Positions 1-55,280 of a stretch of 55,280 nt of DNA are shown here, one piece after another; position 1 is the stretch's first letter; each line of letters begins with the position of its first letter. The stretch comes from a virus (lineage: Duplodnaviria; Caudoviricetes): positions 1 through 55,280 of IMG/VR virus record IMGVR_UViG_3300025687_000004; one strand, written 5' to 3'. The notes beneath the pieces are model-generated. The model searched no databases. It was not told the origin of the DNA and saw only the letters and a program-made list of their open reading frames with translations. The position numbers and the translations under genes are program-made.

Positions 1-127
1 ATTTTGTCCTCAGCAGAGGTGATTATCATAATAAGCACGAACCTCTATGGTATGCAGTTAGAAAAGGACAAAAGCATAACTGGCAAGGTCGTCGTGATCA
101 AACAACAGTCTGGGATATAGATAATAA
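1..127. repeat. Terminal direct repeat (127 bp), identical to 55154-55280; assembly circularisation overlap
   Basis: ATTTTGTCCTCAGC...GATATAGATAATAA occurs at both ends; 127 is a common assembler k-mer; a CDS reads in frame through the join. Confidence 0.95.
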
Positions 128-389
128 TAACTACGGAGCAAAGGCAAAAGAAGAGCAAACAGGTCATGGCACCCAAAAGCCTTTAGAATGTATGCTACGT
201 CCTATAATTAATAACAGTAAGAAAGGTCAGTCTGTATATGACCCATTCGGTGGTAGTGGTACAACGCTAATTGCTTGCGAAAAGTCAGACCGCAATTGTT
301 ACATGATGGAACTCTCACCAGCTTATGTAGATATCATAATTAATAGATGGGAAAAAGAAACTGGGAAGGAGGCGATACTAGATGAGTAA
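1..389 (+). CDS. 3' part of ParB-N/DNA N4-N6 methyltransferase (gene starts at 54346 and wraps)
   Basis: HGTQKP and SAM-binding YDPFGGSGTT...MELSPAYVD motifs; frame continuous with 54346. Confidence 0.9.
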   Translation, partial: FVLSRGDYHNKHEPLWYAVRKGQKHNWQGRRDQTTVWDIDNNNYGAKAKEEQTGHGTQKPLECMLRPIINNSKKGQSVYDPFGGSGTTLIACEKSDRNCYMMELSPAYVDIIINRWEKETGKEAILDE

Positions 390-1011
390 TACAAAAAACA
401 AAGGCGGGCGCCCACAAATAAAACTAGATGCATTACAGATCAGAGATATTGAAATTCTGGCTGCATTTTTACCTATTGCAAAAATAGCTGAGTATTTAGG
501 TATTTCTGTGGCAACTTTTCACAGATTAAAAACAAAAGATAGCGAAGTTTTGAGAGCTTATAAGCGGGGGGTAGCTAAAGCCCACGCACATGCTGGTAAT
601 ATTATTATGAAATTCATGAGATATGACGGCGATGATGTAGCACAATTACAATTACAGTTCCAAGCGGCAAAGTTTTACGTACAGACAAAAGCTGGCTGGG
701 GGAAGGAGGAGAAGGCGTTTAAAATAAATGTACCAGAAGAAGCGACCCCTTTAGAGATCATAAATATACTTACAAGCAGACTAAGCAATGAAGGCCTAAC
801 TCCAACAGAGTTCAAACAGCTAACCGATCTAGTTCAATTAAAGCAACAGGTACTATCGCTACAGCCCAAAGATGAACAGGCTACGCAATCACATACCCTT
901 GAAGAATGTATAGAGATCGCAGACAAGCTACTACCCGCCTCAAATATTCTAGAACTAGAGCTAGAGAACAGGAGGCTTAAAAAGCAACTTGCGGAGGCTG
1001 GCAATGCATAG
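382..1011 (+). CDS. HTH protein, probable terminase small subunit-like
   Basis: KGGRP N-terminus, HTH IAEYLGISVATF, AAKFYVQTKAGW motif typical of TerS-like proteins that follow ParB-MTase genes. Confidence 0.55.
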   Translation: MSNTKNKGGRPQIKLDALQIRDIEILAAFLPIAKIAEYLGISVATFHRLKTKDSEVLRAYKRGVAKAHAHAGNIIMKFMRYDGDDVAQLQLQFQAAKFYVQTKAGWGKEEKAFKINVPEEATPLEIINILTSRLSNEGLTPTEFKQLTDLVQLKQQVLSLQPKDEQATQSHTLEECIEIADKLLPASNILELELENRRLKKQLAEAGNA

Positions 1012-2041
1012 CTTAACATATAAAGTTCTAGATATATTTTCAGGAATTGGCGGCTTTTCCTTAGGCCTTGAAAAAGCAGGCATGGAAACAATAGCCTTTT
1101 GTGAAAATAATAATTTTTGTCAAGAAGTGCTAAAGACTCACTGGCATAACGTACCTATATTTTCTGATATTAGAAGCTTAGGAAAAAAAGACTTAAGCCA
1201 TTTACCCAAAATAGATGTAATTGCTGGTGGTTTTCCATGTCAGGATATTTCAGTAGCAGGAAAACAAGCAGGCATACAAGGTGAGCGTTCTGGGTTATGG
1301 AAAGAGTTTAAAAGATTAATAGATGAGGTAAAACCAAAATATGCAATTATCGAAAACGTGGCAAACTTGCGAAGTAGAGGACTTAGCCGAGTCCTCAAAG
1401 ATTTATGGGAGATCGGGTATGATGCAGAATGGCACCTGTTACCAGCTTCAGCCTTTGGTGCGCCTCACAGAAGGGATAGAATCTGGATTATTGCCTACCC
1501 CACTTGCTTCAGCAAAAGTAGATTGTCCGTCAGAAAGAAGAAGAGACAGCCCGCACCTAGAGACAATTGTAAAAATGCTACCAACGCCGACTGCGAGCGA
1601 TGCGACTGTGGGCAATGTAATAGGCAAGCACGATACGTTCAAAATAACAAAAAATGGGAATATCAGGAAATACAATCAAAACGGAATAAGCGGAAGTCTG
1701 GGGCTTGCAAGATATGTAAAGTTTTTTCCAACACCAACGCCAAGAGATCACAAGGACACGGGGAGTATAGAGAAGTTAGCACAATATGCACACAAAAAGC
1801 GTTTAATGCCAGTGCTAGCCAGTCAAGAGCTAATAACTGGAGACAAGAGCCAGTAGCAAGATTAGCAAGTACAAAAAATAACAAGGTAAGACTAAATCCT
1901 GATTGGGTTGAGTGGTTAATGGGTTATCCGCTTGGCTGGACTAAACAAGGAACCTTAAAAGAAAGGCTGCAAGGTTTAGGTAATGCAGTTGTTCCAGTAA
2001 TACCAGAATATTTGGGAAGAGAGATAATAGGCAATGCATAA
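1004..2041 (+). CDS. DNA (cytosine-5) methyltransferase, main frame
   Basis: Motifs I FSGIGG, IV GGFPCQ, VI ENV, VIII HRRDR, IX-like LNPDWVEWLMGYP, X GNAVVP; GGAGG at 993-997 before ATG 1004. Confidence 0.93.
   Translation: MHSLTYKVLDIFSGIGGFSLGLEKAGMETIAFCENNNFCQEVLKTHWHNVPIFSDIRSLGKKDLSHLPKIDVIAGGFPCQDISVAGKQAGIQGERSGLWKEFKRLIDEVKPKYAIIENVANLRSRGLSRVLKDLWEIGYDAEWHLLPASAFGAPHRRDRIWIIAYPTCFSKSRLSVRKKKRQPAPRDNCKNATNADCERCDCGQCNRQARYVQNNKKWEYQEIQSKRNKRKSGACKICKVFSNTNAKRSQGHGEYREVSTICTQKAFNASASQSRANNWRQEPVARLASTKNNKVRLNPDWVEWLMGYPLGWTKQGTLKERLQGLGNAVVPVIPEYLGREIIGNA
1341..1856 (+). CDS. Nested alternative-frame polypeptide (beta subunit-like) of the C5 methyltransferase
   Basis: 171-aa open frame inside the MTase with SGMMQNG and three (L/F)PTP repeats (LPTPLAS, LPTPTASD, FPTPTPRD); GAGGT at 1325-1329. 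Confidence 0.7.
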   Translation: MQLSKTWQTCEVEDLAESSKIYGRSGMMQNGTCYQLQPLVRLTEGIESGLLPTPLASAKVDCPSERRRDSPHLETIVKMLPTPTASDATVGNVIGKHDTFKITKNGNIRKYNQNGISGSLGLARYVKFFPTPTPRDHKDTGSIEKLAQYAHKKRLMPVLASQELITGDKSQ

Positions 2042-2288
2042 CAATAATACACTAGACTCAATAAGAAAATCTGACCCAGATTTTTATTATGAACACTTAC
2101 ACAAAAACCCTGACGAGTATCACGACTCCGCAAAAACAAAAAGCAAACTTAAACCGCATGAAATTGCGAAGTTAAAGAAAAGTCATGATTACTGGGAAAA
2201 TGCAAGGCTTAAAGCATGGGGGGAGCGTTTTAAGGAAGCTAAGAGAAAACGCAATAGTTCTAGTGAGGATTTTGAATATTTGCTATGA
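2034..2288 (+). CDS. Hypothetical protein
   Basis: 84-aa ORF overlapping the MTase stop; operon-like packing. Confidence 0.6.
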   Translation: MHNNNTLDSIRKSDPDFYYEHLHKNPDEYHDSAKTKSKLKPHEIAKLKKSHDYWENARLKAWGERFKEAKRKRNSSSEDFEYLL

Positions 2289-2587
2289 AAAGTAAAAGTC
2301 CTTATTTATCTATACTTCTTGCAAAAGATCAAGAACTAGAGGGGGTTTTTGACCTGAAGAATGATGCAATAGATGAACGTGACGCAATTATTGCTATAAA
2401 AAAACAACCATTGTCCTCCCAAGCAATGAAGTTGATATATGGTCGTGATGGAACACGCATAGGAAATCATTCAGTTAATAAAAAATTGAAGGAATGGAAG
2501 GCGGAATATTTAAAGCGCAAAGCCAAGCCTAAAAAGTATGAGCCTATGCTGTACTTTTTAGATTATTTTAATGGTATTAGTTTATAA
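2285..2587 (+). CDS. Hypothetical protein
   Basis: ATGA overlap with the previous ORF. Confidence 0.6.
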   Translation: MKSKSPYLSILLAKDQELEGVFDLKNDAIDERDAIIAIKKQPLSSQAMKLIYGRDGTRIGNHSVNKKLKEWKAEYLKRKAKPKKYEPMLYFLDYFNGISL

Positions 2588-2879
2588 CATGATGTACGAG
2601 CCTTACTTTTCAAAAACAAGTATTATTTTAGAAGATAAATACCTGAGAAATCTTATAGATTATCAAGAAAGTCAAAAAGCATATTTGAGACAGTTTGAAG
2701 AATATAAAAAGTTACCACTTTCTTCTAATTGGATAAAAGAAATATATGCAGCTGATGTTAATTTAACTGATTATGATCAAGATAAGATAGATTTAAAACT
2801 TAAAAAGCTAAGTGCAAAACTAAGAAAACAAAAAGAAGAAAATCAGCATAAAGAATTAAAAGAAATAGACATTATTTAA
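2571..2879 (+). CDS. Hypothetical protein (weakly similar to the preceding ORF)
   Basis: KKLPLSSNWIKEIY vs KKQPLSSQAMKLIY in 2285..2587; start may be 2589. Confidence 0.55.
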   Translation: MVLVYNMMYEPYFSKTSIILEDKYLRNLIDYQESQKAYLRQFEEYKKLPLSSNWIKEIYAADVNLTDYDQDKIDLKLKKLSAKLRKQKEENQHKELKEIDII

Positions 2880-2884
2880 ACAAG

Positions 2885-2973
2885 CGAGCTAGCCAGAATG
2901 GGTCTGACTAGCACTAACTTTGTAACCCTTTAAATTACAGAACCATTATATTTCCTTTATTTTCTGTAGTCAA
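2885..2973 (-). ncRNA. Candidate ~55-nt small RNA with sigma70 promoter
   Basis: Minus-strand TTGACT-17-TATAAT (2973-2945), then two hairpins whose G-U pairs form only on the minus strand. Confidence 0.45.
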
Positions 2974-3003
2974 GAGAGTTGTTTTAATTTAGGAGGTAAT
3001 ATT

Positions 3004-3078
3004 ATGCCTAAAAAACGAAATATACATACCTACGAACTGAGACAAGGTCATAAAGTTGTACATAGAGGAATTACAATA
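3004..3078 (+). pseudogene. Truncated GIY-YIG-like small protein remnant
   Basis: AGGAGG SD; HTYELRQGHKVVHRGIT resembles a GIY-YIG N-terminus, then the frame runs antisense into the WGR gene. Confidence 0.4.
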
Positions 3079-3081
3079 GCT

Positions 3082-3300
3082 TTATATTTTTATAAATTTA
3101 TAACCTCTATTGAGCCTTTTCTTTGTTATTTGCTCAACAGTTTTTGCAACTTCTTCTTTGTTTTTACAGGGAATTACCTTGTAGTTGCCAAGATTACCGC
3201 CAATTCGTCCCCAAACACATATAACGTCAATAGTATTAAACAAGGTTTTTTGCTCAAATAATTTGTAATATTTATGCTGATTAGTCCAATATAGAAACAT
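3082..3300 (-). CDS. WGR domain protein
   Basis: KYYKLFEQKTLF...VWGRIGG...KKRLNRGY; likely start MFLYW at 3300. Confidence 0.85.
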   Translation of the reverse strand: MFLYWTNQHKYYKLFEQKTLFNTIDVICVWGRIGGNLGNYKVIPCKNKEEVAKTVEQITKKRLNRGYKFIKI

Positions 3301-3313
3301 AGTAAAATAGAAG

Positions 3314-3898
3314 TTAGGTTTCGGATTTGCAATGATTGTTGAGGTAGTAATATAGGGTTGAGCGTCCAATGCCATATTTTTTAGCTAAAGCTCCTTTATG
3401 TACTTTTGTAGTATCTGTTTCTTGAGCAAGGATAGACTTAATTTCTTCCGCTTGTTCGTCAGTTAATTTACGCATACGCTTATAAACCCCACGCTCTTTC
3501 GCCTTTGCAATGCCTTCAAGTTGGCGTTCTCGTATTAGGCCATGTTCAAATTCGGCAAAAGCCCCCATAAGAGAAAGCATAAGTTGTGACATGGGAGAGG
3601 AGCTACTAGTAAATTCTAAGCCTTCTTTTACAAAATTCACTTGAGCTTGTTTATCTGTAATAGTTTTAATAATACGGCGTAAGTCGTCTAGATTTCGTGC
3701 TAATCTATCCATACAATGTACATAAACAACATCGCCATCACGAACATAGTTAAGTAATTCTTCTAGTTTAGGGCGTTTAGTATCTTTGCCTGACGCATGA
3801 TCAGTGAAGATTAGATCAAGTTCTATGCCATCAAGTTGTCTTTCTGTATTTTGTAATTTAGTGCTAACTCTTACGTAGCCTATTTTTTTACCGGTCAT
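3314..3898 (-). CDS. Serine recombinase (resolvase/invertase family)
   Basis: IGYVRVST..Q, GDVVYV..MDRLARN, FAEFE..LIRERQLEGI, C-terminal HTH. Confidence 0.95.
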   Translation of the reverse strand: MTGKKIGYVRVSTKLQNTERQLDGIELDLIFTDHASGKDTKRPKLEELLNYVRDGDVVYVHCMDRLARNLDDLRRIIKTITDKQAQVNFVKEGLEFTSSSSPMSQLMLSLMGAFAEFEHGLIRERQLEGIAKAKERGVYKRMRKLTDEQAEEIKSILAQETDTTKVHKGALAKKYGIGRSTLYYYLNNHCKSET

Positions 3899-4407
3899 TG
3901 CTTTATATTTTTAAAACAGTCAGAAATAGCTTTTTCTAGATCACGATGAACTTTCATTAATTTATAAAAAAAGTGAGACTTGGGTGGGTTACGATAAAAA
4001 CCTTTAATAATATAATCTTCATGAGATATATTTGAGAAATGGCATATTTGACCTGCTAAAGATCTAGAGAACCAACGCAGTATGGTTCTCTGTTCTTCTA
4101 ATGTACAAGGTTTAGGTTTTTTTCTTTTTTGAAGACTAATTTTACAATCAGATTTGTCTAGTCGTGTTATAATTGGAAGAAAGTCGTATAACTCTGGATT
4201 AGCAAAATTAGTAACTTTTCTATAAGCTTTTTCTCCACAATTAACCCAAGTTTCTGTTTTTTCATCAAAAATTTTAATAGATTGGTCATCAATATCAAAA
4301 CAACAAGGAAGACCTAGTTTTTCTTTTATGGTTAAATCTTGCATCTCTTTTTTATATAAACATTTTATTTCTAGTATATCAATGTTGTTTTTTTGGTTTT
4401 TAGTCAT
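3895..4407 (-). CDS. Hypothetical protein
   Basis: 170-aa ORF coupled to the resolvase. Confidence 0.6.
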   Translation of the reverse strand: MTKNQKNNIDILEIKCLYKKEMQDLTIKEKLGLPCCFDIDDQSIKIFDEKTETWVNCGEKAYRKVTNFANPELYDFLPIITRLDKSDCKISLQKRKKPKPCTLEEQRTILRWFSRSLAGQICHFSNISHEDYIIKGFYRNPPKSHFFYKLMKVHRDLEKAISDCFKNIKQ

Positions 4408-4419
4408 AGTATTTATATT

Positions 4420-4650
4420 TTATGAGTTAAAGAATGCTATTTTTATTCCTACAGCTAATAACAAAAGTAATAACGCCTTTATCCATTTAGATTCTATTTC
4501 TATTTTATCCTCTAGCCTAGCTATATCACTTTTAGTAGCCACATGTTGGTCAATATTAGAGATAACTTCAGTTATTGCCTCGGCTTGTTTTTCTGGTATA
4601 CCCGCAGTGGTGAATTGTTTTACTGCTTTGTGTGTATCAATTAATGCCAT
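4420..4650 (-). CDS. DUF1640/CCDC90-like coiled-coil membrane-anchored protein
   Basis: DTHKAVKQF..AGIPEKQAEAI...VATKSDI..LE plus C-terminal TM helix. Confidence 0.75.
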   Translation of the reverse strand: MALIDTHKAVKQFTTAGIPEKQAEAITEVISNIDQHVATKSDIARLEDKIEIESKWIKALLLLLLAVGIKIAFFNS

Positions 4651-4677
4651 AACTATATTCCTTTATTAAATTATTAC

Positions 4678-4875
4678 TTATTCGTCCTTTATTAAATGGA
4701 TGTCTTTTATTGACACCTCAACGTCACTACTTAAAAAATCATAAAAATTGTAGGCAATTGCTACTACATTACGAGATTCAACGATTTGTTCTTTCTGTTT
4801 ACAAAACTCCACAGAAAGTTCTAATGCTTTGATACGTACATCTAAATCTTCTCTATTTGCTTTAAATTTATTCAT
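4678..4875 (-). CDS. Hypothetical protein
   Basis: First ORF of the leftward cassette; RIKALELSV...AYNFYDFL. Confidence 0.55.
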   Translation of the reverse strand: MNKFKANREDLDVRIKALELSVEFCKQKEQIVESRNVVAIAYNFYDFLSSDVEVSIKDIHLIKDE

Positions 4876-4904
4876 ATTAATTATTCTCTTGCTAATTTTG
4901 TTTA

Positions 4905-5020
4905 ATTAGTATAAGACATATAGTATTAAATGTCCAGTTAAAAAGCAAATAACTTTATTAGACATAAGAAAGATATAAAATTATTTGTTGTTTAACTACT
5001 ATACCCTGTTAGACAATTAA
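4905..5020. promoter_or_regulatory. Putative res site / resolvase-binding subsites
   Basis: Repeated T(T/A)AGACA half-sites at 4912, 4958, 5009 with inverted TGTCC and TGTTTAAC partners, upstream of the resolvase operon. Confidence 0.4.
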
Positions 5021-5084
5021 TTTTAAATTGATTATTATTTATTTCTCTTTATAATATAAATTATAATAAATAGAGTTAAATGTT

Positions 5085-5318
5085 ATGAAAGCAATAAATG
5101 TACTTATTCCTGATGAGGCAAATCAAGAATTAATAAAATTCGCAAAAGCTCTGGATTTACCTAAAAGCTATTTAATAAAAAAGGCCATTAAAGAATATCT
5201 CATTGAGCTAAAAGAAGATATGGAGGATATTGCAGCAGCCGAAGAAGTGTTAGCTAATAGCACTGGTGAAACTATATCTTTAGAAGAATTTGAGAAAAAA
5301 TATGGTTTGGAAGATTAG
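5085..5318 (+). CDS. relB: RHH antitoxin (RelB/DUF6290-like)
   Basis: RHH N-terminus, acidic EDMEDI...ISLEEF C-terminus, overlaps the toxin gene. Confidence 0.85.
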   Translation: MKAINVLIPDEANQELIKFAKALDLPKSYLIKKAIKEYLIELKEDMEDIAAAEEVLANSTGETISLEEFEKKYGLED

Positions 5319-5571
5319 ACTAGAAAAACCTGCTGAAAAAGCAATTGCTAAATTAGATTATCAGACACAAAAGCAAATTAAAAATTATTTAAGGAATGAA
5401 GTATTACTATTGGATAATCCGCGTTTTAAAGGAAAAGGATTAACTGGTAAGAAAAAAGGGCTGTGGCGTTATCGTGTAAATAAATATCGAATTATTTGTC
5501 GCATAGAAAATGATATCCTCACCATTTTAGTATTGCAAATTGCCAAGCGTGATGTTGTATATGATGATTAG
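5302..5571 (+). CDS. relE: RelE/ParE-family toxin
   Basis: NPRFKGKGLTG...GLWRYRV..YRIIC...IAKRDVVY. Confidence 0.92.
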   Translation: MVWKIRLEKPAEKAIAKLDYQTQKQIKNYLRNEVLLLDNPRFKGKGLTGKKKGLWRYRVNKYRIICRIENDILTILVLQIAKRDVVYDD

Positions 5572-5622
5572 CTCTAGTATGTTATTTATATAATCAATAC
5601 CTTCCCTTATCAGAATTGAAAC

Positions 5623-5633
5623 TATGCTATAAT
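5623..5633 (+). promoter_or_regulatory. Extended -10 promoter TRTGnTATAAT
   Basis: TATGCTATAAT upstream of the packaging operon; one of 7 copies. Confidence 0.6.
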
Positions 5634-5667
5634 ACAAAGTATCTACAATTAATTGATACTATTGTTC

Positions 5668-5853
5668 ATGAGTGGAGTTAAAAAAAACTGGATTGAGTCC
5701 GCAGTAAAAAAGCCAGGTGCGTTGCGCCGTACTTTAAAAATAAAGGCTGGTCACAAAATACCAAAAAAAAAGCTAGATAAAGCCCTTAATTCTAAAAACA
5801 AGCTAACTGCAAAAAGGGCAAGATTGGCAAAAACTTTAAAAGGTTTTAATTGA
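5668..5853 (+). CDS. Small basic phage protein
   Basis: KNWIESAVKKPGALR...KRARLAKTLK pattern recurrent in aquatic podophage-like genomes. Confidence 0.7.
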   Translation: MSGVKKNWIESAVKKPGALRRTLKIKAGHKIPKKKLDKALNSKNKLTAKRARLAKTLKGFN

Positions 5854-5859
5854 GGTTTT

Positions 5860-7470
5860 ATGTTAAACAACCTGCAATTAGAATCAGATTCTAGTATTGA
5901 ATCTATAATATCCCTTATGAAAAATATAGGGTTGCAGTTTCAAACTAAATGCTCATTCCATGAATTCATCAAGCAAGCATGGCCTGCAATTGAAGGTGGT
6001 GTTAGTTTTGTTGATAGCTGGCATATACAGGCGATAGCTGAACATTTAGAGGCTTGTTATCGTAGGGATATAAAGAAGCTCCTGATTAACATTCCTCCAA
6101 GAACTAGTAAAAGCACAATAGTATCTGTGATGTTTCCTGCTTGGGTATGGTTACATAATGCAGAAGAAAAGTTTCTCTACTCTTCTTATGCTGGTTCACT
6201 CTCAATAGAACATTCCTTAAAATGCAGAAGACTTATTGAGAGTAACTGGTATCAGGAACGTTTCGGTAGTTTGTATAAATTGTCTAAAGACCAGAAAGCC
6301 AAGGGATTTTTTGACAACAACAAGAAAGGGAGTCGTATCGCTACGTCTGTTGGAGCAAGTGCAACTGGTAAAGGCGGTAACTTCCTTATTGTAGATGATG
6401 GTAATAATGTGCAAGATGGGGAAAGTGAAGTCAAGCGTAATGCTGCTCTTGAGTGGTTAGATAGCGTATGGTCCACTCGGTTGAATAATCCTAAAAATGA
6501 CGTACAAATTATTATCCAACAGAGACTACACGAAGAGGATATGACAGGCCATGTTATAGATAAAGATATAAACAACGAATGGGTGAAATTAATTTTGCCT
6601 ATGGAATATGAAGAATCTAGAAAAGCTAAAACTATAATACTTCCATCAACTAATGGCAAAATCTGGCAAGACCCAAGAGAGGAAGAAGGTGAATTACTAT
6701 GCGAGCAAAGATTTTCACTTGAAGAGATTAATCAATATAAGTATAGATTAGGTTCGTATGGCTATGCTGGCCAGTATCAGCAAAGACCAGCACCAGAAGA
6801 AGGCGGTATAATCCAGAAATCATGGTTTAAATGGTGGAAGCATAACGAACCACCTGAAATACAATTCATAGTTCAGTCATGGGATACCGCTCTTACTGCT
6901 AATGAAATGTCCGCATATTCAGCCTGTACTACATGGGGAGTGTTTTTAGATCATAACTACGTAGAACATTTAATATTACTTGGAATGTGGCGTGGACGTG
7001 TTGAGTATCCAGAGCTTAGAGAGATGGCTAAAAGGCTTTATAGAGATTATAGAGATAATGGAAAAGAACATAATCCAAGGTTTAAAGGTAGACAACCTGA
7101 TTTATGTTTAGTTGAAGCTAAAGCCTCGGGCGATCCATTAATACAAGATTTAGCTGCGGGTGGAATAAGTGCCGTTGCTTTTAATCCTAGTAAATATGGT
7201 GATAAAATACAGAGAGTAAGGCTAGTTACTCCTCTTATTGAAGGGGGCAGGGTTTGGCTTAGAGCGAGAGGCCCTAAGTACGATAGTTTAATACCCGAAG
7301 CTGACGAATTTGTAGAAGAAGTATCAACGTTTCCTAATAGTTCTTCAAGGGATTTAGTGGATACTATGACGCAAGCATTGCTAAAATTAAAAAGCGGACA
7401 ATTTATATTAAACCCTAAGGATGAAAGGCCAACTCCACCTGATTATCAAGAGGTTAAAAGAGTATATTAA
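5860..7470 (+). CDS. terL: Terminase large subunit
   Basis: INIPPRTSKS Walker A, LIVDD Walker B, QSWDTA and DLVDTMTQAL nuclease motifs. Confidence 0.96.
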   Translation: MLNNLQLESDSSIESIISLMKNIGLQFQTKCSFHEFIKQAWPAIEGGVSFVDSWHIQAIAEHLEACYRRDIKKLLINIPPRTSKSTIVSVMFPAWVWLHNAEEKFLYSSYAGSLSIEHSLKCRRLIESNWYQERFGSLYKLSKDQKAKGFFDNNKKGSRIATSVGASATGKGGNFLIVDDGNNVQDGESEVKRNAALEWLDSVWSTRLNNPKNDVQIIIQQRLHEEDMTGHVIDKDINNEWVKLILPMEYEESRKAKTIILPSTNGKIWQDPREEEGELLCEQRFSLEEINQYKYRLGSYGYAGQYQQRPAPEEGGIIQKSWFKWWKHNEPPEIQFIVQSWDTALTANEMSAYSACTTWGVFLDHNYVEHLILLGMWRGRVEYPELREMAKRLYRDYRDNGKEHNPRFKGRQPDLCLVEAKASGDPLIQDLAAGGISAVAFNPSKYGDKIQRVRLVTPLIEGGRVWLRARGPKYDSLIPEADEFVEEVSTFPNSSSRDLVDTMTQALLKLKSGQFILNPKDERPTPPDYQEVKRVY

Positions 7471-7830
7471 ATGCAAAATAATGAAAATCAAACGCAGCAT
7501 AGTAAATCTTGGTGTTCTCAAATATGTTGTTGCAAAAAAAAGAACAAGAAATTAATTCAAGCAGTGGACGTTGAAGAAGAGACAAATGAAGAGATAATAA
7601 CAGAAGAACAATCTTTGCGGTTGCTAGAAATAACTGAAAGCAATATTTGCAGTTCTTATAAGTCGACTATTCAACAAAAAAAAGAGGTAGATTCTTCTGC
7701 TGATTTAAATTCGTTAGTTGTTTACAAACTCATGACAACAGATGAGTTAATGAGCTTTGAAGATCGAGATCAGTTTTTAAATAATTATAAAGAAACTATA
7801 TACCAATCAGAATTATTAGGAGATTTATGA
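7471..7830 (+). CDS. Hypothetical protein with N-terminal Cys-cluster/basic motif
   Basis: WCSQICCCKKKNKK followed by an acidic region. Confidence 0.6.
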   Translation: MQNNENQTQHSKSWCSQICCCKKKNKKLIQAVDVEEETNEEIITEEQSLRLLEITESNICSSYKSTIQQKKEVDSSADLNSLVVYKLMTTDELMSFEDRDQFLNNYKETIYQSELLGDL

Positions 7831-8042
7831 TGATAAGTTTTATTAAAAAAATATGCTGTTGTTTTAAAAAAAACAATCAAGAAGAAAAAACAAGGATACA
7901 TATCTATAATAACGAAAATCAAGAGATTGATATATTAGAGTTTTATTACCCTGCTTGTTATTTACCAAGTGCTGATCAAGAATCTTGTAATACTATTTTA
8001 CATAGTGGTCAGTATAATGATTTTGAATTTGAGTCCCAGTAA
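7827..8042 (+). CDS. Hypothetical protein with N-terminal Cys-cluster/basic motif
   Basis: FIKKICCCFKKN; GGAG SD, ATGA overlap. Confidence 0.55.
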   Translation: MMISFIKKICCCFKKNNQEEKTRIHIYNNENQEIDILEFYYPACYLPSADQESCNTILHSGQYNDFEFESQ

Positions 8043-8067
8043 TAAATTCAAAACAGCTGATATTATT

Positions 8068-8472
8068 TTATTCAAACTGTTTTATAAACGTTTCTTCAAT
8101 ATAATTTTCTAATTTATCGGCTAAAGATTCTACATCATTATCAAGAATAAAACTTTTACATAAAATACACGGCTTTGCATCGCTAATGTTAAATGACTTT
8201 AAATAGTTATCTTGTTTTTTTGAAATTTTATCTATAAACACAGGAAAATGTATAGGTATAGATTTTTCTATTGTTTTGCCAAATGGCTGAAAAATATTAT
8301 TTGTATTTTCAATACGAATTTTAAATTCCCTTCTACCTGAAACAATCAAATATTCGTTTGTTTGAACCAACACATCAACACAGCAAGGCGCTTTTAGTTT
8401 TCCTGCGTCATGTATCATTTCTTCTAGTTTGTTTATTAATGTTTTGTTATTAGCGGGCTTTTTCAAAGTCAT
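8068..8472 (-). CDS. Hypothetical protein (moron, opposite strand)
   Basis: ORF between terL and portal; likely start MTLKK at 8472. Confidence 0.5.
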   Translation of the reverse strand: MTLKKPANNKTLINKLEEMIHDAGKLKAPCCVDVLVQTNEYLIVSGRREFKIRIENTNNIFQPFGKTIEKSIPIHFPVFIDKISKKQDNYLKSFNISDAKPCILCKSFILDNDVESLADKLENYIEETFIKQFE

Positions 8473-8479
8473 TTTTACC

Positions 8480-8490
8480 TGTGGTATAAT
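8480..8490 (+). promoter_or_regulatory. Extended -10 promoter
   Basis: TGTGGTATAAT 22 nt before the portal ATG. Confidence 0.6.
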
Positions 8491-8512
8491 AGTGAATAAG
8501 AATATTTGTTTT

Positions 8513-10834
8513 ATGAATATCAATACTGATTATATCACACCTTTAGAAGACTTAGAAGATGGTTCAACAGTTTATCAAATAGGTGAGCCTGAACCTGAGC
8601 AAAATAACAATGAAGAATTTTATGCTAATCTTGCAGACGATTTAGAAGAGAGTAACAGAAATAAATTATCTAGTTATCTTCTTAATTTAATTGAAGAAGA
8701 TATGGAAGCTCGCAAGGACTGGTTAGAATCAGTACATACAGTCAAGGAGTATTTGGGCTTTTCTTTAGAAGATATAGATGGTGCTCAATTTTCTCAAAGT
8801 ACGAGAACTTTTGATACCACTCTATCTACTGCTCTTATTAGGTTTTATTCTACTACAAGAGCAGAATTGTTGCCACAATCTGGGCCAGCCGGTTACGTAA
8901 TCAAAGGCGAGACAAACGAGTTTTTAGAAAAAAAAGGCGATTTAATACGTAACTGGCTGAATTACTTTCTAACAGTTAAAGATGATTCCTACTACTCAGA
9001 TTTTGAGCGTTTTCTGCTTTATCTAGGCTTGTATGGCAGCGGTTTTAAAAAAGTTTATTACGATAAACTAGCTAATCAGCCAGTAAGCCGTTTTATCATG
9101 CCCGAGGATTTTGTTATTGATGGCGATTGTACTTCCATTTTAGAGTCAGAGCGACTTACTCATATATTACGTCTTTCAAAAAGAGAAATATTATTAAGGC
9201 AAAAAAGCGGAGTATATAGAGATTGTAAACTACCTTATTTAAAAAATGTTGCCTCGGATAGTAGCGATGAAGGCGAAGAAAATAATAAAAAAAGAGATGG
9301 TATAGACTTAAATGTATATACTCAACAATCTTTATTTCCAATTTATGAAATTCATACTTACTTAAACTTAGATCATTTTATTAAAAATAACAGTGAAGAG
9401 TACGATGATGAAGTGCCACTACCTTATGTTATTACTATAGATAAAATTTCAAAAGAAATACTAGCTATTCGGCGCAACTGGGAGGAAGATGATCAGGATA
9501 AAAAGCGCACTAATTATTTTGTTCAGTATAATTATCTACCAGGTTTTGGCGTATATGGTATTGGCCTTGCTCATCTACTTGGCTCAAATGCTATTACTCT
9601 TACTAAATTGCTGCGCCAACTAGTTGATGCTGGTACTTTTAAAAATCTTCCTGGCGGATTGCGTACTAAAGGTTTTAAACAACAAAACAATGATTTAATT
9701 GTTGGTCCAGGTCAGTTTGTAGAAGTTGACACTGGCGGAGTTCCTTTATCAGAGGCTTTAATGCCATTGCCATATTCCGAACCTTCTCAAACTTTACGAG
9801 AACTTCGACTTGAAATAGTTGATCAGTGCAGAGAGCTTGGCTCTACCTCAGAACTTGGCATGCTAGATTCTAAAGAAGATATACCAACCGGCACAATGCT
9901 GGCTGCGCTTGAGAATAATAATCGTATTCAATCAGCGGTACTTAGATCAATTCACCATTCTTTTAGCTATGAACTCCAGCTTATAGAAAAGTTATTTAAA
10001 AACACTTTAGAATACGAGGAATTTACTTCGGGCGAAGGAAACAACTCCATTTCTCAAGAGGATTTTATTGACGAGGTAAAAATTATTCCCGTTTCTGATC
10101 CAGCTTCTAATTCTCGTATTCAAAAAATACTTAAAGCTCAAGAAGTTTTAAGAACAGCAGAACGAGCTCCAGAAATGCATAACATGATGGAAGTATTGAA
10201 AATTAATTATCAAGCACAAGGTTTAACAGATGAAGAAATAGACAAAATACTACCTTCTCAAGAAACAGAGAAAGTATTGCCGTTAGACCCAATCACTGAA
10301 AACATAAATATTTTATCTGGTAAAGGAGTTGCTGCTGCCATGTGGCAAGATCACGCTGCTCACAAAATGGTACATGGAGCGTTTGCCCAGCAACATCCAG
10401 AATTACAAGCTGAAATCATGGCTCATATCACAGAGCATGAAGCATATGAATATTTAATCAAAATGCAGCAAATTATCGGGCAAGAATTACCTTCCTTGGA
10501 GGAAATACAAAATCCTGAAATACAAAATGCAATCGCTTTAGCATCTGCTCAAGGTTTAGAAGAGTCAGGAGAGTTTGAACAAAACGAGCAACGACCAATA
10601 GACCCTAATGAACTAATTTTAGCTGATATTAAACAAAAAGAAGAGGAGGTAAAAGCCAAAGAGCGTATGTCCGATAAAAAGCTAGAATTTGACATTTTCA
10701 AAACTCAATTAGAGTTCGAAAAAGAAAAAGCAAAAATTGAATCTAGCGAAGATATAGCAAAACTTAAGTCTGAGACCGAGCTTGAAAAAGCCAATACTGC
10801 ACTTGAGAAAGAAGAATTAATTAAATCATCATAA
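8513..10834 (+). CDS. Portal protein
   Basis: Position after terL; FYANLA, GSGFKKVYYD, PYVITID, FVQYNYLPGFGVYGIGL, LPYSEPS motifs; C-terminal coiled coil. Confidence 0.88.
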   Translation: MNINTDYITPLEDLEDGSTVYQIGEPEPEQNNNEEFYANLADDLEESNRNKLSSYLLNLIEEDMEARKDWLESVHTVKEYLGFSLEDIDGAQFSQSTRTFDTTLSTALIRFYSTTRAELLPQSGPAGYVIKGETNEFLEKKGDLIRNWLNYFLTVKDDSYYSDFERFLLYLGLYGSGFKKVYYDKLANQPVSRFIMPEDFVIDGDCTSILESERLTHILRLSKREILLRQKSGVYRDCKLPYLKNVASDSSDEGEENNKKRDGIDLNVYTQQSLFPIYEIHTYLNLDHFIKNNSEEYDDEVPLPYVITIDKISKEILAIRRNWEEDDQDKKRTNYFVQYNYLPGFGVYGIGLAHLLGSNAITLTKLLRQLVDAGTFKNLPGGLRTKGFKQQNNDLIVGPGQFVEVDTGGVPLSEALMPLPYSEPSQTLRELRLEIVDQCRELGSTSELGMLDSKEDIPTGTMLAALENNNRIQSAVLRSIHHSFSYELQLIEKLFKNTLEYEEFTSGEGNNSISQEDFIDEVKIIPVSDPASNSRIQKILKAQEVLRTAERAPEMHNMMEVLKINYQAQGLTDEEIDKILPSQETEKVLPLDPITENINILSGKGVAAAMWQDHAAHKMVHGAFAQQHPELQAEIMAHITEHEAYEYLIKMQQIIGQELPSLEEIQNPEIQNAIALASAQGLEESGEFEQNEQRPIDPNELILADIKQKEEEVKAKERMSDKKLEFDIFKTQLEFEKEKAKIESSEDIAKLKSETELEKANTALEKEELIKSS

Positions 10835-10847
10835 TTACGAGGTAACG

Positions 10848-11198
10848 ATGAATAGAAATAGAAATTTAAGAGCTGGTTATCAAAACAAGCCTGATGCAAT
10901 GAGAGAATTGGCAGATAAACTGATGAATCATCCAGGTACAGCAAAAGATGTTAATATGTCGCCGTTTGCAGCGGAGCAAGAAAGAATGAGAATGTATAAA
11001 TCTGGCGGTAGTGTCAAAAAGAAGGCAGGTGGTTCCGTTAAGAAAAAAAGCTGTGGCCATACAGATAAATCTTCTCACAAATCAACAACCAAGAAATTTG
11101 CAGCGGGCGGAGTAGCAAAAATTAGGCATAAGCAAGCTACAAAAAGTGGCGCACCTTTACCTTCATCAAGACTAAAAAAGGGATGTAGAGGCGTATGA
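10848..11198 (+). CDS. Small basic protein with repeated xxGGxV motifs
   Basis: YKSGGSV, KKAGGSV, FAAGGVA; GAGG SD. Confidence 0.7.
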   Translation: MNRNRNLRAGYQNKPDAMRELADKLMNHPGTAKDVNMSPFAAEQERMRMYKSGGSVKKKAGGSVKKKSCGHTDKSSHKSTTKKFAAGGVAKIRHKQATKSGAPLPSSRLKKGCRGV

Positions 11199-11389
11199 CT
11201 TTATACGAACGCCTAATGAAAGAGCTTAAAACAGCAAGGACTAACCTTGAAACTACTATAGCTCAAGGGCAAGTTGAAGATTTTCCAAGTTATAAATTCA
11301 AAGCTGGGCAAGTAAATGGACTTGTTGCAGCTATGGATATTTGTAGAACAACTTTTAAAGAGTGTGATGATGAATATATCAGCAATTAA
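11195..11389 (+). CDS. Conserved phage hypothetical protein
   Basis: VEDFPSYKFKAGQVNGL pattern, typically found just before GroES-like genes. Confidence 0.65.
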   Translation: MTLYERLMKELKTARTNLETTIAQGQVEDFPSYKFKAGQVNGLVAAMDICRTTFKECDDEYISN

Positions 11390-11804
11390 AGCAAGTAATA
11401 ATCAAGATATAGGAATAGACCTAAATACTTTTGATGAAAAAGCAAAGCAAGCAGAAATAGCTCGTTTTAAAGATTTAACACCTTCTGGTTGGCAATTATA
11501 CATAAGACTATATGTGCCTCCAGCAAAAACATCAGGTGGTATTTTACTGCCCGATTCTACAAAGGACGAACAAAAATACTTAAATTTTGTTGGTTTAGTA
11601 GTAGCTATGTCAAAAGGTGCTTACAAGGACGATAGATACAAGTTTACAGGTCCATATTGTAAAGTAGGTGATTGGGTTAATTTCCCAAGACATGCAGGTT
11701 ATTTATGGGCATACGATAATATCCCAATGTATGCATTAAATGAAGATGTAATAACGGGCGTTATTGATAATCCTAAGCACAACATTCCATTAATTTCTAA
11801 ATAA
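11367..11804 (+). CDS. groES: GroES-like co-chaperonin
   Basis: PSGWQLYI, KTSGGILLPD, VVAM, CKVGDWV.F.RHAG, LNEDVI. Confidence 0.85.
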   Translation: MMNISAIKASNNQDIGIDLNTFDEKAKQAEIARFKDLTPSGWQLYIRLYVPPAKTSGGILLPDSTKDEQKYLNFVGLVVAMSKGAYKDDRYKFTGPYCKVGDWVNFPRHAGYLWAYDNIPMYALNEDVITGVIDNPKHNIPLISK

Positions 11805-11818
11805 ATAAGGTAATTACA

Positions 11819-12859
11819 ATGAACGCAGAAGAAGCGAATCAAGACGTTTCATCCGCTCATATTGCAGACACGAGCGGAATGAAAGAATTACAAGACGCTA
11901 TGAATAAGATTAATGAGTTAAATGCAAATAACGAATCTGATACACAGCTAGAAGATACAATACAAGAAGAACAGCCTGAAGAGCAAGTAGAAAAAGAAGA
12001 AAGCTTAAGCGAGCAAGAAGATGAAGAAATTATTAGCGATGAAGAAACAGATGAGAATCCTGATTCTGAAACTAAAAAAACTTACGAAACTAAAAAACAA
12101 AAAGAGAAAAAGTTTTGGAAAGAGCGTAGAGAAAAATACAAGGCTCTTGCAGAACGAGATCGCCTAGCATCCGAATTAGAAGAATTAAGAGCGCAGCGTG
12201 ATAAAGCTCTTGAAGTTGGAAATTATCATTACGGGCAAAATGCTTATGCGGATTTAGAAAAAGCTGAATTAATGCATGATAAAGCGATTGAAGAAGGTGA
12301 TGCAAAAGGTTTAAGAGAAGCCAATAAAGCTATTATCAGAGCTACTAATGCTATTGATGAAATAGAAAGGTGGAATTATAACAATCAGCAGAATGCAAAA
12401 GCATCAGAGCAAAATGAGCGGCAAGCTAATATAGCTAATGTACAAAGAGAAATAGCTCAAGATTGGCTGGAATCTAATGATGAAATCAATCCTAGTTCTG
12501 TTAATTACAATCCACAAATGGCTCAAAAAATTAGTGCTTTTATTAATCAACTAGATCGTAGCATCGCTGAAAGTGGCAAATCAGAGTATTACTTTTCTGA
12601 ACCATATTTTGAGGTAATAGATGAACATTTATCAAAATTAAAAAAACAATCTCAAAAAAGCAATACGCCTCCAGCATCTATAAACAATGTGTCTGGCGTT
12701 AAGAAATCTTATCAATCAGGTTCTAGTACAGCCAAAAGCAAGCAAACAATAGTGTTGACCGCTGACGAAAAGCGCATGGCTTCTAATGCTGGCATTACAG
12801 AAGAAGAATGGTTGAAATACAAAATAGATGATTTAAACAAACATAAAAAGAGAGCGTAA
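11819..12859 (+). CDS. Probable capsid scaffolding protein
   Basis: Acidic N-terminus, coiled coil, C-terminal VLTADEKRMA..AGITEEEW. Confidence 0.7.
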   Translation: MNAEEANQDVSSAHIADTSGMKELQDAMNKINELNANNESDTQLEDTIQEEQPEEQVEKEESLSEQEDEEIISDEETDENPDSETKKTYETKKQKEKKFWKERREKYKALAERDRLASELEELRAQRDKALEVGNYHYGQNAYADLEKAELMHDKAIEEGDAKGLREANKAIIRATNAIDEIERWNYNNQQNAKASEQNERQANIANVQREIAQDWLESNDEINPSSVNYNPQMAQKISAFINQLDRSIAESGKSEYYFSEPYFEVIDEHLSKLKKQSQKSNTPPASINNVSGVKKSYQSGSSTAKSKQTIVLTADEKRMASNAGITEEEWLKYKIDDLNKHKKRA

Positions 12860-12862
12860 ATT

Positions 12863-13312
12863 ATGTCAAAAAAACTTAGTAGAGACGAAGAAACAGTGAA
12901 AACTCGAGCATCAGAAACGAGATTGCACGAAATGAGAGATCATTATGATATGGAATATTCTAGTCCTTTGCGTGTGCCAGATAGCTTGAAAAAAGACGGC
13001 TATGTTTACAGGTGGGTAAATACTGGAATCAGAGGACGTGAAAATTATCGTATTGATGAAATGGTGTCAAAAGGTTGGGAACTTGTGTCAAAAGATAGAA
13101 GTTCTGGCATTTGTTTTGACCCGTTGGGAAGAAATCCATTATCAAAGCAATATATTTGCTATAAAGACGTTATACTTATGGAAAGGCCAGAAGCCTTTTC
13201 AGATAGAGAAAGAAGAAACCTACACAAAGCAAACGATGATAAAATAAGATCATTGCGTGGAGTAAGTAATGATATTGGTAGACCTAATACAACTTTAATA
13301 GATAGTTTTTAA
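12863..13312 (+). CDS. Conserved head-region protein
   Basis: GYVYRWV...KGWELV...ILMERPE pattern between scaffold and capsid genes. Confidence 0.65.
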   Translation: MSKKLSRDEETVKTRASETRLHEMRDHYDMEYSSPLRVPDSLKKDGYVYRWVNTGIRGRENYRIDEMVSKGWELVSKDRSSGICFDPLGRNPLSKQYICYKDVILMERPEAFSDRERRNLHKANDDKIRSLRGVSNDIGRPNTTLIDSF

Positions 13313-13313
13313 C

Positions 13314-14444
13314 ATGGCAATTGTACCTTCAGAATCTAGTTATCAAAAGATTGAATTAACGCAAAATATTAATTTATATTTGCCTTTTTTTACACCAACC
13401 GGTGAATTAACCATTACCGACATTATGGATGTAGAGCCAGATCAAGATGGTTGGCAAATTACCTTGCCTAATGCAACTGAAACACAACCAGGTGCTAATT
13501 TTATAATAAATAACATAAGCGTTTATTCTTTTTCGCTTATGTTGAATGATGGCGTTACCGAATTAATCAATATTGCTGGCGGTGAGGTGAAGTTTATTAA
13601 TCTTACTAATAATTCTAATGCTAATGGAATTTGGTCAGTAACTCCATTTGGAGGTGGGCAAGCTGCTGTTGCTGCATTAAACGCTACAAGTTCTAATGGC
13701 ACAATAAATATTGTTAATGGTGAAATTGTTCCACCTGGTGGAGATATTGACTTTACTTTAGGTGAGTTTTTGACAAACTTTCAGAGCCAAAGTATTTCAG
13801 ATGGCTTTCCTGTGATTTCTGATATTCAAGATTTTTCATTTTCAGTTAGAACTTTAAATGCTGGTTCTAATATTATTATTGATAATCAGGATGGCAAAGC
13901 TGGAAACCCAACAATTAGTTTAAATAACTCAATAGAAAATTTGTCCTCTGTACAAGTAGGCAGTCTTACTCTTAGTGGCTTAACAATAAGCACCAACGAG
14001 AATAGCGATATTTTTATTCAAACTACTGGTACTGGTAATACTGTAATTAACGGGGTTACGATTGATTCTAATAATAACGTTTCAGAAATTAATGATTTAA
14101 GTATAAATGGTAACTTTAGCAGTCCTTTTATACCTTCGGCATGGTGCGTGTTTACTGATACTATTACTGGCAGCAATAATACGATTGTGAATGAAAATTC
14201 TGCAAATGTGGCAAATATTACAGGGAGCAATGGAAATTATGTGATTGAATTTATAAACCCAATGCCATCAATAAATTATGCAGTAGTAATTACAACAGGT
14301 AGTAATGGCAGCGCATTACCACCACCAATATATCATGCATTTTTTACTGTAAGAAATTTAAACTCAGTTACTATAGCGGTACTAGATGCAAGCGGTGAAT
14401 TTGTACAAAGTATGCCAGATGGTGTTAGCGTAATTGTAATTTGA
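13314..14444 (+). CDS. Virion fibre/beta-rich structural protein
   Basis: ITLPNA..GANFIINN, DGKAGNPTISL linker, C-terminal AWCVF...GNYVIEF..PMPSINYAV domain. Confidence 0.6.
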   Translation: MAIVPSESSYQKIELTQNINLYLPFFTPTGELTITDIMDVEPDQDGWQITLPNATETQPGANFIINNISVYSFSLMLNDGVTELINIAGGEVKFINLTNNSNANGIWSVTPFGGGQAAVAALNATSSNGTINIVNGEIVPPGGDIDFTLGEFLTNFQSQSISDGFPVISDIQDFSFSVRTLNAGSNIIIDNQDGKAGNPTISLNNSIENLSSVQVGSLTLSGLTISTNENSDIFIQTTGTGNTVINGVTIDSNNNVSEINDLSINGNFSSPFIPSAWCVFTDTITGSNNTIVNENSANVANITGSNGNYVIEFINPMPSINYAVVITTGSNGSALPPPIYHAFFTVRNLNSVTIAVLDASGEFVQSMPDGVSVIVI

Positions 14445-14462
14445 TTATTTAATGCTAAAAAA

Positions 14463-14473
14463 TATGTTATAAT
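14463..14473 (+). promoter_or_regulatory. Extended -10 promoter of the capsid operon
   Basis: TATGTTATAAT. Confidence 0.65.
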
Positions 14474-14517
14474 GTATTTGTGGTAGTTGTTTTAACTTAT
14501 CATGATTCTTTCAAGGT

Positions 14518-14737
14518 TGGCTACAATTTTTGTTTCAAAGGTTGTAGCCATAAGTTCTACGAACTTTCAAATCGTATATTAGGTTTTTCTTTTGCCCCTT
14601 AAAAAGAAGCGTCAGACGAGACATAAAAACGTTGAATTTGGTTTTTAAAATCTCTCCATTAAAGATTTCTTCGTATAGCGGTTCTACGAACCCTTTAAAA
14701 TCGTATTTTTGGTTTCGAACACTCTCCTTAAAGATTC
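14518..14737 (+). ncRNA. Structured leader: ~15-bp hairpin plus three tandem pseudoknot-like units
   Basis: Hairpin 14518-14550; units near 14552, 14611 and 14680 share architecture with the unit at 24669. Confidence 0.6.
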
Positions 14738-14779
14738 ACAATATTTTTATTTAATAATTTTTATAATACGAGGAATATT

Positions 14780-15613
14780 ATGGCGTATGGCGTAAATGCT
14801 CCTTTTGGTTTAAGACCTATTTCATCTATAAACGGAGGTTCTTGGACCGAAAAGACAAATGAATATTTTATATATGCTGATGCTACTGGTACTACTACCT
14901 ATGAAATAAGTATATTTAATGGTGATCCGGTAGTATTTAATCCAACCAATGCTCAGGCAGGAACGATAGCTCGTTATCTACCAAATTATACAGATGGTAC
15001 ACCTTCTACATTCTCAGCATTACCAATCGTTGGTGTTTTTCAAAGCTGTGAATACATTAACACTACAGGTAATTTAGTATTGTCTCCCTATTGGCCAGCT
15101 AATACGCAGGTACAAGCAGGAAGCAAAATTAAAGCCTATGTACTAGATGATCCAAGCACTATTTTTGATGTGCAGGTTTCAACTTCTACAAACGCTAATG
15201 GTAATGCATTTGTATCAGATCCAGTGTTTCCAAATACTAATGGAGAAGCTAATCTAAATGGCTCTTTTGGTAGTAATTTTGCATTAAATATTGGTGGAGG
15301 TACAAACTTTGACACTGTGCAAGTAGGCGGTGTTGCTAATATTTATGCTAATAACCCAGCGGGTGGTGACACAAGAACTGGACAATCTGGTTTTTATCTT
15401 GATGTACAAACTAATACAGGCGGGGATGCAACGCACGATTACAACAAAACTACTGCAACTTTACCTTTAAAAGCTATTGGCTTTACTTTGAGTCCTAAAA
15501 ACAAGCCACGTTTAGTGGGGCAAACTATGGAAACTACTCCATTCTTAAATGTAAGAGTTTTAATTAATAACCACTATTACAAAGCTGGTACTCCAGGTAC
15601 TACACTTGCATAA
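14780..15613 (+). CDS. Head decoration/minor capsid protein
   Basis: NAPFGLRP...IFNGDPV...IVGVF...DDP..F; immediately upstream of the MCP; GAGG SD. Confidence 0.7.
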   Translation: MAYGVNAPFGLRPISSINGGSWTEKTNEYFIYADATGTTTYEISIFNGDPVVFNPTNAQAGTIARYLPNYTDGTPSTFSALPIVGVFQSCEYINTTGNLVLSPYWPANTQVQAGSKIKAYVLDDPSTIFDVQVSTSTNANGNAFVSDPVFPNTNGEANLNGSFGSNFALNIGGGTNFDTVQVGGVANIYANNPAGGDTRTGQSGFYLDVQTNTGGDATHDYNKTTATLPLKAIGFTLSPKNKPRLVGQTMETTPFLNVRVLINNHYYKAGTPGTTLA

Positions 15614-15636
15614 ATAATTTAAGAGGTAAATAAACA

Positions 15637-16536
15637 ATGATTAATACCGGTCAAATTGCCGAATTGCTGCGCCCAGGATTAAAAGCAGTATTTGGTGAAT
15701 ATCCAACATATCCTGAACAATGGACTGAAATATTTAAAACATATAAGTCTGATAAATACCAAGAGATTGATGTAGAGATGAAATATCTTGGTGCTGCTGA
15801 TATCAAGCCAGAAGGTCAGCCTATTGCGTCTGATAGTATGGGGCAAAGAGTGATTACTAACTACATTCATAAAAGTGTAGGGCTGTCTTTTACTATTACA
15901 AAAGAAGCAGTAGAAGATAATTTGTATCAAACTCAGTTTCCACAACAAGCGGTATCTCTTAGAAACTCATTAAGGGTTACTAAAAACATACTTGGAGCTA
16001 ATATATTAAATAATGCATTTAATCCAGCATATCCTATTGGAGATGGTCAATCAGTATGTTCTACTAGTCACCCAATTGACGGAGGAGTATTTTCAAATCG
16101 TCTTGGGGATGATGCTGACTTTAGTGAGGCAGCAGTAGAGCGAGCAATTATAGATATACAAAAGTTTCCAATGCAATCAGGAATACTTGCTCAAACAATG
16201 GCTAAAAAATTGATTGTTCCTAGGGAATTACAATTTGAAGCATCAGTATTGCTAAATAGTCAGTTTAGAACTGGCACAGCGGACAACGATATTAACGCTA
16301 TATATCACAATGATTATATGCCAGATGGATATAGAGTAAATCAATATCTAACTGACCCAGCTGCTTGGTTTATTATTACTGATGCACCTGATGGAATGAA
16401 GCATTTCCAAAGAACTCCAGTACAAACTGATACGTATGTTGATTATCCAACTGACAACGTTATGGCTAAAGCGTCAGAGCGTTATTCTTTTGGTGTGTCA
16501 AATCCACGTGGGATTTTTGGTTCTGCTGGTGTTTAA
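15637..16536 (+). CDS. Major capsid protein
   Basis: ELLRPGLKAVFG, FTITKEAVEDNLY, KKLIVP, YLTDPAAWFI, ERYSFG. Confidence 0.9.
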   Translation: MINTGQIAELLRPGLKAVFGEYPTYPEQWTEIFKTYKSDKYQEIDVEMKYLGAADIKPEGQPIASDSMGQRVITNYIHKSVGLSFTITKEAVEDNLYQTQFPQQAVSLRNSLRVTKNILGANILNNAFNPAYPIGDGQSVCSTSHPIDGGVFSNRLGDDADFSEAAVERAIIDIQKFPMQSGILAQTMAKKLIVPRELQFEASVLLNSQFRTGTADNDINAIYHNDYMPDGYRVNQYLTDPAAWFIITDAPDGMKHFQRTPVQTDTYVDYPTDNVMAKASERYSFGVSNPRGIFGSAGV

Positions 16537-16590
16537 ACATTAAGCAATTATTTGCTTAAATTTATTATTAATTCAAGAGCGTTTATAATT

Positions 16591-17637
16591 ATGGACAATA
16601 CTTCTGGCACTTACAATTTTCAATCAGTTGAAGTAGAATTGTTAATTAGAGACGCTTTTGAACAGATAGGTGTATTGCCTGAATTTATCACTCCGCAAAA
16701 ATTAGAATCCGCAAGACGAAGCATTAATTTAATGCTTTTAGAATGGATGAATAAAACCACTAACCTATGGACTATTCAAAGTGAATTTTTATCTTTAAAT
16801 GAATTTCAGATCAAATATTCGTTAGAAAAATACGTACTGGATATTACTGAATTAAATTTAAGAACTTCTAATAGAGAGTTATCTGGAAATCCAGAGTCAA
16901 GCAATGGCGGAATAGCTTCAAATGCTTTTGATGGAAATAACGCTACAGCTTGCACTCAAAATGCACCTGATGGAAAAATTTCATATGATTATGGGGTAGG
17001 TAATACTCGAAAAATTACTTTTGTAGGTGTTACATCTAATAATAAAACAGAATACTCTCTCGTCATAGAATACTCTTTAAATAATGCAGATCCATGGGAA
17101 ATTTTAAAAACTATTCCTAAACAATTATATAAAAAAGGCAAGTTAGTTTGGTTTGATATAACAGCCCCAGTAAATGCACGAGCATATCGAATACGAGAAA
17201 CTGACGGAGCAATTTTAGATATTCAAGAGATATATTTTAATAATAATGTTTTAGATACTGTAATTAGCAGCGTTAGTAGAGATGAATATTTACAAATGCC
17301 TCAAAAAAATATTACAGGAAGGCCATCTATTTTTTATTTTGATCGTACAATTACCCCATCTTTGTACATCTGGCCAGCACCAACCCAATATTATAATGCA
17401 ATTGATTATTCTTATAAGAAGGCAATGCAAGATGTGGGTTTATATACCAACACTTTAGAAATACCAGCAAGATTTTATCCGGCTCTAGTAGCAGGACTTA
17501 GTTTTAAATTAGCATTAAAATTTAACAATCAAATTGCTGAAATGCTAAATCAAGAATACCAAAATATATTTAATCTTGCGACCATAGAAGACAGCGAAGA
17601 CGTTATTTTTAGCATAAATCAAGGATGGTCTTCATGA
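16591..17637 (+). CDS. Head-tail connector-like virion protein with inserted discoidin/F5-8-like domain
   Basis: TSGTYNF...DAFEQIG...ARRSINL...NLWTI and GRPS..Y...WPAP flanking an ASNAFDGN...RAYRIR insert. Confidence 0.65.
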   Translation: MDNTSGTYNFQSVEVELLIRDAFEQIGVLPEFITPQKLESARRSINLMLLEWMNKTTNLWTIQSEFLSLNEFQIKYSLEKYVLDITELNLRTSNRELSGNPESSNGGIASNAFDGNNATACTQNAPDGKISYDYGVGNTRKITFVGVTSNNKTEYSLVIEYSLNNADPWEILKTIPKQLYKKGKLVWFDITAPVNARAYRIRETDGAILDIQEIYFNNNVLDTVISSVSRDEYLQMPQKNITGRPSIFYFDRTITPSLYIWPAPTQYYNAIDYSYKKAMQDVGLYTNTLEIPARFYPALVAGLSFKLALKFNNQIAEMLNQEYQNIFNLATIEDSEDVIFSINQGWSS

Positions 17638-17972
17638 GTTGGATACAAAGATGGAAAAGTAAATACGTAAAAGTAAATCCAAAAAACCCTAATGGACTTG
17701 GCGTATGCGATCGCAGTGGTTTTGTTTTTAATCATAAAGATTTAGTAAAACAAATGGAGTGGAGAGGGAATAATCTAGTGTGGACTGGACTTATGGTTGG
17801 CCCTCCTTTTTTAGATAAACCTTCAGAGCAAAACAGACCGCCTATTGTAAAAGACGATCCCAAAACTCTTAAAAATCCTAGATTGCCAAAGGATTATATT
17901 TCACCTGATAGCAATCCTGCACCTAATAACAAAGAGCTTACTTTTAAATTAAATAAAGTAAGGTGGAATTAA
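17634..17972 (+). CDS. Conserved phage protein (CDRSGF motif)
   Basis: GVCDRSGF...W.GLMVG...DP..LKNPR. Confidence 0.65.
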   Translation: MSWIQRWKSKYVKVNPKNPNGLGVCDRSGFVFNHKDLVKQMEWRGNNLVWTGLMVGPPFLDKPSEQNRPPIVKDDPKTLKNPRLPKDYISPDSNPAPNNKELTFKLNKVRWN

Positions 17973-17987
17973 AACAGGAGGTCTATT

Positions 17988-25984: not shown

Positions 25985-28203
25985 GTCAAGATAATTTTTG
26001 GGCTGAATTTGATCAACAACAAACTAATCCATCATATGTGAGTGATAATTTTTGGGCTGAATTTGACGATAGCCCTATAACTCAACCAAAACAAACCACT
26101 CAAGAGCCAGAGGGCGATTCTTGGGCTAGTTTTTTACCTAAAGCAGGATTAAAAGCAGCTACAAATATTGCAGATTTGCCTAGTGGAATAGAAAATTTAG
26201 TTGCTTTAAGTACAGAATACAGCCCTGTAAATTTATTTTCTAAATATTTTGGTGGTCCTTCATTGGCATATAAACCTATGTTACCAACAACTTCTGACGC
26301 TAGAGCTAAAATAAAAGAATATACTGGCGTTGATTTAGAACCAAAGCCTTCTAGTGCTGCTCAAAGAATAACTGGCAATATATTAGATTTTGCTGTTCCA
26401 GGCGGTATGTTTGCAAAAGCTGCTACAGCCCCGACTACTTTAGGCAAGGTTTTGAATACTGCAAAACCTATAGCTGGAGCAGGGGCACTAGGCGCAGGAA
26501 GTGGCGCACTGCAAGAAATGGGGGTAAATCCTTTAGTTGCTGATATTGGAGCTTCGCTTACACCTTATGGAGCAAAAAAGGCAATGCAAGGTATTAGCAA
26601 ACCTATCAAATACCTACTACCAACAGCAGAAGAAACAGCTAGAAAATCGTTTCAAAGACAAGTAGGCCAAGAGAATATCCCTCAAGTTTTAGAGAATTTA
26701 GACAAAAAATTCCCATTTGATGCTCCAGCTACTACAGCTGAATTAGCAGATAATGTTGGTATTGCTAAGATGCACCAAGCAATGAGTCCTAATATTGGTG
26801 CTATTTCTGACAAACAAAAAGAAGTAAACGCAATTTTAAAAGGTAAAATTGATAATTTATCTACAATGAGAAACCATGACCCTTATAATTTAGGCGAAAT
26901 AATTAGGGATGGGATAGAGAATAAATATCAAAATGCATTAAAAGAAAGAGCTTTCAATGCTAATCCGCTATATGAAAAACTTACAAGTGATACAGATAGA
27001 TTCCTCAGTTTACCTCATTTAAAAAATTACTTATCAGAAGAAAAAACAAGGCATTTAGGGCCATTAAAAAAAGAACTAGACGTTATTTCAAGTTGGACTA
27101 AGCCACCTAAACAAAGCCGTACGAGTATAGCAAAAGATCAACAAAATATAGTTGATGAAATTACAAACATTGACAAAAAAATAAAAGAGTTTAACAAATC
27201 ACCGGCTGTTACTTCTGTTTTAAGGGGAGAAAGAGATGCGTTGCAACAAAAATTACTGTCTAGTGAGGCTCAAAAAATAAGAAAAAATGATTTAAATTAT
27301 CCTCAAGTGGATAGTCTTTTGCAAAATTTAGAAAATGCGAAGAGTCAAAGAAGAACAAAAGGCGCAGGTGCTTCGGCCAAGCTATACGAACTAGCAAAAA
27401 AGAATGTATACAAAGATATACTTAAAGAGAAAGCTCCAGATATTACAGAAGCCAGAAACGTTTATAGAGAATATTCGAAACCTGTTTCTGCTATTGATAC
27501 TAATTCATTATTGAAAAAATTCGTTGAGAAAAAAACTTCAAAAAATCCATACAACGAACAAGAAATTACTAATTTTGTTTTATCTCCTGAAAGAGTGCCT
27601 AAAAAAATATTAGATAGTAGCATTGACGAAACAAAGGCTTTAATGAAGCAAATAGATAAAAACCCTGAAATGCTAAATGCGGTAAGAAGTAGTTTTATTC
27701 AAGACCTTGTTCCAAAGTCAGATTCAAAATTGTCTTACGATAAAATTGACAAATTTTTAACACGTCACAAAGGCAAACTACCGGAAGTATTTGATAACAA
27801 TCAAATACAAGTGTTAAACGATGCAAAAGATATACTAAAAGCTCGCAACAACGCTGAAAACATGGGAAGAGCAATTGGTTCTAACACTCAATCAGAAACA
27901 ACATTACTTGCTGAATTAGCCACTACTCCTATATCAGCATTTGGCAAACAAGCTGCAAAAATATTGCCATTTGGAACACGCATAAGTCCAATGTTATCTG
28001 GTGGTTATAATGCCGTGATGAAAGCTCAAAAACAAAATGTTCATGAAATACTAAAAGAGGCTTTGGTAGACCCAGAAAAAGCTAAATTATTGCTAATGCC
28101 TACTAAGGACATAAAATCGGCAGATCAATTAAACTCAATATTAGCAAGACTTGCTCCTATCTCAAAAGACCTAACAGAAATCGATAGCATGGGAGGCCAG
28201 TAA
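25981..28203 (+). CDS. Probable large internal virion/ejection protein
   Basis: Tandem DNFWAEFD N-terminus, GA-rich hydrophobic segment, GSNT...ALVDPEKAKLL. Confidence 0.6.
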   Translation: MSQDNFWAEFDQQQTNPSYVSDNFWAEFDDSPITQPKQTTQEPEGDSWASFLPKAGLKAATNIADLPSGIENLVALSTEYSPVNLFSKYFGGPSLAYKPMLPTTSDARAKIKEYTGVDLEPKPSSAAQRITGNILDFAVPGGMFAKAATAPTTLGKVLNTAKPIAGAGALGAGSGALQEMGVNPLVADIGASLTPYGAKKAMQGISKPIKYLLPTAEETARKSFQRQVGQENIPQVLENLDKKFPFDAPATTAELADNVGIAKMHQAMSPNIGAISDKQKEVNAILKGKIDNLSTMRNHDPYNLGEIIRDGIENKYQNALKERAFNANPLYEKLTSDTDRFLSLPHLKNYLSEEKTRHLGPLKKELDVISSWTKPPKQSRTSIAKDQQNIVDEITNIDKKIKEFNKSPAVTSVLRGERDALQQKLLSSEAQKIRKNDLNYPQVDSLLQNLENAKSQRRTKGAGASAKLYELAKKNVYKDILKEKAPDITEARNVYREYSKPVSAIDTNSLLKKFVEKKTSKNPYNEQEITNFVLSPERVPKKILDSSIDETKALMKQIDKNPEMLNAVRSSFIQDLVPKSDSKLSYDKIDKFLTRHKGKLPEVFDNNQIQVLNDAKDILKARNNAENMGRAIGSNTQSETTLLAELATTPISAFGKQAAKILPFGTRISPMLSGGYNAVMKAQKQNVHEILKEALVDPEKAKLLLMPTKDIKSADQLNSILARLAPISKDLTEIDSMGGQ

Positions 28204-28826
28204 TGGATTACAACACACTAAAAAACCAGATACAAAGTTATGCTAATCGTGATGATGCAGCTTTTATTGAGCAAATTCCTAACTTTATTGAGCAAGGAAT
28301 TAATCGTTTATACAGTGAAGCTAAAAATATTGGCTGGGAAGTTGTAATTACTGGAGATGTTGCGCTGAATGCAACGACTGTACCTAAGCCAGCAGGTTGG
28401 CTTGAAACTATTAGCCTTGAGCTGTATAGCGCAGATCAAACATTTTCTAAGTTTTTATTTCCTAGAAGTTACGAGTTTTGTAAGTCATACTGGCCTAATC
28501 AAACTTTAACAAGTGAACCCCAGTTTTATTCATATTTAGATGCTTATAACGATTTTTTTATTAGTCCAACTGCTGATAAAGCGTACAAGTATAGGTTGAT
28601 ATATTTAGGAATCCCTATATTTAACGAATACAACACTACAAACTTTTTAACTCTGAGATATCCAAGACTGTTATTTTATGCTTGCATGTTAGAAGCAATG
28701 CCATTTTTAAAAGATGACGAAAGGCTTGGCTCATTCGAACAATTATACGCTAGCAGCTTGTCAGATATTAACAAAGACAGCGCAAATCGTTACGTTGATA
28801 GAACTTCAGAGAGGGATAAGGATTGA
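28203..28826 (+). CDS. Head-tail adaptor (tail tubular A-like)
   Basis: MDYNTLK..IQSY..RDD..F...IP.FI...P.LLFYACMLEA.PFLKDDER. Confidence 0.75.
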   Translation: MDYNTLKNQIQSYANRDDAAFIEQIPNFIEQGINRLYSEAKNIGWEVVITGDVALNATTVPKPAGWLETISLELYSADQTFSKFLFPRSYEFCKSYWPNQTLTSEPQFYSYLDAYNDFFISPTADKAYKYRLIYLGIPIFNEYNTTNFLTLRYPRLLFYACMLEAMPFLKDDERLGSFEQLYASSLSDINKDSANRYVDRTSERDKD

Positions 28827-30406
28827 TGGCAGATTATATATTCCCTCTGACTTACAAGGCTGGCTTTAATAGAGATGGTACAGACTATCAACCTGAGTTT
28901 TGTACGGAGGGTCAATGGATAAGATTTAATGAAGGCAAGGTACAGAAAATAGGCGGAGTTGTTAGCCCTGGTGCATTACCTGATTATAACTTTGAAAAAG
29001 TACAAACAATTAATCTATTTCCTGACCATGATCCAAATAAAATAAAGGTTTATTTAGCGAGTCAGAGCAAAATATTTACATTTACAGTAACCCAAGATTT
29101 TGCTAACAAATCAGCAATTACAAATCTTGGAAATGAAGAGTTTAACAATCAAGCTTTTAACTCTGACACTTTGTTTCAATCAAGTGTTGTTATAGACAAT
29201 AAGGTAAAAAAGTTGTTGTTTTTAAAAACGTATAACGCTCAAAACATAGCAAGTAATACTAAGTGCAAGCTGTATCAGTTAAATATTGCTAATAATCAGT
29301 TTTCAGAAGTGCCTCAAGGACAAGGATTTTTAACAAATTTCAACAATCAAGTGAGTGGTGGTATGTGCTACGCTGCTCCTCATTTATTTTTATATGGTGA
29401 AAATGGCTTTGTGCAATATAGTAGAGCAAATAATCCTTTAGACTTTAGAGAAAATAATACAAGTGGTATTTTGTATATTTCTAATGATAAAGTAATATAC
29501 GCAGCATCTGTCCGAGGTGGTTCTAATAGTCCATCATTGCTCTTTTGGACTTTATCTAAAGTGGTAAGAATTACTAACACCTCCGAAGACAGCGATAGAG
29601 TAAGTTTTCAAATAGACGTTGTATCCAATGCGTCTTCTATTTTATCTTCAAGAGCAGTCGCCGAATATGATGGCTTATTTTTCTGGATAGGAACTGATAG
29701 ATTTTTTGTTTATAACGGCGTTGTCCAAGAAATGGTCAATAATAGCTCTATTAATTATTTCTTTGATAATCTTGACATTAATCATAGGCAATTAGTTTTT
29801 AGCGTCATAAATCCACGCTTTGGCGAAATATGGTGGTATTACCCAGAAAAAGGTCAAGATCAAGCGAATGTCAAAAATACCAGAGCATTGATCTACAACA
29901 AGCGTGAGAACTCTTGGTACGACACTGCTATAAGTCGTGATTGTGGCATATTTTCAAGCGATTTCGGTTTCATGGCAACTTATGGATTTAGTTTTCAAAA
30001 TGGCAATCTAAATAAGTTTTTGTGGAAGCATGAGGTTGGCGATAAAGAAATAGCTGTTGGTACTATAAACTCATCAATTATATCTTCAGTAACCACGCCA
30101 TTTATTTCGCAAGCTGCATTTAACACACAAAATCCAATGAGTGGAGTCGATAGATTCTTGCAATTAAAACGCATTGAACCTGATTTTGTAATGAACGATA
30201 GAAGCAAAGAAATTAAGGTTAGCATTAACACAAAAAGATACGGACAAAGCGCATTAACTACTTCTGTACCATTTACTTTCACAGGTGAAACAAAAAAAAT
30301 AGATACCAGAGAGCAAGGTAGATCAATATCTTTAACTTTTGAATCCGAACACTTTTTTAGGATGGGTAATATTATGCTACTTATGGCGAGTGGGGATGGT
30401 AACTGA
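28826..30406 (+). CDS. Tail nozzle / packaged-DNA stabilisation protein (P22 gp10/tubular B-like)
   Basis: GFNRDGT, WIRF, FFWIG.DRFFVYNG.V, FGEIWWYYP, RIEPDF, KIDTR..GR. Confidence 0.75.
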   Translation: MADYIFPLTYKAGFNRDGTDYQPEFCTEGQWIRFNEGKVQKIGGVVSPGALPDYNFEKVQTINLFPDHDPNKIKVYLASQSKIFTFTVTQDFANKSAITNLGNEEFNNQAFNSDTLFQSSVVIDNKVKKLLFLKTYNAQNIASNTKCKLYQLNIANNQFSEVPQGQGFLTNFNNQVSGGMCYAAPHLFLYGENGFVQYSRANNPLDFRENNTSGILYISNDKVIYAASVRGGSNSPSLLFWTLSKVVRITNTSEDSDRVSFQIDVVSNASSILSSRAVAEYDGLFFWIGTDRFFVYNGVVQEMVNNSSINYFFDNLDINHRQLVFSVINPRFGEIWWYYPEKGQDQANVKNTRALIYNKRENSWYDTAISRDCGIFSSDFGFMATYGFSFQNGNLNKFLWKHEVGDKEIAVGTINSSIISSVTTPFISQAAFNTQNPMSGVDRFLQLKRIEPDFVMNDRSKEIKVSINTKRYGQSALTTSVPFTFTGETKKIDTREQGRSISLTFESEHFFRMGNIMLLMASGDGN

Positions 30407-30678
30407 TGATAGTGTGGCCTGAATATATTGATATTAAAGATTGGGCAGCAAATTTAATTGTTGATTATCCTGATGAATACTTGCCTATACTTGAAGATGC
30501 AGACAAATGGGAAGACTGGGCATCTATAGTTGCGGGTACTGGAGTTTTTGCAAGAAATGATATCCCAGCACCTTTTTCTGTAACAGAAGGAGAAAAAAAG
30601 CAAGAGTTCAAAGATTGGCAAGAATGGGCAAAGACAGTTTATAATTTAATGATAAATAGCGGAGATAAAAATGTTTAA
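30406..30678 (+). CDS. Conserved Trp-rich small virion protein
   Basis: DWAANL...WEDWA...P.P...FKDWQEWA. Confidence 0.65.
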   Translation: MIVWPEYIDIKDWAANLIVDYPDEYLPILEDADKWEDWASIVAGTGVFARNDIPAPFSVTEGEKKQEFKDWQEWAKTVYNLMINSGDKNV

Positions 30679-32281
30679 TCCAATGGTAAACATGACAAAT
30701 GATGAAGATATGGAAGAAAACAATCCATACATGACAAATAACGCTCCTATGATGCCGAATTATTATGCCGAAGGGGGTATGGTCGAAAATGAAGAAATGT
30801 CGCCTCTAATCGCACTTATGGGGCAAAATGAAGGCAATCAAAACGAAAGCAAACCTAAAGCTGATAATAATCCATATCCATCGCTTGCAGAAATGATTCG
30901 CCAGCAAGGTGAAGGTGAGGATACAGTGCTAGCTCATATTAATCCTGTTGAAGCTGAAATGCTAGATGTAATGAATGGTAGCACTGTAAATCCAGTTACT
31001 GGATTGCCTCAGTTTGGTAGATGGAATTTTTGGAAAAACCCTATCAAAGCTACAAAAAAATGGGCAAAAAAGGGGGGAGTTGGTAATTTATTAACCTATG
31101 GACCGTTTGGAGCTTTAGGTATAGAAATGCTGCCTAAAAAAGCTAACAAATGGGTCACTTCTGGTACAAATAAATATGTCTTACCTGCTGCTGCTTCTAT
31201 GCTTGGGAATACAATATTACCAGGTATTGGTGGAGTGATTGGTGGTAGTTTAGGTGGTGCTGCTGGTGGCGCTCATAAAGGCAGGGCGGGCGAAGGTGCA
31301 ATGAGAGGTGCTATGATAGGAGCTACTTTGCCTAGTGCTGCGAGTTTAGCTGGAAGTGGTGCAAATGCTTTAGGTATGGAAGGCTTAGGACAAACTCTAA
31401 CCAATTACGGCGAACAAAATTCAATCATGAAGGCTTTAGGTTTAAGCGATATGTTTGGAGGTAGCGGTGGTATAAGCGGTGTTTCTGCTGGTGATGGAGG
31501 TAGTTATATTGCTAACGAAGTGCCAGTATCAGAAATAGTAAAGCAGGAAGCAGCCAAGACGGCGGCAACTGAATCTGCAAAACAAGCAGCAAAGAAATCA
31601 TTTACCGATATGCTCATGGATAATAGTAAGAACTTCTTCAGCCAGCCTTCTAATTTACTTACTGCTGCAGTGCTTGGTGGTTCTTTAATGAATAGGCCAA
31701 AACCTCCAAAAGACAAATCACCAGAAGAATTAGCAGCAGAAATAAAACGTTTGCAAATGGGTTTATTGCTTACCCCTCAAGAACAAGCAGCAAAAGAAGC
31801 AGCAGACTTGGCTGCTGAACAATCAAAAAGACGTGTTGCTAGAAATAAGTTCTTACCAGAAGAGCGGTTTAATATAGAGCCTTTATATGTAAAGACCAAT
31901 AGTCCTGAAGAATACAGGCAAAGAGGTAGGTGGCTTGAGTATTATAATAATCCACAGTTTAGCGGTAGCCCAGTAATGATGAAAGAAGGCGGAGAAGTTA
32001 AGCCAAAAATTTCTTATGAAATAGAGCAATTTAGTTATCCTTCTGGCTTAGGCTTTTATGTAAGCGGTGAAACTAAAGGTCAGGATGATAAAATACCAGC
32101 TATGCTATCTGACGGGGAGTATGTAATTCCTGCTGATACAGTTGCGCATTTAGGCGATGGCAATAATAACGCTGGAGCTAAAAAACTTGACGAAATGATA
32201 AAAAAAATAAGAGGTAGTAAAGGCATGAAAAACGCCCTACCGCCTAAAGCAAAATCATTAACAGCTTATTTGGGGATGTAG
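30671..32281 (+). CDS. Internal virion/ejection (pilot-like) protein
   Basis: YAEGG, DTVLAHINP.EA..L..NPVTGLP, Gly-rich hydrophobic stretch, GQDDKIPAMLSDGEYVIPAD. Confidence 0.7.
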   Translation: MFNPMVNMTNDEDMEENNPYMTNNAPMMPNYYAEGGMVENEEMSPLIALMGQNEGNQNESKPKADNNPYPSLAEMIRQQGEGEDTVLAHINPVEAEMLDVMNGSTVNPVTGLPQFGRWNFWKNPIKATKKWAKKGGVGNLLTYGPFGALGIEMLPKKANKWVTSGTNKYVLPAAASMLGNTILPGIGGVIGGSLGGAAGGAHKGRAGEGAMRGAMIGATLPSAASLAGSGANALGMEGLGQTLTNYGEQNSIMKALGLSDMFGGSGGISGVSAGDGGSYIANEVPVSEIVKQEAAKTAATESAKQAAKKSFTDMLMDNSKNFFSQPSNLLTAAVLGGSLMNRPKPPKDKSPEELAAEIKRLQMGLLLTPQEQAAKEAADLAAEQSKRRVARNKFLPEERFNIEPLYVKTNSPEEYRQRGRWLEYYNNPQFSGSPVMMKEGGEVKPKISYEIEQFSYPSGLGFYVSGETKGQDDKIPAMLSDGEYVIPADTVAHLGDGNNNAGAKKLDEMIKKIRGSKGMKNALPPKAKSLTAYLGM

Positions 32282-32284
32282 ATT

Positions 32285-34339
32285 ATGGCAGAAACTTTTT
32301 ACCCTGGTTTATCGAATCAACTTGATCCGAGAGCAGAGGAAATATACGTACTGAATCACCCCGATATACAGACACGGCGTTGGCTTAATCCTGATCGCTT
32401 TAATGATGTTAATTACGCTAGAGACTGGCTACAAAGAGGCGGTATATACGACTTTAATCCACGCCAGCACGATAGGAAAGGTTTTGAAAAGACGCTAGAA
32501 GGACGGCTTGAAAAAGGCTATAGTAGGCTAGCTCAAGATAGAGCAAGACTTGGCGGTTTAAATTATCCAGCATATCAAGGTAAAACACTTGCTCCAATGT
32601 CGGATTTGACGCAAAGAGCAAGAGGTCTGCAAGAATACTACGCAGGAAAACCAACGCCATATTCAAATAAAATATCTTCTGTATTATCTCGTCCTACTGG
32701 ATTATCTGATAATTCTATTTCTGGATTGCTAGAAAATACAGGTAATCGCCAAAGAGATTATGGCAATTCTCTGTTAGGTAAACTAAAAAAAGAATTTCGC
32801 TCATCTTATAACGATAGAGTAGATCGTTTTCAAAGAAAAAGTGGTAGAGATATTGACAGAGGCGTTGGCGAATTTAGAGGCAAACTTGGTGATATAAAGA
32901 CATTAAGCAGCAACCTTGATCAAAATGCTAACATTGCTACTGCTAAAGCTCTGCAAGGCTTATCTGGACAAAAGCAAGCAAGACGTAACTTGCTTATTGA
33001 TAATTTGGAGCAGTTTGGCAAGCAAAAACAAGGTCTTACTAATCTACAATTAAAAGCAGATAAAGCAGCTTTTGACGCAGAAGCGCAAGCTCCGTTTGAA
33101 AAAGCAAATAGATTAGAGGAAGTTTTAAATAGGGGTAATAACGCAATTAGAGGCGAACTTCACCCAGATTTAGAAAAGCCTATGGTTGATCAAATCAATC
33201 AGGCTATGACTGCATATAATACTCCCAATCAAAGATACCAAGGCGAAATGATAGCTGGCAGTAATCCAGAGCTAGACACTTCACAGGAGCTTATGGGGCG
33301 TTTAAGTTCTAAATTTAGAGATAGTTTTTATCCTGAAAGAAAAGAGCTTACAGGTAGATTAAGCAATGCGGAGAGAAGTGTTAGCGAATCTGCTTTAGAC
33401 AATGTTCCAGAAGCTATTAGAGGTCAAATAGATCAGCTAGAATACGCAGGAAAAAAACGCCTTAAATCTGATCTTGGAAGACTTTCTAATAAATACACAA
33501 GACTAGGTCAATATGGCTCGACTCAACATATGAGAGAAGCAGAGGAAAGGGCAAGAGAATTAAACGAATCTATATTAGAACAACGTAATAAACTTATTGA
33601 AGGTAATTTAAAAAACCAACTGCAAATGCAGCATCAGTCTAATATTGGTGATATAAAAAAGCTACGTATGCTTGGTGATCAAGGTCAGCAAGAGTTTGGT
33701 GATAGTATTAAAAATATTAGAGACCTGAATAGACTTGGCTCAACTAAATGGAAAAATCAACAAGCTGAGAATGAAGAGCTTTATAAAAACTACATGAACG
33801 AAGCTATGTGGATGTGGCCACACATGCGAGGTCAGGCTATGCGCAGTGGCAGAAGCGGGGCATTCTCTGATGTATTTAACACTATGAGGAATAATAATAT
33901 CAGCTTGGAGAATTTAGCTAATCTCAATACTAATTACCAAGAAATGGAAAGAGAAATAGATAATTACAGAACTCAAGTAGATAATCAAGCTAATCAATAT
34001 CAAGGTCAGATCAGCAGCTTACAATCTCAGCTTGATGAGCAAAGAAGATTATTAGCAGATCGTCAAAGACAGGCAGAGCAGGAAAGGCTTGCTGCGCAAA
34101 GAAGACTGCAAGAATCACAGCAAGAACAGCAAAGATTATCCAGTATTGTACCAAATTGGAGTGCTTTTAATCCGCGTAATTACGATAATGTAACGATATC
34201 TGCCCATGATCTAGCAAGAGAGTTTTATCGCTCGCAAGACCCAGCTATTGCAGAAAGAGCAAGAAATGATTCAGCTTTTCGTAATAGTATCGATAGTTTC
34301 CTTGGATATCCAAATCTAAACTTAGTCGTTAGAAGGTAA
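32285..34339 (+). CDS. DNA ejection/transfer protein
   Basis: Duplicated Y.G..lA..s motif (YQGKTLAPMS, YQGEMIAGSN), Q/R-rich helical body. Confidence 0.65.
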   Translation: MAETFYPGLSNQLDPRAEEIYVLNHPDIQTRRWLNPDRFNDVNYARDWLQRGGIYDFNPRQHDRKGFEKTLEGRLEKGYSRLAQDRARLGGLNYPAYQGKTLAPMSDLTQRARGLQEYYAGKPTPYSNKISSVLSRPTGLSDNSISGLLENTGNRQRDYGNSLLGKLKKEFRSSYNDRVDRFQRKSGRDIDRGVGEFRGKLGDIKTLSSNLDQNANIATAKALQGLSGQKQARRNLLIDNLEQFGKQKQGLTNLQLKADKAAFDAEAQAPFEKANRLEEVLNRGNNAIRGELHPDLEKPMVDQINQAMTAYNTPNQRYQGEMIAGSNPELDTSQELMGRLSSKFRDSFYPERKELTGRLSNAERSVSESALDNVPEAIRGQIDQLEYAGKKRLKSDLGRLSNKYTRLGQYGSTQHMREAEERARELNESILEQRNKLIEGNLKNQLQMQHQSNIGDIKKLRMLGDQGQQEFGDSIKNIRDLNRLGSTKWKNQQAENEELYKNYMNEAMWMWPHMRGQAMRSGRSGAFSDVFNTMRNNNISLENLANLNTNYQEMEREIDNYRTQVDNQANQYQGQISSLQSQLDEQRRLLADRQRQAEQERLAAQRRLQESQQEQQRLSSIVPNWSAFNPRNYDNVTISAHDLAREFYRSQDPAIAERARNDSAFRNSIDSFLGYPNLNLVVRR

Positions 34340-34341
34340 AT

Positions 34342-35220
34342 TCAATCCTGATGATCAATTATTGAAAAATCTTGAGACGAGTCTCCCATTAATTGCGGTT
34401 GCGCTCCTCCTAATATTGGCTGTCCATGCTGATTTAATATAGGTTCGCCATACGAAACATCTATTTGCTGCTGACTAATATTTGGGTTAGAACTTTCAAT
34501 TAAAAACGATTCACCAGGTTGAATAATTTGCGAATTATTTTGTTGAACTTCTGTAAAACTTTGAAAATCATCTTGCCCTGATTCTGTGTTCACCGAGTGC
34601 AAGTTATGTAAATTATTTTGTTGAACTTCCGAAGCGTGCTTTAAGCTATCTTGTTCTACAGCGTCAATAGATGAAATTTCAGAATTTATAAACTTATCAA
34701 TAGGCGCTTCGTTTTTTAGAGACTCTATTTCCTTGTCTTTGTATTGTATGATTTGCATTAAACGAGAATTTATTTCAAGTACCTTTTTTAAATTCCGCTC
34801 ATTCTGTTCCTGTGATTTTTCTAATTTATCCTTTTGTTGACTTAAAACCTTAATTGAAAAACGCAACGAATTAACTGTTCTATTTAGTGTAATAACTTCT
34901 TCGTTTATCTGATTTGAGCGCTTTAACACTGATTCTTTTTCTTGATGTATAGTTTGAATCTCAGACTTGAGCTTTTGAGAATCGTGTTGAGTTAATGTTA
35001 GAAGAGCAGCTTTTTCTTGTTTTAATTTATCAATTTCTGTCTGTTTTTTTTGCAACTCTACTGCATAAATAGGTATAAGATTGGTGTGCAAGTTAGCGTC
35101 TGCATTTTGACAATTATCAATTGTTGGCTGTGCAGTAGTTTGCTGCAATTGTTGAACGCTTGATTGAGCAGCTACATTATTGACATGTGCTGCTTGTAAA
35201 GATTTAAATTGTGCTTTCAT
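34342..35220 (-). CDS. Coiled-coil, Gln-rich hypothetical protein (possible host-directed cargo)
   Basis: Long coiled coil, EVQQNN repeat, low-complexity C-terminus. Confidence 0.65.
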   Translation of the reverse strand: MKAQFKSLQAAHVNNVAAQSSVQQLQQTTAQPTIDNCQNADANLHTNLIPIYAVELQKKQTEIDKLKQEKAALLTLTQHDSQKLKSEIQTIHQEKESVLKRSNQINEEVITLNRTVNSLRFSIKVLSQQKDKLEKSQEQNERNLKKVLEINSRLMQIIQYKDKEIESLKNEAPIDKFINSEISSIDAVEQDSLKHASEVQQNNLHNLHSVNTESGQDDFQSFTEVQQNNSQIIQPGESFLIESSNPNISQQQIDVSYGEPILNQHGQPILGGAQPQLMGDSSQDFSIIDHQD

Positions 35221-35222
35221 AT

Positions 35223-35924
35223 TTAAACGCTCTTTCTAATACCAAGAATTACACCATGAATACCATAACGGCGATGCTGCACGTTGTCTATTTCGTTTAT
35301 TTTTTGAGGTTTGTTATAACCAAGATTAAAGTAATTATAAGAAAGTTCGGCTGTATAATTATCTGACATTTTGTATTCTGTACCTAGAGTGATCTTATAG
35401 GCAATACGATTCACTCTTTTGCTTTTTACAGTCTCGAGAGGATAATGCTCTTCATTTGATACAGCATAACCAGTAGCTTTTTCTTGTAACGTAGAAATAC
35501 CAATACCACCTCCTACAAAAGGTGTAAAGTTTTTCCAGTGGCAAATATCTTTATATCCATTTAAGAAGAACGCATGAGCCTTTGTTTTGCTTTCTATATT
35601 GAATTTATTATCAAATTTGTCGGTTGTTTTTTCTTTAGAATGAAACAAGAAGTAGTAATCAAACGCTCCTTCAACTTTTATTCCGTTAGAAAATTTATAA
35701 CCACCACCTATTTCTACTAAAGGAAAAGCATGAGATACTTTTATTTTACCTTTGTATTCATCATCTCTTATATGAAAAGGATTTATAGTGTTTAAACCAG
35801 TTCCACCTTTTATATAAAATTGGTTTTCTGAAGCATGAGCCGCTTTGCTTGTTGTTATTATGTATGTTGTAGCTAAAAATGGTGTTAAACCTAGTGCTAT
35901 TAGAATGTATTTTAAATAGTTCAT
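35223..35924 (-). CDS. Outer-membrane beta-barrel (opacity/OmpA-TM-like) protein
   Basis: Signal peptide, FYIKGGTG, GGGYKF, FTPFVGGGIG, LSYNYFNLG, C-terminal GIR. Confidence 0.85.
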   Translation of the reverse strand: MNYLKYILIALGLTPFLATTYIITTSKAAHASENQFYIKGGTGLNTINPFHIRDDEYKGKIKVSHAFPLVEIGGGYKFSNGIKVEGAFDYYFLFHSKEKTTDKFDNKFNIESKTKAHAFFLNGYKDICHWKNFTPFVGGGIGISTLQEKATGYAVSNEEHYPLETVKSKRVNRIAYKITLGTEYKMSDNYTAELSYNYFNLGYNKPQKINEIDNVQHRRYGIHGVILGIRKSV

Positions 35925-35949
35925 AATCTGTTTTATCCTTAATTGTTAT

Positions 35950-36429
35950 TTAATGTTTTGATTGAATAGACAAGTACAAAAGAGCCAGAGCATCAGCCTC
36001 ATTGTCATCTTTAGGATTATGCCCCTGCTCTACAACTGCTGTTATAACTTCTTCTTTACTTGCATTACCTTTTCCTGCTATGAATTTTTTAATAGTGCCG
36101 ACTGGTACGCCTTCATAGGGAATTGTATTTTTTTCACACCATGAAGTGAGTGAAGCTAAAAAACCACCATATGCATGAGCAGCATCAACTCCTAAATGTC
36201 TACGTACTGCTTCAAAATACACTATGTCAATTTTATCAAATGTTTGTTGCGTCTCTTCTAGCCATTTTGCAAATCTCAAATATCTCATACCACCACCTTC
36301 AAAACGACTTGGTTTAAAACTTATCGTTCCACTAGTGATGACTTTATTCTTATCGCAAATAGCCCAGCCTGTAGTTGTACCTAGATCAAGACTGAGAACT
36401 GTGAGATTAGTCTTTGTAGTTGATTTCAT
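35950..36429 (-). CDS. RuvC-like Holliday junction resolvase
   Basis: LSLDLGTTTGWA, FEGGGMRY, VYFEAVRRH, DDNEADALAL. Confidence 0.85.
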   Translation of the reverse strand: MKSTTKTNLTVLSLDLGTTTGWAICDKNKVITSGTISFKPSRFEGGGMRYLRFAKWLEETQQTFDKIDIVYFEAVRRHLGVDAAHAYGGFLASLTSWCEKNTIPYEGVPVGTIKKFIAGKGNASKEEVITAVVEQGHNPKDDNEADALALLYLSIQSKH

Positions 36430-36454
36430 ATAATTAGCGTTTACTTAACTACTA

Positions 36455-36465
36455 ATTATACCACA
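36455..36465 (-). promoter_or_regulatory. Extended -10 promoter
   Basis: TGTGGTATAAT on the minus strand upstream of the RuvC-like gene. Confidence 0.55.
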
Positions 36466-36474
36466 TCTAGCCGC

Positions 36475-36639
36475 TTTGAGTTCTACAGCCTACTAAAATG
36501 GAACCAAGAAAGCTGTAGAACTCAAATAACCAATTAAAATATTGAAGTAGCCTATACTTATGGGAAAGGTAATGATTAAGTAATTAATTAATCTGGCTAC
36601 TTCATCTATCAATCTATCAGATGCATAATATTTTTGCAA
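36475..36639 (-). other. Two long-loop inverted repeats downstream of a sigma70-like promoter
   Basis: 15-bp IR 36475-36526, 10-bp IR 36543-36604; TTGCAA-17-TAGATT at 36639-36611. Confidence 0.5.
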
Positions 36640-36841
36640 TCTAACTCACTATATTGACCGAATTATCTTTAAAATAAATAGTCCACAGACTTATTGACAA
36701 TTTTGTGGATTATTTTCTTTGTAATTTATTGTAGTGTCTGTATATCTAGCAAGCCAATCAAGAATGTCATGTAATTCCAATTCAGGCTCACTATTTGTTA
36801 AACAAAAAATTAATGAGTCTTTATGAACTTTTGGCATCTCT

Positions 36842-37117
36842 TTACTTATTAACAGCATCTTTCAATTTCTGTCCAACCTTAAATCTAGGTTGTTTATATG
36901 CTGCAATCTGCAAAACCTCACCAGTTCTAGGATTACGCCCCGGTCTTGCTGCCACATCCGCAACCGAGAAATTACCAAAGCCAACTAGCTGTATTTCGTT
37001 ACCTTCAGCTAGTGCTGACATAATACTACTAGTAAAAATATCAATTACTTTATTAGCTTCGTCTTGAGTAATATTTTGTTGATTGGCAATATGCTTTACA
37101 AATTCAGCCTTGTTCAT
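36842..37117 (-). CDS. hup: HU family DNA-binding protein
   Basis: MNKAEF...GFGNF...ARPGRNPRTGE...F. Confidence 0.95.
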   Translation of the reverse strand: MNKAEFVKHIANQQNITQDEANKVIDIFTSSIMSALAEGNEIQLVGFGNFSVADVAARPGRNPRTGEVLQIAAYKQPRFKVGQKLKDAVNK

Positions 37118-37137
37118 ATGATAATTTCCTTATTTAG

Positions 37138-37998
37138 TTAATTGGTAGACTTATTCAAAATAAGTTTTTTGTTTATATAGTCAATACAAGCATCTATTAT
37201 TTTTTCTGGTAACTCATCTATGCTTTCAACTTGTGCTTTTTGTAACCACAAATCCACAGTTTCTTGAGGAACATTATGTAATTCTATAAGCTCCTGTAAA
37301 GCAAAATATTTTTTTAACTTTGCCTCGTTTTGAGTAACATGACTCTCGTTTTCTTCGTCTTCAATATAACGCTCTAAAGCGTTTTGATTAGTGTTGTTTT
37401 CGAGTACAGTTTTTGTGTTTTCTGCAAAAGACTTGCCTTCCATTTCTTCGGCAGTTGGTTGCTGAGTAATAATTTCAGGAAAAGCCTTACGCAGTGCTTG
37501 AGCTTCTGCACATTTTGCTAATTGACCAAATGGTCTTTTTAGCCACATCGCATTAGGAGCAGTAGAATCTTTTCTTGCGGTAGCGTAATTCTCTAACCAA
37601 TATTCTTTTGCGGTAAATTCAACTATATTAGTCCCAACCAGTTTTTTAACTGTAACCTTACACCATTCAGGATATGAAATACTTACTCCACCTAGTTTAG
37701 TATTAACTGTATCACCATATTCTGGCTCGCTAACTCCTGCATATTTATTACTACGAGCAGCTTGAATACGATATAGACCAATACCTGGCATAATTGTATC
37801 TTTCATAGATTTAGTATTTTTGTCCCACATTGGCACTATATGTACTGGTTTTTGCATTGGGTCAAGCTTACATGCTTTGCAGTATTCAATTACCATCTGT
37901 ATACTGTCGTCTTTAGCTCCGGTATATAGACTGCTTTTTAAAGCAGATAATACTGCGCTGTCTATTTCATTATTTGTTTGTTGTACCAATTGGCTCAT
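37138..37998 (-). CDS. bet: Phage recombination protein Bet (Redbeta/RecT family)
   Basis: YCKACKLDPMQKPVHIVPM, GIGLYRIQAARS, W.KRP.GQLAKCAEAQALRKAFP. Confidence 0.9.
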   Translation of the reverse strand: MSQLVQQTNNEIDSAVLSALKSSLYTGAKDDSIQMVIEYCKACKLDPMQKPVHIVPMWDKNTKSMKDTIMPGIGLYRIQAARSNKYAGVSEPEYGDTVNTKLGGVSISYPEWCKVTVKKLVGTNIVEFTAKEYWLENYATARKDSTAPNAMWLKRPFGQLAKCAEAQALRKAFPEIITQQPTAEEMEGKSFAENTKTVLENNTNQNALERYIEDEENESHVTQNEAKLKKYFALQELIELHNVPQETVDLWLQKAQVESIDELPEKIIDACIDYINKKLILNKSTN

Positions 37999-38009
37999 AA
38001 TCACCTCAA

Positions 38010-38231
38010 TTATTTTATTAAATGTACTCTTGTTGCTATATCTTCAGTAGCTGACTGCTCGAGTATGAATTTCACTTTTTTATTTTTTATAAATTCGTCT
38101 AAGTTAGAAAGTTTTTCGACATTTTGAGCACGAAAAATACAATATTTTCCGTTACCGTACTTTATCAATCCCAAGCGTTGCTTTTTTTTAAACGTTAAAA
38201 TTTTTCCTTCTAGCCACTCTTCTTTAGACAT
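38010..38231 (-). CDS. Cold-shock/OB-fold-like small protein
   Basis: EGKILTF...GLI.....F....V.F......AT.V. Confidence 0.5.
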   Translation of the reverse strand: MSKEEWLEGKILTFKKKQRLGLIKYGNGKYCIFRAQNVEKLSNLDEFIKNKKVKFILEQSATEDIATRVHLIK

Positions 38232-38235
38232 ATTT

Positions 38236-38451
38236 TTATTTTATAATTTCTATTCTTGTTGCATTCTGTACACCATGTGCAATTTCAATGCTTAATATTA
38301 CTGACATGCATTTTGTTAATTTTTCTATAGCATTATTTCTAAAATGAAACGGCCATATTGATATATTTCCGCTGCCGTCATCAAGTTTAACTAAAGCTGT
38401 CTTTAGCTTTGGATTTACTTCTTGTACTACTCCTGTTTTAATTTCGCTCAT
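38236..38451 (-). CDS. Second OB-fold-like small protein
   Basis: TGVVQEVN...ALVKLDDG...NATRIEII, similar layout to its neighbour. Confidence 0.45.
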   Translation of the reverse strand: MSEIKTGVVQEVNPKLKTALVKLDDGSGNISIWPFHFRNNAIEKLTKCMSVILSIEIAHGVQNATRIEIIK

Positions 38452-38453
38452 AA

Positions 38454-39377
38454 TTATCCTTTTAATGAAAAAACTCTATAGCTACCGCTTTCCTTCAAGC
38501 ATTCCTGATAAATATCAGAATATTCAGATTTTAGCTTATTTGTATCTAAGCTTGCTCTACCTTTGCTGTTTTTCCATGTAGCATAACAGTGTCCTTCTTC
38601 TCCTACTAAAACCTCATTTTCTTGCATATAATCCTTAATACATAACTGTAGGCCTTTTATCTCTTCAGATATTGTTTTCTCACGAGCTTTTAGGTCTTGA
38701 AGAACGCATACTTTTTCTAAAATCGTATCGTTAGCTCTAACCTCAAGACCATTGGCCTTTGGGTAGAGTTTTGCTGCATCTTCTTGAGTTCTAGGTTTTG
38801 GTGGAACTCCTGCTAATACATGATTATTCCAGAATTTTTTAGCTGCTCTTATAAGCTGGCTTTCTTTGACTTCGTCTTTATCATAGCGATATATACGAAA
38901 ATCTTGACCACCGATTAGAACTGCTATATCTACTCTTTGTGCGCCTGTTATTGCTGCATAATAGCCAACTTGATACAAATAGCTTTCTGGTATCTGATCT
39001 GTACCTTCCTCGCCCCAGCAAGTAACTTTCATTTGATTAGCAGTCTTACATTCTAGAATATGGCGATTGCCTTCATCGTCAATTACCCAGTAATCCAAGT
39101 TACATGCTATGAATGGATATTCACTATGGCGGATAAGGCCTGCTGGCTTTTCTATCTTGAAGCCTGTGCGTTTTGCGTATTCTTGAGCAACAACGTCCTC
39201 TAAGACATTCCCCCAGTAAGCAGCTTCACCTGCTGTATCTTCTGCTATACCTTCAGCAGTTTTTTCAAAATATACGTCAAGTTCTGTACGAAAGTTATTA
39301 ATTCCGAGGATAGCTCCCAAATCAGAGCCTCCTATGTATGTTTTTCGCTCTTCGAGCCACGCTTGTTTATTAGTCAT
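38454..39377 (-). CDS. YqaJ/lambda-exonuclease family recombination nuclease
   Basis: WLEERKTYIGGSD, G..LE..VA..Y, NLD...ILECKT, Y..QV..Y. Confidence 0.93.
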   Translation of the reverse strand: MTNKQAWLEERKTYIGGSDLGAILGINNFRTELDVYFEKTAEGIAEDTAGEAAYWGNVLEDVVAQEYAKRTGFKIEKPAGLIRHSEYPFIACNLDYWVIDDEGNRHILECKTANQMKVTCWGEEGTDQIPESYLYQVGYYAAITGAQRVDIAVLIGGQDFRIYRYDKDEVKESQLIRAAKKFWNNHVLAGVPPKPRTQEDAAKLYPKANGLEVRANDTILEKVCVLQDLKAREKTISEEIKGLQLCIKDYMQENEVLVGEEGHCYATWKNSKGRASLDTNKLKSEYSDIYQECLKESGSYRVFSLKG

Positions 39378-39900
39378 TTTTCCAACCTTTTTTCAATTCA
39401 CGCCATTGTAATTTTTCTTTTTTACGAGTAACTAAATTAAATTCATTATCTCTTTCAACATAATCACCAAAAGTTATAAACATCTCTAATGTTGAGATAT
39501 CCGAAAAGCCTGAAATTTCAAACAAGCTTTCTCCATTCTGCACTATAATTAATAGCTTTTCTCTATCTATATGAGAGACCTCGCTGTTAGATTTGTGAAT
39601 GTAGTTATCCATAAAATAATCAGAAAAACCGAGTGGTAAATCGTCGCTGTAACAATTTACTGGGAACTCAAATTTAAACTTTTTTTCTATTTTATTTTTA
39701 CACTTAGTAAATTTTTCAAAAGCTATTCGGCAATCTTCAGTCAGCTTATAATTCAGTTCCCACAGATGCTTTATATTGTGTTTCAGACACTCGTCGCCAT
39801 AAGCTTGTCTAAGACTTATTGCAGCTTTCTTGAATTTCTTTTGTTCCTGTTCTGAATCAAGTAATTCTTCGTAATATTGATATTCATCTTTTTTCGCCAT
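39370..39900 (-). CDS. Hypothetical protein
   Basis: GAGGAG SD; in early operon. Confidence 0.65.
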   Translation of the reverse strand: MAKKDEYQYYEELLDSEQEQKKFKKAAISLRQAYGDECLKHNIKHLWELNYKLTEDCRIAFEKFTKCKNKIEKKFKFEFPVNCYSDDLPLGFSDYFMDNYIHKSNSEVSHIDREKLLIIVQNGESLFEISGFSDISTLEMFITFGDYVERDNEFNLVTRKKEKLQWRELKKGWKND

Positions 39901-40033
39901 AACTCCTCACGCATTCATTCAATTGCTCTCTTAGCTGATAAATCTCACTTGACTCGTTAAACTTACCATTAGCTGCTATCAACTGCTTCAAGGTCTTTAA
40001 GGTCTTTACATCTCGTGCTTGTTTTTCACTCAT
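39884..40033 (-). CDS. Small hypothetical protein (49 aa, not in ORF track)
   Basis: MSEKQARDVKTLKTLKQL...; ATGA overlap with upstream ORF. Confidence 0.45.
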   Translation of the reverse strand: MSEKQARDVKTLKTLKQLIAANGKFNESSEIYQLREQLNECVRSYGEKR

Positions 40034-40173
40034 AACGTTTTTACCCATTCATCTAATTCTTTTGCAGTTTCGTGATCAAAATCTTTTATAATTCCTTTTT
40101 TTTCTAATGCTTTGGTCATTTCTAAGCATATTTTAAACAGTTCTATAGACTTTTTATCTAACTTTTTACTCAT
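40030..40173 (-). CDS. Small hypothetical protein (47 aa, not in ORF track)
   Basis: MSKKLDKKSIELFKICL...; AGGAGGTG SD, ATGA overlap. Confidence 0.5.
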   Translation of the reverse strand: MSKKLDKKSIELFKICLEMTKALEKKGIIKDFDHETAKELDEWVKTL

Positions 40174-40385
40174 GCCACACCTCCTAAAATCAACTGACCT
40201 TTTCTATATGGCATTACTTCGTTATAAGTTATAAAAATCTTATCGCTGATTTCTAGGTTTTTATCTATTTTAAACATGTAATAAGGTTCTGACTTGTCTT
40301 GTTTTTTAAAAATATGAACTGGTCTTTCGTGTTTGCGCAAACCTTCATAATAACCTTTGTAGATAAATTCTTCTGTGTTATTCAT
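40170..40385 (-). CDS. Hypothetical protein
   Basis: Start MNNTEE after GGAGG. Confidence 0.55.
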   Translation of the reverse strand: MNNTEEFIYKGYYEGLRKHERPVHIFKKQDKSEPYYMFKIDKNLEISDKIFITYNEVMPYRKGQLILGGVA

Positions 40386-40620
40386 CAACAACCTCCCAAT
40401 CATTAGCTAGTACATCTTGCGGTGAAAAATTAGCAATTCTTCTTCCTTCGTTATTTTTAAAATTAGTTCCAAAAACCTCTTCTAAATTTTCATTTGATAT
40501 TGATCCATCATGTGAGATGTTAGTCATATGAACACAATTATCTTTATCTCCAAAACCCCACCATTCCCTGCGAATTTTCTTGCCTTCAAAGGCTAATTTA
40601 ACAGCTTCTATAATATTCAT
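40378..40620 (-). CDS. DUF2829/Tad2-like protein (candidate anti-defence nucleotide sponge)
   Basis: MNI.EAVK...GKKIRR..W ... FS.QDVLANDWEVV. Confidence 0.7.
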   Translation of the reverse strand: MNIIEAVKLAFEGKKIRREWWGFGDKDNCVHMTNISHDGSISNENLEEVFGTNFKNNEGRRIANFSPQDVLANDWEVVDE

Positions 40621-40624
40621 TTTA

Positions 40625-40855
40625 TCACATCCATTGGTTTAATTCTTCAGCACTGGCTATTAAAACACCTGTTTCGGCAGTCAATCTACCTATAGCCAGA
40701 TTATTAACAGTAATATATTCTTTTGGAACTACTACAAAAGTATCGTTTGTAGCAACTTTTAACCATTGTCCTATACTATGCACTGACAAGCTGCTTATAC
40801 AACTTTCATATAATTTCATAACTTCGCAGCGATCTATTTTTAAATTATTTTCCAT
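40625..40855 (-). CDS. Hypothetical protein
   Basis: Start MENNLK after GGAGG. Confidence 0.55.
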   Translation of the reverse strand: MENNLKIDRCEVMKLYESCISSLSVHSIGQWLKVATNDTFVVVPKEYITVNNLAIGRLTAETGVLIASAEELNQWM

Positions 40856-40856
40856 A

Positions 40857-41387
40857 TTAAGCCTCCATTCTTCTTGTAAATGCAAATTGAGTTTTTGCGT
40901 AATTTAAATAATTATTCTCAGCTTGATCTATATTAGACATTTCCTGCTCTATAGCAAGAATATCATAACCAAAGCTTTTCCAGTTTATGCCGTATTCATT
41001 AGCTCTTTGTATAACTTCTTCAAATTCTTCTACTTTATCTCTAAGTGTTAGGATATCTATGTTTGCCATATCGTAAGGTATTTCATATTCGTGAGCTTTT
41101 AGTAACAATTGCTTACCTTCTTCTGATACTAAATAACGCTCATATACGCTTTTTGCTTTTCTCGCTAAAGTAGCAACAACATAAGCTATTGGCATTCCAA
41201 AATCTTTATCGTCTCTAATATTTGGAGTATGAAAACTAGGCTTGTCGCTTAATCTAGGATTCAAACTATAGTCGTCAGAAACTGTTGCATTATTGCTATT
41301 CTTACAATTTCTATTGCCTGATAATTTTTTTTGTGCTAATAATGTGCTTACAAAGCCTTGTGGTAAATGTTTCATAATATACTCCAT
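40857..41387 (-). CDS. Hypothetical protein, first gene of the early leftward operon
   Basis: 176-aa ORF downstream of the 41463-41491 promoter. Confidence 0.65.
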   Translation of the reverse strand: MEYIMKHLPQGFVSTLLAQKKLSGNRNCKNSNNATVSDDYSLNPRLSDKPSFHTPNIRDDKDFGMPIAYVVATLARKAKSVYERYLVSEEGKQLLLKAHEYEIPYDMANIDILTLRDKVEEFEEVIQRANEYGINWKSFGYDILAIEQEMSNIDQAENNYLNYAKTQFAFTRRMEA

Positions 41388-41410
41388 TTTATAATTAAAC
41401 GTACAAGGTT

Positions 41411-41444
41411 AAACGCTTGAAGTGTCAGCTTCAGGCGTTTTTTT
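41411..41444 (+). terminator. Intrinsic terminator (plus strand, antisense to the early operon leader)
   Basis: AAACGCTTGAAG-TGTCAG-CTTCAGGCGTTT followed by a T-tract. Confidence 0.7.
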
Positions 41445-41462
41445 ATGCCTTGCTTATAAGGT

Positions 41463-41491
41463 AGTATATTATGGGAAAACCAACAAGTCAA
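41463..41491 (-). promoter_or_regulatory. sigma70 promoter of the early leftward operon
   Basis: TTGACT-17-TATACT. Confidence 0.75.
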
Positions 41492-41520
41492 GTCTTTTAT
41501 GCAAAAAAATAAAGTCTTTT

Positions 41521-41799
41521 TTATGTTCCTTTGTATCTCTTTATAAGCTCTTCTATTCTCCTGTAATTAGGTCTGTATACGTAAGAGCCATCTTTCTCTT
41601 TTACAATAAAATTTCTTTTCTCTAATGCTTTGAGACTATAAGCCATTCTCTGTTTTGTAGTTTTAGCTTCCTCTTCAATCATCTTGCTAGATAGAGGGTA
41701 TTCTGAACTACAAATAATTTCTAATGCTTGTCTTTGTTTTTCAGGTAATAATTTACTATTATGTATTGCTTCAATCATCATTTTTTTACTCGTCATCAT
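41521..41799 (-). CDS. Winged-HTH transcriptional regulator
   Basis: KQRQALEII...LSSKMIEE....KQRMAYSLKALEKRNFIVKEKDG..YVY. Confidence 0.75.
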   Translation of the reverse strand: MMTSKKMMIEAIHNSKLLPEKQRQALEIICSSEYPLSSKMIEEEAKTTKQRMAYSLKALEKRNFIVKEKDGSYVYRPNYRRIEELIKRYKGT

Positions 41800-42025
41800 T
41801 TTGCACTTGACTATTTTCTATAATTGTCTTTATTTTAAATATAGGTAAAAAAATGATATTCTTCAAGTTTTTACTTTTTTTACAAAGCATATTGATAAAC
41901 AGGAGGGGTATATAGTGATTTAGTATCAAAAAAACAAATGAAGGGAGTGTGAACTTTTTTGATAGAAAAGAACATAAAAACTAAATAGGATTTAACAGCC
42001 CTATTAACTGCACTTTAACAACTGT

Positions 42026-42054
42026 AGAATAGTATTTTTTGTCTAAAAAGTCAA
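42026..42054 (-). promoter_or_regulatory. sigma70-like promoter divergent from the DnaA_N-like gene
   Basis: TTGACT-17-TATTCT. Confidence 0.5.
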
Positions 42055-42100
42055 CACATCTCTTAAATAATTTTAATAAAAAATAGAAAATCAAGAGATT

Positions 42101-43513
42101 GTGACAAAATTAAAAACAAACCAAGACTACCAAGTAGCACCAAAACAAGTAAACTTAACAACTTTAAAAACCAAGGCTCAACTAAATAGCATTATTGTTG
42201 ATAGATACGGCAGACCCGACTATTTAGCAATAAATCTATACTGGGATAGCTTCCGATCTTGGTATAATCCTAAAATCCCCTACAAAAAAGGCGATAATAT
42301 TTACTATTTATCTAAACTAAAAACCAAAGGAATATTCCTTAATTATAAAAAATTAGCCGAAGCTCATGGATGTAGTAGAGAGGCTATCAGGCAAAAGGTG
42401 GTAAAATTAGAACAGTTAGGATTAATTCATAGAAGTTTCCAGCATAAAGAGACTGTTACTACTAAATCTTATAACAAGCTAATTGTATATGTATGGAAAG
42501 ATACTCCATATTTTTATAACAATTTTGGAACAGACTACGAGAAAGTTGAACTAAATCCTCATACTAATCACGAATATATTGCTGAAAAGTACAAAAAGCA
42601 ATTTTTAAAAATTTTACCGCAGGAACATGCGGGTTTGACAGGGGGGGGTATCCAAGCACAGTTGGATACTAAAGAACTAAATAACTATTCTAATAAATTA
42701 GAATATAGATCTAATGCGCAAGCGCAAAAATCTAAATTTTTCAATAATTCTAATTCTAGTAATAGCTTATCAGAGTCTGTTGAAACTATAGACGCTAATA
42801 CCGCAACTTGCGAATATGTGGACAAGGTTGTAAAAGCGGTTAGCAAAAAGAAGTTTAATTTAAATGCTAGAAAGAAACCTACAGCAGCGGAGCGCAAGGC
42901 TAGTAAAGCTAAGGTTTACAAGTTCAACCAATACGATGAGCCAAAAACACTAGCCGATCATTATCCACTAAGCTCAGAAGACGCATACGAGCTACAAAAG
43001 CGCAGCGGTAAGCAATATAACCTAAACGCTATGAATGAAATTTTATTGGATATGTCTCGGAAACCCAAGGAGAGCAAGCATATGTTTGAATCAAAGGCTA
43101 GGTTTATGTCCTATATGACTAAGGTTTACCAAAATGAAGACAGAGACGAGAACAAAACGAATTTACCGGGCTTTAAAATTATGAAAAGGCGACCACAAGC
43201 TGAAGTCACGGACATAACTACACTAGCCCAGCGTGAGAAATATTTGAATGATGTTGAAAATGCTGGCATTCATACAAGGTCCGATTATACACAATTTAGG
43301 GCAAGAATAGCAGGGCAATTCCCTGTGAACTTAGGTTATGACTTGCTTACAAATACGATAAATGCTAAAAAAAGGAATAATGTATTGGAAATAACCATGT
43401 ATAAACTAATTGATCTTACAGAGCATTATAAGCAATGTTTGATGGATTTAGCTAAAGGGATTGGTGGTTATGAAGGTGTTAATAAATTAGAATTATTAAA
43501 AAGGTCAGAATGA
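42101..43513 (+). CDS. Rickettsia-type DnaA_N-like / HTH replication protein
   Basis: N-terminal wHTH (YKKLAEAHGCSREAIRQKVVKLEQLGLI); HYPLS.ED...LQ..SG..YNLNAMNEILLDMS motif recalled from Rickettsiaceae DnaA-like proteins. Confidence 0.7.
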   Translation: MTKLKTNQDYQVAPKQVNLTTLKTKAQLNSIIVDRYGRPDYLAINLYWDSFRSWYNPKIPYKKGDNIYYLSKLKTKGIFLNYKKLAEAHGCSREAIRQKVVKLEQLGLIHRSFQHKETVTTKSYNKLIVYVWKDTPYFYNNFGTDYEKVELNPHTNHEYIAEKYKKQFLKILPQEHAGLTGGGIQAQLDTKELNNYSNKLEYRSNAQAQKSKFFNNSNSSNSLSESVETIDANTATCEYVDKVVKAVSKKKFNLNARKKPTAAERKASKAKVYKFNQYDEPKTLADHYPLSSEDAYELQKRSGKQYNLNAMNEILLDMSRKPKESKHMFESKARFMSYMTKVYQNEDRDENKTNLPGFKIMKRRPQAEVTDITTLAQREKYLNDVENAGIHTRSDYTQFRARIAGQFPVNLGYDLLTNTINAKKRNNVLEITMYKLIDLTEHYKQCLMDLAKGIGGYEGVNKLELLKRSE

Positions 43514-43881
43514 AAAATATTATTATTATAACTCTATGTGGTTGTATTCTAACAAGTTGTGCGTCAATTACCACTGGTAAGAACCAGTCTTTAAGCGTAG
43601 CAACCGCACCGGAATTACATGCTTCTTGTGAATTAACAAACGATAAAGGTGTATGGTATGTTAATGAAACTCCTGCATCAGTTACAGTAAGTCGTGCATA
43701 TGGCGACCTCAATGTAATATGCAGGAAAGGAGAAAAATCAGGAAATACAAAAGTTAAATCCTCAACAAAAGGTATGGTATTTGGAAATATTTTGGCTGGA
43801 GGTATGATAGGAGCTGCTGTTGATGAGAGAACTGGTGCAGCCTATGATTATCCTAGTACTATAACTGTTCCTATGAAGTAG
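43510..43881 (+). CDS. Lipoprotein
   Basis: Lipobox LTSC-ASITTG, glycine zipper GNILAGGMIGAAVD..TGAAYDYP. Confidence 0.8.
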   Translation: MKNIIIITLCGCILTSCASITTGKNQSLSVATAPELHASCELTNDKGVWYVNETPASVTVSRAYGDLNVICRKGEKSGNTKVKSSTKGMVFGNILAGGMIGAAVDERTGAAYDYPSTITVPMK

Positions 43882-44054
43882 TTACGTCTAGTGTCGGATT
43901 AAAAATAATAGGTATTTAGACATCAATAAGCAAATACTCATATCAGTCAAGCAGTATATACGTATAACTGTATTTACGTAACACGAATTAGTTGCAAAAA
44001 CTCCTTATATAAACTATATTGGTCGCTATTTTATTTTACGAAAAAAAGTATTAC

Positions 44055-44648
44055 ATGTCAGATAAATATACATTTAGCAAAACTGATTTAGAAAAAATTA
44101 CCAAAATAGTTAGCATAAAAAACGTAGAAGCCGCTTCTAAAAAATTCTGTAATAGACCTTATGTATTTTTTGATTTGCGAAAAATCGACAAGGAGCTTAA
44201 CAAAGCAATAGAAAAAGGCCAAGCTTTAAGAAAACAAAACACCGAAGTAAATAAAGCAATTAAATATTTTAGTGAATTCACTGGCAAAGAACTCGCTGAA
44301 TTAAATGAGTTTGTCATAAAATATGGCATACAAAAAATGCCTGAGCAATATGGTTTTAAAGTGATCACAATTAATAATGCTAGAAAAGAGTTGCCTCAGT
44401 TGGATAAGGCAATTAAAGATGGAATAAAGGCAAAAAGATCAGTGGTAGCTACGCTTGGTTATAGAACAAGAAATAAAGAAAAGCCAAGCAAAGCAAAAAA
44501 AATACAAGTTATTGTAAACACAACTCTATCAGGAATATCAGATCAAACAGAAGTGAACTTAGCTAATTTCAAAAAGATGATAGAAAGAAATAAACAATTG
44601 GAGCATGTAAAAAGGTTCAAAAATGGTGATTTTGACAACATGATTTAA
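44055..44648 (+). CDS. Hypothetical protein with internal duplication
   Basis: Two units ending KELNKAIEKG / PQLDKAIKDG. Confidence 0.6.
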   Translation: MSDKYTFSKTDLEKITKIVSIKNVEAASKKFCNRPYVFFDLRKIDKELNKAIEKGQALRKQNTEVNKAIKYFSEFTGKELAELNEFVIKYGIQKMPEQYGFKVITINNARKELPQLDKAIKDGIKAKRSVVATLGYRTRNKEKPSKAKKIQVIVNTTLSGISDQTEVNLANFKKMIERNKQLEHVKRFKNGDFDNMI

Positions 44649-44714
44649 TTTTTTTGTATTAGAAAAAAACACTTGTTTTGTTTTTCAAGTGTTTTTAGTA
44701 TGGTTACTTAAGAG

Positions 44715-44845
44715 CTTATAAACTCTACCATAAGTGTACTAGTCTAAATTTTATGGCTAGGAGGGCTATTCTATAAGGAGTTAGTATCACCCTGACTCCG
44801 AAATGATAGCGGCTAACTTATGGTAGTTTTATAACCTCCTAGCTT
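44715..44845 (+). ncRNA. C4/CI-like antisense RNA with upstream target
   Basis: Closing stem GCTAGGAGG/CCTCCTAGC, internal hairpin GGAGTTAG/CTGACTCC, ACTTATGGTAG complementary to upstream CTACCATAAGT. Confidence 0.55.
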
Positions 44846-44865
44846 CCAAACGAATAATTTTAAAA

Positions 44866-45120
44866 ATGAAGACAATAAAAGTACAAGATATACATTCTCT
44901 AGCTGCTACTTCAATTAAAAGCGAAATTTCTCTAAATGACTTGAGTTTGTGGTTAAAATGTAAAACCGACCATCAATATATAATATTTGATAGAAATACG
45001 ATTCTAAAGTTAATTAATTATGCGATACATCATAATACATGTTTTGAAAATGATTTTGTTGGCAAAGATTTAGACATCGATAAAGATGAATTACAATTTT
45101 TGAAAGATTATTTTTTGTAA
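44866..45120 (+). CDS. Hypothetical protein downstream of the C4-like RNA
   Basis: 84-aa ORF. Confidence 0.55.
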   Translation: MKTIKVQDIHSLAATSIKSEISLNDLSLWLKCKTDHQYIIFDRNTILKLINYAIHHNTCFENDFVGKDLDIDKDELQFLKDYFL

Positions 45121-45413
45121 AATTCATAATTAATGTTTTCTATAACTTCTTTTGATTTTAAGTTTTGTATAGATTCCTTAAATTCATCTTCGCTTATAGA
45201 CAATTTATCTAAAATAGTATTAACTTTAGCTCTTAAGTGTTTTTCAGGCTTTCTTTTGTCTAAAAAACTAGCTTCAAACTCTAAATCTAACTCAGATGCT
45301 AATAAAAACAACGCAACGCATATATCGTTAGGTCGATATATGCCTTTTTCTAAGAGGCCAGATAAAAATATATAAAGATGACATTTTAATGGTAATATTG
45401 GGTCTTCATCCAT
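45108..45413 (-). CDS. Hypothetical protein (possible wHTH)
   Basis: ILDKLSISEDEFKESIQNLKSKEVI; GGA SD. Confidence 0.5.
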   Translation of the reverse strand: MDEDPILPLKCHLYIFLSGLLEKGIYRPNDICVALFLLASELDLEFEASFLDKRKPEKHLRAKVNTILDKLSISEDEFKESIQNLKSKEVIENINYEFYKK

Positions 45414-45415
45414 AA

Positions 45416-46822
45416 TTATTTCTTATCCTTCAACTGACTATTAATACCGATAGGTTTGAGCAATTCCCATTTGTCTAAAACGTGATGAAATATTATAAGG
45501 CATAATATATCCACACACAAGGCTATCGTATTAATATTTAATTCTGTCTTTATAACAAAATTGCAAAACAATATAAAAGATGCAGAAGAGATTGTTGATA
45601 ATATAAAAGTCCTTGTTGATAGATTGTAGCCTAAAATTATGGCTATTAATGGAGCGGTAATAATAGGAGTGTAAAAATTATGAGCAAATAATATTAAATG
45701 CAATAACTCTCCTTGATATAAATAGAATCCTATAGAAAGCAATCCAATAAAAGCAGAGCTATACCTTGCAATCCTCAATTTCTCTCCAGATGAAAAGTTT
45801 TTGAAATACGGAAAATCGTGAGCAATTAAAACGGCTGCAATATTAATATTAGAATCTGCTGTAGACATACACATACATACTACAGCTATAATCAATAACG
45901 CCTTTGACCCAGGGATGTCAAAAACATCTAACAAGCTATGGAAAAGTTTCTCATTAGGAATGTTAGGGTCTAATTTATATAAATAATACGCAAAAATAGC
46001 ACTAAAAAAAACAATTAATCCTAGACCTAAGCTAGCGAGAAAATAAGAGTTTTTAACTTGTTTTATAGATACTCCCATTGCAATTCGTTGTATAACATGA
46101 GGAGAAAAGGCTGGTATTAGAAAATAACAAAACAACAAGAAAGAATCAAACAAGGTGCTGTTATCTAGTGTAGCTATATAACCTAACTGAAAATGATCTG
46201 GCACAGGACTGTTTGGGCTAGAAGAACTTGTTTTTGTATACAAAATACCTATACCGATCAGCAGCGCTGCAAAAAAACAACAGGCTTGTATTTTGTCTGT
46301 TTGGACAACTGAATTTATTCCTCCAATTGACGAATATAAAATCACTATGGAAGAGCTTATTAAAATACAAGTTATCTCGTTTAAATCAGGGAATATATAA
46401 TTAATTGCCAATCCCATAATTTTAAATTGAATATATATACCACTTGATACTAAAAATACTCCACAAAATGCAGTTAATGTTCTTGCGTGTTCTCCGTATT
46501 GCTCTCCCATGATTTGAGCAACAGAAACTTTGTGTAAAAATTTATGCATTTTTGGAACAAAGTACAAAGATACCAACATTAAAGTCCCGCATATTCCACA
46601 TATAGAAAAAGCGTAAATAATTCCTTGGGAATAAAACTTAGATAAGTTGATATTAAAACCACTACCGCTGACCCAAGTTGCAGTTACAGTAGAGGCTAAA
46701 GCTAAAGTCGAGAAACTCTTGTTACCTAAAGAAAAGCTATTGATGTTACTGGGGTTATTAAAAGAGTATACAGAGTAGCCAATCAAATATAAGAAAAAAG
46801 TGCTTAATAAAATTTCGTTCAT
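45416..46822 (-). CDS. Sodium:solute symporter (PutP-like SSS family)
   Basis: Many TM helices; F.LGNK.FST..L..TV.ATWVSGS, YS.IGG..SVV.TD..Q, QRI.M, MSTADS. Confidence 0.9.
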   Translation of the reverse strand: MNEILLSTFFLYLIGYSVYSFNNPSNINSFSLGNKSFSTLALASTVTATWVSGSGFNINLSKFYSQGIIYAFSICGICGTLMLVSLYFVPKMHKFLHKVSVAQIMGEQYGEHARTLTAFCGVFLVSSGIYIQFKIMGLAINYIFPDLNEITCILISSSIVILYSSIGGINSVVQTDKIQACCFFAALLIGIGILYTKTSSSSPNSPVPDHFQLGYIATLDNSTLFDSFLLFCYFLIPAFSPHVIQRIAMGVSIKQVKNSYFLASLGLGLIVFFSAIFAYYLYKLDPNIPNEKLFHSLLDVFDIPGSKALLIIAVVCMCMSTADSNINIAAVLIAHDFPYFKNFSSGEKLRIARYSSAFIGLLSIGFYLYQGELLHLILFAHNFYTPIITAPLIAIILGYNLSTRTFILSTISSASFILFCNFVIKTELNINTIALCVDILCLIIFHHVLDKWELLKPIGINSQLKDKK

Positions 46823-46925
46823 AAATCGTAAAATAGTTAACTTTTGTTAAAATCGGGAAATTCTTTTCCCTTTTTAGTTTTAACTATAGTTGCTACACTC
46901 ATTTATTCAAAAAAAAAGTGCAACT

Positions 46926-47255
46926 ATGGGTACAAAAATTTTTATAGATAGTGAATTGAGGATAATTTTGAAAAAGAAAAAATTACCCAATACCTATATT
47001 AATTATTTTCACCATCTTATAGAAGTATTAACTGGTAATAATAAAAATATATGCCTTGCAGGAAATGTTTCTATAAAGCTTATAAGCAAGAGCGGCAAGC
47101 GTAATACCAAGACATACCGTAATTTTTTTTATAAATGTTTTAATAAAAAATTTTTTACAAAATTAGAAAAAAGTAAATATCTAGATGATGTTTATTTCAT
47201 CAGTATCGACCGCTCTTTTTGTAAATACATAATTATAAAAGAGGCAAAAGCATGA
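46926..47255 (+). CDS. Hypothetical basic protein
   Basis: First ORF of the rightward replication operon. Confidence 0.5.
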   Translation: MGTKIFIDSELRIILKKKKLPNTYINYFHHLIEVLTGNNKNICLAGNVSIKLISKSGKRNTKTYRNFFYKCFNKKFFTKLEKSKYLDDVYFISIDRSFCKYIIIKEAKA

Positions 47256-47746
47256 TCCAAAAGCTCCAAACTCTTCTGACAAGAATTATCAATTATTTAG
47301 AAAGCAACGCTGATACACGTGTTTTTAAGGGTTACCTAGAAAAGTACGAAGACCCAGAATTAAAAACAATGTACCAACATTTAAATTACCTCAACGGCGT
47401 ACTTAGAAAAAATTTAGATAAGCTGTGTGAGATTAACTTAAATTACGAGCAAGTGATTAACCAAGGTTATTCACACCTTAAAAGAAAAAAGAGAATTTTA
47501 GAGATACCTGATAGGCAATTAAAAGAAATTATAGGTGATGAGCTACGTACTCATTCTGCTCAGGACGCTATTAATGTTGCTAATCGGATTTTAAAAACAG
47601 TGCAGCAAATATCAGTTAATTCTCACAATCCTCAACACAATATAATTATAGAAGAAGCTAAAACGCTTGCGTCAATAGTGTTGGAGATTCATAGAGACGT
47701 ACCAACTGTTGAAAGCTGTATAAGAGAAGTACAAGGAGAAAAATAA
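47252..47746 (+). CDS. Hypothetical protein
   Basis: GAGG SD, ATGA overlap. Confidence 0.6.
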   Translation: MIQKLQTLLTRIINYLESNADTRVFKGYLEKYEDPELKTMYQHLNYLNGVLRKNLDKLCEINLNYEQVINQGYSHLKRKKRILEIPDRQLKEIIGDELRTHSAQDAINVANRILKTVQQISVNSHNPQHNIIIEEAKTLASIVLEIHRDVPTVESCIREVQGEK

Positions 47747-47847
47747 TGTTTAGAAATATTTTTAAAATTATAAAAAATTACTTTTTTACACCAAAGGTTC
47801 AAACACCAGAGGAGTATTGGAATAACAAAAAAATATAAGAGGTAATC

Positions 47848-48783
47848 ATGGAACTACATATAGATAAAGAGTTAGAGGAGTTTATCCCACCCTTAACAGA
47901 AAAGGAGTTTAGCAGTTTGTCGCTTTCTATTAAAGCTAATGGCTGTCATGATAATATAAAAGTTTGGCATCGTAGCGATGGTAGTCTTGATACTATTGTT
48001 GATGGGCATAATAGATATAAAATATGCCAGCAATTAAAAATTCCTTTTAAAATCACACGTATGAAATTTGCGGATAAGTCAGACGTTATGAGGTGGATGT
48101 ACAGCGAGCAGGGTTCTAGGCGCAATTTAAATACAGCTCAATTATTAGAGTTGCACTCTAAGTTGCAAGTATATTTAGAGAAATTTGCAAGAGAACGTCA
48201 ATTGGCTAACCTAAAACAAAATAAGACAATAACTGAAAAGGTAGGAGATAACACTAAAGCACCGAGTCTGCCATTTGGCAGACTCGGTGGTGAGACAGCA
48301 GAAGAAGTGGGTAAAAAAACAAACACTAGCACAAGAACAGTCTATCGTTTTAACGAGATAATGAAAAAAGGCACGGAGGAGCAAAAAGCCGATCTTCGTT
48401 CAGGTAAAAAAAAGATAGGTACTGTCTACAAAGAAATTAAAGCAAAAGAAAAACCAAAATCCCATTCCCTCAATTTGAGGGAGACCCTAGTGCCACGTGG
48501 CACTCCAACTAACGAGAATGACATCGAAAAGTTGCTAAAAGGCAAAGATATAAATACTCCGTATTTACTTCTTTATTCTAAAAAGGACAAAGAAACTGGT
48601 GAGGAAATGCGTGCTTGTTTATCTAACTGTGAACCAAAAGCAAATTTAATGACTTGCCGAGATTATATAATGGAAACATCTCATGGCAATTGTCCTGAAG
48701 ATGACTTTGTCCAATTAAAAATAGCCTTAAGGCGTATGATTGATGGGGTTGTTTTTAAGGAGGTAGCCAATGCGCAAGACTAA
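47848..48783 (+). CDS. ParB-N + HTH protein
   Basis: IPPLT..EF..L..SI...G, IVDGHNRY.IC, RRNL, HTH TAEEVGKKTNTSTRTV. Confidence 0.85.
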   Translation: MELHIDKELEEFIPPLTEKEFSSLSLSIKANGCHDNIKVWHRSDGSLDTIVDGHNRYKICQQLKIPFKITRMKFADKSDVMRWMYSEQGSRRNLNTAQLLELHSKLQVYLEKFARERQLANLKQNKTITEKVGDNTKAPSLPFGRLGGETAEEVGKKTNTSTRTVYRFNEIMKKGTEEQKADLRSGKKKIGTVYKEIKAKEKPKSHSLNLRETLVPRGTPTNENDIEKLLKGKDINTPYLLLYSKKDKETGEEMRACLSNCEPKANLMTCRDYIMETSHGNCPEDDFVQLKIALRRMIDGVVFKEVANAQD

Positions 48784-48934
48784 GACAATGCCTGTAGAAG
48801 TTCTACAAAGCTATATTGATTGTATACAAAGTAAAGATGTTGATCTTTTGATACTGGCACGATACTTGGCGGCTAAAAGTAATGGTTTGTTTGAAGTGGT
48901 AGAGCCTAAAAAAGATAAAAGTAAATGGTTTTAA
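48770..48934 (+). CDS. Small hypothetical protein (54 aa, not in ORF track)
   Basis: AAGGAGGT SD; MRKTKTMPVEVLQ...KSKWF. Confidence 0.55.
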   Translation: MRKTKTMPVEVLQSYIDCIQSKDVDLLILARYLAAKSNGLFEVVEPKKDKSKWF

Positions 48935-48947
48935 AGAGAATAAGACA

Positions 48948-49208
48948 ATGACAAAAGAATTAACTCTAATAGCCAGCCAACTAGCTAAAAATATAAATGG
49001 TGTATGGGAAATAATAACAGACGAAGGTTTAAGCGAAGAAGGAGCTAAAAAACTAATTAAGGAAGTAATAGAACCTACTCAAATACTATTATTAATGTCA
49101 GAAAGTTACAGCGTGAACAATATTCGTTTTAAAGGCAACGTTCTAAAAATTGCTAAAGAAAAACTAGAGCAACAAAGAATACAAAGGCAAAATGAAGCAG
49201 CAATATAA
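48948..49208 (+). CDS. Hypothetical protein
   Basis: 86-aa ORF in the operon. Confidence 0.55.
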   Translation: MTKELTLIASQLAKNINGVWEIITDEGLSEEGAKKLIKEVIEPTQILLLMSESYSVNNIRFKGNVLKIAKEKLEQQRIQRQNEAAI

Positions 49209-50076
49209 AAAAATACCTAATAGTTGGAAGTCTATTAGAAGATATGACCAGCCAACCAAAACGCTTTCACCTAAGGCTATTGAGATATTGGCTGTGGCTA
49301 TGTATCAGGTGAACAAATACAATCAAGCTATTTTGACACATAAAGTGTTGAAGGAAATTACTGATAGAAAAAAACGCCAGAATCGTAATTTAGTGAATGA
49401 GCTAGGCTTTATTTTTAATCTGGAATTTTCACGCTGTTTAGTTGAAGGTAAGAAAAAATATAACGACGCTTACAAACTAACATTCACAAAAAATGCAGCC
49501 GAAATCTTAGAAAATCCTGAAGACTATTTTGCTGAATTTGAGGATGATATTTTAACAAAACAAGGCAGCAAAATAGAGCAGCAAAACGACAAAAAAGATG
49601 GGGCAATAGATGGGGCAATGAATATTGAGACATCGGGCAATTTTACCTCATCAGAATCAAAAGATCGGGCAATAAATTGCGCTACATCGGGCAATAAATT
49701 ACCTGACATGAGGCAAAAAATTACCCCATCTCAAGAATTGCTACATATATATATAAAAAAACTAATATATATAACAAATAAAAAAACTAATGTAGATGTG
49801 GACATTGATTTATACATGCTCATAAAGTCCATGAATTGGAGCAGTCTTTTTTCTCAAAATACTCCAGAACAAATTGAAGCATTTTCTCAATTCATAGCTA
49901 AGAAATCTCCTTTTGATTTTGATAACAAAGATGACTCACCAGCAGCTTATAGAGATTTGCATGAGATAGACACCATGGACAAACTAAGAACACGCTATCT
50001 GACAGAATTTCAAAAAATAGGAATGGCAGAAGCTAAGAGAGAATACGAAGAAAACATGAAGAGGTTTAAATGTTAG
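49192..50076 (+). CDS. Probable replication initiator (lambda O-like organisation)
   Basis: Directly upstream of dnaB and contains internal iterons plus an AT-rich tract. Confidence 0.65.
   Translation: MKQQYKKIPNSWKSIRRYDQPTKTLSPKAIEILAVAMYQVNKYNQAILTHKVLKEITDRKKRQNRNLVNELGFIFNLEFSRCLVEGKKKYNDAYKLTFTKNAAEILENPEDYFAEFEDDILTKQGSKIEQQNDKKDGAIDGAMNIETSGNFTSSESKDRAINCATSGNKLPDMRQKITPSQELLHIYIKKLIYITNKKTNVDVDIDLYMLIKSMNWSSLFSQNTPEQIEAFSQFIAKKSPFDFDNKDDSPAAYRDLHEIDTMDKLRTRYLTEFQKIGMAEAKREYEENMKRFKC
49598..49790. repeat. Iteron array plus AT-rich region (putative origin)
   Basis: AT(C/G)(G/A)GGCAA(T/A) at 49598, 49610, 49632, 49664, 49686, 49708, then an AT-rich tract at about 49745-49790. Confidence 0.75.
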
Positions 50077-51467
50077 AAGCGTCTGATCTACAACGCAAAT
50101 ACGATGACATGTTGAAACATGATGTAGACCATGAACAATTAGCTATAGGTTGCATGGTAACATCAGAGTTTGGATTATCTCAATGTTGCAAACTTCTAAA
50201 TGCAGAAGATTTTGCAGTCAAGCATAGTAGAAAGCTCTTTGATATAATCAGAAGTTCTTATGAACAAGGAGACGATTTTAACGACTGTTATGCAAAAATA
50301 ACATGTATTAGCGAATCAGATTGGAAAGCTGTTGATTCACAAATGCCAATCAGCAGAGCAGAATATGTCAGGCAGTGCTTAATGAAAGCAATGAATATTT
50401 TGAAGGTCGAGAACCAGGTCAATAGCATAATCAAGCGAATAAAGGAACAATCGGCTAGACGCTATTTATGCATAAGAAATCAGCAGTTTGTAGAAGAGCT
50501 TCTTGATACAACAAACCCTAAACCATTTGCAAGTGTTGTTAATTCTATAATGGAAGATAGCAAACAAAAGCTGGAAGAAATAGCAGATTCCGAAGAGGAG
50601 GAAGATTTTAAAACCATGGCTTTAAGAGTCTTGAATACCAAGGAAGAAAAAGCAATCAGTACAGGTTTTAAAGGCTTAGACCATATAATCGATGGATTCA
50701 AAAAAGGTCAGTTAATTACTATTGGAGCAGGTACGGGAATGGGAAAGAGTGCCTTTGCTGTAAATCTTGCAATAAACATTATTAAACAGGGTCATGGCGT
50801 TGCACTTTGGTCGTTTGAAATGGACGAAAGAGAAGTATTGCAGCGTTTGTTTTCAGTGGTCACTAGGATATCACAAAAAAAAGCGTCAAGTGATCCAAGG
50901 TATGGTGAAGAAAGATACAATAGAATTATGAAATTTTTTGATGAGGTAAAACATGGTTTAACTCTACGTACTAAGCCGATCAAAGATTTAGGAGTTTTTT
51001 ATCTTGATTGTCAAAAGGGAATAAAACAGAAAGACCTCAAAGTAGTAATTATTGATTACTTGCAGTTAATCCATTTATCACGAAGTGGAAAAACAAACAG
51101 AGTAGCTGAAATAGAATATATAACAAACAACTTTAAGAATATAGCAAATGAGCTTGGAATTGCGATTATCATACTTTCCCAGTTATCAAGAGAGCATACA
51201 AGAAGAGAAGATAAAACGCCTATTTTATCCGATCTTAGAGATTCTGGCTCAATCGAACAAGATTCAAACGTTGTTATGTTTTTAGGAAATCTCGATCTAA
51301 AAGACACCGGTAATGCTGTGCTAGGGCAATACGATAAACCTATGTGTTTATGGGTGGCTAAGAATAGATCAGGTAGCACTGGAGCAGTAAAGTTCAAATA
51401 TATTGGATATATAACTGAGTTTACTGAGCTAGTAACAAATAATGACAATGCCATGGTGGCTTGTTGA
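50070..51467 (+). CDS. dnaB: Replicative DNA helicase
   Basis: GAGTGMGKS, FEM, IIDYLQL, LSQLSR, DLRDSGSIEQD, KNRSG. Confidence 0.95.
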   Translation: MLEASDLQRKYDDMLKHDVDHEQLAIGCMVTSEFGLSQCCKLLNAEDFAVKHSRKLFDIIRSSYEQGDDFNDCYAKITCISESDWKAVDSQMPISRAEYVRQCLMKAMNILKVENQVNSIIKRIKEQSARRYLCIRNQQFVEELLDTTNPKPFASVVNSIMEDSKQKLEEIADSEEEEDFKTMALRVLNTKEEKAISTGFKGLDHIIDGFKKGQLITIGAGTGMGKSAFAVNLAINIIKQGHGVALWSFEMDEREVLQRLFSVVTRISQKKASSDPRYGEERYNRIMKFFDEVKHGLTLRTKPIKDLGVFYLDCQKGIKQKDLKVVIIDYLQLIHLSRSGKTNRVAEIEYITNNFKNIANELGIAIIILSQLSREHTRREDKTPILSDLRDSGSIEQDSNVVMFLGNLDLKDTGNAVLGQYDKPMCLWVAKNRSGSTGAVKFKYIGYITEFTELVTNNDNAMVAC

Positions 51468-51492
51468 ATAACAATTAATAAAAGAAATTTAT

Positions 51493-52623
51493 ATGGACTT
51501 AAAAATAAATGAAGAATTTAAGTCCCTCATTCCAAGTTTGACCGCTGAAGAATACGAGGGACTAGAAGCAAGCATAATTCAAGAAGGATGCCGAGATAAA
51601 ATAGTAACTTGGAAAGGTTACATTATCGACGGACACAACCGCTATGAAATATGCAATAAACATAGTATAGCATTTGAGGTTTTAGAAAAAGACAATTTTG
51701 AAACCGAAGCTGATGTTAAGCTGTGGATGATCAATAACCAGTTCAACCGCCGTAATTTACCTATAGCAACAAGAATGAAGCTGGCATATAGGTTTAAGGA
51801 GATAGAGGCTGAGAAGGCTAAACTTCGTCAATCAAATTTGTCTAATTTGAAGCAATTTCAAAACGATGTTACTGCAATACCGGTTAGTGCACCGGTGCAC
51901 ACACCGGACGAAAAAACAAATGGCCGCACTTTAGAAGTTATAGCAAAAATGGCCGGAGTAAGTGCTAGAACTGCTGATCAATACGACAAAATCCAACGCA
52001 AAGGCACAGAAGCACAAAAAGCTCAAGTGGATTCTGGCGATTCTAGTATTAAGAAAGTCTATACTCAAATACAAAGAGCCGAGCGTTTAGAAAAGAACCA
52101 AGCTACAGAATGGCCAAAAGGTAAATACAGAATAATATACGCTGACCCACCTTGGAAATACGACGATGAACGTTCTGGCATGGGCGGAGCAATTGATCAA
52201 TACGATCTTATGGACTTAGAAGACATAAAAGCATTGCCAGTCAAAGATTTAGCTGAAACTGATGCTGTATTGTTTATGTGGGCTACCGCTCCATTGCTTA
52301 AGGAAGGCATAGAAGTAGTAGAATCGTGGGGATTCAAATACAAAACACATGTGATTTGGAATAAGACAAAAGGCCTTAACGGGCATTATGTTTCACCAAG
52401 ACACGAGCTTTTATTTATAGCGACAAAAGGCAGCTGTACTCCTGATACAAAAGACCGCCCTAATTCAGTACAAACTATTGAGCGTACAGGTCGTCATTCA
52501 GAGAAGCCAGAAGAATTTAGGGAAATCATTGAAACGCTGTATACCTATGGCAATAAAGTAGAGCTATTTGCACGTACAGCACCAGAGGGATGGGGGGCTT
52601 ATGGTAACGAAATCAGAAGGTAA
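51493..52623 (+). CDS. ParB-N/HTH fused to MT-A70 adenine methyltransferase
   Basis: IDGHNRYEIC, HTH; IIYADPPW, LFMWAT, WGFKY, HSEKPEE, ELFAR. Confidence 0.92.
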   Translation: MDLKINEEFKSLIPSLTAEEYEGLEASIIQEGCRDKIVTWKGYIIDGHNRYEICNKHSIAFEVLEKDNFETEADVKLWMINNQFNRRNLPIATRMKLAYRFKEIEAEKAKLRQSNLSNLKQFQNDVTAIPVSAPVHTPDEKTNGRTLEVIAKMAGVSARTADQYDKIQRKGTEAQKAQVDSGDSSIKKVYTQIQRAERLEKNQATEWPKGKYRIIYADPPWKYDDERSGMGGAIDQYDLMDLEDIKALPVKDLAETDAVLFMWATAPLLKEGIEVVESWGFKYKTHVIWNKTKGLNGHYVSPRHELLFIATKGSCTPDTKDRPNSVQTIERTGRHSEKPEEFREIIETLYTYGNKVELFARTAPEGWGAYGNEIRR

Positions 52624-53635
52624 TCGTTTATATCAAGAACGCTTGATTCCAGCGCAACGATTTCAAGATCATTGTGCATATTGGATACAACAAACCTTAC
52701 ACATAACTATCGGTAATTTTCAAAGTAAAGATTATCAATTTAAATTCGGGGAAAACCCTCAAGGAGTTGAAATAAAACATGATATGCAGTTTGCAAAAAC
52801 TGGTAATTTATGGATAGAGGTAAGGCACAGAAAGAACACAGAAGAAAAATATTACAATGGTGGAATAATGAGAGCAAATAATACTTGGCTTTATGCAATT
52901 GGTAATTATGAAGAGCTGTATCTTTTTTCTGTTAAAGGGTTAAGAAATATTTTAAACGAAAAACAGTATGAAATTAAATCAAACAATCTAGATACATCAC
53001 AAGGTTTTCTACTATCAAAAAAAGATGCCGAGTATTATTGCGCTGCAAAAATAGAAACATACGATATCGTCAAGAAAGATGATTATAAAATCAACGTTGA
53101 TATAGATGAATTAGATTTTGACGAATCAAACGCTAACAACCGTCCAAATAAAGATTTTGATGGGTACGTTAATGGCAAGTTAGTGTCTTTTAAAATGGAA
53201 AAGAGAACTTTTGCAAAGCCTAGATTTAAAAATGATTTTGCTGATGATGTAGTACAAAAAGTGTGTATGTTTAACTTTGTAATAGAAGGAAAATCCGAAC
53301 CTATAAAGATGTCCAGAATGACGGGTACTAAGATCAACACCGAAGCAAAACATGTAAAAGCCAAGGGTAGAGGCAAGAAGGAACAAGAGGAATATAACGC
53401 TTTAACTGAAATGTGTATTAAGTTGGGTATTTTTAATATACAAGATGTAAGAGATGATAATACTAAAACTCTACTAGAGAATTTAAACAACGCTTGCAAA
53501 ACTATTTCAGAAGAGAACCCTATTTATATAAAAACTAAATTAGAGAGGTGTGAAAAATCTTACAACCTTGAAAATATAGATATTTCAACTATTAAACTAA
53601 CAAACATGGAGAATAAAAATGTCATCACTAAATAA
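52601..53635 (+). CDS. PD-(D/E)XK nuclease-like domain fused to an unknown C-terminal domain
   Basis: GVEIKHD....TGNLWIEV motif in the N-terminal half; start MVTKS overlaps the MTase end. Confidence 0.6.
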   Translation: MVTKSEGNRLYQERLIPAQRFQDHCAYWIQQTLHITIGNFQSKDYQFKFGENPQGVEIKHDMQFAKTGNLWIEVRHRKNTEEKYYNGGIMRANNTWLYAIGNYEELYLFSVKGLRNILNEKQYEIKSNNLDTSQGFLLSKKDAEYYCAAKIETYDIVKKDDYKINVDIDELDFDESNANNRPNKDFDGYVNGKLVSFKMEKRTFAKPRFKNDFADDVVQKVCMFNFVIEGKSEPIKMSRMTGTKINTEAKHVKAKGRGKKEQEEYNALTEMCIKLGIFNIQDVRDDNTKTLLENLNNACKTISEENPIYIKTKLERCEKSYNLENIDISTIKLTNMENKNVITK

Positions 53636-54059
53636 AGTAACATTAATTGGAAACCTAGGAAAAGACCCAGAAATTAGAACTACTGGAGATGGCAAAGAAA
53701 TTGCCAATTTCAGTATTGCCACAAGTGAAACCTGGAAAGATAAAACAACAGGAGAGAAAAAAGATAAAACCGAATGGCATAGGGTCGTATGTTTCAATGA
53801 AGGCTTAACACGAGTAATAAAAAGCTACGTAAAAAAAGGCAGCAAGATATACGTTGAAGGCCAGCTACAAACTAGAAAATGGACGAATCAAGAAGGGCAA
53901 GAAGCGTATACAACAGAAGTTATCTTGCAAAATTATAATTCTAGTTTAGTTATGCTTGATTCTAAAGGCGACAATGCGCCACAAGGAGCTAATAGCACAA
54001 ACGTAGTAAATAAGCCAGAATTTAAAAATGAAGAACTGGATGATGAAATACCATTTTAA
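53619..54059 (+). CDS. ssb: Single-stranded DNA-binding protein
   Basis: LNKVTLIGNLGKDPE...TEWHRVV...EGQLQTRKW...DDEIPF. Confidence 0.97.
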   Translation: MSSLNKVTLIGNLGKDPEIRTTGDGKEIANFSIATSETWKDKTTGEKKDKTEWHRVVCFNEGLTRVIKSYVKKGSKIYVEGQLQTRKWTNQEGQEAYTTEVILQNYNSSLVMLDSKGDNAPQGANSTNVVNKPEFKNEELDDEIPF

Positions 54060-54064
54060 AAATT

Positions 54065-54247
54065 ATGGCAATACTTAAAGACATCATCTACACAATATAC
54101 TTGCTAAGTTTTAGCCTACCATTCTTTAAATTGCTGCAAATACCAGTAATAAAAGAATGGTCATGGCTGACAGTAATAGCACCATTTTGGGCAACAACCT
54201 GTATAGGATTGATTGTTGGTTGGTTTATGTTGTTGTTTAAAAAATAG
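54065..54247 (+). CDS. Small membrane protein
   Basis: FKLL...I.EWSWL.V.APFW pattern, two hydrophobic segments. Confidence 0.6.
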   Translation: MAILKDIIYTIYLLSFSLPFFKLLQIPVIKEWSWLTVIAPFWATTCIGLIVGWFMLLFKK

Positions 54248-54317
54248 CTCATGAAATAGCGTTACGGAAATTCTCGTAACGGCTTTAACTCAAAGGCCAA
54301 TCTTCTTACTTTTTAGC

Positions 54318-54328
54318 TGTGGTATAAT
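54318..54328 (+). promoter_or_regulatory. Extended -10 promoter
   Basis: TGTGGTATAAT 17 nt before ATG 54346. Confidence 0.6.
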
Positions 54329-54345
54329 AAAAAAGAAAAAATCAC

Positions 54346-55280
54346 ATGCTAAATTGGACATCTAAAACTATTCAAATATCAGAATTAAAAGAATATGAGC
54401 ATAATCCCCGCAGGATAGGCAAAAAAGAATTTGAGAAATTAGTAAGCTCTATAAAACAAGATGGCTACCACCAGCGCATCATAGTCAATCAAGATAATGT
54501 TATTATAGGTGGACATCAGCGTAAGAAAGCTCTACTTGAAGCTGGTTTAAAAGAAACTGATACAGTAGAAGTTCTTATTCCAGATCGCAAGCTTACTCAA
54601 GAAGAATTAGACCGCATTAATATAAGAGATAACTTATCATTTGGTGAGTATGATTTTGATATACTTGCTAACAGATTTAATGTTGAAACTCTTGTAGATT
54701 TCGGTTTGCCTGGAGATATGCTAGTTGATTTTGATGATGATAATCTACTCGCTGATTCAGAGTATAGCCCAGAATTAGAAACTCTACCAGTAGAGCCTAA
54801 AGCAAAATTAGGCGATGTATATATATTAGGTAATCATCGCCTGATGTGCGGAGATAGTACCAATCCACATCATGTAGATAAACTCTTAAATGGTGTAAAT
54901 CCAATATTAATGGTAACTGACCCACCTTATGGAGTTAACTATAATCCAGAGTGGCGGGAGGAAGTAGATAAAGGAGATAGAAACACAGGCAAAGTATTAA
55001 ACGATGATAGATATGATTGGAGTGATGCATATGCATTATTTACAGGAGATATTGCATATATTTGGCACCCAGCATCCTATACACATAGGTTTGCAGAAAG
55101 TATAGAAAATAACGGATTTGACCTAATTAACCTTATTATCTGGAATAAACAGCATTTTGTCCTCAGCAGAGGTGATTATCATAATAAGCACGAACCTCTA
55201 TGGTATGCAGTTAGAAAAGGACAAAAGCATAACTGGCAAGGTCGTCGTGATCAAACAACAGTCTGGGATATAGATAATAA
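54346..55280 (+). CDS. ParB-N domain + DNA N4/N6 methyltransferase (5' part; continues to 389, 398 aa total)
   Basis: Translated by eye: YEHNPR...IIGGHQR (ParB), GNHRLMCGDST, MVTDPPYG; missing from the ORF track because it wraps. Confidence 0.9.
   Translation, partial: MLNWTSKTIQISELKEYEHNPRRIGKKEFEKLVSSIKQDGYHQRIIVNQDNVIIGGHQRKKALLEAGLKETDTVEVLIPDRKLTQEELDRINIRDNLSFGEYDFDILANRFNVETLVDFGLPGDMLVDFDDDNLLADSEYSPELETLPVEPKAKLGDVYILGNHRLMCGDSTNPHHVDKLLNGVNPILMVTDPPYGVNYNPEWREEVDKGDRNTGKVLNDDRYDWSDAYALFTGDIAYIWHPASYTHRFAESIENNGFDLINLIIWNKQHFVLSRGDYHNKHEPLWYAVRKGQKHNWQGRRDQTTVWDIDN
55154..55280. repeat. Terminal direct repeat (copy of 1-127)
   Basis: Exact match to the window start. Confidence 0.95.

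Follow-up and report, generated by a model that had tools for sequence, protein, structure and literature searches.

We asked what kind of element the uncultured tailed phage IMGVR_UViG_3300025687_000004 is, which bacteria carry it and how its genome is kept. The whole stretch of DNA analysed, 55,280 nucleotides, is called the window. We hold with moderate confidence that it is a phage of Rickettsiales endosymbionts, of the phage-plasmid type, kept as an episome in the symbiont. The nearest named relatives are plasmids in Megaira and other protist symbionts, and the initiator is of plasmid type; therefore, the window probably persists there as a plasmid-like prophage.

The closed circle described in a sequence-only reading of this DNA was confirmed. 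The window is a complete circular assembly with a unit length of 55,153 bp, and the IMG/VR record gives a CheckV completeness of 100. The ends overlap within a gene, a ParB_N-methyltransferase gene that runs across the junction:

1..127 (no strand), terminal direct overlap, exact match to 55154-55280; marks the circular assembly; IMG/VR class, direct terminal repeats

The end overlap of a relative (G315) is likewise 127 nt, and 127 is a frequent assembler k-mer size. The window is compact and, unlike the Megaira plasmids described below, contains no IS elements or introns.

The virion module occupies 5653-34339 and contained what its complete look had promised, namely a terminase large subunit (TerL), an SU10-type portal, a GroES-like protein, a major capsid protein, two SU10-type adaptors and tail fibres:

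5860..7470 (+), TerL; phrog_38, 295 bits
8429..10834 (+), portal protein, SU10 type; profile matches, plasmid and genome-contig searches, portal tree
11316..11804 (+), GroES-like protein in the head module; the same in HTVC023P, CRP-901 and the Megaira plasmids
15637..16536 (+), major capsid protein; 35-46% to the HTVC023P group, 56% to a Bealeia plasmid
16552..17637 (+), SU10-adaptor-like protein with a discoidin (F5/8 type C) domain; 41% to the CP113869.1 'Discoidin domain-containing protein'
19145..23145 (+), tail-fibre genes (19145-21043, 21074-21499 and 21499-23145); profile matches
24755..34339 (+), remaining virion genes, including the second SU10 adaptor (28203-28826) and a structural protein (28823-30406); profile matches and homologues in relatives

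The large proteins of the last interval are probably internal or ejection proteins. Each virion gene common to the window and its cultured relatives is an uninterrupted ORF, and the gene overlaps are tight. By TerL, portal and capsid, the closest cultured phages belong to the aquatic HTVC023P/CRP-901 podophage group (26-46% identity), as the proposal of an aquatic podophage-type virion would have it. Homologous TerL, portal, GroES-like, capsid and adaptor proteins (26-46%) occur in HTVC023P-type pelagiphages, roseophages CRP-901/902, Caulobacter phage RW and Planktothrix Pag-Yong1. The group resembles the window in genome size but differs in having its own DNA polymerase or primase, recognisable lysins and free-living hosts. 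CRP-901 and HTVC023P share 9 of the 78 window ORFs (E<=1e-5), all in the virion core; 0 of 49 non-virion genes are common to the group and the window.

The replication genes are of another kind. No phage-type DNA polymerase or primase was found in the window, whereas the cultured relatives encode their own. The following genes were recognised instead:

41521..41799 (-), MarR-like winged-helix regulator, divergent from the Rep gene; 45% homologue and matching arrangement in pPCS109
42101..43513 (+), replication initiator (Rep), 470 aa; N-terminal wHTH domain and a conserved core with LNAMNEILLDMS
50070..51467 (+), DnaB-type replicative helicase; 214.7 bits; 45% in the AWTP1-34 contig
53619..54059 (+), single-strand DNA-binding protein (SSB); 127 bits

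Rep contains the motif NAMNEILLDMS that had been linked to Rickettsiaceae, and 8 of the 9 family members aligned carry LNAMNEILLDMS unchanged. The DnaA_N domain proposed for Rep was not confirmed: Pfam DnaA_N was not detected in it and is present in only 1 of the 9 members, although Rep is homologous to proteins annotated as DnaA-like in Rickettsia and Megaira plasmids. The 'DnaA-like' initiators of Rickettsia plasmids such as pRF and pRM have a central domain that is homologous to that of Rep (27-33% identity); unlike the window, these plasmids have Pfam DnaA_N and ParA, conjugation genes in many cases, and no virion genes. A search of 72,556 PLSDB plasmids with Rep matched 21 records, all Megaira or Rickettsia, and there were zero matches among 50,697 phage records. 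No iterons were found around Rep.

The absence of ParA, which had been conceded as a weakness of the plasmid proposal, was real. No window ORF has a ParA-type Walker A motif, and tblastn of the window with the ParA of the closest relative (G305) gave no match (best E 0.38). G305 is 88% identical in nucleotides over 22 kb and has a Rep-adjacent cassette of a 96-aa ORF, an 81-aa ORF and ParA. The homology ends at 43194 and restarts at 44013, and the G305 ParA lies exactly at the break:

43195..44012 (+), segment at the position of the G305 cassette; end of the Rep gene and a 123-aa ORF (43510-43881)
47848..48783 (+), stand-alone ParB/Srx-like domain protein; paralogue of the MT-A70 methylase N-terminus

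Another complete member of the same subclade (G307) is also without ParA. In Megaira-type relatives ParA lies 3' of the C5 methyltransferase gene, where the window has small ORFans. ParA was found in 13, and this portal type in 12, of the 15 large IMG/VR records with Rep. CP113869.1 is a closed 64-kb circle with the entire module, Rep, ParA, group II introns and IS elements, and pPCS109 holds a decaying copy of the module. The family looks like phage-plasmids. The window is without ParA, and we therefore infer its own plasmid maintenance from these relatives: the proposed episomal style fits the closed Megaira plasmids and the ParA-bearing IMG/VR relatives, and for this particular genome it is presumed and weakened by the missing cassette. 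Integrated copies with att sites were not found. The ParB domains cited earlier are present, but as plasmid evidence they fell away: two are methyltransferase N-termini, the third is the stand-alone paralogue at 47848-48783, which we rejected as a partition ParB, and none has a ParA partner.

Other genes of the window are of the stability, recombination and modification types:

3314..3898 (-), small serine recombinase of the resolvase/invertase type with C-terminal HTH, 194 aa; Pfam Resolvase, 121 bits
5085..5571 (+), RelB antitoxin and RelE-ParE toxin pair; both exceed NCBIfam cut-offs; 40% and 55% to the MAnkyphage pair
35950..39377 (-), recombination block of RuvC-like resolvase, HU, RecT and YqaJ-type exonuclease; 44-65% to Megaira plasmid homologues
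989..2041 (+), C5 cytosine DNA methyltransferase; 194.6 bits; 58-60% to Megaira, AWTP and Bandiella homologues
51493..52623 (+), ParB-like N-terminal domain and MT-A70 adenine methyltransferase; profile matches
54346..55280 (+), continuing into 128-389, ParB_N domain and N6/N4 DNA methyltransferase, 398 aa in the circle; phrog_498, 247 bits; 62-64% to homologues in Megaira CP113869.1, the AWTP1-34 contig and Bandiella

No tyrosine integrase was found among the 79 translated frames scanned, and the sole recombinase there was the serine resolvase/invertase. Both the lack of an integrase and the RelBE pair had been noticed correctly. The recombinase was rejected as a large serine integrase, being of the small resolvase/invertase type; it is 95% identical in G305 and 29% identical to the MAnkyphage resolvase, and it likely resolves multimers. 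A supposed WGR gene was not upheld: 3895-4407 had no Pfam WGR match at E<=5, and the tripeptide WGR occurs in no ORF.

Three genes had been taken as cargo of the Rickettsia type, and all three were confirmed:

17988..19148 (+), patatin-like phospholipase; Pfam 91 bits (cut-off 27.7); Ser-Asp dyad intact
35223..35924 (-), small outer-membrane beta-barrel protein; best family match Rickettsia adhesin Adr, 106.7 bits, below the cut-off of 210
45416..46822 (-), sodium:solute symporter (SSF) family transporter; 44% in contig C27 of the MAG G001

The patatin motifs DGGGxRG, GxSxG and DGG are invariant, the gene ends in a 4-nt overlap with the start of the tail-fibre gene, and MAnkyphage was the only match among 50,697 phage records. 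The transporter belongs to the SSF family, and its claimed likeness to PutP is weak; 6 of its 7 plasmid matches are from Megaira, Rickettsia or Cardinium. The surface protein is an outer-membrane beta-barrel as described and is probably lysogenic-conversion cargo. Its Rick_Adr score reaches half of the curated cut-off, and E. coli and Caulobacter likewise give matches to this model below the cut-off. Members of the outer-membrane protein family were found in 32 of 151 sampled Rickettsiales genomes versus 2 of 151 in a sample of the phylum of G001, or 1 of 150 without G001.

The same gene content could belong to a virulent or pseudolysogenic phage of the same Rickettsiales-type hosts, one that borrowed a plasmid Rep for lytic replication and has no stable inheritance. 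We consider this unlikely, yet worth weighing. ParA is missing here and present in 13 of 15 relatives, the compact genome is without the IS elements and introns of the Megaira plasmids, and neither a repressor nor lysis genes were recognised in the window; the lack of a repressor would suit such a phage. Terminal redundancy can also yield a circle in assembly, and a circle is equally expected of a virulent phage whose ends are permuted or redundant. A similar set of resolvase, RelE and initiator is found in MAnkyphage, which was described as a phage. However, resident elements typically have genes such as RelBE, the resolvase and the cargo (outer-membrane protein, symporter), and the place of the cultured relatives' polymerase module is taken by a theta-type initiator. 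The nearest relative, moreover, has the Rep-ParA cassette, and family members exist as closed plasmids.

Residence as an episome in Rickettsiales remains our preferred reading, and its host component is well supported. The earlier assignment to Rickettsiales agreed with Rep, TerL, the portal tree and the genes shared with MAnkyphage. TerL was 50-52% identical to those of three Ca. Megaira plasmids versus at best 42.7% (CRP-901) among the 2,338 matching records of the 50,697 phage records searched. The portal matched only 3 of 72,556 plasmids, two from Megaira and one from Bealeia. In a genome-contig scan (50 loci), the loci at 43% or above came from Ca. Bandiella, M. venefica, two MAGs of Rickettsiales and two bins labelled 'Saccharibacteria' and 'Bacteroidota' (the latter at 66%), and all other loci were at or below 37%. 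The maximum-likelihood portal tree (66 rows) placed the window within an 11-row clade (SH-aLRT 100), with the HTVC023P/CRP-901 group outside. In this clade the window stands with three relatives; the sister group is formed by Bandiella, M. venefica, AWTP1-34, two Megaira plasmids and a single IMG/VR contig, and Bealeia is the basal member. All named members, one Rickettsiales MAG among them, belong to symbionts of the Rickettsiales or Holosporales, except for a MAG bin that carries the label Bacteroidota. CP113869.1 and the AWTP1-34 contig each share 31 of the 78 ORFs (E<=1e-5), the union of Rickettsiales-linked elements 42 of 78, and 13 ORFs match MAnkyphage at E<=1e-3 despite a different virion core. 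Rep was found in 10 of 151 Rickettsiales genomes versus 1 of 151 in the G001-phylum sample. The tetranucleotide correlation of the window was 0.905 with M. venefica contigs versus 0.535 with equal-GC bulk contigs of G001. The most likely host of this particular genome would be a Megaira-like Rickettsiaceae in freshwater protists.

Alternatively, a free-living bacterium of aquatic habitats might be the host, such as the Bacteroidota that the MAG bin suggests, with the Megaira likeness due to gene exchange only; we judge this improbable. The closest genome-contig relative does lie on three contigs of that Bacteroidota-titled MAG, G001 (portal 66%, capsid 85% on contig L008, TerL 61%), and the window's 4-row portal subclade has no Rickettsiales-labelled member, G001 being the only labelled one. 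G001 gave no match for the ATP/ADP translocase, which all four Rickettsiales genomes examined possess. Ordinary freshwater metagenomes contain near-identical sequence, and marine ones hold smaller shares of it; this occurrence does not by itself point to a symbiont. However, MAG labels are unreliable for this phage group; a Rhodospirillaceae MAG and an archaeal MAG (Methanobacteriota) hold identical portals. The G001 phage contigs correlate at 0.48 with their own bulk contigs and at 0.85 with M. venefica. In addition, G001 is the sole Rep-positive genome of its phylum sample (0 of 150 others), the outer-membrane protein is similarly rare there, and Rep is on no PLSDB plasmid besides those of Megaira or Rickettsia.

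That the window is a plasmid whose phage remnant is defective, GTA-like or R-body-associated and no longer makes infectious particles is very improbable: pPCS109 and the Bealeia plasmid are decaying relatives (a transposase within the module; TerL in three pieces), but in the window the shared virion genes are uninterrupted and tightly overlapping, CheckV completeness is 100 and identical copies occur in several independent metagenomes. The Bealeia plasmid, pBealeia1 of Ca. Bealeia, resembles the window in its portal (37%), capsid, GroES-like and adaptor genes, which follow one another as in the window, and differs in six RebB genes, a PriCT-type primase, a RecD helicase and a Holosporales host.

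The reading of the window as an episomal phage of Rickettsiales suggests the following course. The head and tail genes would descend from HTVC023P/CRP-901 aquatic podophages, a side branch of which may have settled in obligate intracellular alphaproteobacteria of protists, Rickettsiales (Ca. Megaira) and Holosporales. A plasmid-style replicon, with the Megaira/Rickettsia-type initiator, divergent MarR-like regulator, DnaB and SSB, would have replaced the phage polymerase/primase module. The replicon consists of initiator, DnaB and SSB, and the host polymerase would therefore copy the DNA. With no integrase, the genome most likely circularises after infection and stays as an episome; the serine resolvase would resolve multimers, RelBE would kill segregants and the three methylases may protect phage DNA. 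The outer-membrane barrel, symporter and patatin lipase may act on the symbiont or its eukaryotic host. Upon induction, TerL would package the DNA into podovirus particles.

The phage-plasmids P1, N15 and SSU5 combine a virion module with a plasmid replicon, addiction and multimer-resolution genes and extrachromosomal relatives, and have no integrase. Pfeifer et al. reportedly studied phage-plasmids (NAR, 2021). The likeness of the window to P1, N15 and SSU5 is one of gene content; the window differs in its podovirus-type virion, obligately intracellular host and absent partition system.

The Megaira polyxenophila (Megaera) plasmids CP113869.1 (strain NDG2, 64.4 kb) and pPCS109 (AP017967.1, 109 kb) have TerL, portal, GroES-like, capsid, discoidin adaptor, fibre and internal protein genes ordered as in the window. 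They also have RuvC, RecT, YqaJ, the divergent MarR/Rep pair, the C5 methylase, the ParB-methylase and patatin in common with it; pPCS109 shares 27 of 78 ORFs, and mean identity for the two plasmids is 42%. ParA, group II introns and IS elements set them apart from the window, as does metabolic cargo in pPCS109; they are without its DnaB, SSB, symporter and outer-membrane protein. Both were deposited as plasmids, and our literature search found no paper calling them phage-plasmids.

MAnkyphage_25.80 (OP381185.1; George et al. 2023, Curr Biol, as cited in PMC10925606) is a Megaira polyxenophila phage according to its GenBank record. It is the only described Megaira phage. It is unlike the window in its size (38 kb), T7-like tail tubular proteins, ankyrin genes, lysozyme, transglycosylase and different initiator, and its TerL, portal and capsid have no match to the window at E<=1e-3. 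It is like the window in Megaira host lineage, GC content (~34%), circular record, small serine resolvase, RelB/RelE, CCDC90-like protein and YqaJ exonuclease (47%). Patatin is 3' of the fibres in the Megaira plasmids but 5' in the window; in MAnkyphage it is likewise immediately 5' of the tail fibre, whose N-terminus is similar to that of the window's first tail-fibre gene (19145-21043).

The initial 127 bases of the window were an exact repeat of its last 127. IMG/VR classes the record as "direct terminal repeats", and its CheckV completeness is 100. Because the overlap sits within a gene that continues past the junction (ParB_N plus N6/N4 methylase, 398 aa in the circularised unit), the window ends are arbitrary. 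A k-mer size of 127 is typical of assemblers, and the overlap of the IMG/VR relative G315 was also 127 nt. The unit is either a 55,153-bp circle or a circularly permuted population. The GC content per 2 kb ranged from 0.29 to 0.41, and the window yielded zero tRNAs in a tRNA scan and zero Rfam families. We analysed 78 non-overlapping ORFs and assigned gene families with Pfam, PHROGs and NCBIfam. The features were arranged as follows.

5653-34339, plus strand: virion block with TerL, SU10-type portal, GroES-like protein, capsid protein, two SU10-type adaptors (one with a discoidin domain), patatin-like lipase, tail fibres and large internal proteins
34342-41929, minus strand: Q-rich coiled-coil protein, small outer-membrane barrel protein, RuvC, HU, RecT, YqaJ exonuclease, Tad2-like protein and MarR-like regulator
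From 42101, plus strand: 470-aa initiator (Rep), stand-alone ParB/Srx-like protein, DnaB, ParB-like plus MT-A70 methylase, SSB, ParB_N plus N6/N4 methylase and C5 methylase
Within the block from 42101, minus strand: SSF symporter (Pfam/NCBIfam)
Beyond the block from 42101, past the C5 methylase: small serine resolvase and RelBE (Pfam/PHROGs/NCBIfam)

The RelB and RelE genes were adjacent and overlapping, as in a type II RelBE toxin-antitoxin system, and scored 52.9 (cut-off 50) and 31.7 (cut-off 27.9) with NCBIfam. Among the window ORFs, Pfam and PHROGs revealed neither a tyrosine integrase nor a large serine integrase, and no DNA polymerase or primase family. Endolysin, holin and spanin were not recognised anywhere in the window with Pfam, PHROGs and NCBIfam. 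The sequence-only reading had listed a WGR domain with the serine resolvase, and neither the Pfam WGR domain nor a WGR motif was found. PADLOC reported the methylases and the lipase only. The outer-membrane protein gave a full-length match to the Rickettsia adhesin Adr (NF052636), though below the cut-off (106.7 bits; cut-off 210), and this model also gave below-cut-off matches in E. coli and Caulobacter. Adjoining its gene, the 292-aa Q/N-rich coiled-coil protein (34342-35220, minus strand) had zero family matches. Its homologue in G305, the closest IMG/VR relative, was 32% identical versus approximately 90% for the neighbours, indicating fast-evolving cargo.

The packaging and structural module was complete, with TerL, portal, capsid, adaptors and fibres all present as intact ORFs. 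TerL matched 2,338 phage records, with Roseobacter phage CRP-901 at the top (42.7%). The portal and the capsid protein matched 18 and 22 phage records, respectively, all belonging to the HTVC023P, CRP-901, Caulobacter RW or Planktothrix Pag-Yong1 group at 26-46% identity. Since the best phage matches of TerL, portal and capsid fell in the HTVC023P/CRP-901 group, the earlier description of the virion as an "aquatic podophage type" is correct. The window has the head/tail core (TerL, portal, GroES-like protein, capsid, adaptors) in common with HTVC023P-type podoviruses, including nine core ORFs with CRP-901 and HTVC023P, and its matches to these two phages were exclusively virion-core genes. The cultured phages of this type carry their own polymerase/primase modules and lysins, whereas the window carries Rep, DnaB and SSB instead. 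Lysins are annotated in CRP-901, HTVC023P and the described Megaira phage MAnkyphage (OP381185.1); none was recognised in the window. A megablast of window positions 1-25000 against phages returned zero matches.

We compared the ORFs with those of selected phages, plasmids and contigs.

Window ORFs shared with other elements (78 ORFs, E<=1e-5)
CRP-901: 9
HTVC023P: 7
Megaira plasmid CP113869.1: 31
Rickettsiales MAG contig AWTP1-34: 31
Megaira plasmid pPCS109 (50-kb part): 27
Bealeia plasmid: 14
MAnkyphage: 12
Union of Rickettsiales-linked elements: 42

The core of MAnkyphage, the only Megaira phage described, is T7-like and differs from that of the window. At E<=1e-3 MAnkyphage nevertheless had 13 ORFs in common with the window, including RelE (55%), YqaJ (47%), patatin and the fibre N-terminus. 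The plasmid matches of the symporter were to three Megaira, one Rickettsia, two Cardinium and one Oceanisphaera plasmid.

The three top plasmid matches of TerL were Megaira plasmids (50-52%), above any phage, and the fourth was pBealeia1 of Ca. Bealeia. The portal matched three PLSDB records only, all among these TerL-matching Megaira/Bealeia elements. According to their annotated records, the closed 64.4-kb plasmid CP113869.1 and pPCS109 carry the whole virion module in the same order as the window. Both also encode ParA, RecT, YqaJ, the divergent MarR/Rep pair and both methylases. The 62.7-kb AWTP1-34 contig was syntenic with most of the window; transporters and a tRNA synthetase were encoded in its flanks, together with two features of the Megaira plasmids, ParA and a porin, a mixture compatible with either a chromosome or a plasmid.

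We then scanned one genome per prokaryote species with the portal alignment and found 50 loci. Ca. Bandiella numerosa, Ca. Megaera venefica, two Rickettsiales MAGs and a 3-kb contig in a "Saccharibacteria" bin were 43-44% identical, and one contig in a MAG titled Bacteroidota (G001) was 66% identical. All remaining loci were at or below 37% and lay in MAGs of many phyla. For the portal tree, 131 of 137 tblastn hits had ORFs of at least 550 aa, and 66 rows were kept, comprising all passing genome rows, the IMG/VR loci L058-L072, four cultured phages and three plasmids. Loci L051 and L052 were too short to be included. In this quick LG+G4 tree, for whose clade rows a long branch (Bealeia) and unusual composition were flagged, the window fell in an 11-row clade with an SH-aLRT of 100. 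Within the clade, it grouped with two IMG/VR contigs and the "Bacteroidota" contig. The sister of this subgroup comprised Bandiella, M. venefica, AWTP1-34, one IMG/VR contig and two Megaira plasmids, and Bealeia was basal. Rickettsiales or Holosporales labels were absent from every row of the tree outside the 11-row clade.

The portals of Ca. Bandiella numerosa Ewo1 (L009) and Ca. Megaera venefica (L010), from two Rickettsiales families, were nearly identical (end branches of 0.035 and 0.038). This may mean that an element recently moved from one co-resident symbiont to the other, or that contigs were cross-assigned when mixed symbionts were assembled. In addition, pBealeia1 (L004; NZ_CP133271.1) carried six RebB (R-body) genes together with the portal, GroES-like protein and capsid of the lineage (2344-4635 and 30825-44877), providing a concrete sequence link from R-body plasmids to the phage lineage. 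Its capsid was 56% identical to that of the window, and its TerL was in three pieces.

Against 72,556 PLSDB plasmids the initiator matched 21 records, 11 of Ca. Megaira/Megaera and 10 of Rickettsia, so that every match (21/21) was to a Megaira or Rickettsia plasmid. Among 50,697 phage records, homologues numbered zero. By this distribution the window has a plasmid-type replication initiator, as in a phage-plasmid. All five genomes reached also encode Rep homologues, and a Rep alignment search found at least 48 IMG/VR contigs with a window-type initiator. Identity to the Megaira proteins was 39-51%, and the conserved central domain of the Rickettsiaceae plasmid 'DnaA-like' initiators was present. 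The motif named in the sequence-only reading was contained in the protein, and LNAMNEILLDMS in the conserved core was exact in 8 of 9 aligned members (alignment A2). The DnaA_N-like character did not hold for the window: DnaA_N (PF11638) was undetected in its initiator even at E<=10 and occurred in one of the nine aligned family members. Pfam gave a weak wHTH only (residues 73-112), and DnaA_N was frequent among the Atlas neighbours of the initiator. Residues 13-164 matched AP017966.1 (48%), Bandiella and several IMG/VR contigs, at loci differing from those matched by the core (230-467), indicating that the initiator is modular. In the comparison with G305, the first 49 nt and the core only were conserved.

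The Bacteroidota label of G001 raised the alternative of a host in that phylum. In this MAG, one close relative was spread over three or more contigs (portal 66%, capsid 85%, TerL 61%, Rep 51%, symporter 44%). We found that identical portals occurred in a Rhodospirillaceae MAG and a Methanobacteriota archaeon MAG (L014 and L038), phage contigs having been binned into unrelated genomes; bin labels are therefore unreliable for phages of this group. ATP/ADP translocase was absent from G001 and present in all four Rickettsiales genomes, indicating that the G001 bulk is not an energy parasite. Rep was found in 10 of 151 genomes of the Rickettsiales sample versus one of 151 in the sample of the G001 phylum, namely G001 itself. 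The corresponding counts for the outer-membrane protein were 32/151 and 2/151, one of the latter two being a G001 phage contig. In tetranucleotide usage, the window was closer to M. venefica contigs (correlation 0.905) than to G001 bulk contigs of equal GC (0.535), and the phage contigs of G001 likewise correlated better with M. venefica (0.85) than with the bulk of that MAG (0.48). The median correlation was 0.725 for nine Rickettsiales genomes versus 0.30 for nine G001-phylum genomes, a contrast confounded because the latter are mostly high-GC. Taken together, Rep, TerL, the portal tree, gene sharing and composition uphold the Rickettsiales host proposed by the sequence-only reading, for which the sequence-based case is good though indirect.

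We examined the 15 largest Rep-bearing IMG/VR contigs for the phage-plasmid lifestyle. A window-type portal was present in 12 (6/6 of those at least 90% complete) and a ParA-type ATPase in 13 (5/6 of those at least 90% complete). Three were circular assemblies of 56-59 kb with Rep, ParA and the virion module. The closed Megaira plasmids of the family also carry introns and IS elements. Because of these circular records and the closed Megaira plasmids, the phage-plasmid reading is well founded for the family, by gene content and deposited state. The window itself lacked ParA: none of its ORFs had a ParA-type Walker A motif or matched the ParA of G305, and its ParB domains were methylase-linked, so that no partition system of a phage-plasmid was found. 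G305, the closest relative, had 42 of the 78 ORFs in common with the window, and nucleotide identity was 88% over the 22 kb that could be aligned. Directly past Rep, it carried a cassette comprising ORFs of 96 and 81 aa and a 262-aa ParA (KGGVGKT). Homology with the window ended at 43194 and restarted at 44013, where the window had a 123-aa ORF only. ParA was also absent from G307, a complete IMG/VR relative of the same subclade. A search for iterons around Rep gave only weak two-copy families in AT-rich DNA, which we took as chance.

Contigs assembled from sequencing runs contained zero convincing integration junctions, their many joints and loose ends being due to diverged relatives at 85% likeness. 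An IMG/VR 'provirus' of 35 kb (G306; L249-L250) was considered as an integrated copy. It encoded a full-length Rep (45%), ParA, DnaB, methylases and HU, with LRR, TPR and Fic proteins and PD-(D/E)XK transposases as cargo, and zero virion genes within the 35 kb. It was rejected as integration evidence because it lacked housekeeping flanks and looked like a plasmid. The observation behind the sequence-only reading was largely real. Its phage-plasmid idea stood for the family and is probable for the window, a member without ParA. We infer the episomal persistence of the window genome by reasoning from its relatives.

Patatin (PF01734) scored 91 bits (cut-off 27.7), and the Ser-Asp dyad and oxyanion motif of the family were present. 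The DGGGxRG oxyanion motif, GxSxG (S51) and DGG (D210) were invariant in the window, two Megaira plasmids and MAnkyphage, which was the only one of 50,697 phage records with a homologue. The gene was found in 10 of the 15 Rep-bearing IMG/VR records, namely in every Megaira-type member and in none of the nearest relatives of the window, and it occupied three different gene contexts in Megaira phages. In the window, the patatin stop overlaps the fibre gene start. The top curated matches were CBASS-type lipases, below cut-off. A role in phage entry or release is speculation.

Near-identical sequence occurred in freshwater metagenome runs of several studies, and in smaller shares in marine-type metagenomes; none of the runs listed was RNA. 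Apart from the likely source, one run covered each of the 30 bins of 30001-50000, and its longest pieces showed no differences. Two coded runs labelled as single organisms rather than metagenomes (X8 and X16) held diverged relatives over window positions 30001-50000. In one of them, contig depth was approximately 385 over the virion, RecT/YqaJ and Rep parts, with none over the outer-membrane protein and symporter regions.

To our knowledge, very few phages of Rickettsiales are known, and genetic manipulation of these bacteria is hard. In the literature consulted, neither these plasmid-borne phage modules nor Megaira phage-plasmids were described, and an earlier description may exist. In these sources, phage-plasmids are raised only as a possibility for Wolbachia plasmids (PMC9560607), virus-like particles are shown in Ca. 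Trichorickettsia (PMC7721670) and MAnkyphage is cited (PMC10925606).

As a tentative wider reading, which we regard as possible rather than likely, one branch of the HTVC023P-type podophages would have turned into resident, still transmissible phage-plasmids of protist-dwelling Rickettsiales/Holosporales. Through them, adhesin-like outer-membrane proteins, transporters and R-body genes would pass as plasmid cargo from one symbiont to another, unrelated one in a shared host cell, and the fibre-coupled patatin would be a virion or release factor for crossing eukaryotic or bacterial membranes. If true, the two-membrane problem faced by Wolbachia phage WO would have been solved a second time, independently, and the window would be an intact working member and a natural vector for bacteria with almost no genetic tools. 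The family combines a Megaira/Rickettsia-type plasmid replicon, a complete packaging/particle module and eukaryotic-host-facing cargo genes, and could provide parts for transduction-type tools. It includes several deposited "plasmids", could explain plasmid gene movement between protist symbionts, and ties R-body plasmids to a concrete phage lineage. The fibre-linked patatin gene is a testable lead on the entry and exit of a phage of an intracellular bacterium.

Two minor observations concern small proteins of the window. Between TerL and the portal, two tandem ORFs (7471-8042; 119 and 71 aa) had zero homologues among the relatives examined. Near the N-terminus, both have a CCC run followed by a lysine-rich stretch, reminiscent of eukaryotic lipidation/membrane-targeting signals. 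The protein encoded at 40378-40620 (minus strand) contains a Tad2-like (Thoeris anti-defence 2) domain (Pfam, 36.9 bits; cut-off 25), and a homologue (43%) is present on the Megaira plasmid CP113870.1.

Follow-up and report, generated by a model that had tools for sequence, protein, structure and literature searches.

Leader pseudoknots in DNA phages are, to our knowledge, represented mainly by one known case, that of gene 32 of phage T4. The preQ1-I and SAM-II/SAM-V aptamers pack a short P1, a P2 made by loop-to-tail pairing and a third loop, rich in A and lying in the P1 groove, into ~30–35 nt. The xrRNAs of flaviviruses and plant viruses fold into compact pseudoknots, in many cases one after another, that face a 5'-to-3' enzyme; RNA virus genomes carry them internally or in 3' regions, and they form a ring around the 5' end. 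The HK022 put RNAs are promoter-proximal, cis-acting structured RNAs that need no dedicated phage protein, and consist of paired stem-loops serving early operons. The near-identical ToxI repeats are excised by a ToxN-type toxin encoded next to them. In the T4 gene 32 leader, according to PMC3014915, the pseudoknot stands 67 nt ahead of the start codon, with A+U-rich sequence after it; RNase E cuts at −71, and the gene 32 transcripts are the most stable T4 mRNAs. According to PMC10690425, no Rfam model exists for this element; the same source predicted 8,495 candidate structured RNAs from IMG/VR (the DNAVirus_X set), five of which are 'typically found upstream of' one family of major capsid proteins.

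Here we describe an RNA module in the leaders of virion genes in the complete 55-kb genome of an aquatic phage (IMG/VR record IMGVR_UViG_3300025687_000004; the window, that is, the whole stretch of 55,280 nucleotides analysed). An initial annotation, made from the sequence of this window, had proposed an unrecognised ~60-nt element present three times in tandem in the capsid-operon leader, with a fourth unit elsewhere. The three tandem units were read directly in the letters, and a covariance model (R1), run over the whole window with filters off, returned four matches (E = 1e-9 to 3e-7), all on the + strand and all in 5' leaders of virion genes; the next-ranked match had E = 0.24. The R1 seed included the units at 14551–14608, 14610–14668 and 14678–14738 and excluded the one at 24668–24725, so that the latter is an independent recovery of the fourth unit. 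Module searches relied on nhmmer and Infernal, since a permissive pseudoknot scanner was too noisy in A+T-rich sequence.

Each unit follows the plan of an H-type pseudoknot with a P1 of 3–4 bp, a first loop of 1–2 nt and a P2 of 4–5 bp. In P2, the P1 loop pairs with a stretch of the tail that lies beyond an A-rich third loop (L3) of about 5–7 nt, positioned to follow the minor groove of P1. On the 3' side of the pseudoknot come a GGU, single-stranded and conserved, and then the less robust P3 hairpin with its YCC..UAAA loop. Unit 1 (type A, 14551–14608, + strand; R1 53.8 bits, E = 1.1e-9) has P1 at 14552–14555 with 14563–14566, P2 at 14558–14562 with 14572–14576, L3 at 14567–14571, GG at 14582–14583 and P3 at 14587–14593 with 14602–14608 around the loop GCCCCTTA, all as read from the letters, the P1 and P2 helices being backed by type A covariation (see below). 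Unit 2 (type B, 14610–14668, + strand; 42.1 bits, E = 3e-7) has P1 at 14611–14613 with 14620–14622 and P2, containing one G-U pair, at 14615–14618 with 14630–14633, both helices backed by type B covariation; L3 (14623–14629), GG (14640–14641) and P3 (14648–14653 with 14663–14668, loop CTCCATTAA) were likewise read from the letters. In unit 3 (type A, 14678–14738, + strand; 51.8 bits, E = 2.8e-9), the same reading places P1 at 14680–14682 with 14690–14692, P2 at 14685–14689 with 14701–14705, L3 at 14693–14700, GG at 14711–14712 and a weak P3 at 14721–14725 with 14732–14736, where four of five positions are paired. The single unit 4 (type A, 24668–24725, + strand; 46.9 bits, E = 3.1e-8) precedes an ORF at 24755–25984 and shows P1 at 24669–24672 with 24680–24683, P2 with one U-G pair at 24675–24679 with 24689–24693, GG at 24699–24700 and a P3 region at about 24704–24724. 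Units 1 and 3 have GTTCTACGAAC in common, exactly, as well as a 23-nt stretch at 87% identity. The pattern TACGA-N6-20-TCGTA was seen twice in the window against 0.19 expected, a count that was reached by 1 of 100 shuffles.

The proposal that the loop pairs with the tail, with pairing kept while the letters diverge, was borne out in relatives for both types. For type A, pairing was assessed in 78 distinct sequences aligned with MAFFT from sequence only. The pseudoknot helices were paired in 94.9% of cells compared with 88.1% in shuffles, with a covariation score of 0.209 versus 0.092, which none of 500 shuffles reached; slid controls were 16–40% paired. Pair 10-36 was AU in 56 sequences, GU in 14 and GC in 8, with no other combination, and pair 13-33 was AU in 69 and CG in 9, with none unpaired. 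The type B pseudoknot (28 sequences) was 88.1% paired, and its P2 pairs 11-29 and 12-28 each occurred as GC, GU and AU (GU 8 and GU 12, respectively). When P1 was extended as a plain hairpin, pair 7-13 was UA in 68 sequences and unpaired in 10 without compensation, which argues that selection acts on the pseudoknot and not on a plain hairpin. The many G-U pairs and few 'other' cells indicate in turn that the + strand RNA is selected, rather than a symmetry of the DNA. P1 and P2 of the H-type pseudoknot are thus supported by covariation among relatives. Folding energy cannot decide the strand, since whole-leader thermodynamic folds gave similar z scores for the two strands (−3.11 and −2.88). 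RNAalifold also proposed a long-range helix between the 5' arm of unit 1 P3 and the Shine-Dalgarno region; it was taken as an alignment artefact, its 'compensatory' counts being discounted because the Shine-Dalgarno columns are out of register.

The second hairpin of the initial annotation, with its CC..AA loop, stood as a feature of the family and proved weak as a fold. In the structure-blind alignment (A1), P3 was 67.2% paired versus 53.1% in shuffles, and its covariation was 0.454 versus 0.270, with 0 of 500 shuffles reaching it and a peak at slide 0; the fitted alignment (A2) was left out of these counts because the R1 P3 columns carry MAFFT register shifts. P3 regions folded no better than dinucleotide shuffles (mean z 0.01), and in unit 3 only four of five positions pair, as noted above. 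A best stem of at least 5 bp was present in 95% of real P3 segments and in 72% of shuffled ones. Sequence comparison therefore marks P3 as genuine at the family level yet weak. The conserved GG of the initial annotation was present in 92 of 95 distinct units, and the loop CC in all 92 of these. Since GG and CC are both invariant, covariation is mute on a second pseudoknot between them. The flanks, read in the unit list, showed no covariation either: the base before GG varies among U, C and G, and the base after CC stays A. The GG:CC pairing is accordingly proposed as a candidate contact, which these comparisons neither support nor refute. The helices are short and A-U rich, the core letters of the units are highly conserved, and the L3 adenines are strongly so. 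Conservation of GG, CC and L3 adenines at single-stranded positions suggests a specific tertiary fold or a trans-acting partner.

The module is kept in a widespread group of uncultured aquatic phages. Across 70 related loci R1 gave 123 matches, and another 34 loci added 60; the module was present in about 60 distinct leaders of related viral contigs, every array being co-oriented with the next gene; five other related genomes carried 4–5 units each, on a single strand within each genome. Three-unit arrays, in the order A-B-A, stand ahead of cement-like and major capsid genes, and this order was found in 20 of 20 aligned leaders, where types A and B differ in their P1 and P2 letters. Single units are common and were found ahead of tail-fibre-like genes, so the claim that copy number is highest before the capsid genes holds (three copies there versus one before other virion genes). 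In 54 of 58 distinct arrays, 26–51 nt separate the 3' limit of the unit match from the start codon (median 44). In three distant leaders (L019–L021), whose capsids are 40–47% identical, the architecture is retained with changed letters: P1 is AGAG/CTCT, TGGT/ACCA, AGG/CCT or GAGG/CCTC, and P2 pairs ACCG or ACUG with CGGU. A scan of viral contigs for GAACYGTAC-N3-14-ATTCGGT gave at least 115 stretches and no new module members; of the 120 matches read, nearly all were unrelated and mostly coding-looking, only the L019–L021 records being module-like, and a search for relatives with the L020 capsid gene recovered only the contigs of L020 and L019. Pelagibacter phage HTVC027P was the only cultured-phage match (capsid, 72% over 153 nt); its equivalent gene has a 78-nt spacer, and a 12-kb stretch of this phage gave no R1 match at E up to 10. 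An exact-pattern scan of genomes of 185,579 species returned seven stretches, which we estimate to be about the chance number for a 20-nt pattern with two degenerate positions. Two of the seven fit the model, and at least one of these (L094) is a phage-like contig with a three-unit array.

In the window, the capsid-operon leader is headed by the extended −10 promoter-like element that had been noticed initially, TGTTATAAT at 14465–14473 (+ strand; consensus match only). The same element at 24593–24601 (+ strand) heads the leader holding unit 4, and the 9-mer also occurs on the + strand at 21047; the pattern TGNTATAAT has 12 matches in the window versus 6.3 expected. Between the predicted transcription start and unit 1 lies a 5' hairpin (14518–14550, + strand), also a claim that survived: its 15-nt arms (14518–14532 and 14536–14550) are 87% complementary around a 3-nt loop, it appears in the minimum-free-energy fold of the leader as well, and its letters differ between relatives. 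A second 5' hairpin (24641–24667, + strand) has a 10-pair stem that abuts unit 4, its 'T tail' being the start of that unit. Both window leaders thus carry an extra hairpin, with 66–77 nt from the −10 element to the first unit, so that the module is not 5'-terminal there. Among relatives, TGnTAnnnT or TTGACG-17-TACAAT stands at the head of the equivalent spacer (consensus match only), and 21 of 54 distinct upstream contexts have an extended −10-like motif whose end lies 7–30 nt ahead of the unit detected first, which places that unit at or near the predicted 5' end, often a few bases past the predicted transcription start; some single units are intergenic, with no promoter-like motif nearby. 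Downstream of unit 3, an A+T-rich spacer with the Shine-Dalgarno sequence GAGGA (14739–14779, + strand) leads to the ATG at 14780. This spacer and its counterparts in relatives are nearly all A and T as read, with TTTAA-like repeats in the relatives, in a window of 34% G+C. The genes that follow on the + strand encode a 277-aa protein (14780–15613), whose nearest named clusters are 'phage cement' (0.85–0.89, a lead only), and the major head protein (15637–16536; phrog_371 match, E = 4e-8). The leader is represented in contigs of three RNA libraries, each from a different study (14506–14772, 14516–14682 and 14547–14704); these contigs indicate presence only, since their ends and strand are not resolvable and DNA carry-over is possible. 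Positions 13900–14445 were uncovered by contigs of four RNA runs, which had been picked using words from 14300–15300.

The module is an RNA family without a catalogued Rfam counterpart, in line with the initial impression that the family was not a recognised one. The covariance-model search against Rfam 15 gave no match in the whole window at gathering scores, and in 14300–14900 just seven rows with E = 1.5–5.1, far below cut-offs. The preQ1-I and SAM-II models were absent from 14300–14900 even at E up to 10, and no xrRNA family matched at either scope (the whole window at gathering scores; 14300–14900 at E up to 10). A search of the literature by title and abstract start found no description of the motif, and a search on xrRNA and bacteriophage named no phage xrRNA in the titles among the matches listed. 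Conserved intergenic elements with covariation were also the target of the DNAVirus_X survey, which drew on IMG/VR as well; no description of the module occurs in the passages of that survey with which it was compared (PMC10690425).

Lying on the gene strand, in the leaders of virion genes and outside the Rfam families, the module fits the earlier suggestion of a cis-acting late-leader RNA. We consider it very probable, judging from the sequence comparisons, that it is a genuine RNA structure, under selection, with a cis effect on late-gene expression. More tentatively, and by analogy with the T4 gene 32 leader, it may serve as a stabiliser and insulator of late mRNAs. A pseudoknot at or near the 5' end of the mRNA, or heading an intercistronic segment, would stand as a barrier against 5'-end-dependent decay, for example by RNase E (entry and scanning) or by a 5' exonuclease, and the module would prevent upstream sequence from pairing with the A+U-rich ribosome-binding region ~35–45 nt downstream. 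As a result, late messages would be longer-lived and well translated, and copy number would be additive, with three modules for the cement-like and capsid genes and one for tail-fibre-like genes. The conserved single-stranded GG, CC and L3 adenines are not something that a passive barrier needs, which counts against a barrier of that kind. The short, A-U-rich helices, the P3 folds at shuffle level, the non-terminal position in the window and the intergenic single units lacking a promoter-like motif also weigh against the stabiliser, whereas the first unit's place at or near the predicted 5' end in many relatives speaks for it. It is possible, if rather unlikely, that phages possess in this module a new class of RNA device, whose defined tertiary fold is made of the pseudoknot and a GG:CC-closed element and which acts as a decay stop or as a docking site for a factor.

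The conserved single-stranded positions, which go beyond the needs of the fold alone, also favour the reading of the module as an operator, bound by a phage or host protein that represses, activates or times translation of all virion genes. The model would be gp32, whose binding nucleates at the pseudoknot of T4 gene 32 and extends along the A+U-rich spacer as far as the ribosome-binding site, a precedent reported in PMC3014915. The fixed distance to the start codon, the A+T-rich spacer with TTTAA-like repeats and the occurrence of one module before several different virion genes would suit such co-regulation. However, A+T-rich spacers are ordinary at 34% G+C, three copies are unneeded for an operator, and the window ORFs scanned (44 against Pfam, 18 against PHROGs, many of them familyless) held no candidate RNA-binding protein; we regard an operator as doubtful. 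That the distance to the start codon is fixed suggests a role in translation or decay rather than in elongation, which weighs against processive antitermination of the put type, in which the nascent module would bind RNA polymerase or its factor for late-operon read-through. Its promoter-proximal position (21 of 54 contexts), with one array or unit behind each late promoter-like site, would agree with antitermination, as would the finding of no phage RNA polymerase among the ORFs scanned, from which it follows that the phage depends on the host enzyme. Yet terminator-like sites in the late region (14440–34400) numbered 12 versus 11.7 in shuffles, P3 hairpins have no U tails, some intergenic units stand without a promoter, and put RNAs are two stem-loops rather than pseudoknots. 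Antitermination is therefore, in our estimation, improbable.

Tandem ligand-sensing aptamers that tune capsid synthesis to a metabolite are more improbable still. P1, P2 and the A-rich L3 resemble the preQ1-I and SAM-II aptamers, and the core letters are highly conserved, as for a riboswitch. Against this stand the chance-level Rfam rows at E up to 10, units 1 and 2 with neither expression platform nor terminator on their 3' side, a cellular-genome scan at the estimated chance level (two of seven stretches fitting the model), the lack of queuosine, methionine or similar pathway genes among the 44 window ORFs, and downstream genes that encode virion proteins. A decoy or antitoxin RNA made in bulk late in infection, either a ToxI-like type III mimic, as once offered for this locus, or a sponge for a host RNA-binding protein, would account for a tandem array of pseudoknot-forming repeats and for a leader present in RNA libraries. 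The units, however, are divergent paralogues of long standing, of two types in the fixed order A-B-A (20 of 20 leaders) rather than near-identical; single units are common, units are always tied to a downstream start codon, and no host copies were found in the exact-pattern scan (genomes of 185,579 species). We therefore set the ToxI-like alternative aside and hold a decoy of either kind to be very improbable. ToxN (PF13958) gave no match in the genome, and none in 14 control genomes either, making this a weak negative. Equally improbable is a DNA-level operator in which interleaved inverted repeats bind a dimeric regulator of late promoters. Inverted repeats do lie near promoters, and symmetric operators may change at both half-sites; but where the + strand departs from Watson-Crick pairing it has G-T rather than A-C, orientation strictly follows the gene, the two repeats interleave as a pseudoknot, and some units are intergenic and far from a promoter motif.

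A covariation-supported module that recurs before all major virion genes offers a short, well-defined family for Rfam and for structure work, and its copy number tracks the expected protein demand. Should it stabilise or insulate mRNA, as we tentatively propose, it would be a natural, portable and stackable 5' UTR part and would offer a way to learn how late-gene output is secured by phages that lack an RNA polymerase of their own; should it bind a factor, it would define a late regulon. For the device with a tertiary fold, the decay-stop version, if true, would be a stackable bacterial-virus counterpart of xrRNAs, halting the host 5'-end-dependent decay machinery, and the docking-site version a common site for a factor that switches on the whole virion regulon. 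In either version, one ~60-nt cassette copied ahead of each late gene would set late output.

Compared with the known systems, the module differs from the preQ1-I and SAM-II/SAM-V aptamers in having no Rfam match, no placement found by metabolic genes or in the cellular genomes scanned and, for units 1 and 2, no expression platform. No ring like that of the xrRNAs was seen in the module; the candidate GG:CC contact could close one. It is pseudoknotted and tied to start codons, unlike the HK022 put RNAs, and no terminators stand out downstream of it. Tandem repeats able to form pseudoknots are common to the module and ToxI, whereas the units of the module are divergent (A-B-A), often single and beside structural genes. 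The closest likeness is to the T4 gene 32 leader, by architecture and not by sequence comparison: both have, some tens of nucleotides ahead of the start codon, an H-type pseudoknot built from two short, coaxial helices, and in both an A+U-rich unstructured stretch separates the pseudoknot from the ribosome-binding site. In T4, according to PMC3014915, the RNase E cut leaves the pseudoknot at the 5' end of the mRNA, and units of the module often begin at the predicted 5' end or open a segment between cistrons. The module differs from the T4 element in preceding cement-like/capsid and tail-fibre-like genes rather than the gene for a single-strand-binding protein, and in its three-unit arrays, its two types and its extra GGU and CC-loop hairpin.

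The leader spacer (14445-14779, 335 nt) lies between a 376-aa ORF and a 277-aa ORF, with the capsid gene directly next. The elements listed there by the initial annotation are all present in the sequence: an extended -10 promoter-like element (TGTTATAAT, 14465-14473), a hairpin with 15-nt arms (14518-14550) and three tandem units of about 60 nt (U1, 14551-14608; U2, 14610-14668; U3, 14678-14738). The pattern TACGA-N6-20-TCGTA occurs twice in the window versus 0.19 expected. A covariance model (R1) was built from 84 units, drawn from the window and from its relatives. With filters switched off it gave four clear matches in the window, the next best reaching only E 0.24, and thereby recovered a fourth unit (24668-24725) absent from the model seed. 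This unit sits in the spacer ahead of ORF 24755-25984, preceded by a second TGTTATAAT (24593) and then another 5' hairpin. The identical 9-mer stands ahead of three virion-gene starts (14465, 21047 and 24593, + strand); at 21047 it is only ~20 nt from the ATG at 21074, without a unit. It may be a common late promoter motif, the module being used only where the leader is long. The annotation had called the family unrecognised, and Rfam 15 agrees: zero matches at gathering scores over the whole window and chance-level rows only on the leader spacer.

Each unit consists of an H-type pseudoknot (helices P1 and P2, third loop L3) and a 3' hairpin (P3), and two types were found. Type A (consensus AGUUUCUACGAAACU-UAAAA-UCGUA) has a 4-bp P1, a first loop UC, a 5-bp P2 formed by the remainder of the P1 loop with the tail, zero bases between P2 and the P1 3' strand, and an A-rich L3 of 5-6 nt. 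Type B (GUCAGRCGAGAC-AUUAAAA-CGUY) has a P1 of 3-4 bp, a one-base first loop, a 4-bp P2, one unpaired A and an L3 of 6-7 nt. The order A-B-A is fixed in 20 of 20 aligned leaders, which marks the three units as old paralogues with fixed places and not recent duplicates. Single units in the upstream-context set are type A; the unit at 10274 of related locus L133, listed as single, in fact closes a second full array. That array (10160-10329), nearly identical to the capsid-leader array (1805-2088), stands ahead of a tail-fibre-like ORF about 8 kb downstream, and it seems that the leader cassette as a whole can be duplicated ahead of another gene.

In type A (78 distinct sequences, sequence-only alignment), 94.9% of cells were paired versus 88.1% in shuffles, and the covariation score was 0.209 versus 0.092 (0 of 500 shuffles reach it); this control leaves relatedness in, and the compensated changes nonetheless recur across unit positions and lineages. 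Slid controls were 16-40% paired. P2 pair 13-33 was AU in 69, CG in 9 and unpaired in 0 sequences, pair 10-36 was AU in 56, GU in 14 and GC in 8, and GC, AU and UA interchange at P1 pairs 4-21 and 5-20. Extension of P1 to a plain 6-bp hairpin with a 3-nt loop was rejected: its pair 7-13 was UA in 68 and unpaired, uncompensated, in 10. Changes at column 13 that break this rival hairpin were all compensated at column 33. In type B (28 sequences) 88.1% of cells were paired and P2 pairs 11-29 and 12-28 showed three pair types each; since the outermost candidate pair, 10-30, was unpaired in 16 of 28, P2 was taken as 4 bp. Non-Watson-Crick cells were G-U, not A-C, and this, with an orientation strictly that of the genes, points to + strand RNA as the selected form. 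We conclude that the units are a real, well-supported structured RNA family, a selected pseudoknot on the mRNA strand in virion-gene leaders.

In the 3' half, a GG, nearly always GGU, lies 3-7 nt past P2 in 92 of 95 distinct units, and a CC follows 5-16 nt beyond it in 92 of 92. The P3 loop, nYCCnUAAA, is flanked by a 5' arm rich in pyrimidines and a 3' arm rich in purines; arms as different as UUCCU/AGGAA, AAUCU/AGAUU, GUUCUU/AAGAAU and GCUUUUU/AAAAAGC occur at the same place. On a structure-blind alignment (A1), P3 was 67.2% paired versus 53.1% in shuffles, and its covariation (0.454 versus 0.270; 0 of 500 shuffles reach it) peaked at slide 0. The hairpin is thermodynamically unremarkable, and certain units, U3 of the window among them, form it poorly. 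The GG and CC are invariant, so covariation is uninformative on a GG:CC contact, and their neighbours do not co-vary on reading the unit list. One lineage is without the GG in its first unit, and its hairpin loop is mostly without the CC too (L016, L011, L018, L051, L031, L077 and L067, compared with L010); this joint loss, which may be a single evolutionary event, gives one hint of a link. The GG:CC contact proposed by the initial annotation, which would make the pseudoknot 'double', is only a candidate. RNAalifold paired the P3 5' arm of unit 1 with the Shine-Dalgarno region (columns 64-67 with 296-299 of the leader alignment A5; about 14590-14593 with 14770-14775 in the window). Because the Shine-Dalgarno columns of A5 are not in register, the apparent covariation there is unreliable. 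P3 5' arms and loops are all anti-Shine-Dalgarno-like (CUCC, UCCU), and sequestration of the ribosome-binding site by P3 arms is possible.

With the 277-aa and capsid proteins as queries, 88 related viral-contig loci were fetched; the order 376-aa gene, spacer, 277-aa gene, capsid gene is kept, and nearly all spacers contain units. R1 gave 123 matches in 70 of the 88, on the gene strand every time, and 60 further matches in 34 loci fetched by an exact 20-nt pattern. Five further related genomes, searched whole, carry 4-5 units each, on one strand per genome, as one array plus one or two separate single units (two in one genome). Against one genome per species of 185,579 prokaryote species, the 20-nt pattern found 7 stretches, roughly the number estimated for chance (two degenerate positions, about 6x10^11 bases), and R1 fits only 2 of the 7. 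One of these stretches, L094, belongs to a 14-kb contig that carries the three-unit array of the phage ahead of a 277-aa homologue. Cellular matches being at chance level and L094 phage-like, the element is, within the limits of this narrow pattern scan, a feature of phages. Distant relatives (L019-L021, capsid 40-47% identical) have the same architecture in quite different letters, then a G+C-rich hairpin. At about 2360-2470 of each, a conserved palindrome, CGCGAAT(T)CGCG, follows the modules just 5' of the ribosome-binding site; in the main family nothing corresponds to it. The sole cultured relative found, Pelagibacter phage HTVC027P (153 nt of capsid gene at 72% identity), has the gene order from GroES to capsid in common with the window but not the element: R1 gave no match at E up to 10 in the 12-kb stretch searched.

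The window makes up a complete virus record (55,280 bases, direct terminal repeats, about 34% G+C) and, judged by its gene set, is a tailed phage of a Gram-negative host. Its ORFs match an SU10-type portal and adaptor, a terminase domain, a patatin-like lipase, a major head protein (phrog_371), tail-fibre-like and virion structural proteins, RecT, YqaJ and DnaB; no RNA polymerase of the phage's own was found among the ORFs scanned. Also encoded are two DNA methylases (C-5 cytosine methylase, 989-2041, +; MT-A70 family methylase, 51493-52623, +), a small WGR-domain protein (3082-3375, -), a GroES-like gene (11316-11804) and a small serine recombinase (194 aa, 3314-3898, -) whose size fits an invertase or resolvase, not an integrase. 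The patatin-like phospholipase gene (PF01734, E 1e-25, 17988-19148, +) lies within the virion-gene block, flanked by an adaptor-like and a tail-fibre-like gene. Two further genes may be auxiliary and of host origin: one of the sodium:solute symporter family (PF00474, E 8e-7, 45416-46822, -) and one for an outer-membrane beta-barrel protein (PF13505, E 3e-11, 35223-35924, -). The 277-aa protein has no family match; its nearest named clusters are 'phage cement' (0.85-0.89), a lead only.

The pseudoknot keeps a constant spacing to the start codon and is often at the predicted 5' end, with more copies before capsid genes. From unit match end to the next start codon there are 26-51 nt (median 44) in 54 of 58 distinct arrays, the 4 outliers being leaders with the last unit missed by nhmmer. 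Among 111 arrays (nhmmer, all loci, overlapping ones included), 88 are ahead of the 277-aa gene and the remainder ahead of other virion genes, many of whose products are long, tail-fibre-like and begin MPKPAIT-like. An extended -10-like motif ends 7-30 nt 5' of the first detected unit in 21 of 54 distinct upstream contexts, which puts the start of the pseudoknot about 0-23 nt from the predicted transcription start. In other contexts, those of the window among them, a variable-sequence hairpin separates promoter motif and first unit, and some single units directly follow a coding region without a promoter-like motif. In three RNA libraries, each from a different study, contigs span the leader, which shows its presence in RNA libraries and nothing further. 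In the relative L062, two genes (1857-2362), one for a YefM-type antitoxin (PF02604, E 1e-21) and one for a YoeB-type toxin (PF06769, E 5e-36), have been inserted into the stretch that separates the 376-aa gene from the late promoter plus leader. In another relative, L038, this spacer reaches 1,212 nt and contains other inserted sequence; cargo seems to be accepted at the site just 5' of the late promoter.

As to function, we tentatively favour a 5' UTR part that would hinder 5'-end-dependent decay and keep the ribosome-binding region free, its copies acting additively, because the leader of T4 gene 32 is the closest precedent. An operator for a binding protein is a less probable alternative, in whose favour the conserved single-stranded GGU, YCC and L3 adenines exceed the needs of a passive barrier; the same letters keep alive a bolder idea, a defined nuclease-resistant fold. 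The other readings rank below these two. Put-like antitermination is improbable, and the late region has no excess of terminator-like sites; a riboswitch is somewhat more improbable still. A ToxI-like decoy is very unlikely, as is a DNA operator, against which the G-U departures and strict co-orientation with genes both argue.

Among the titles and abstract openings listed by literature searches, none describes the module. According to the text of a 2023 survey of the same viral collection, 8,495 unnamed candidate structured RNAs were predicted, including five that lie upstream of a capsid protein family (PMC10690425), and the module may already be numbered among these candidates. The family appears new: modular, of two types, in A-B-A arrays, ahead of every major virion gene. 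As a kind of element, the phage leader pseudoknot has precedent. In the T4 gene 32 leader, as described in PMC3014915, a pseudoknot lies 67 nt before the start codon and is followed by an A+U-rich stretch, RNase E cuts at -71, and the transcripts are the most stable T4 mRNAs; the modules described here resemble it in being leader pseudoknots tens of nucleotides from the start codon.
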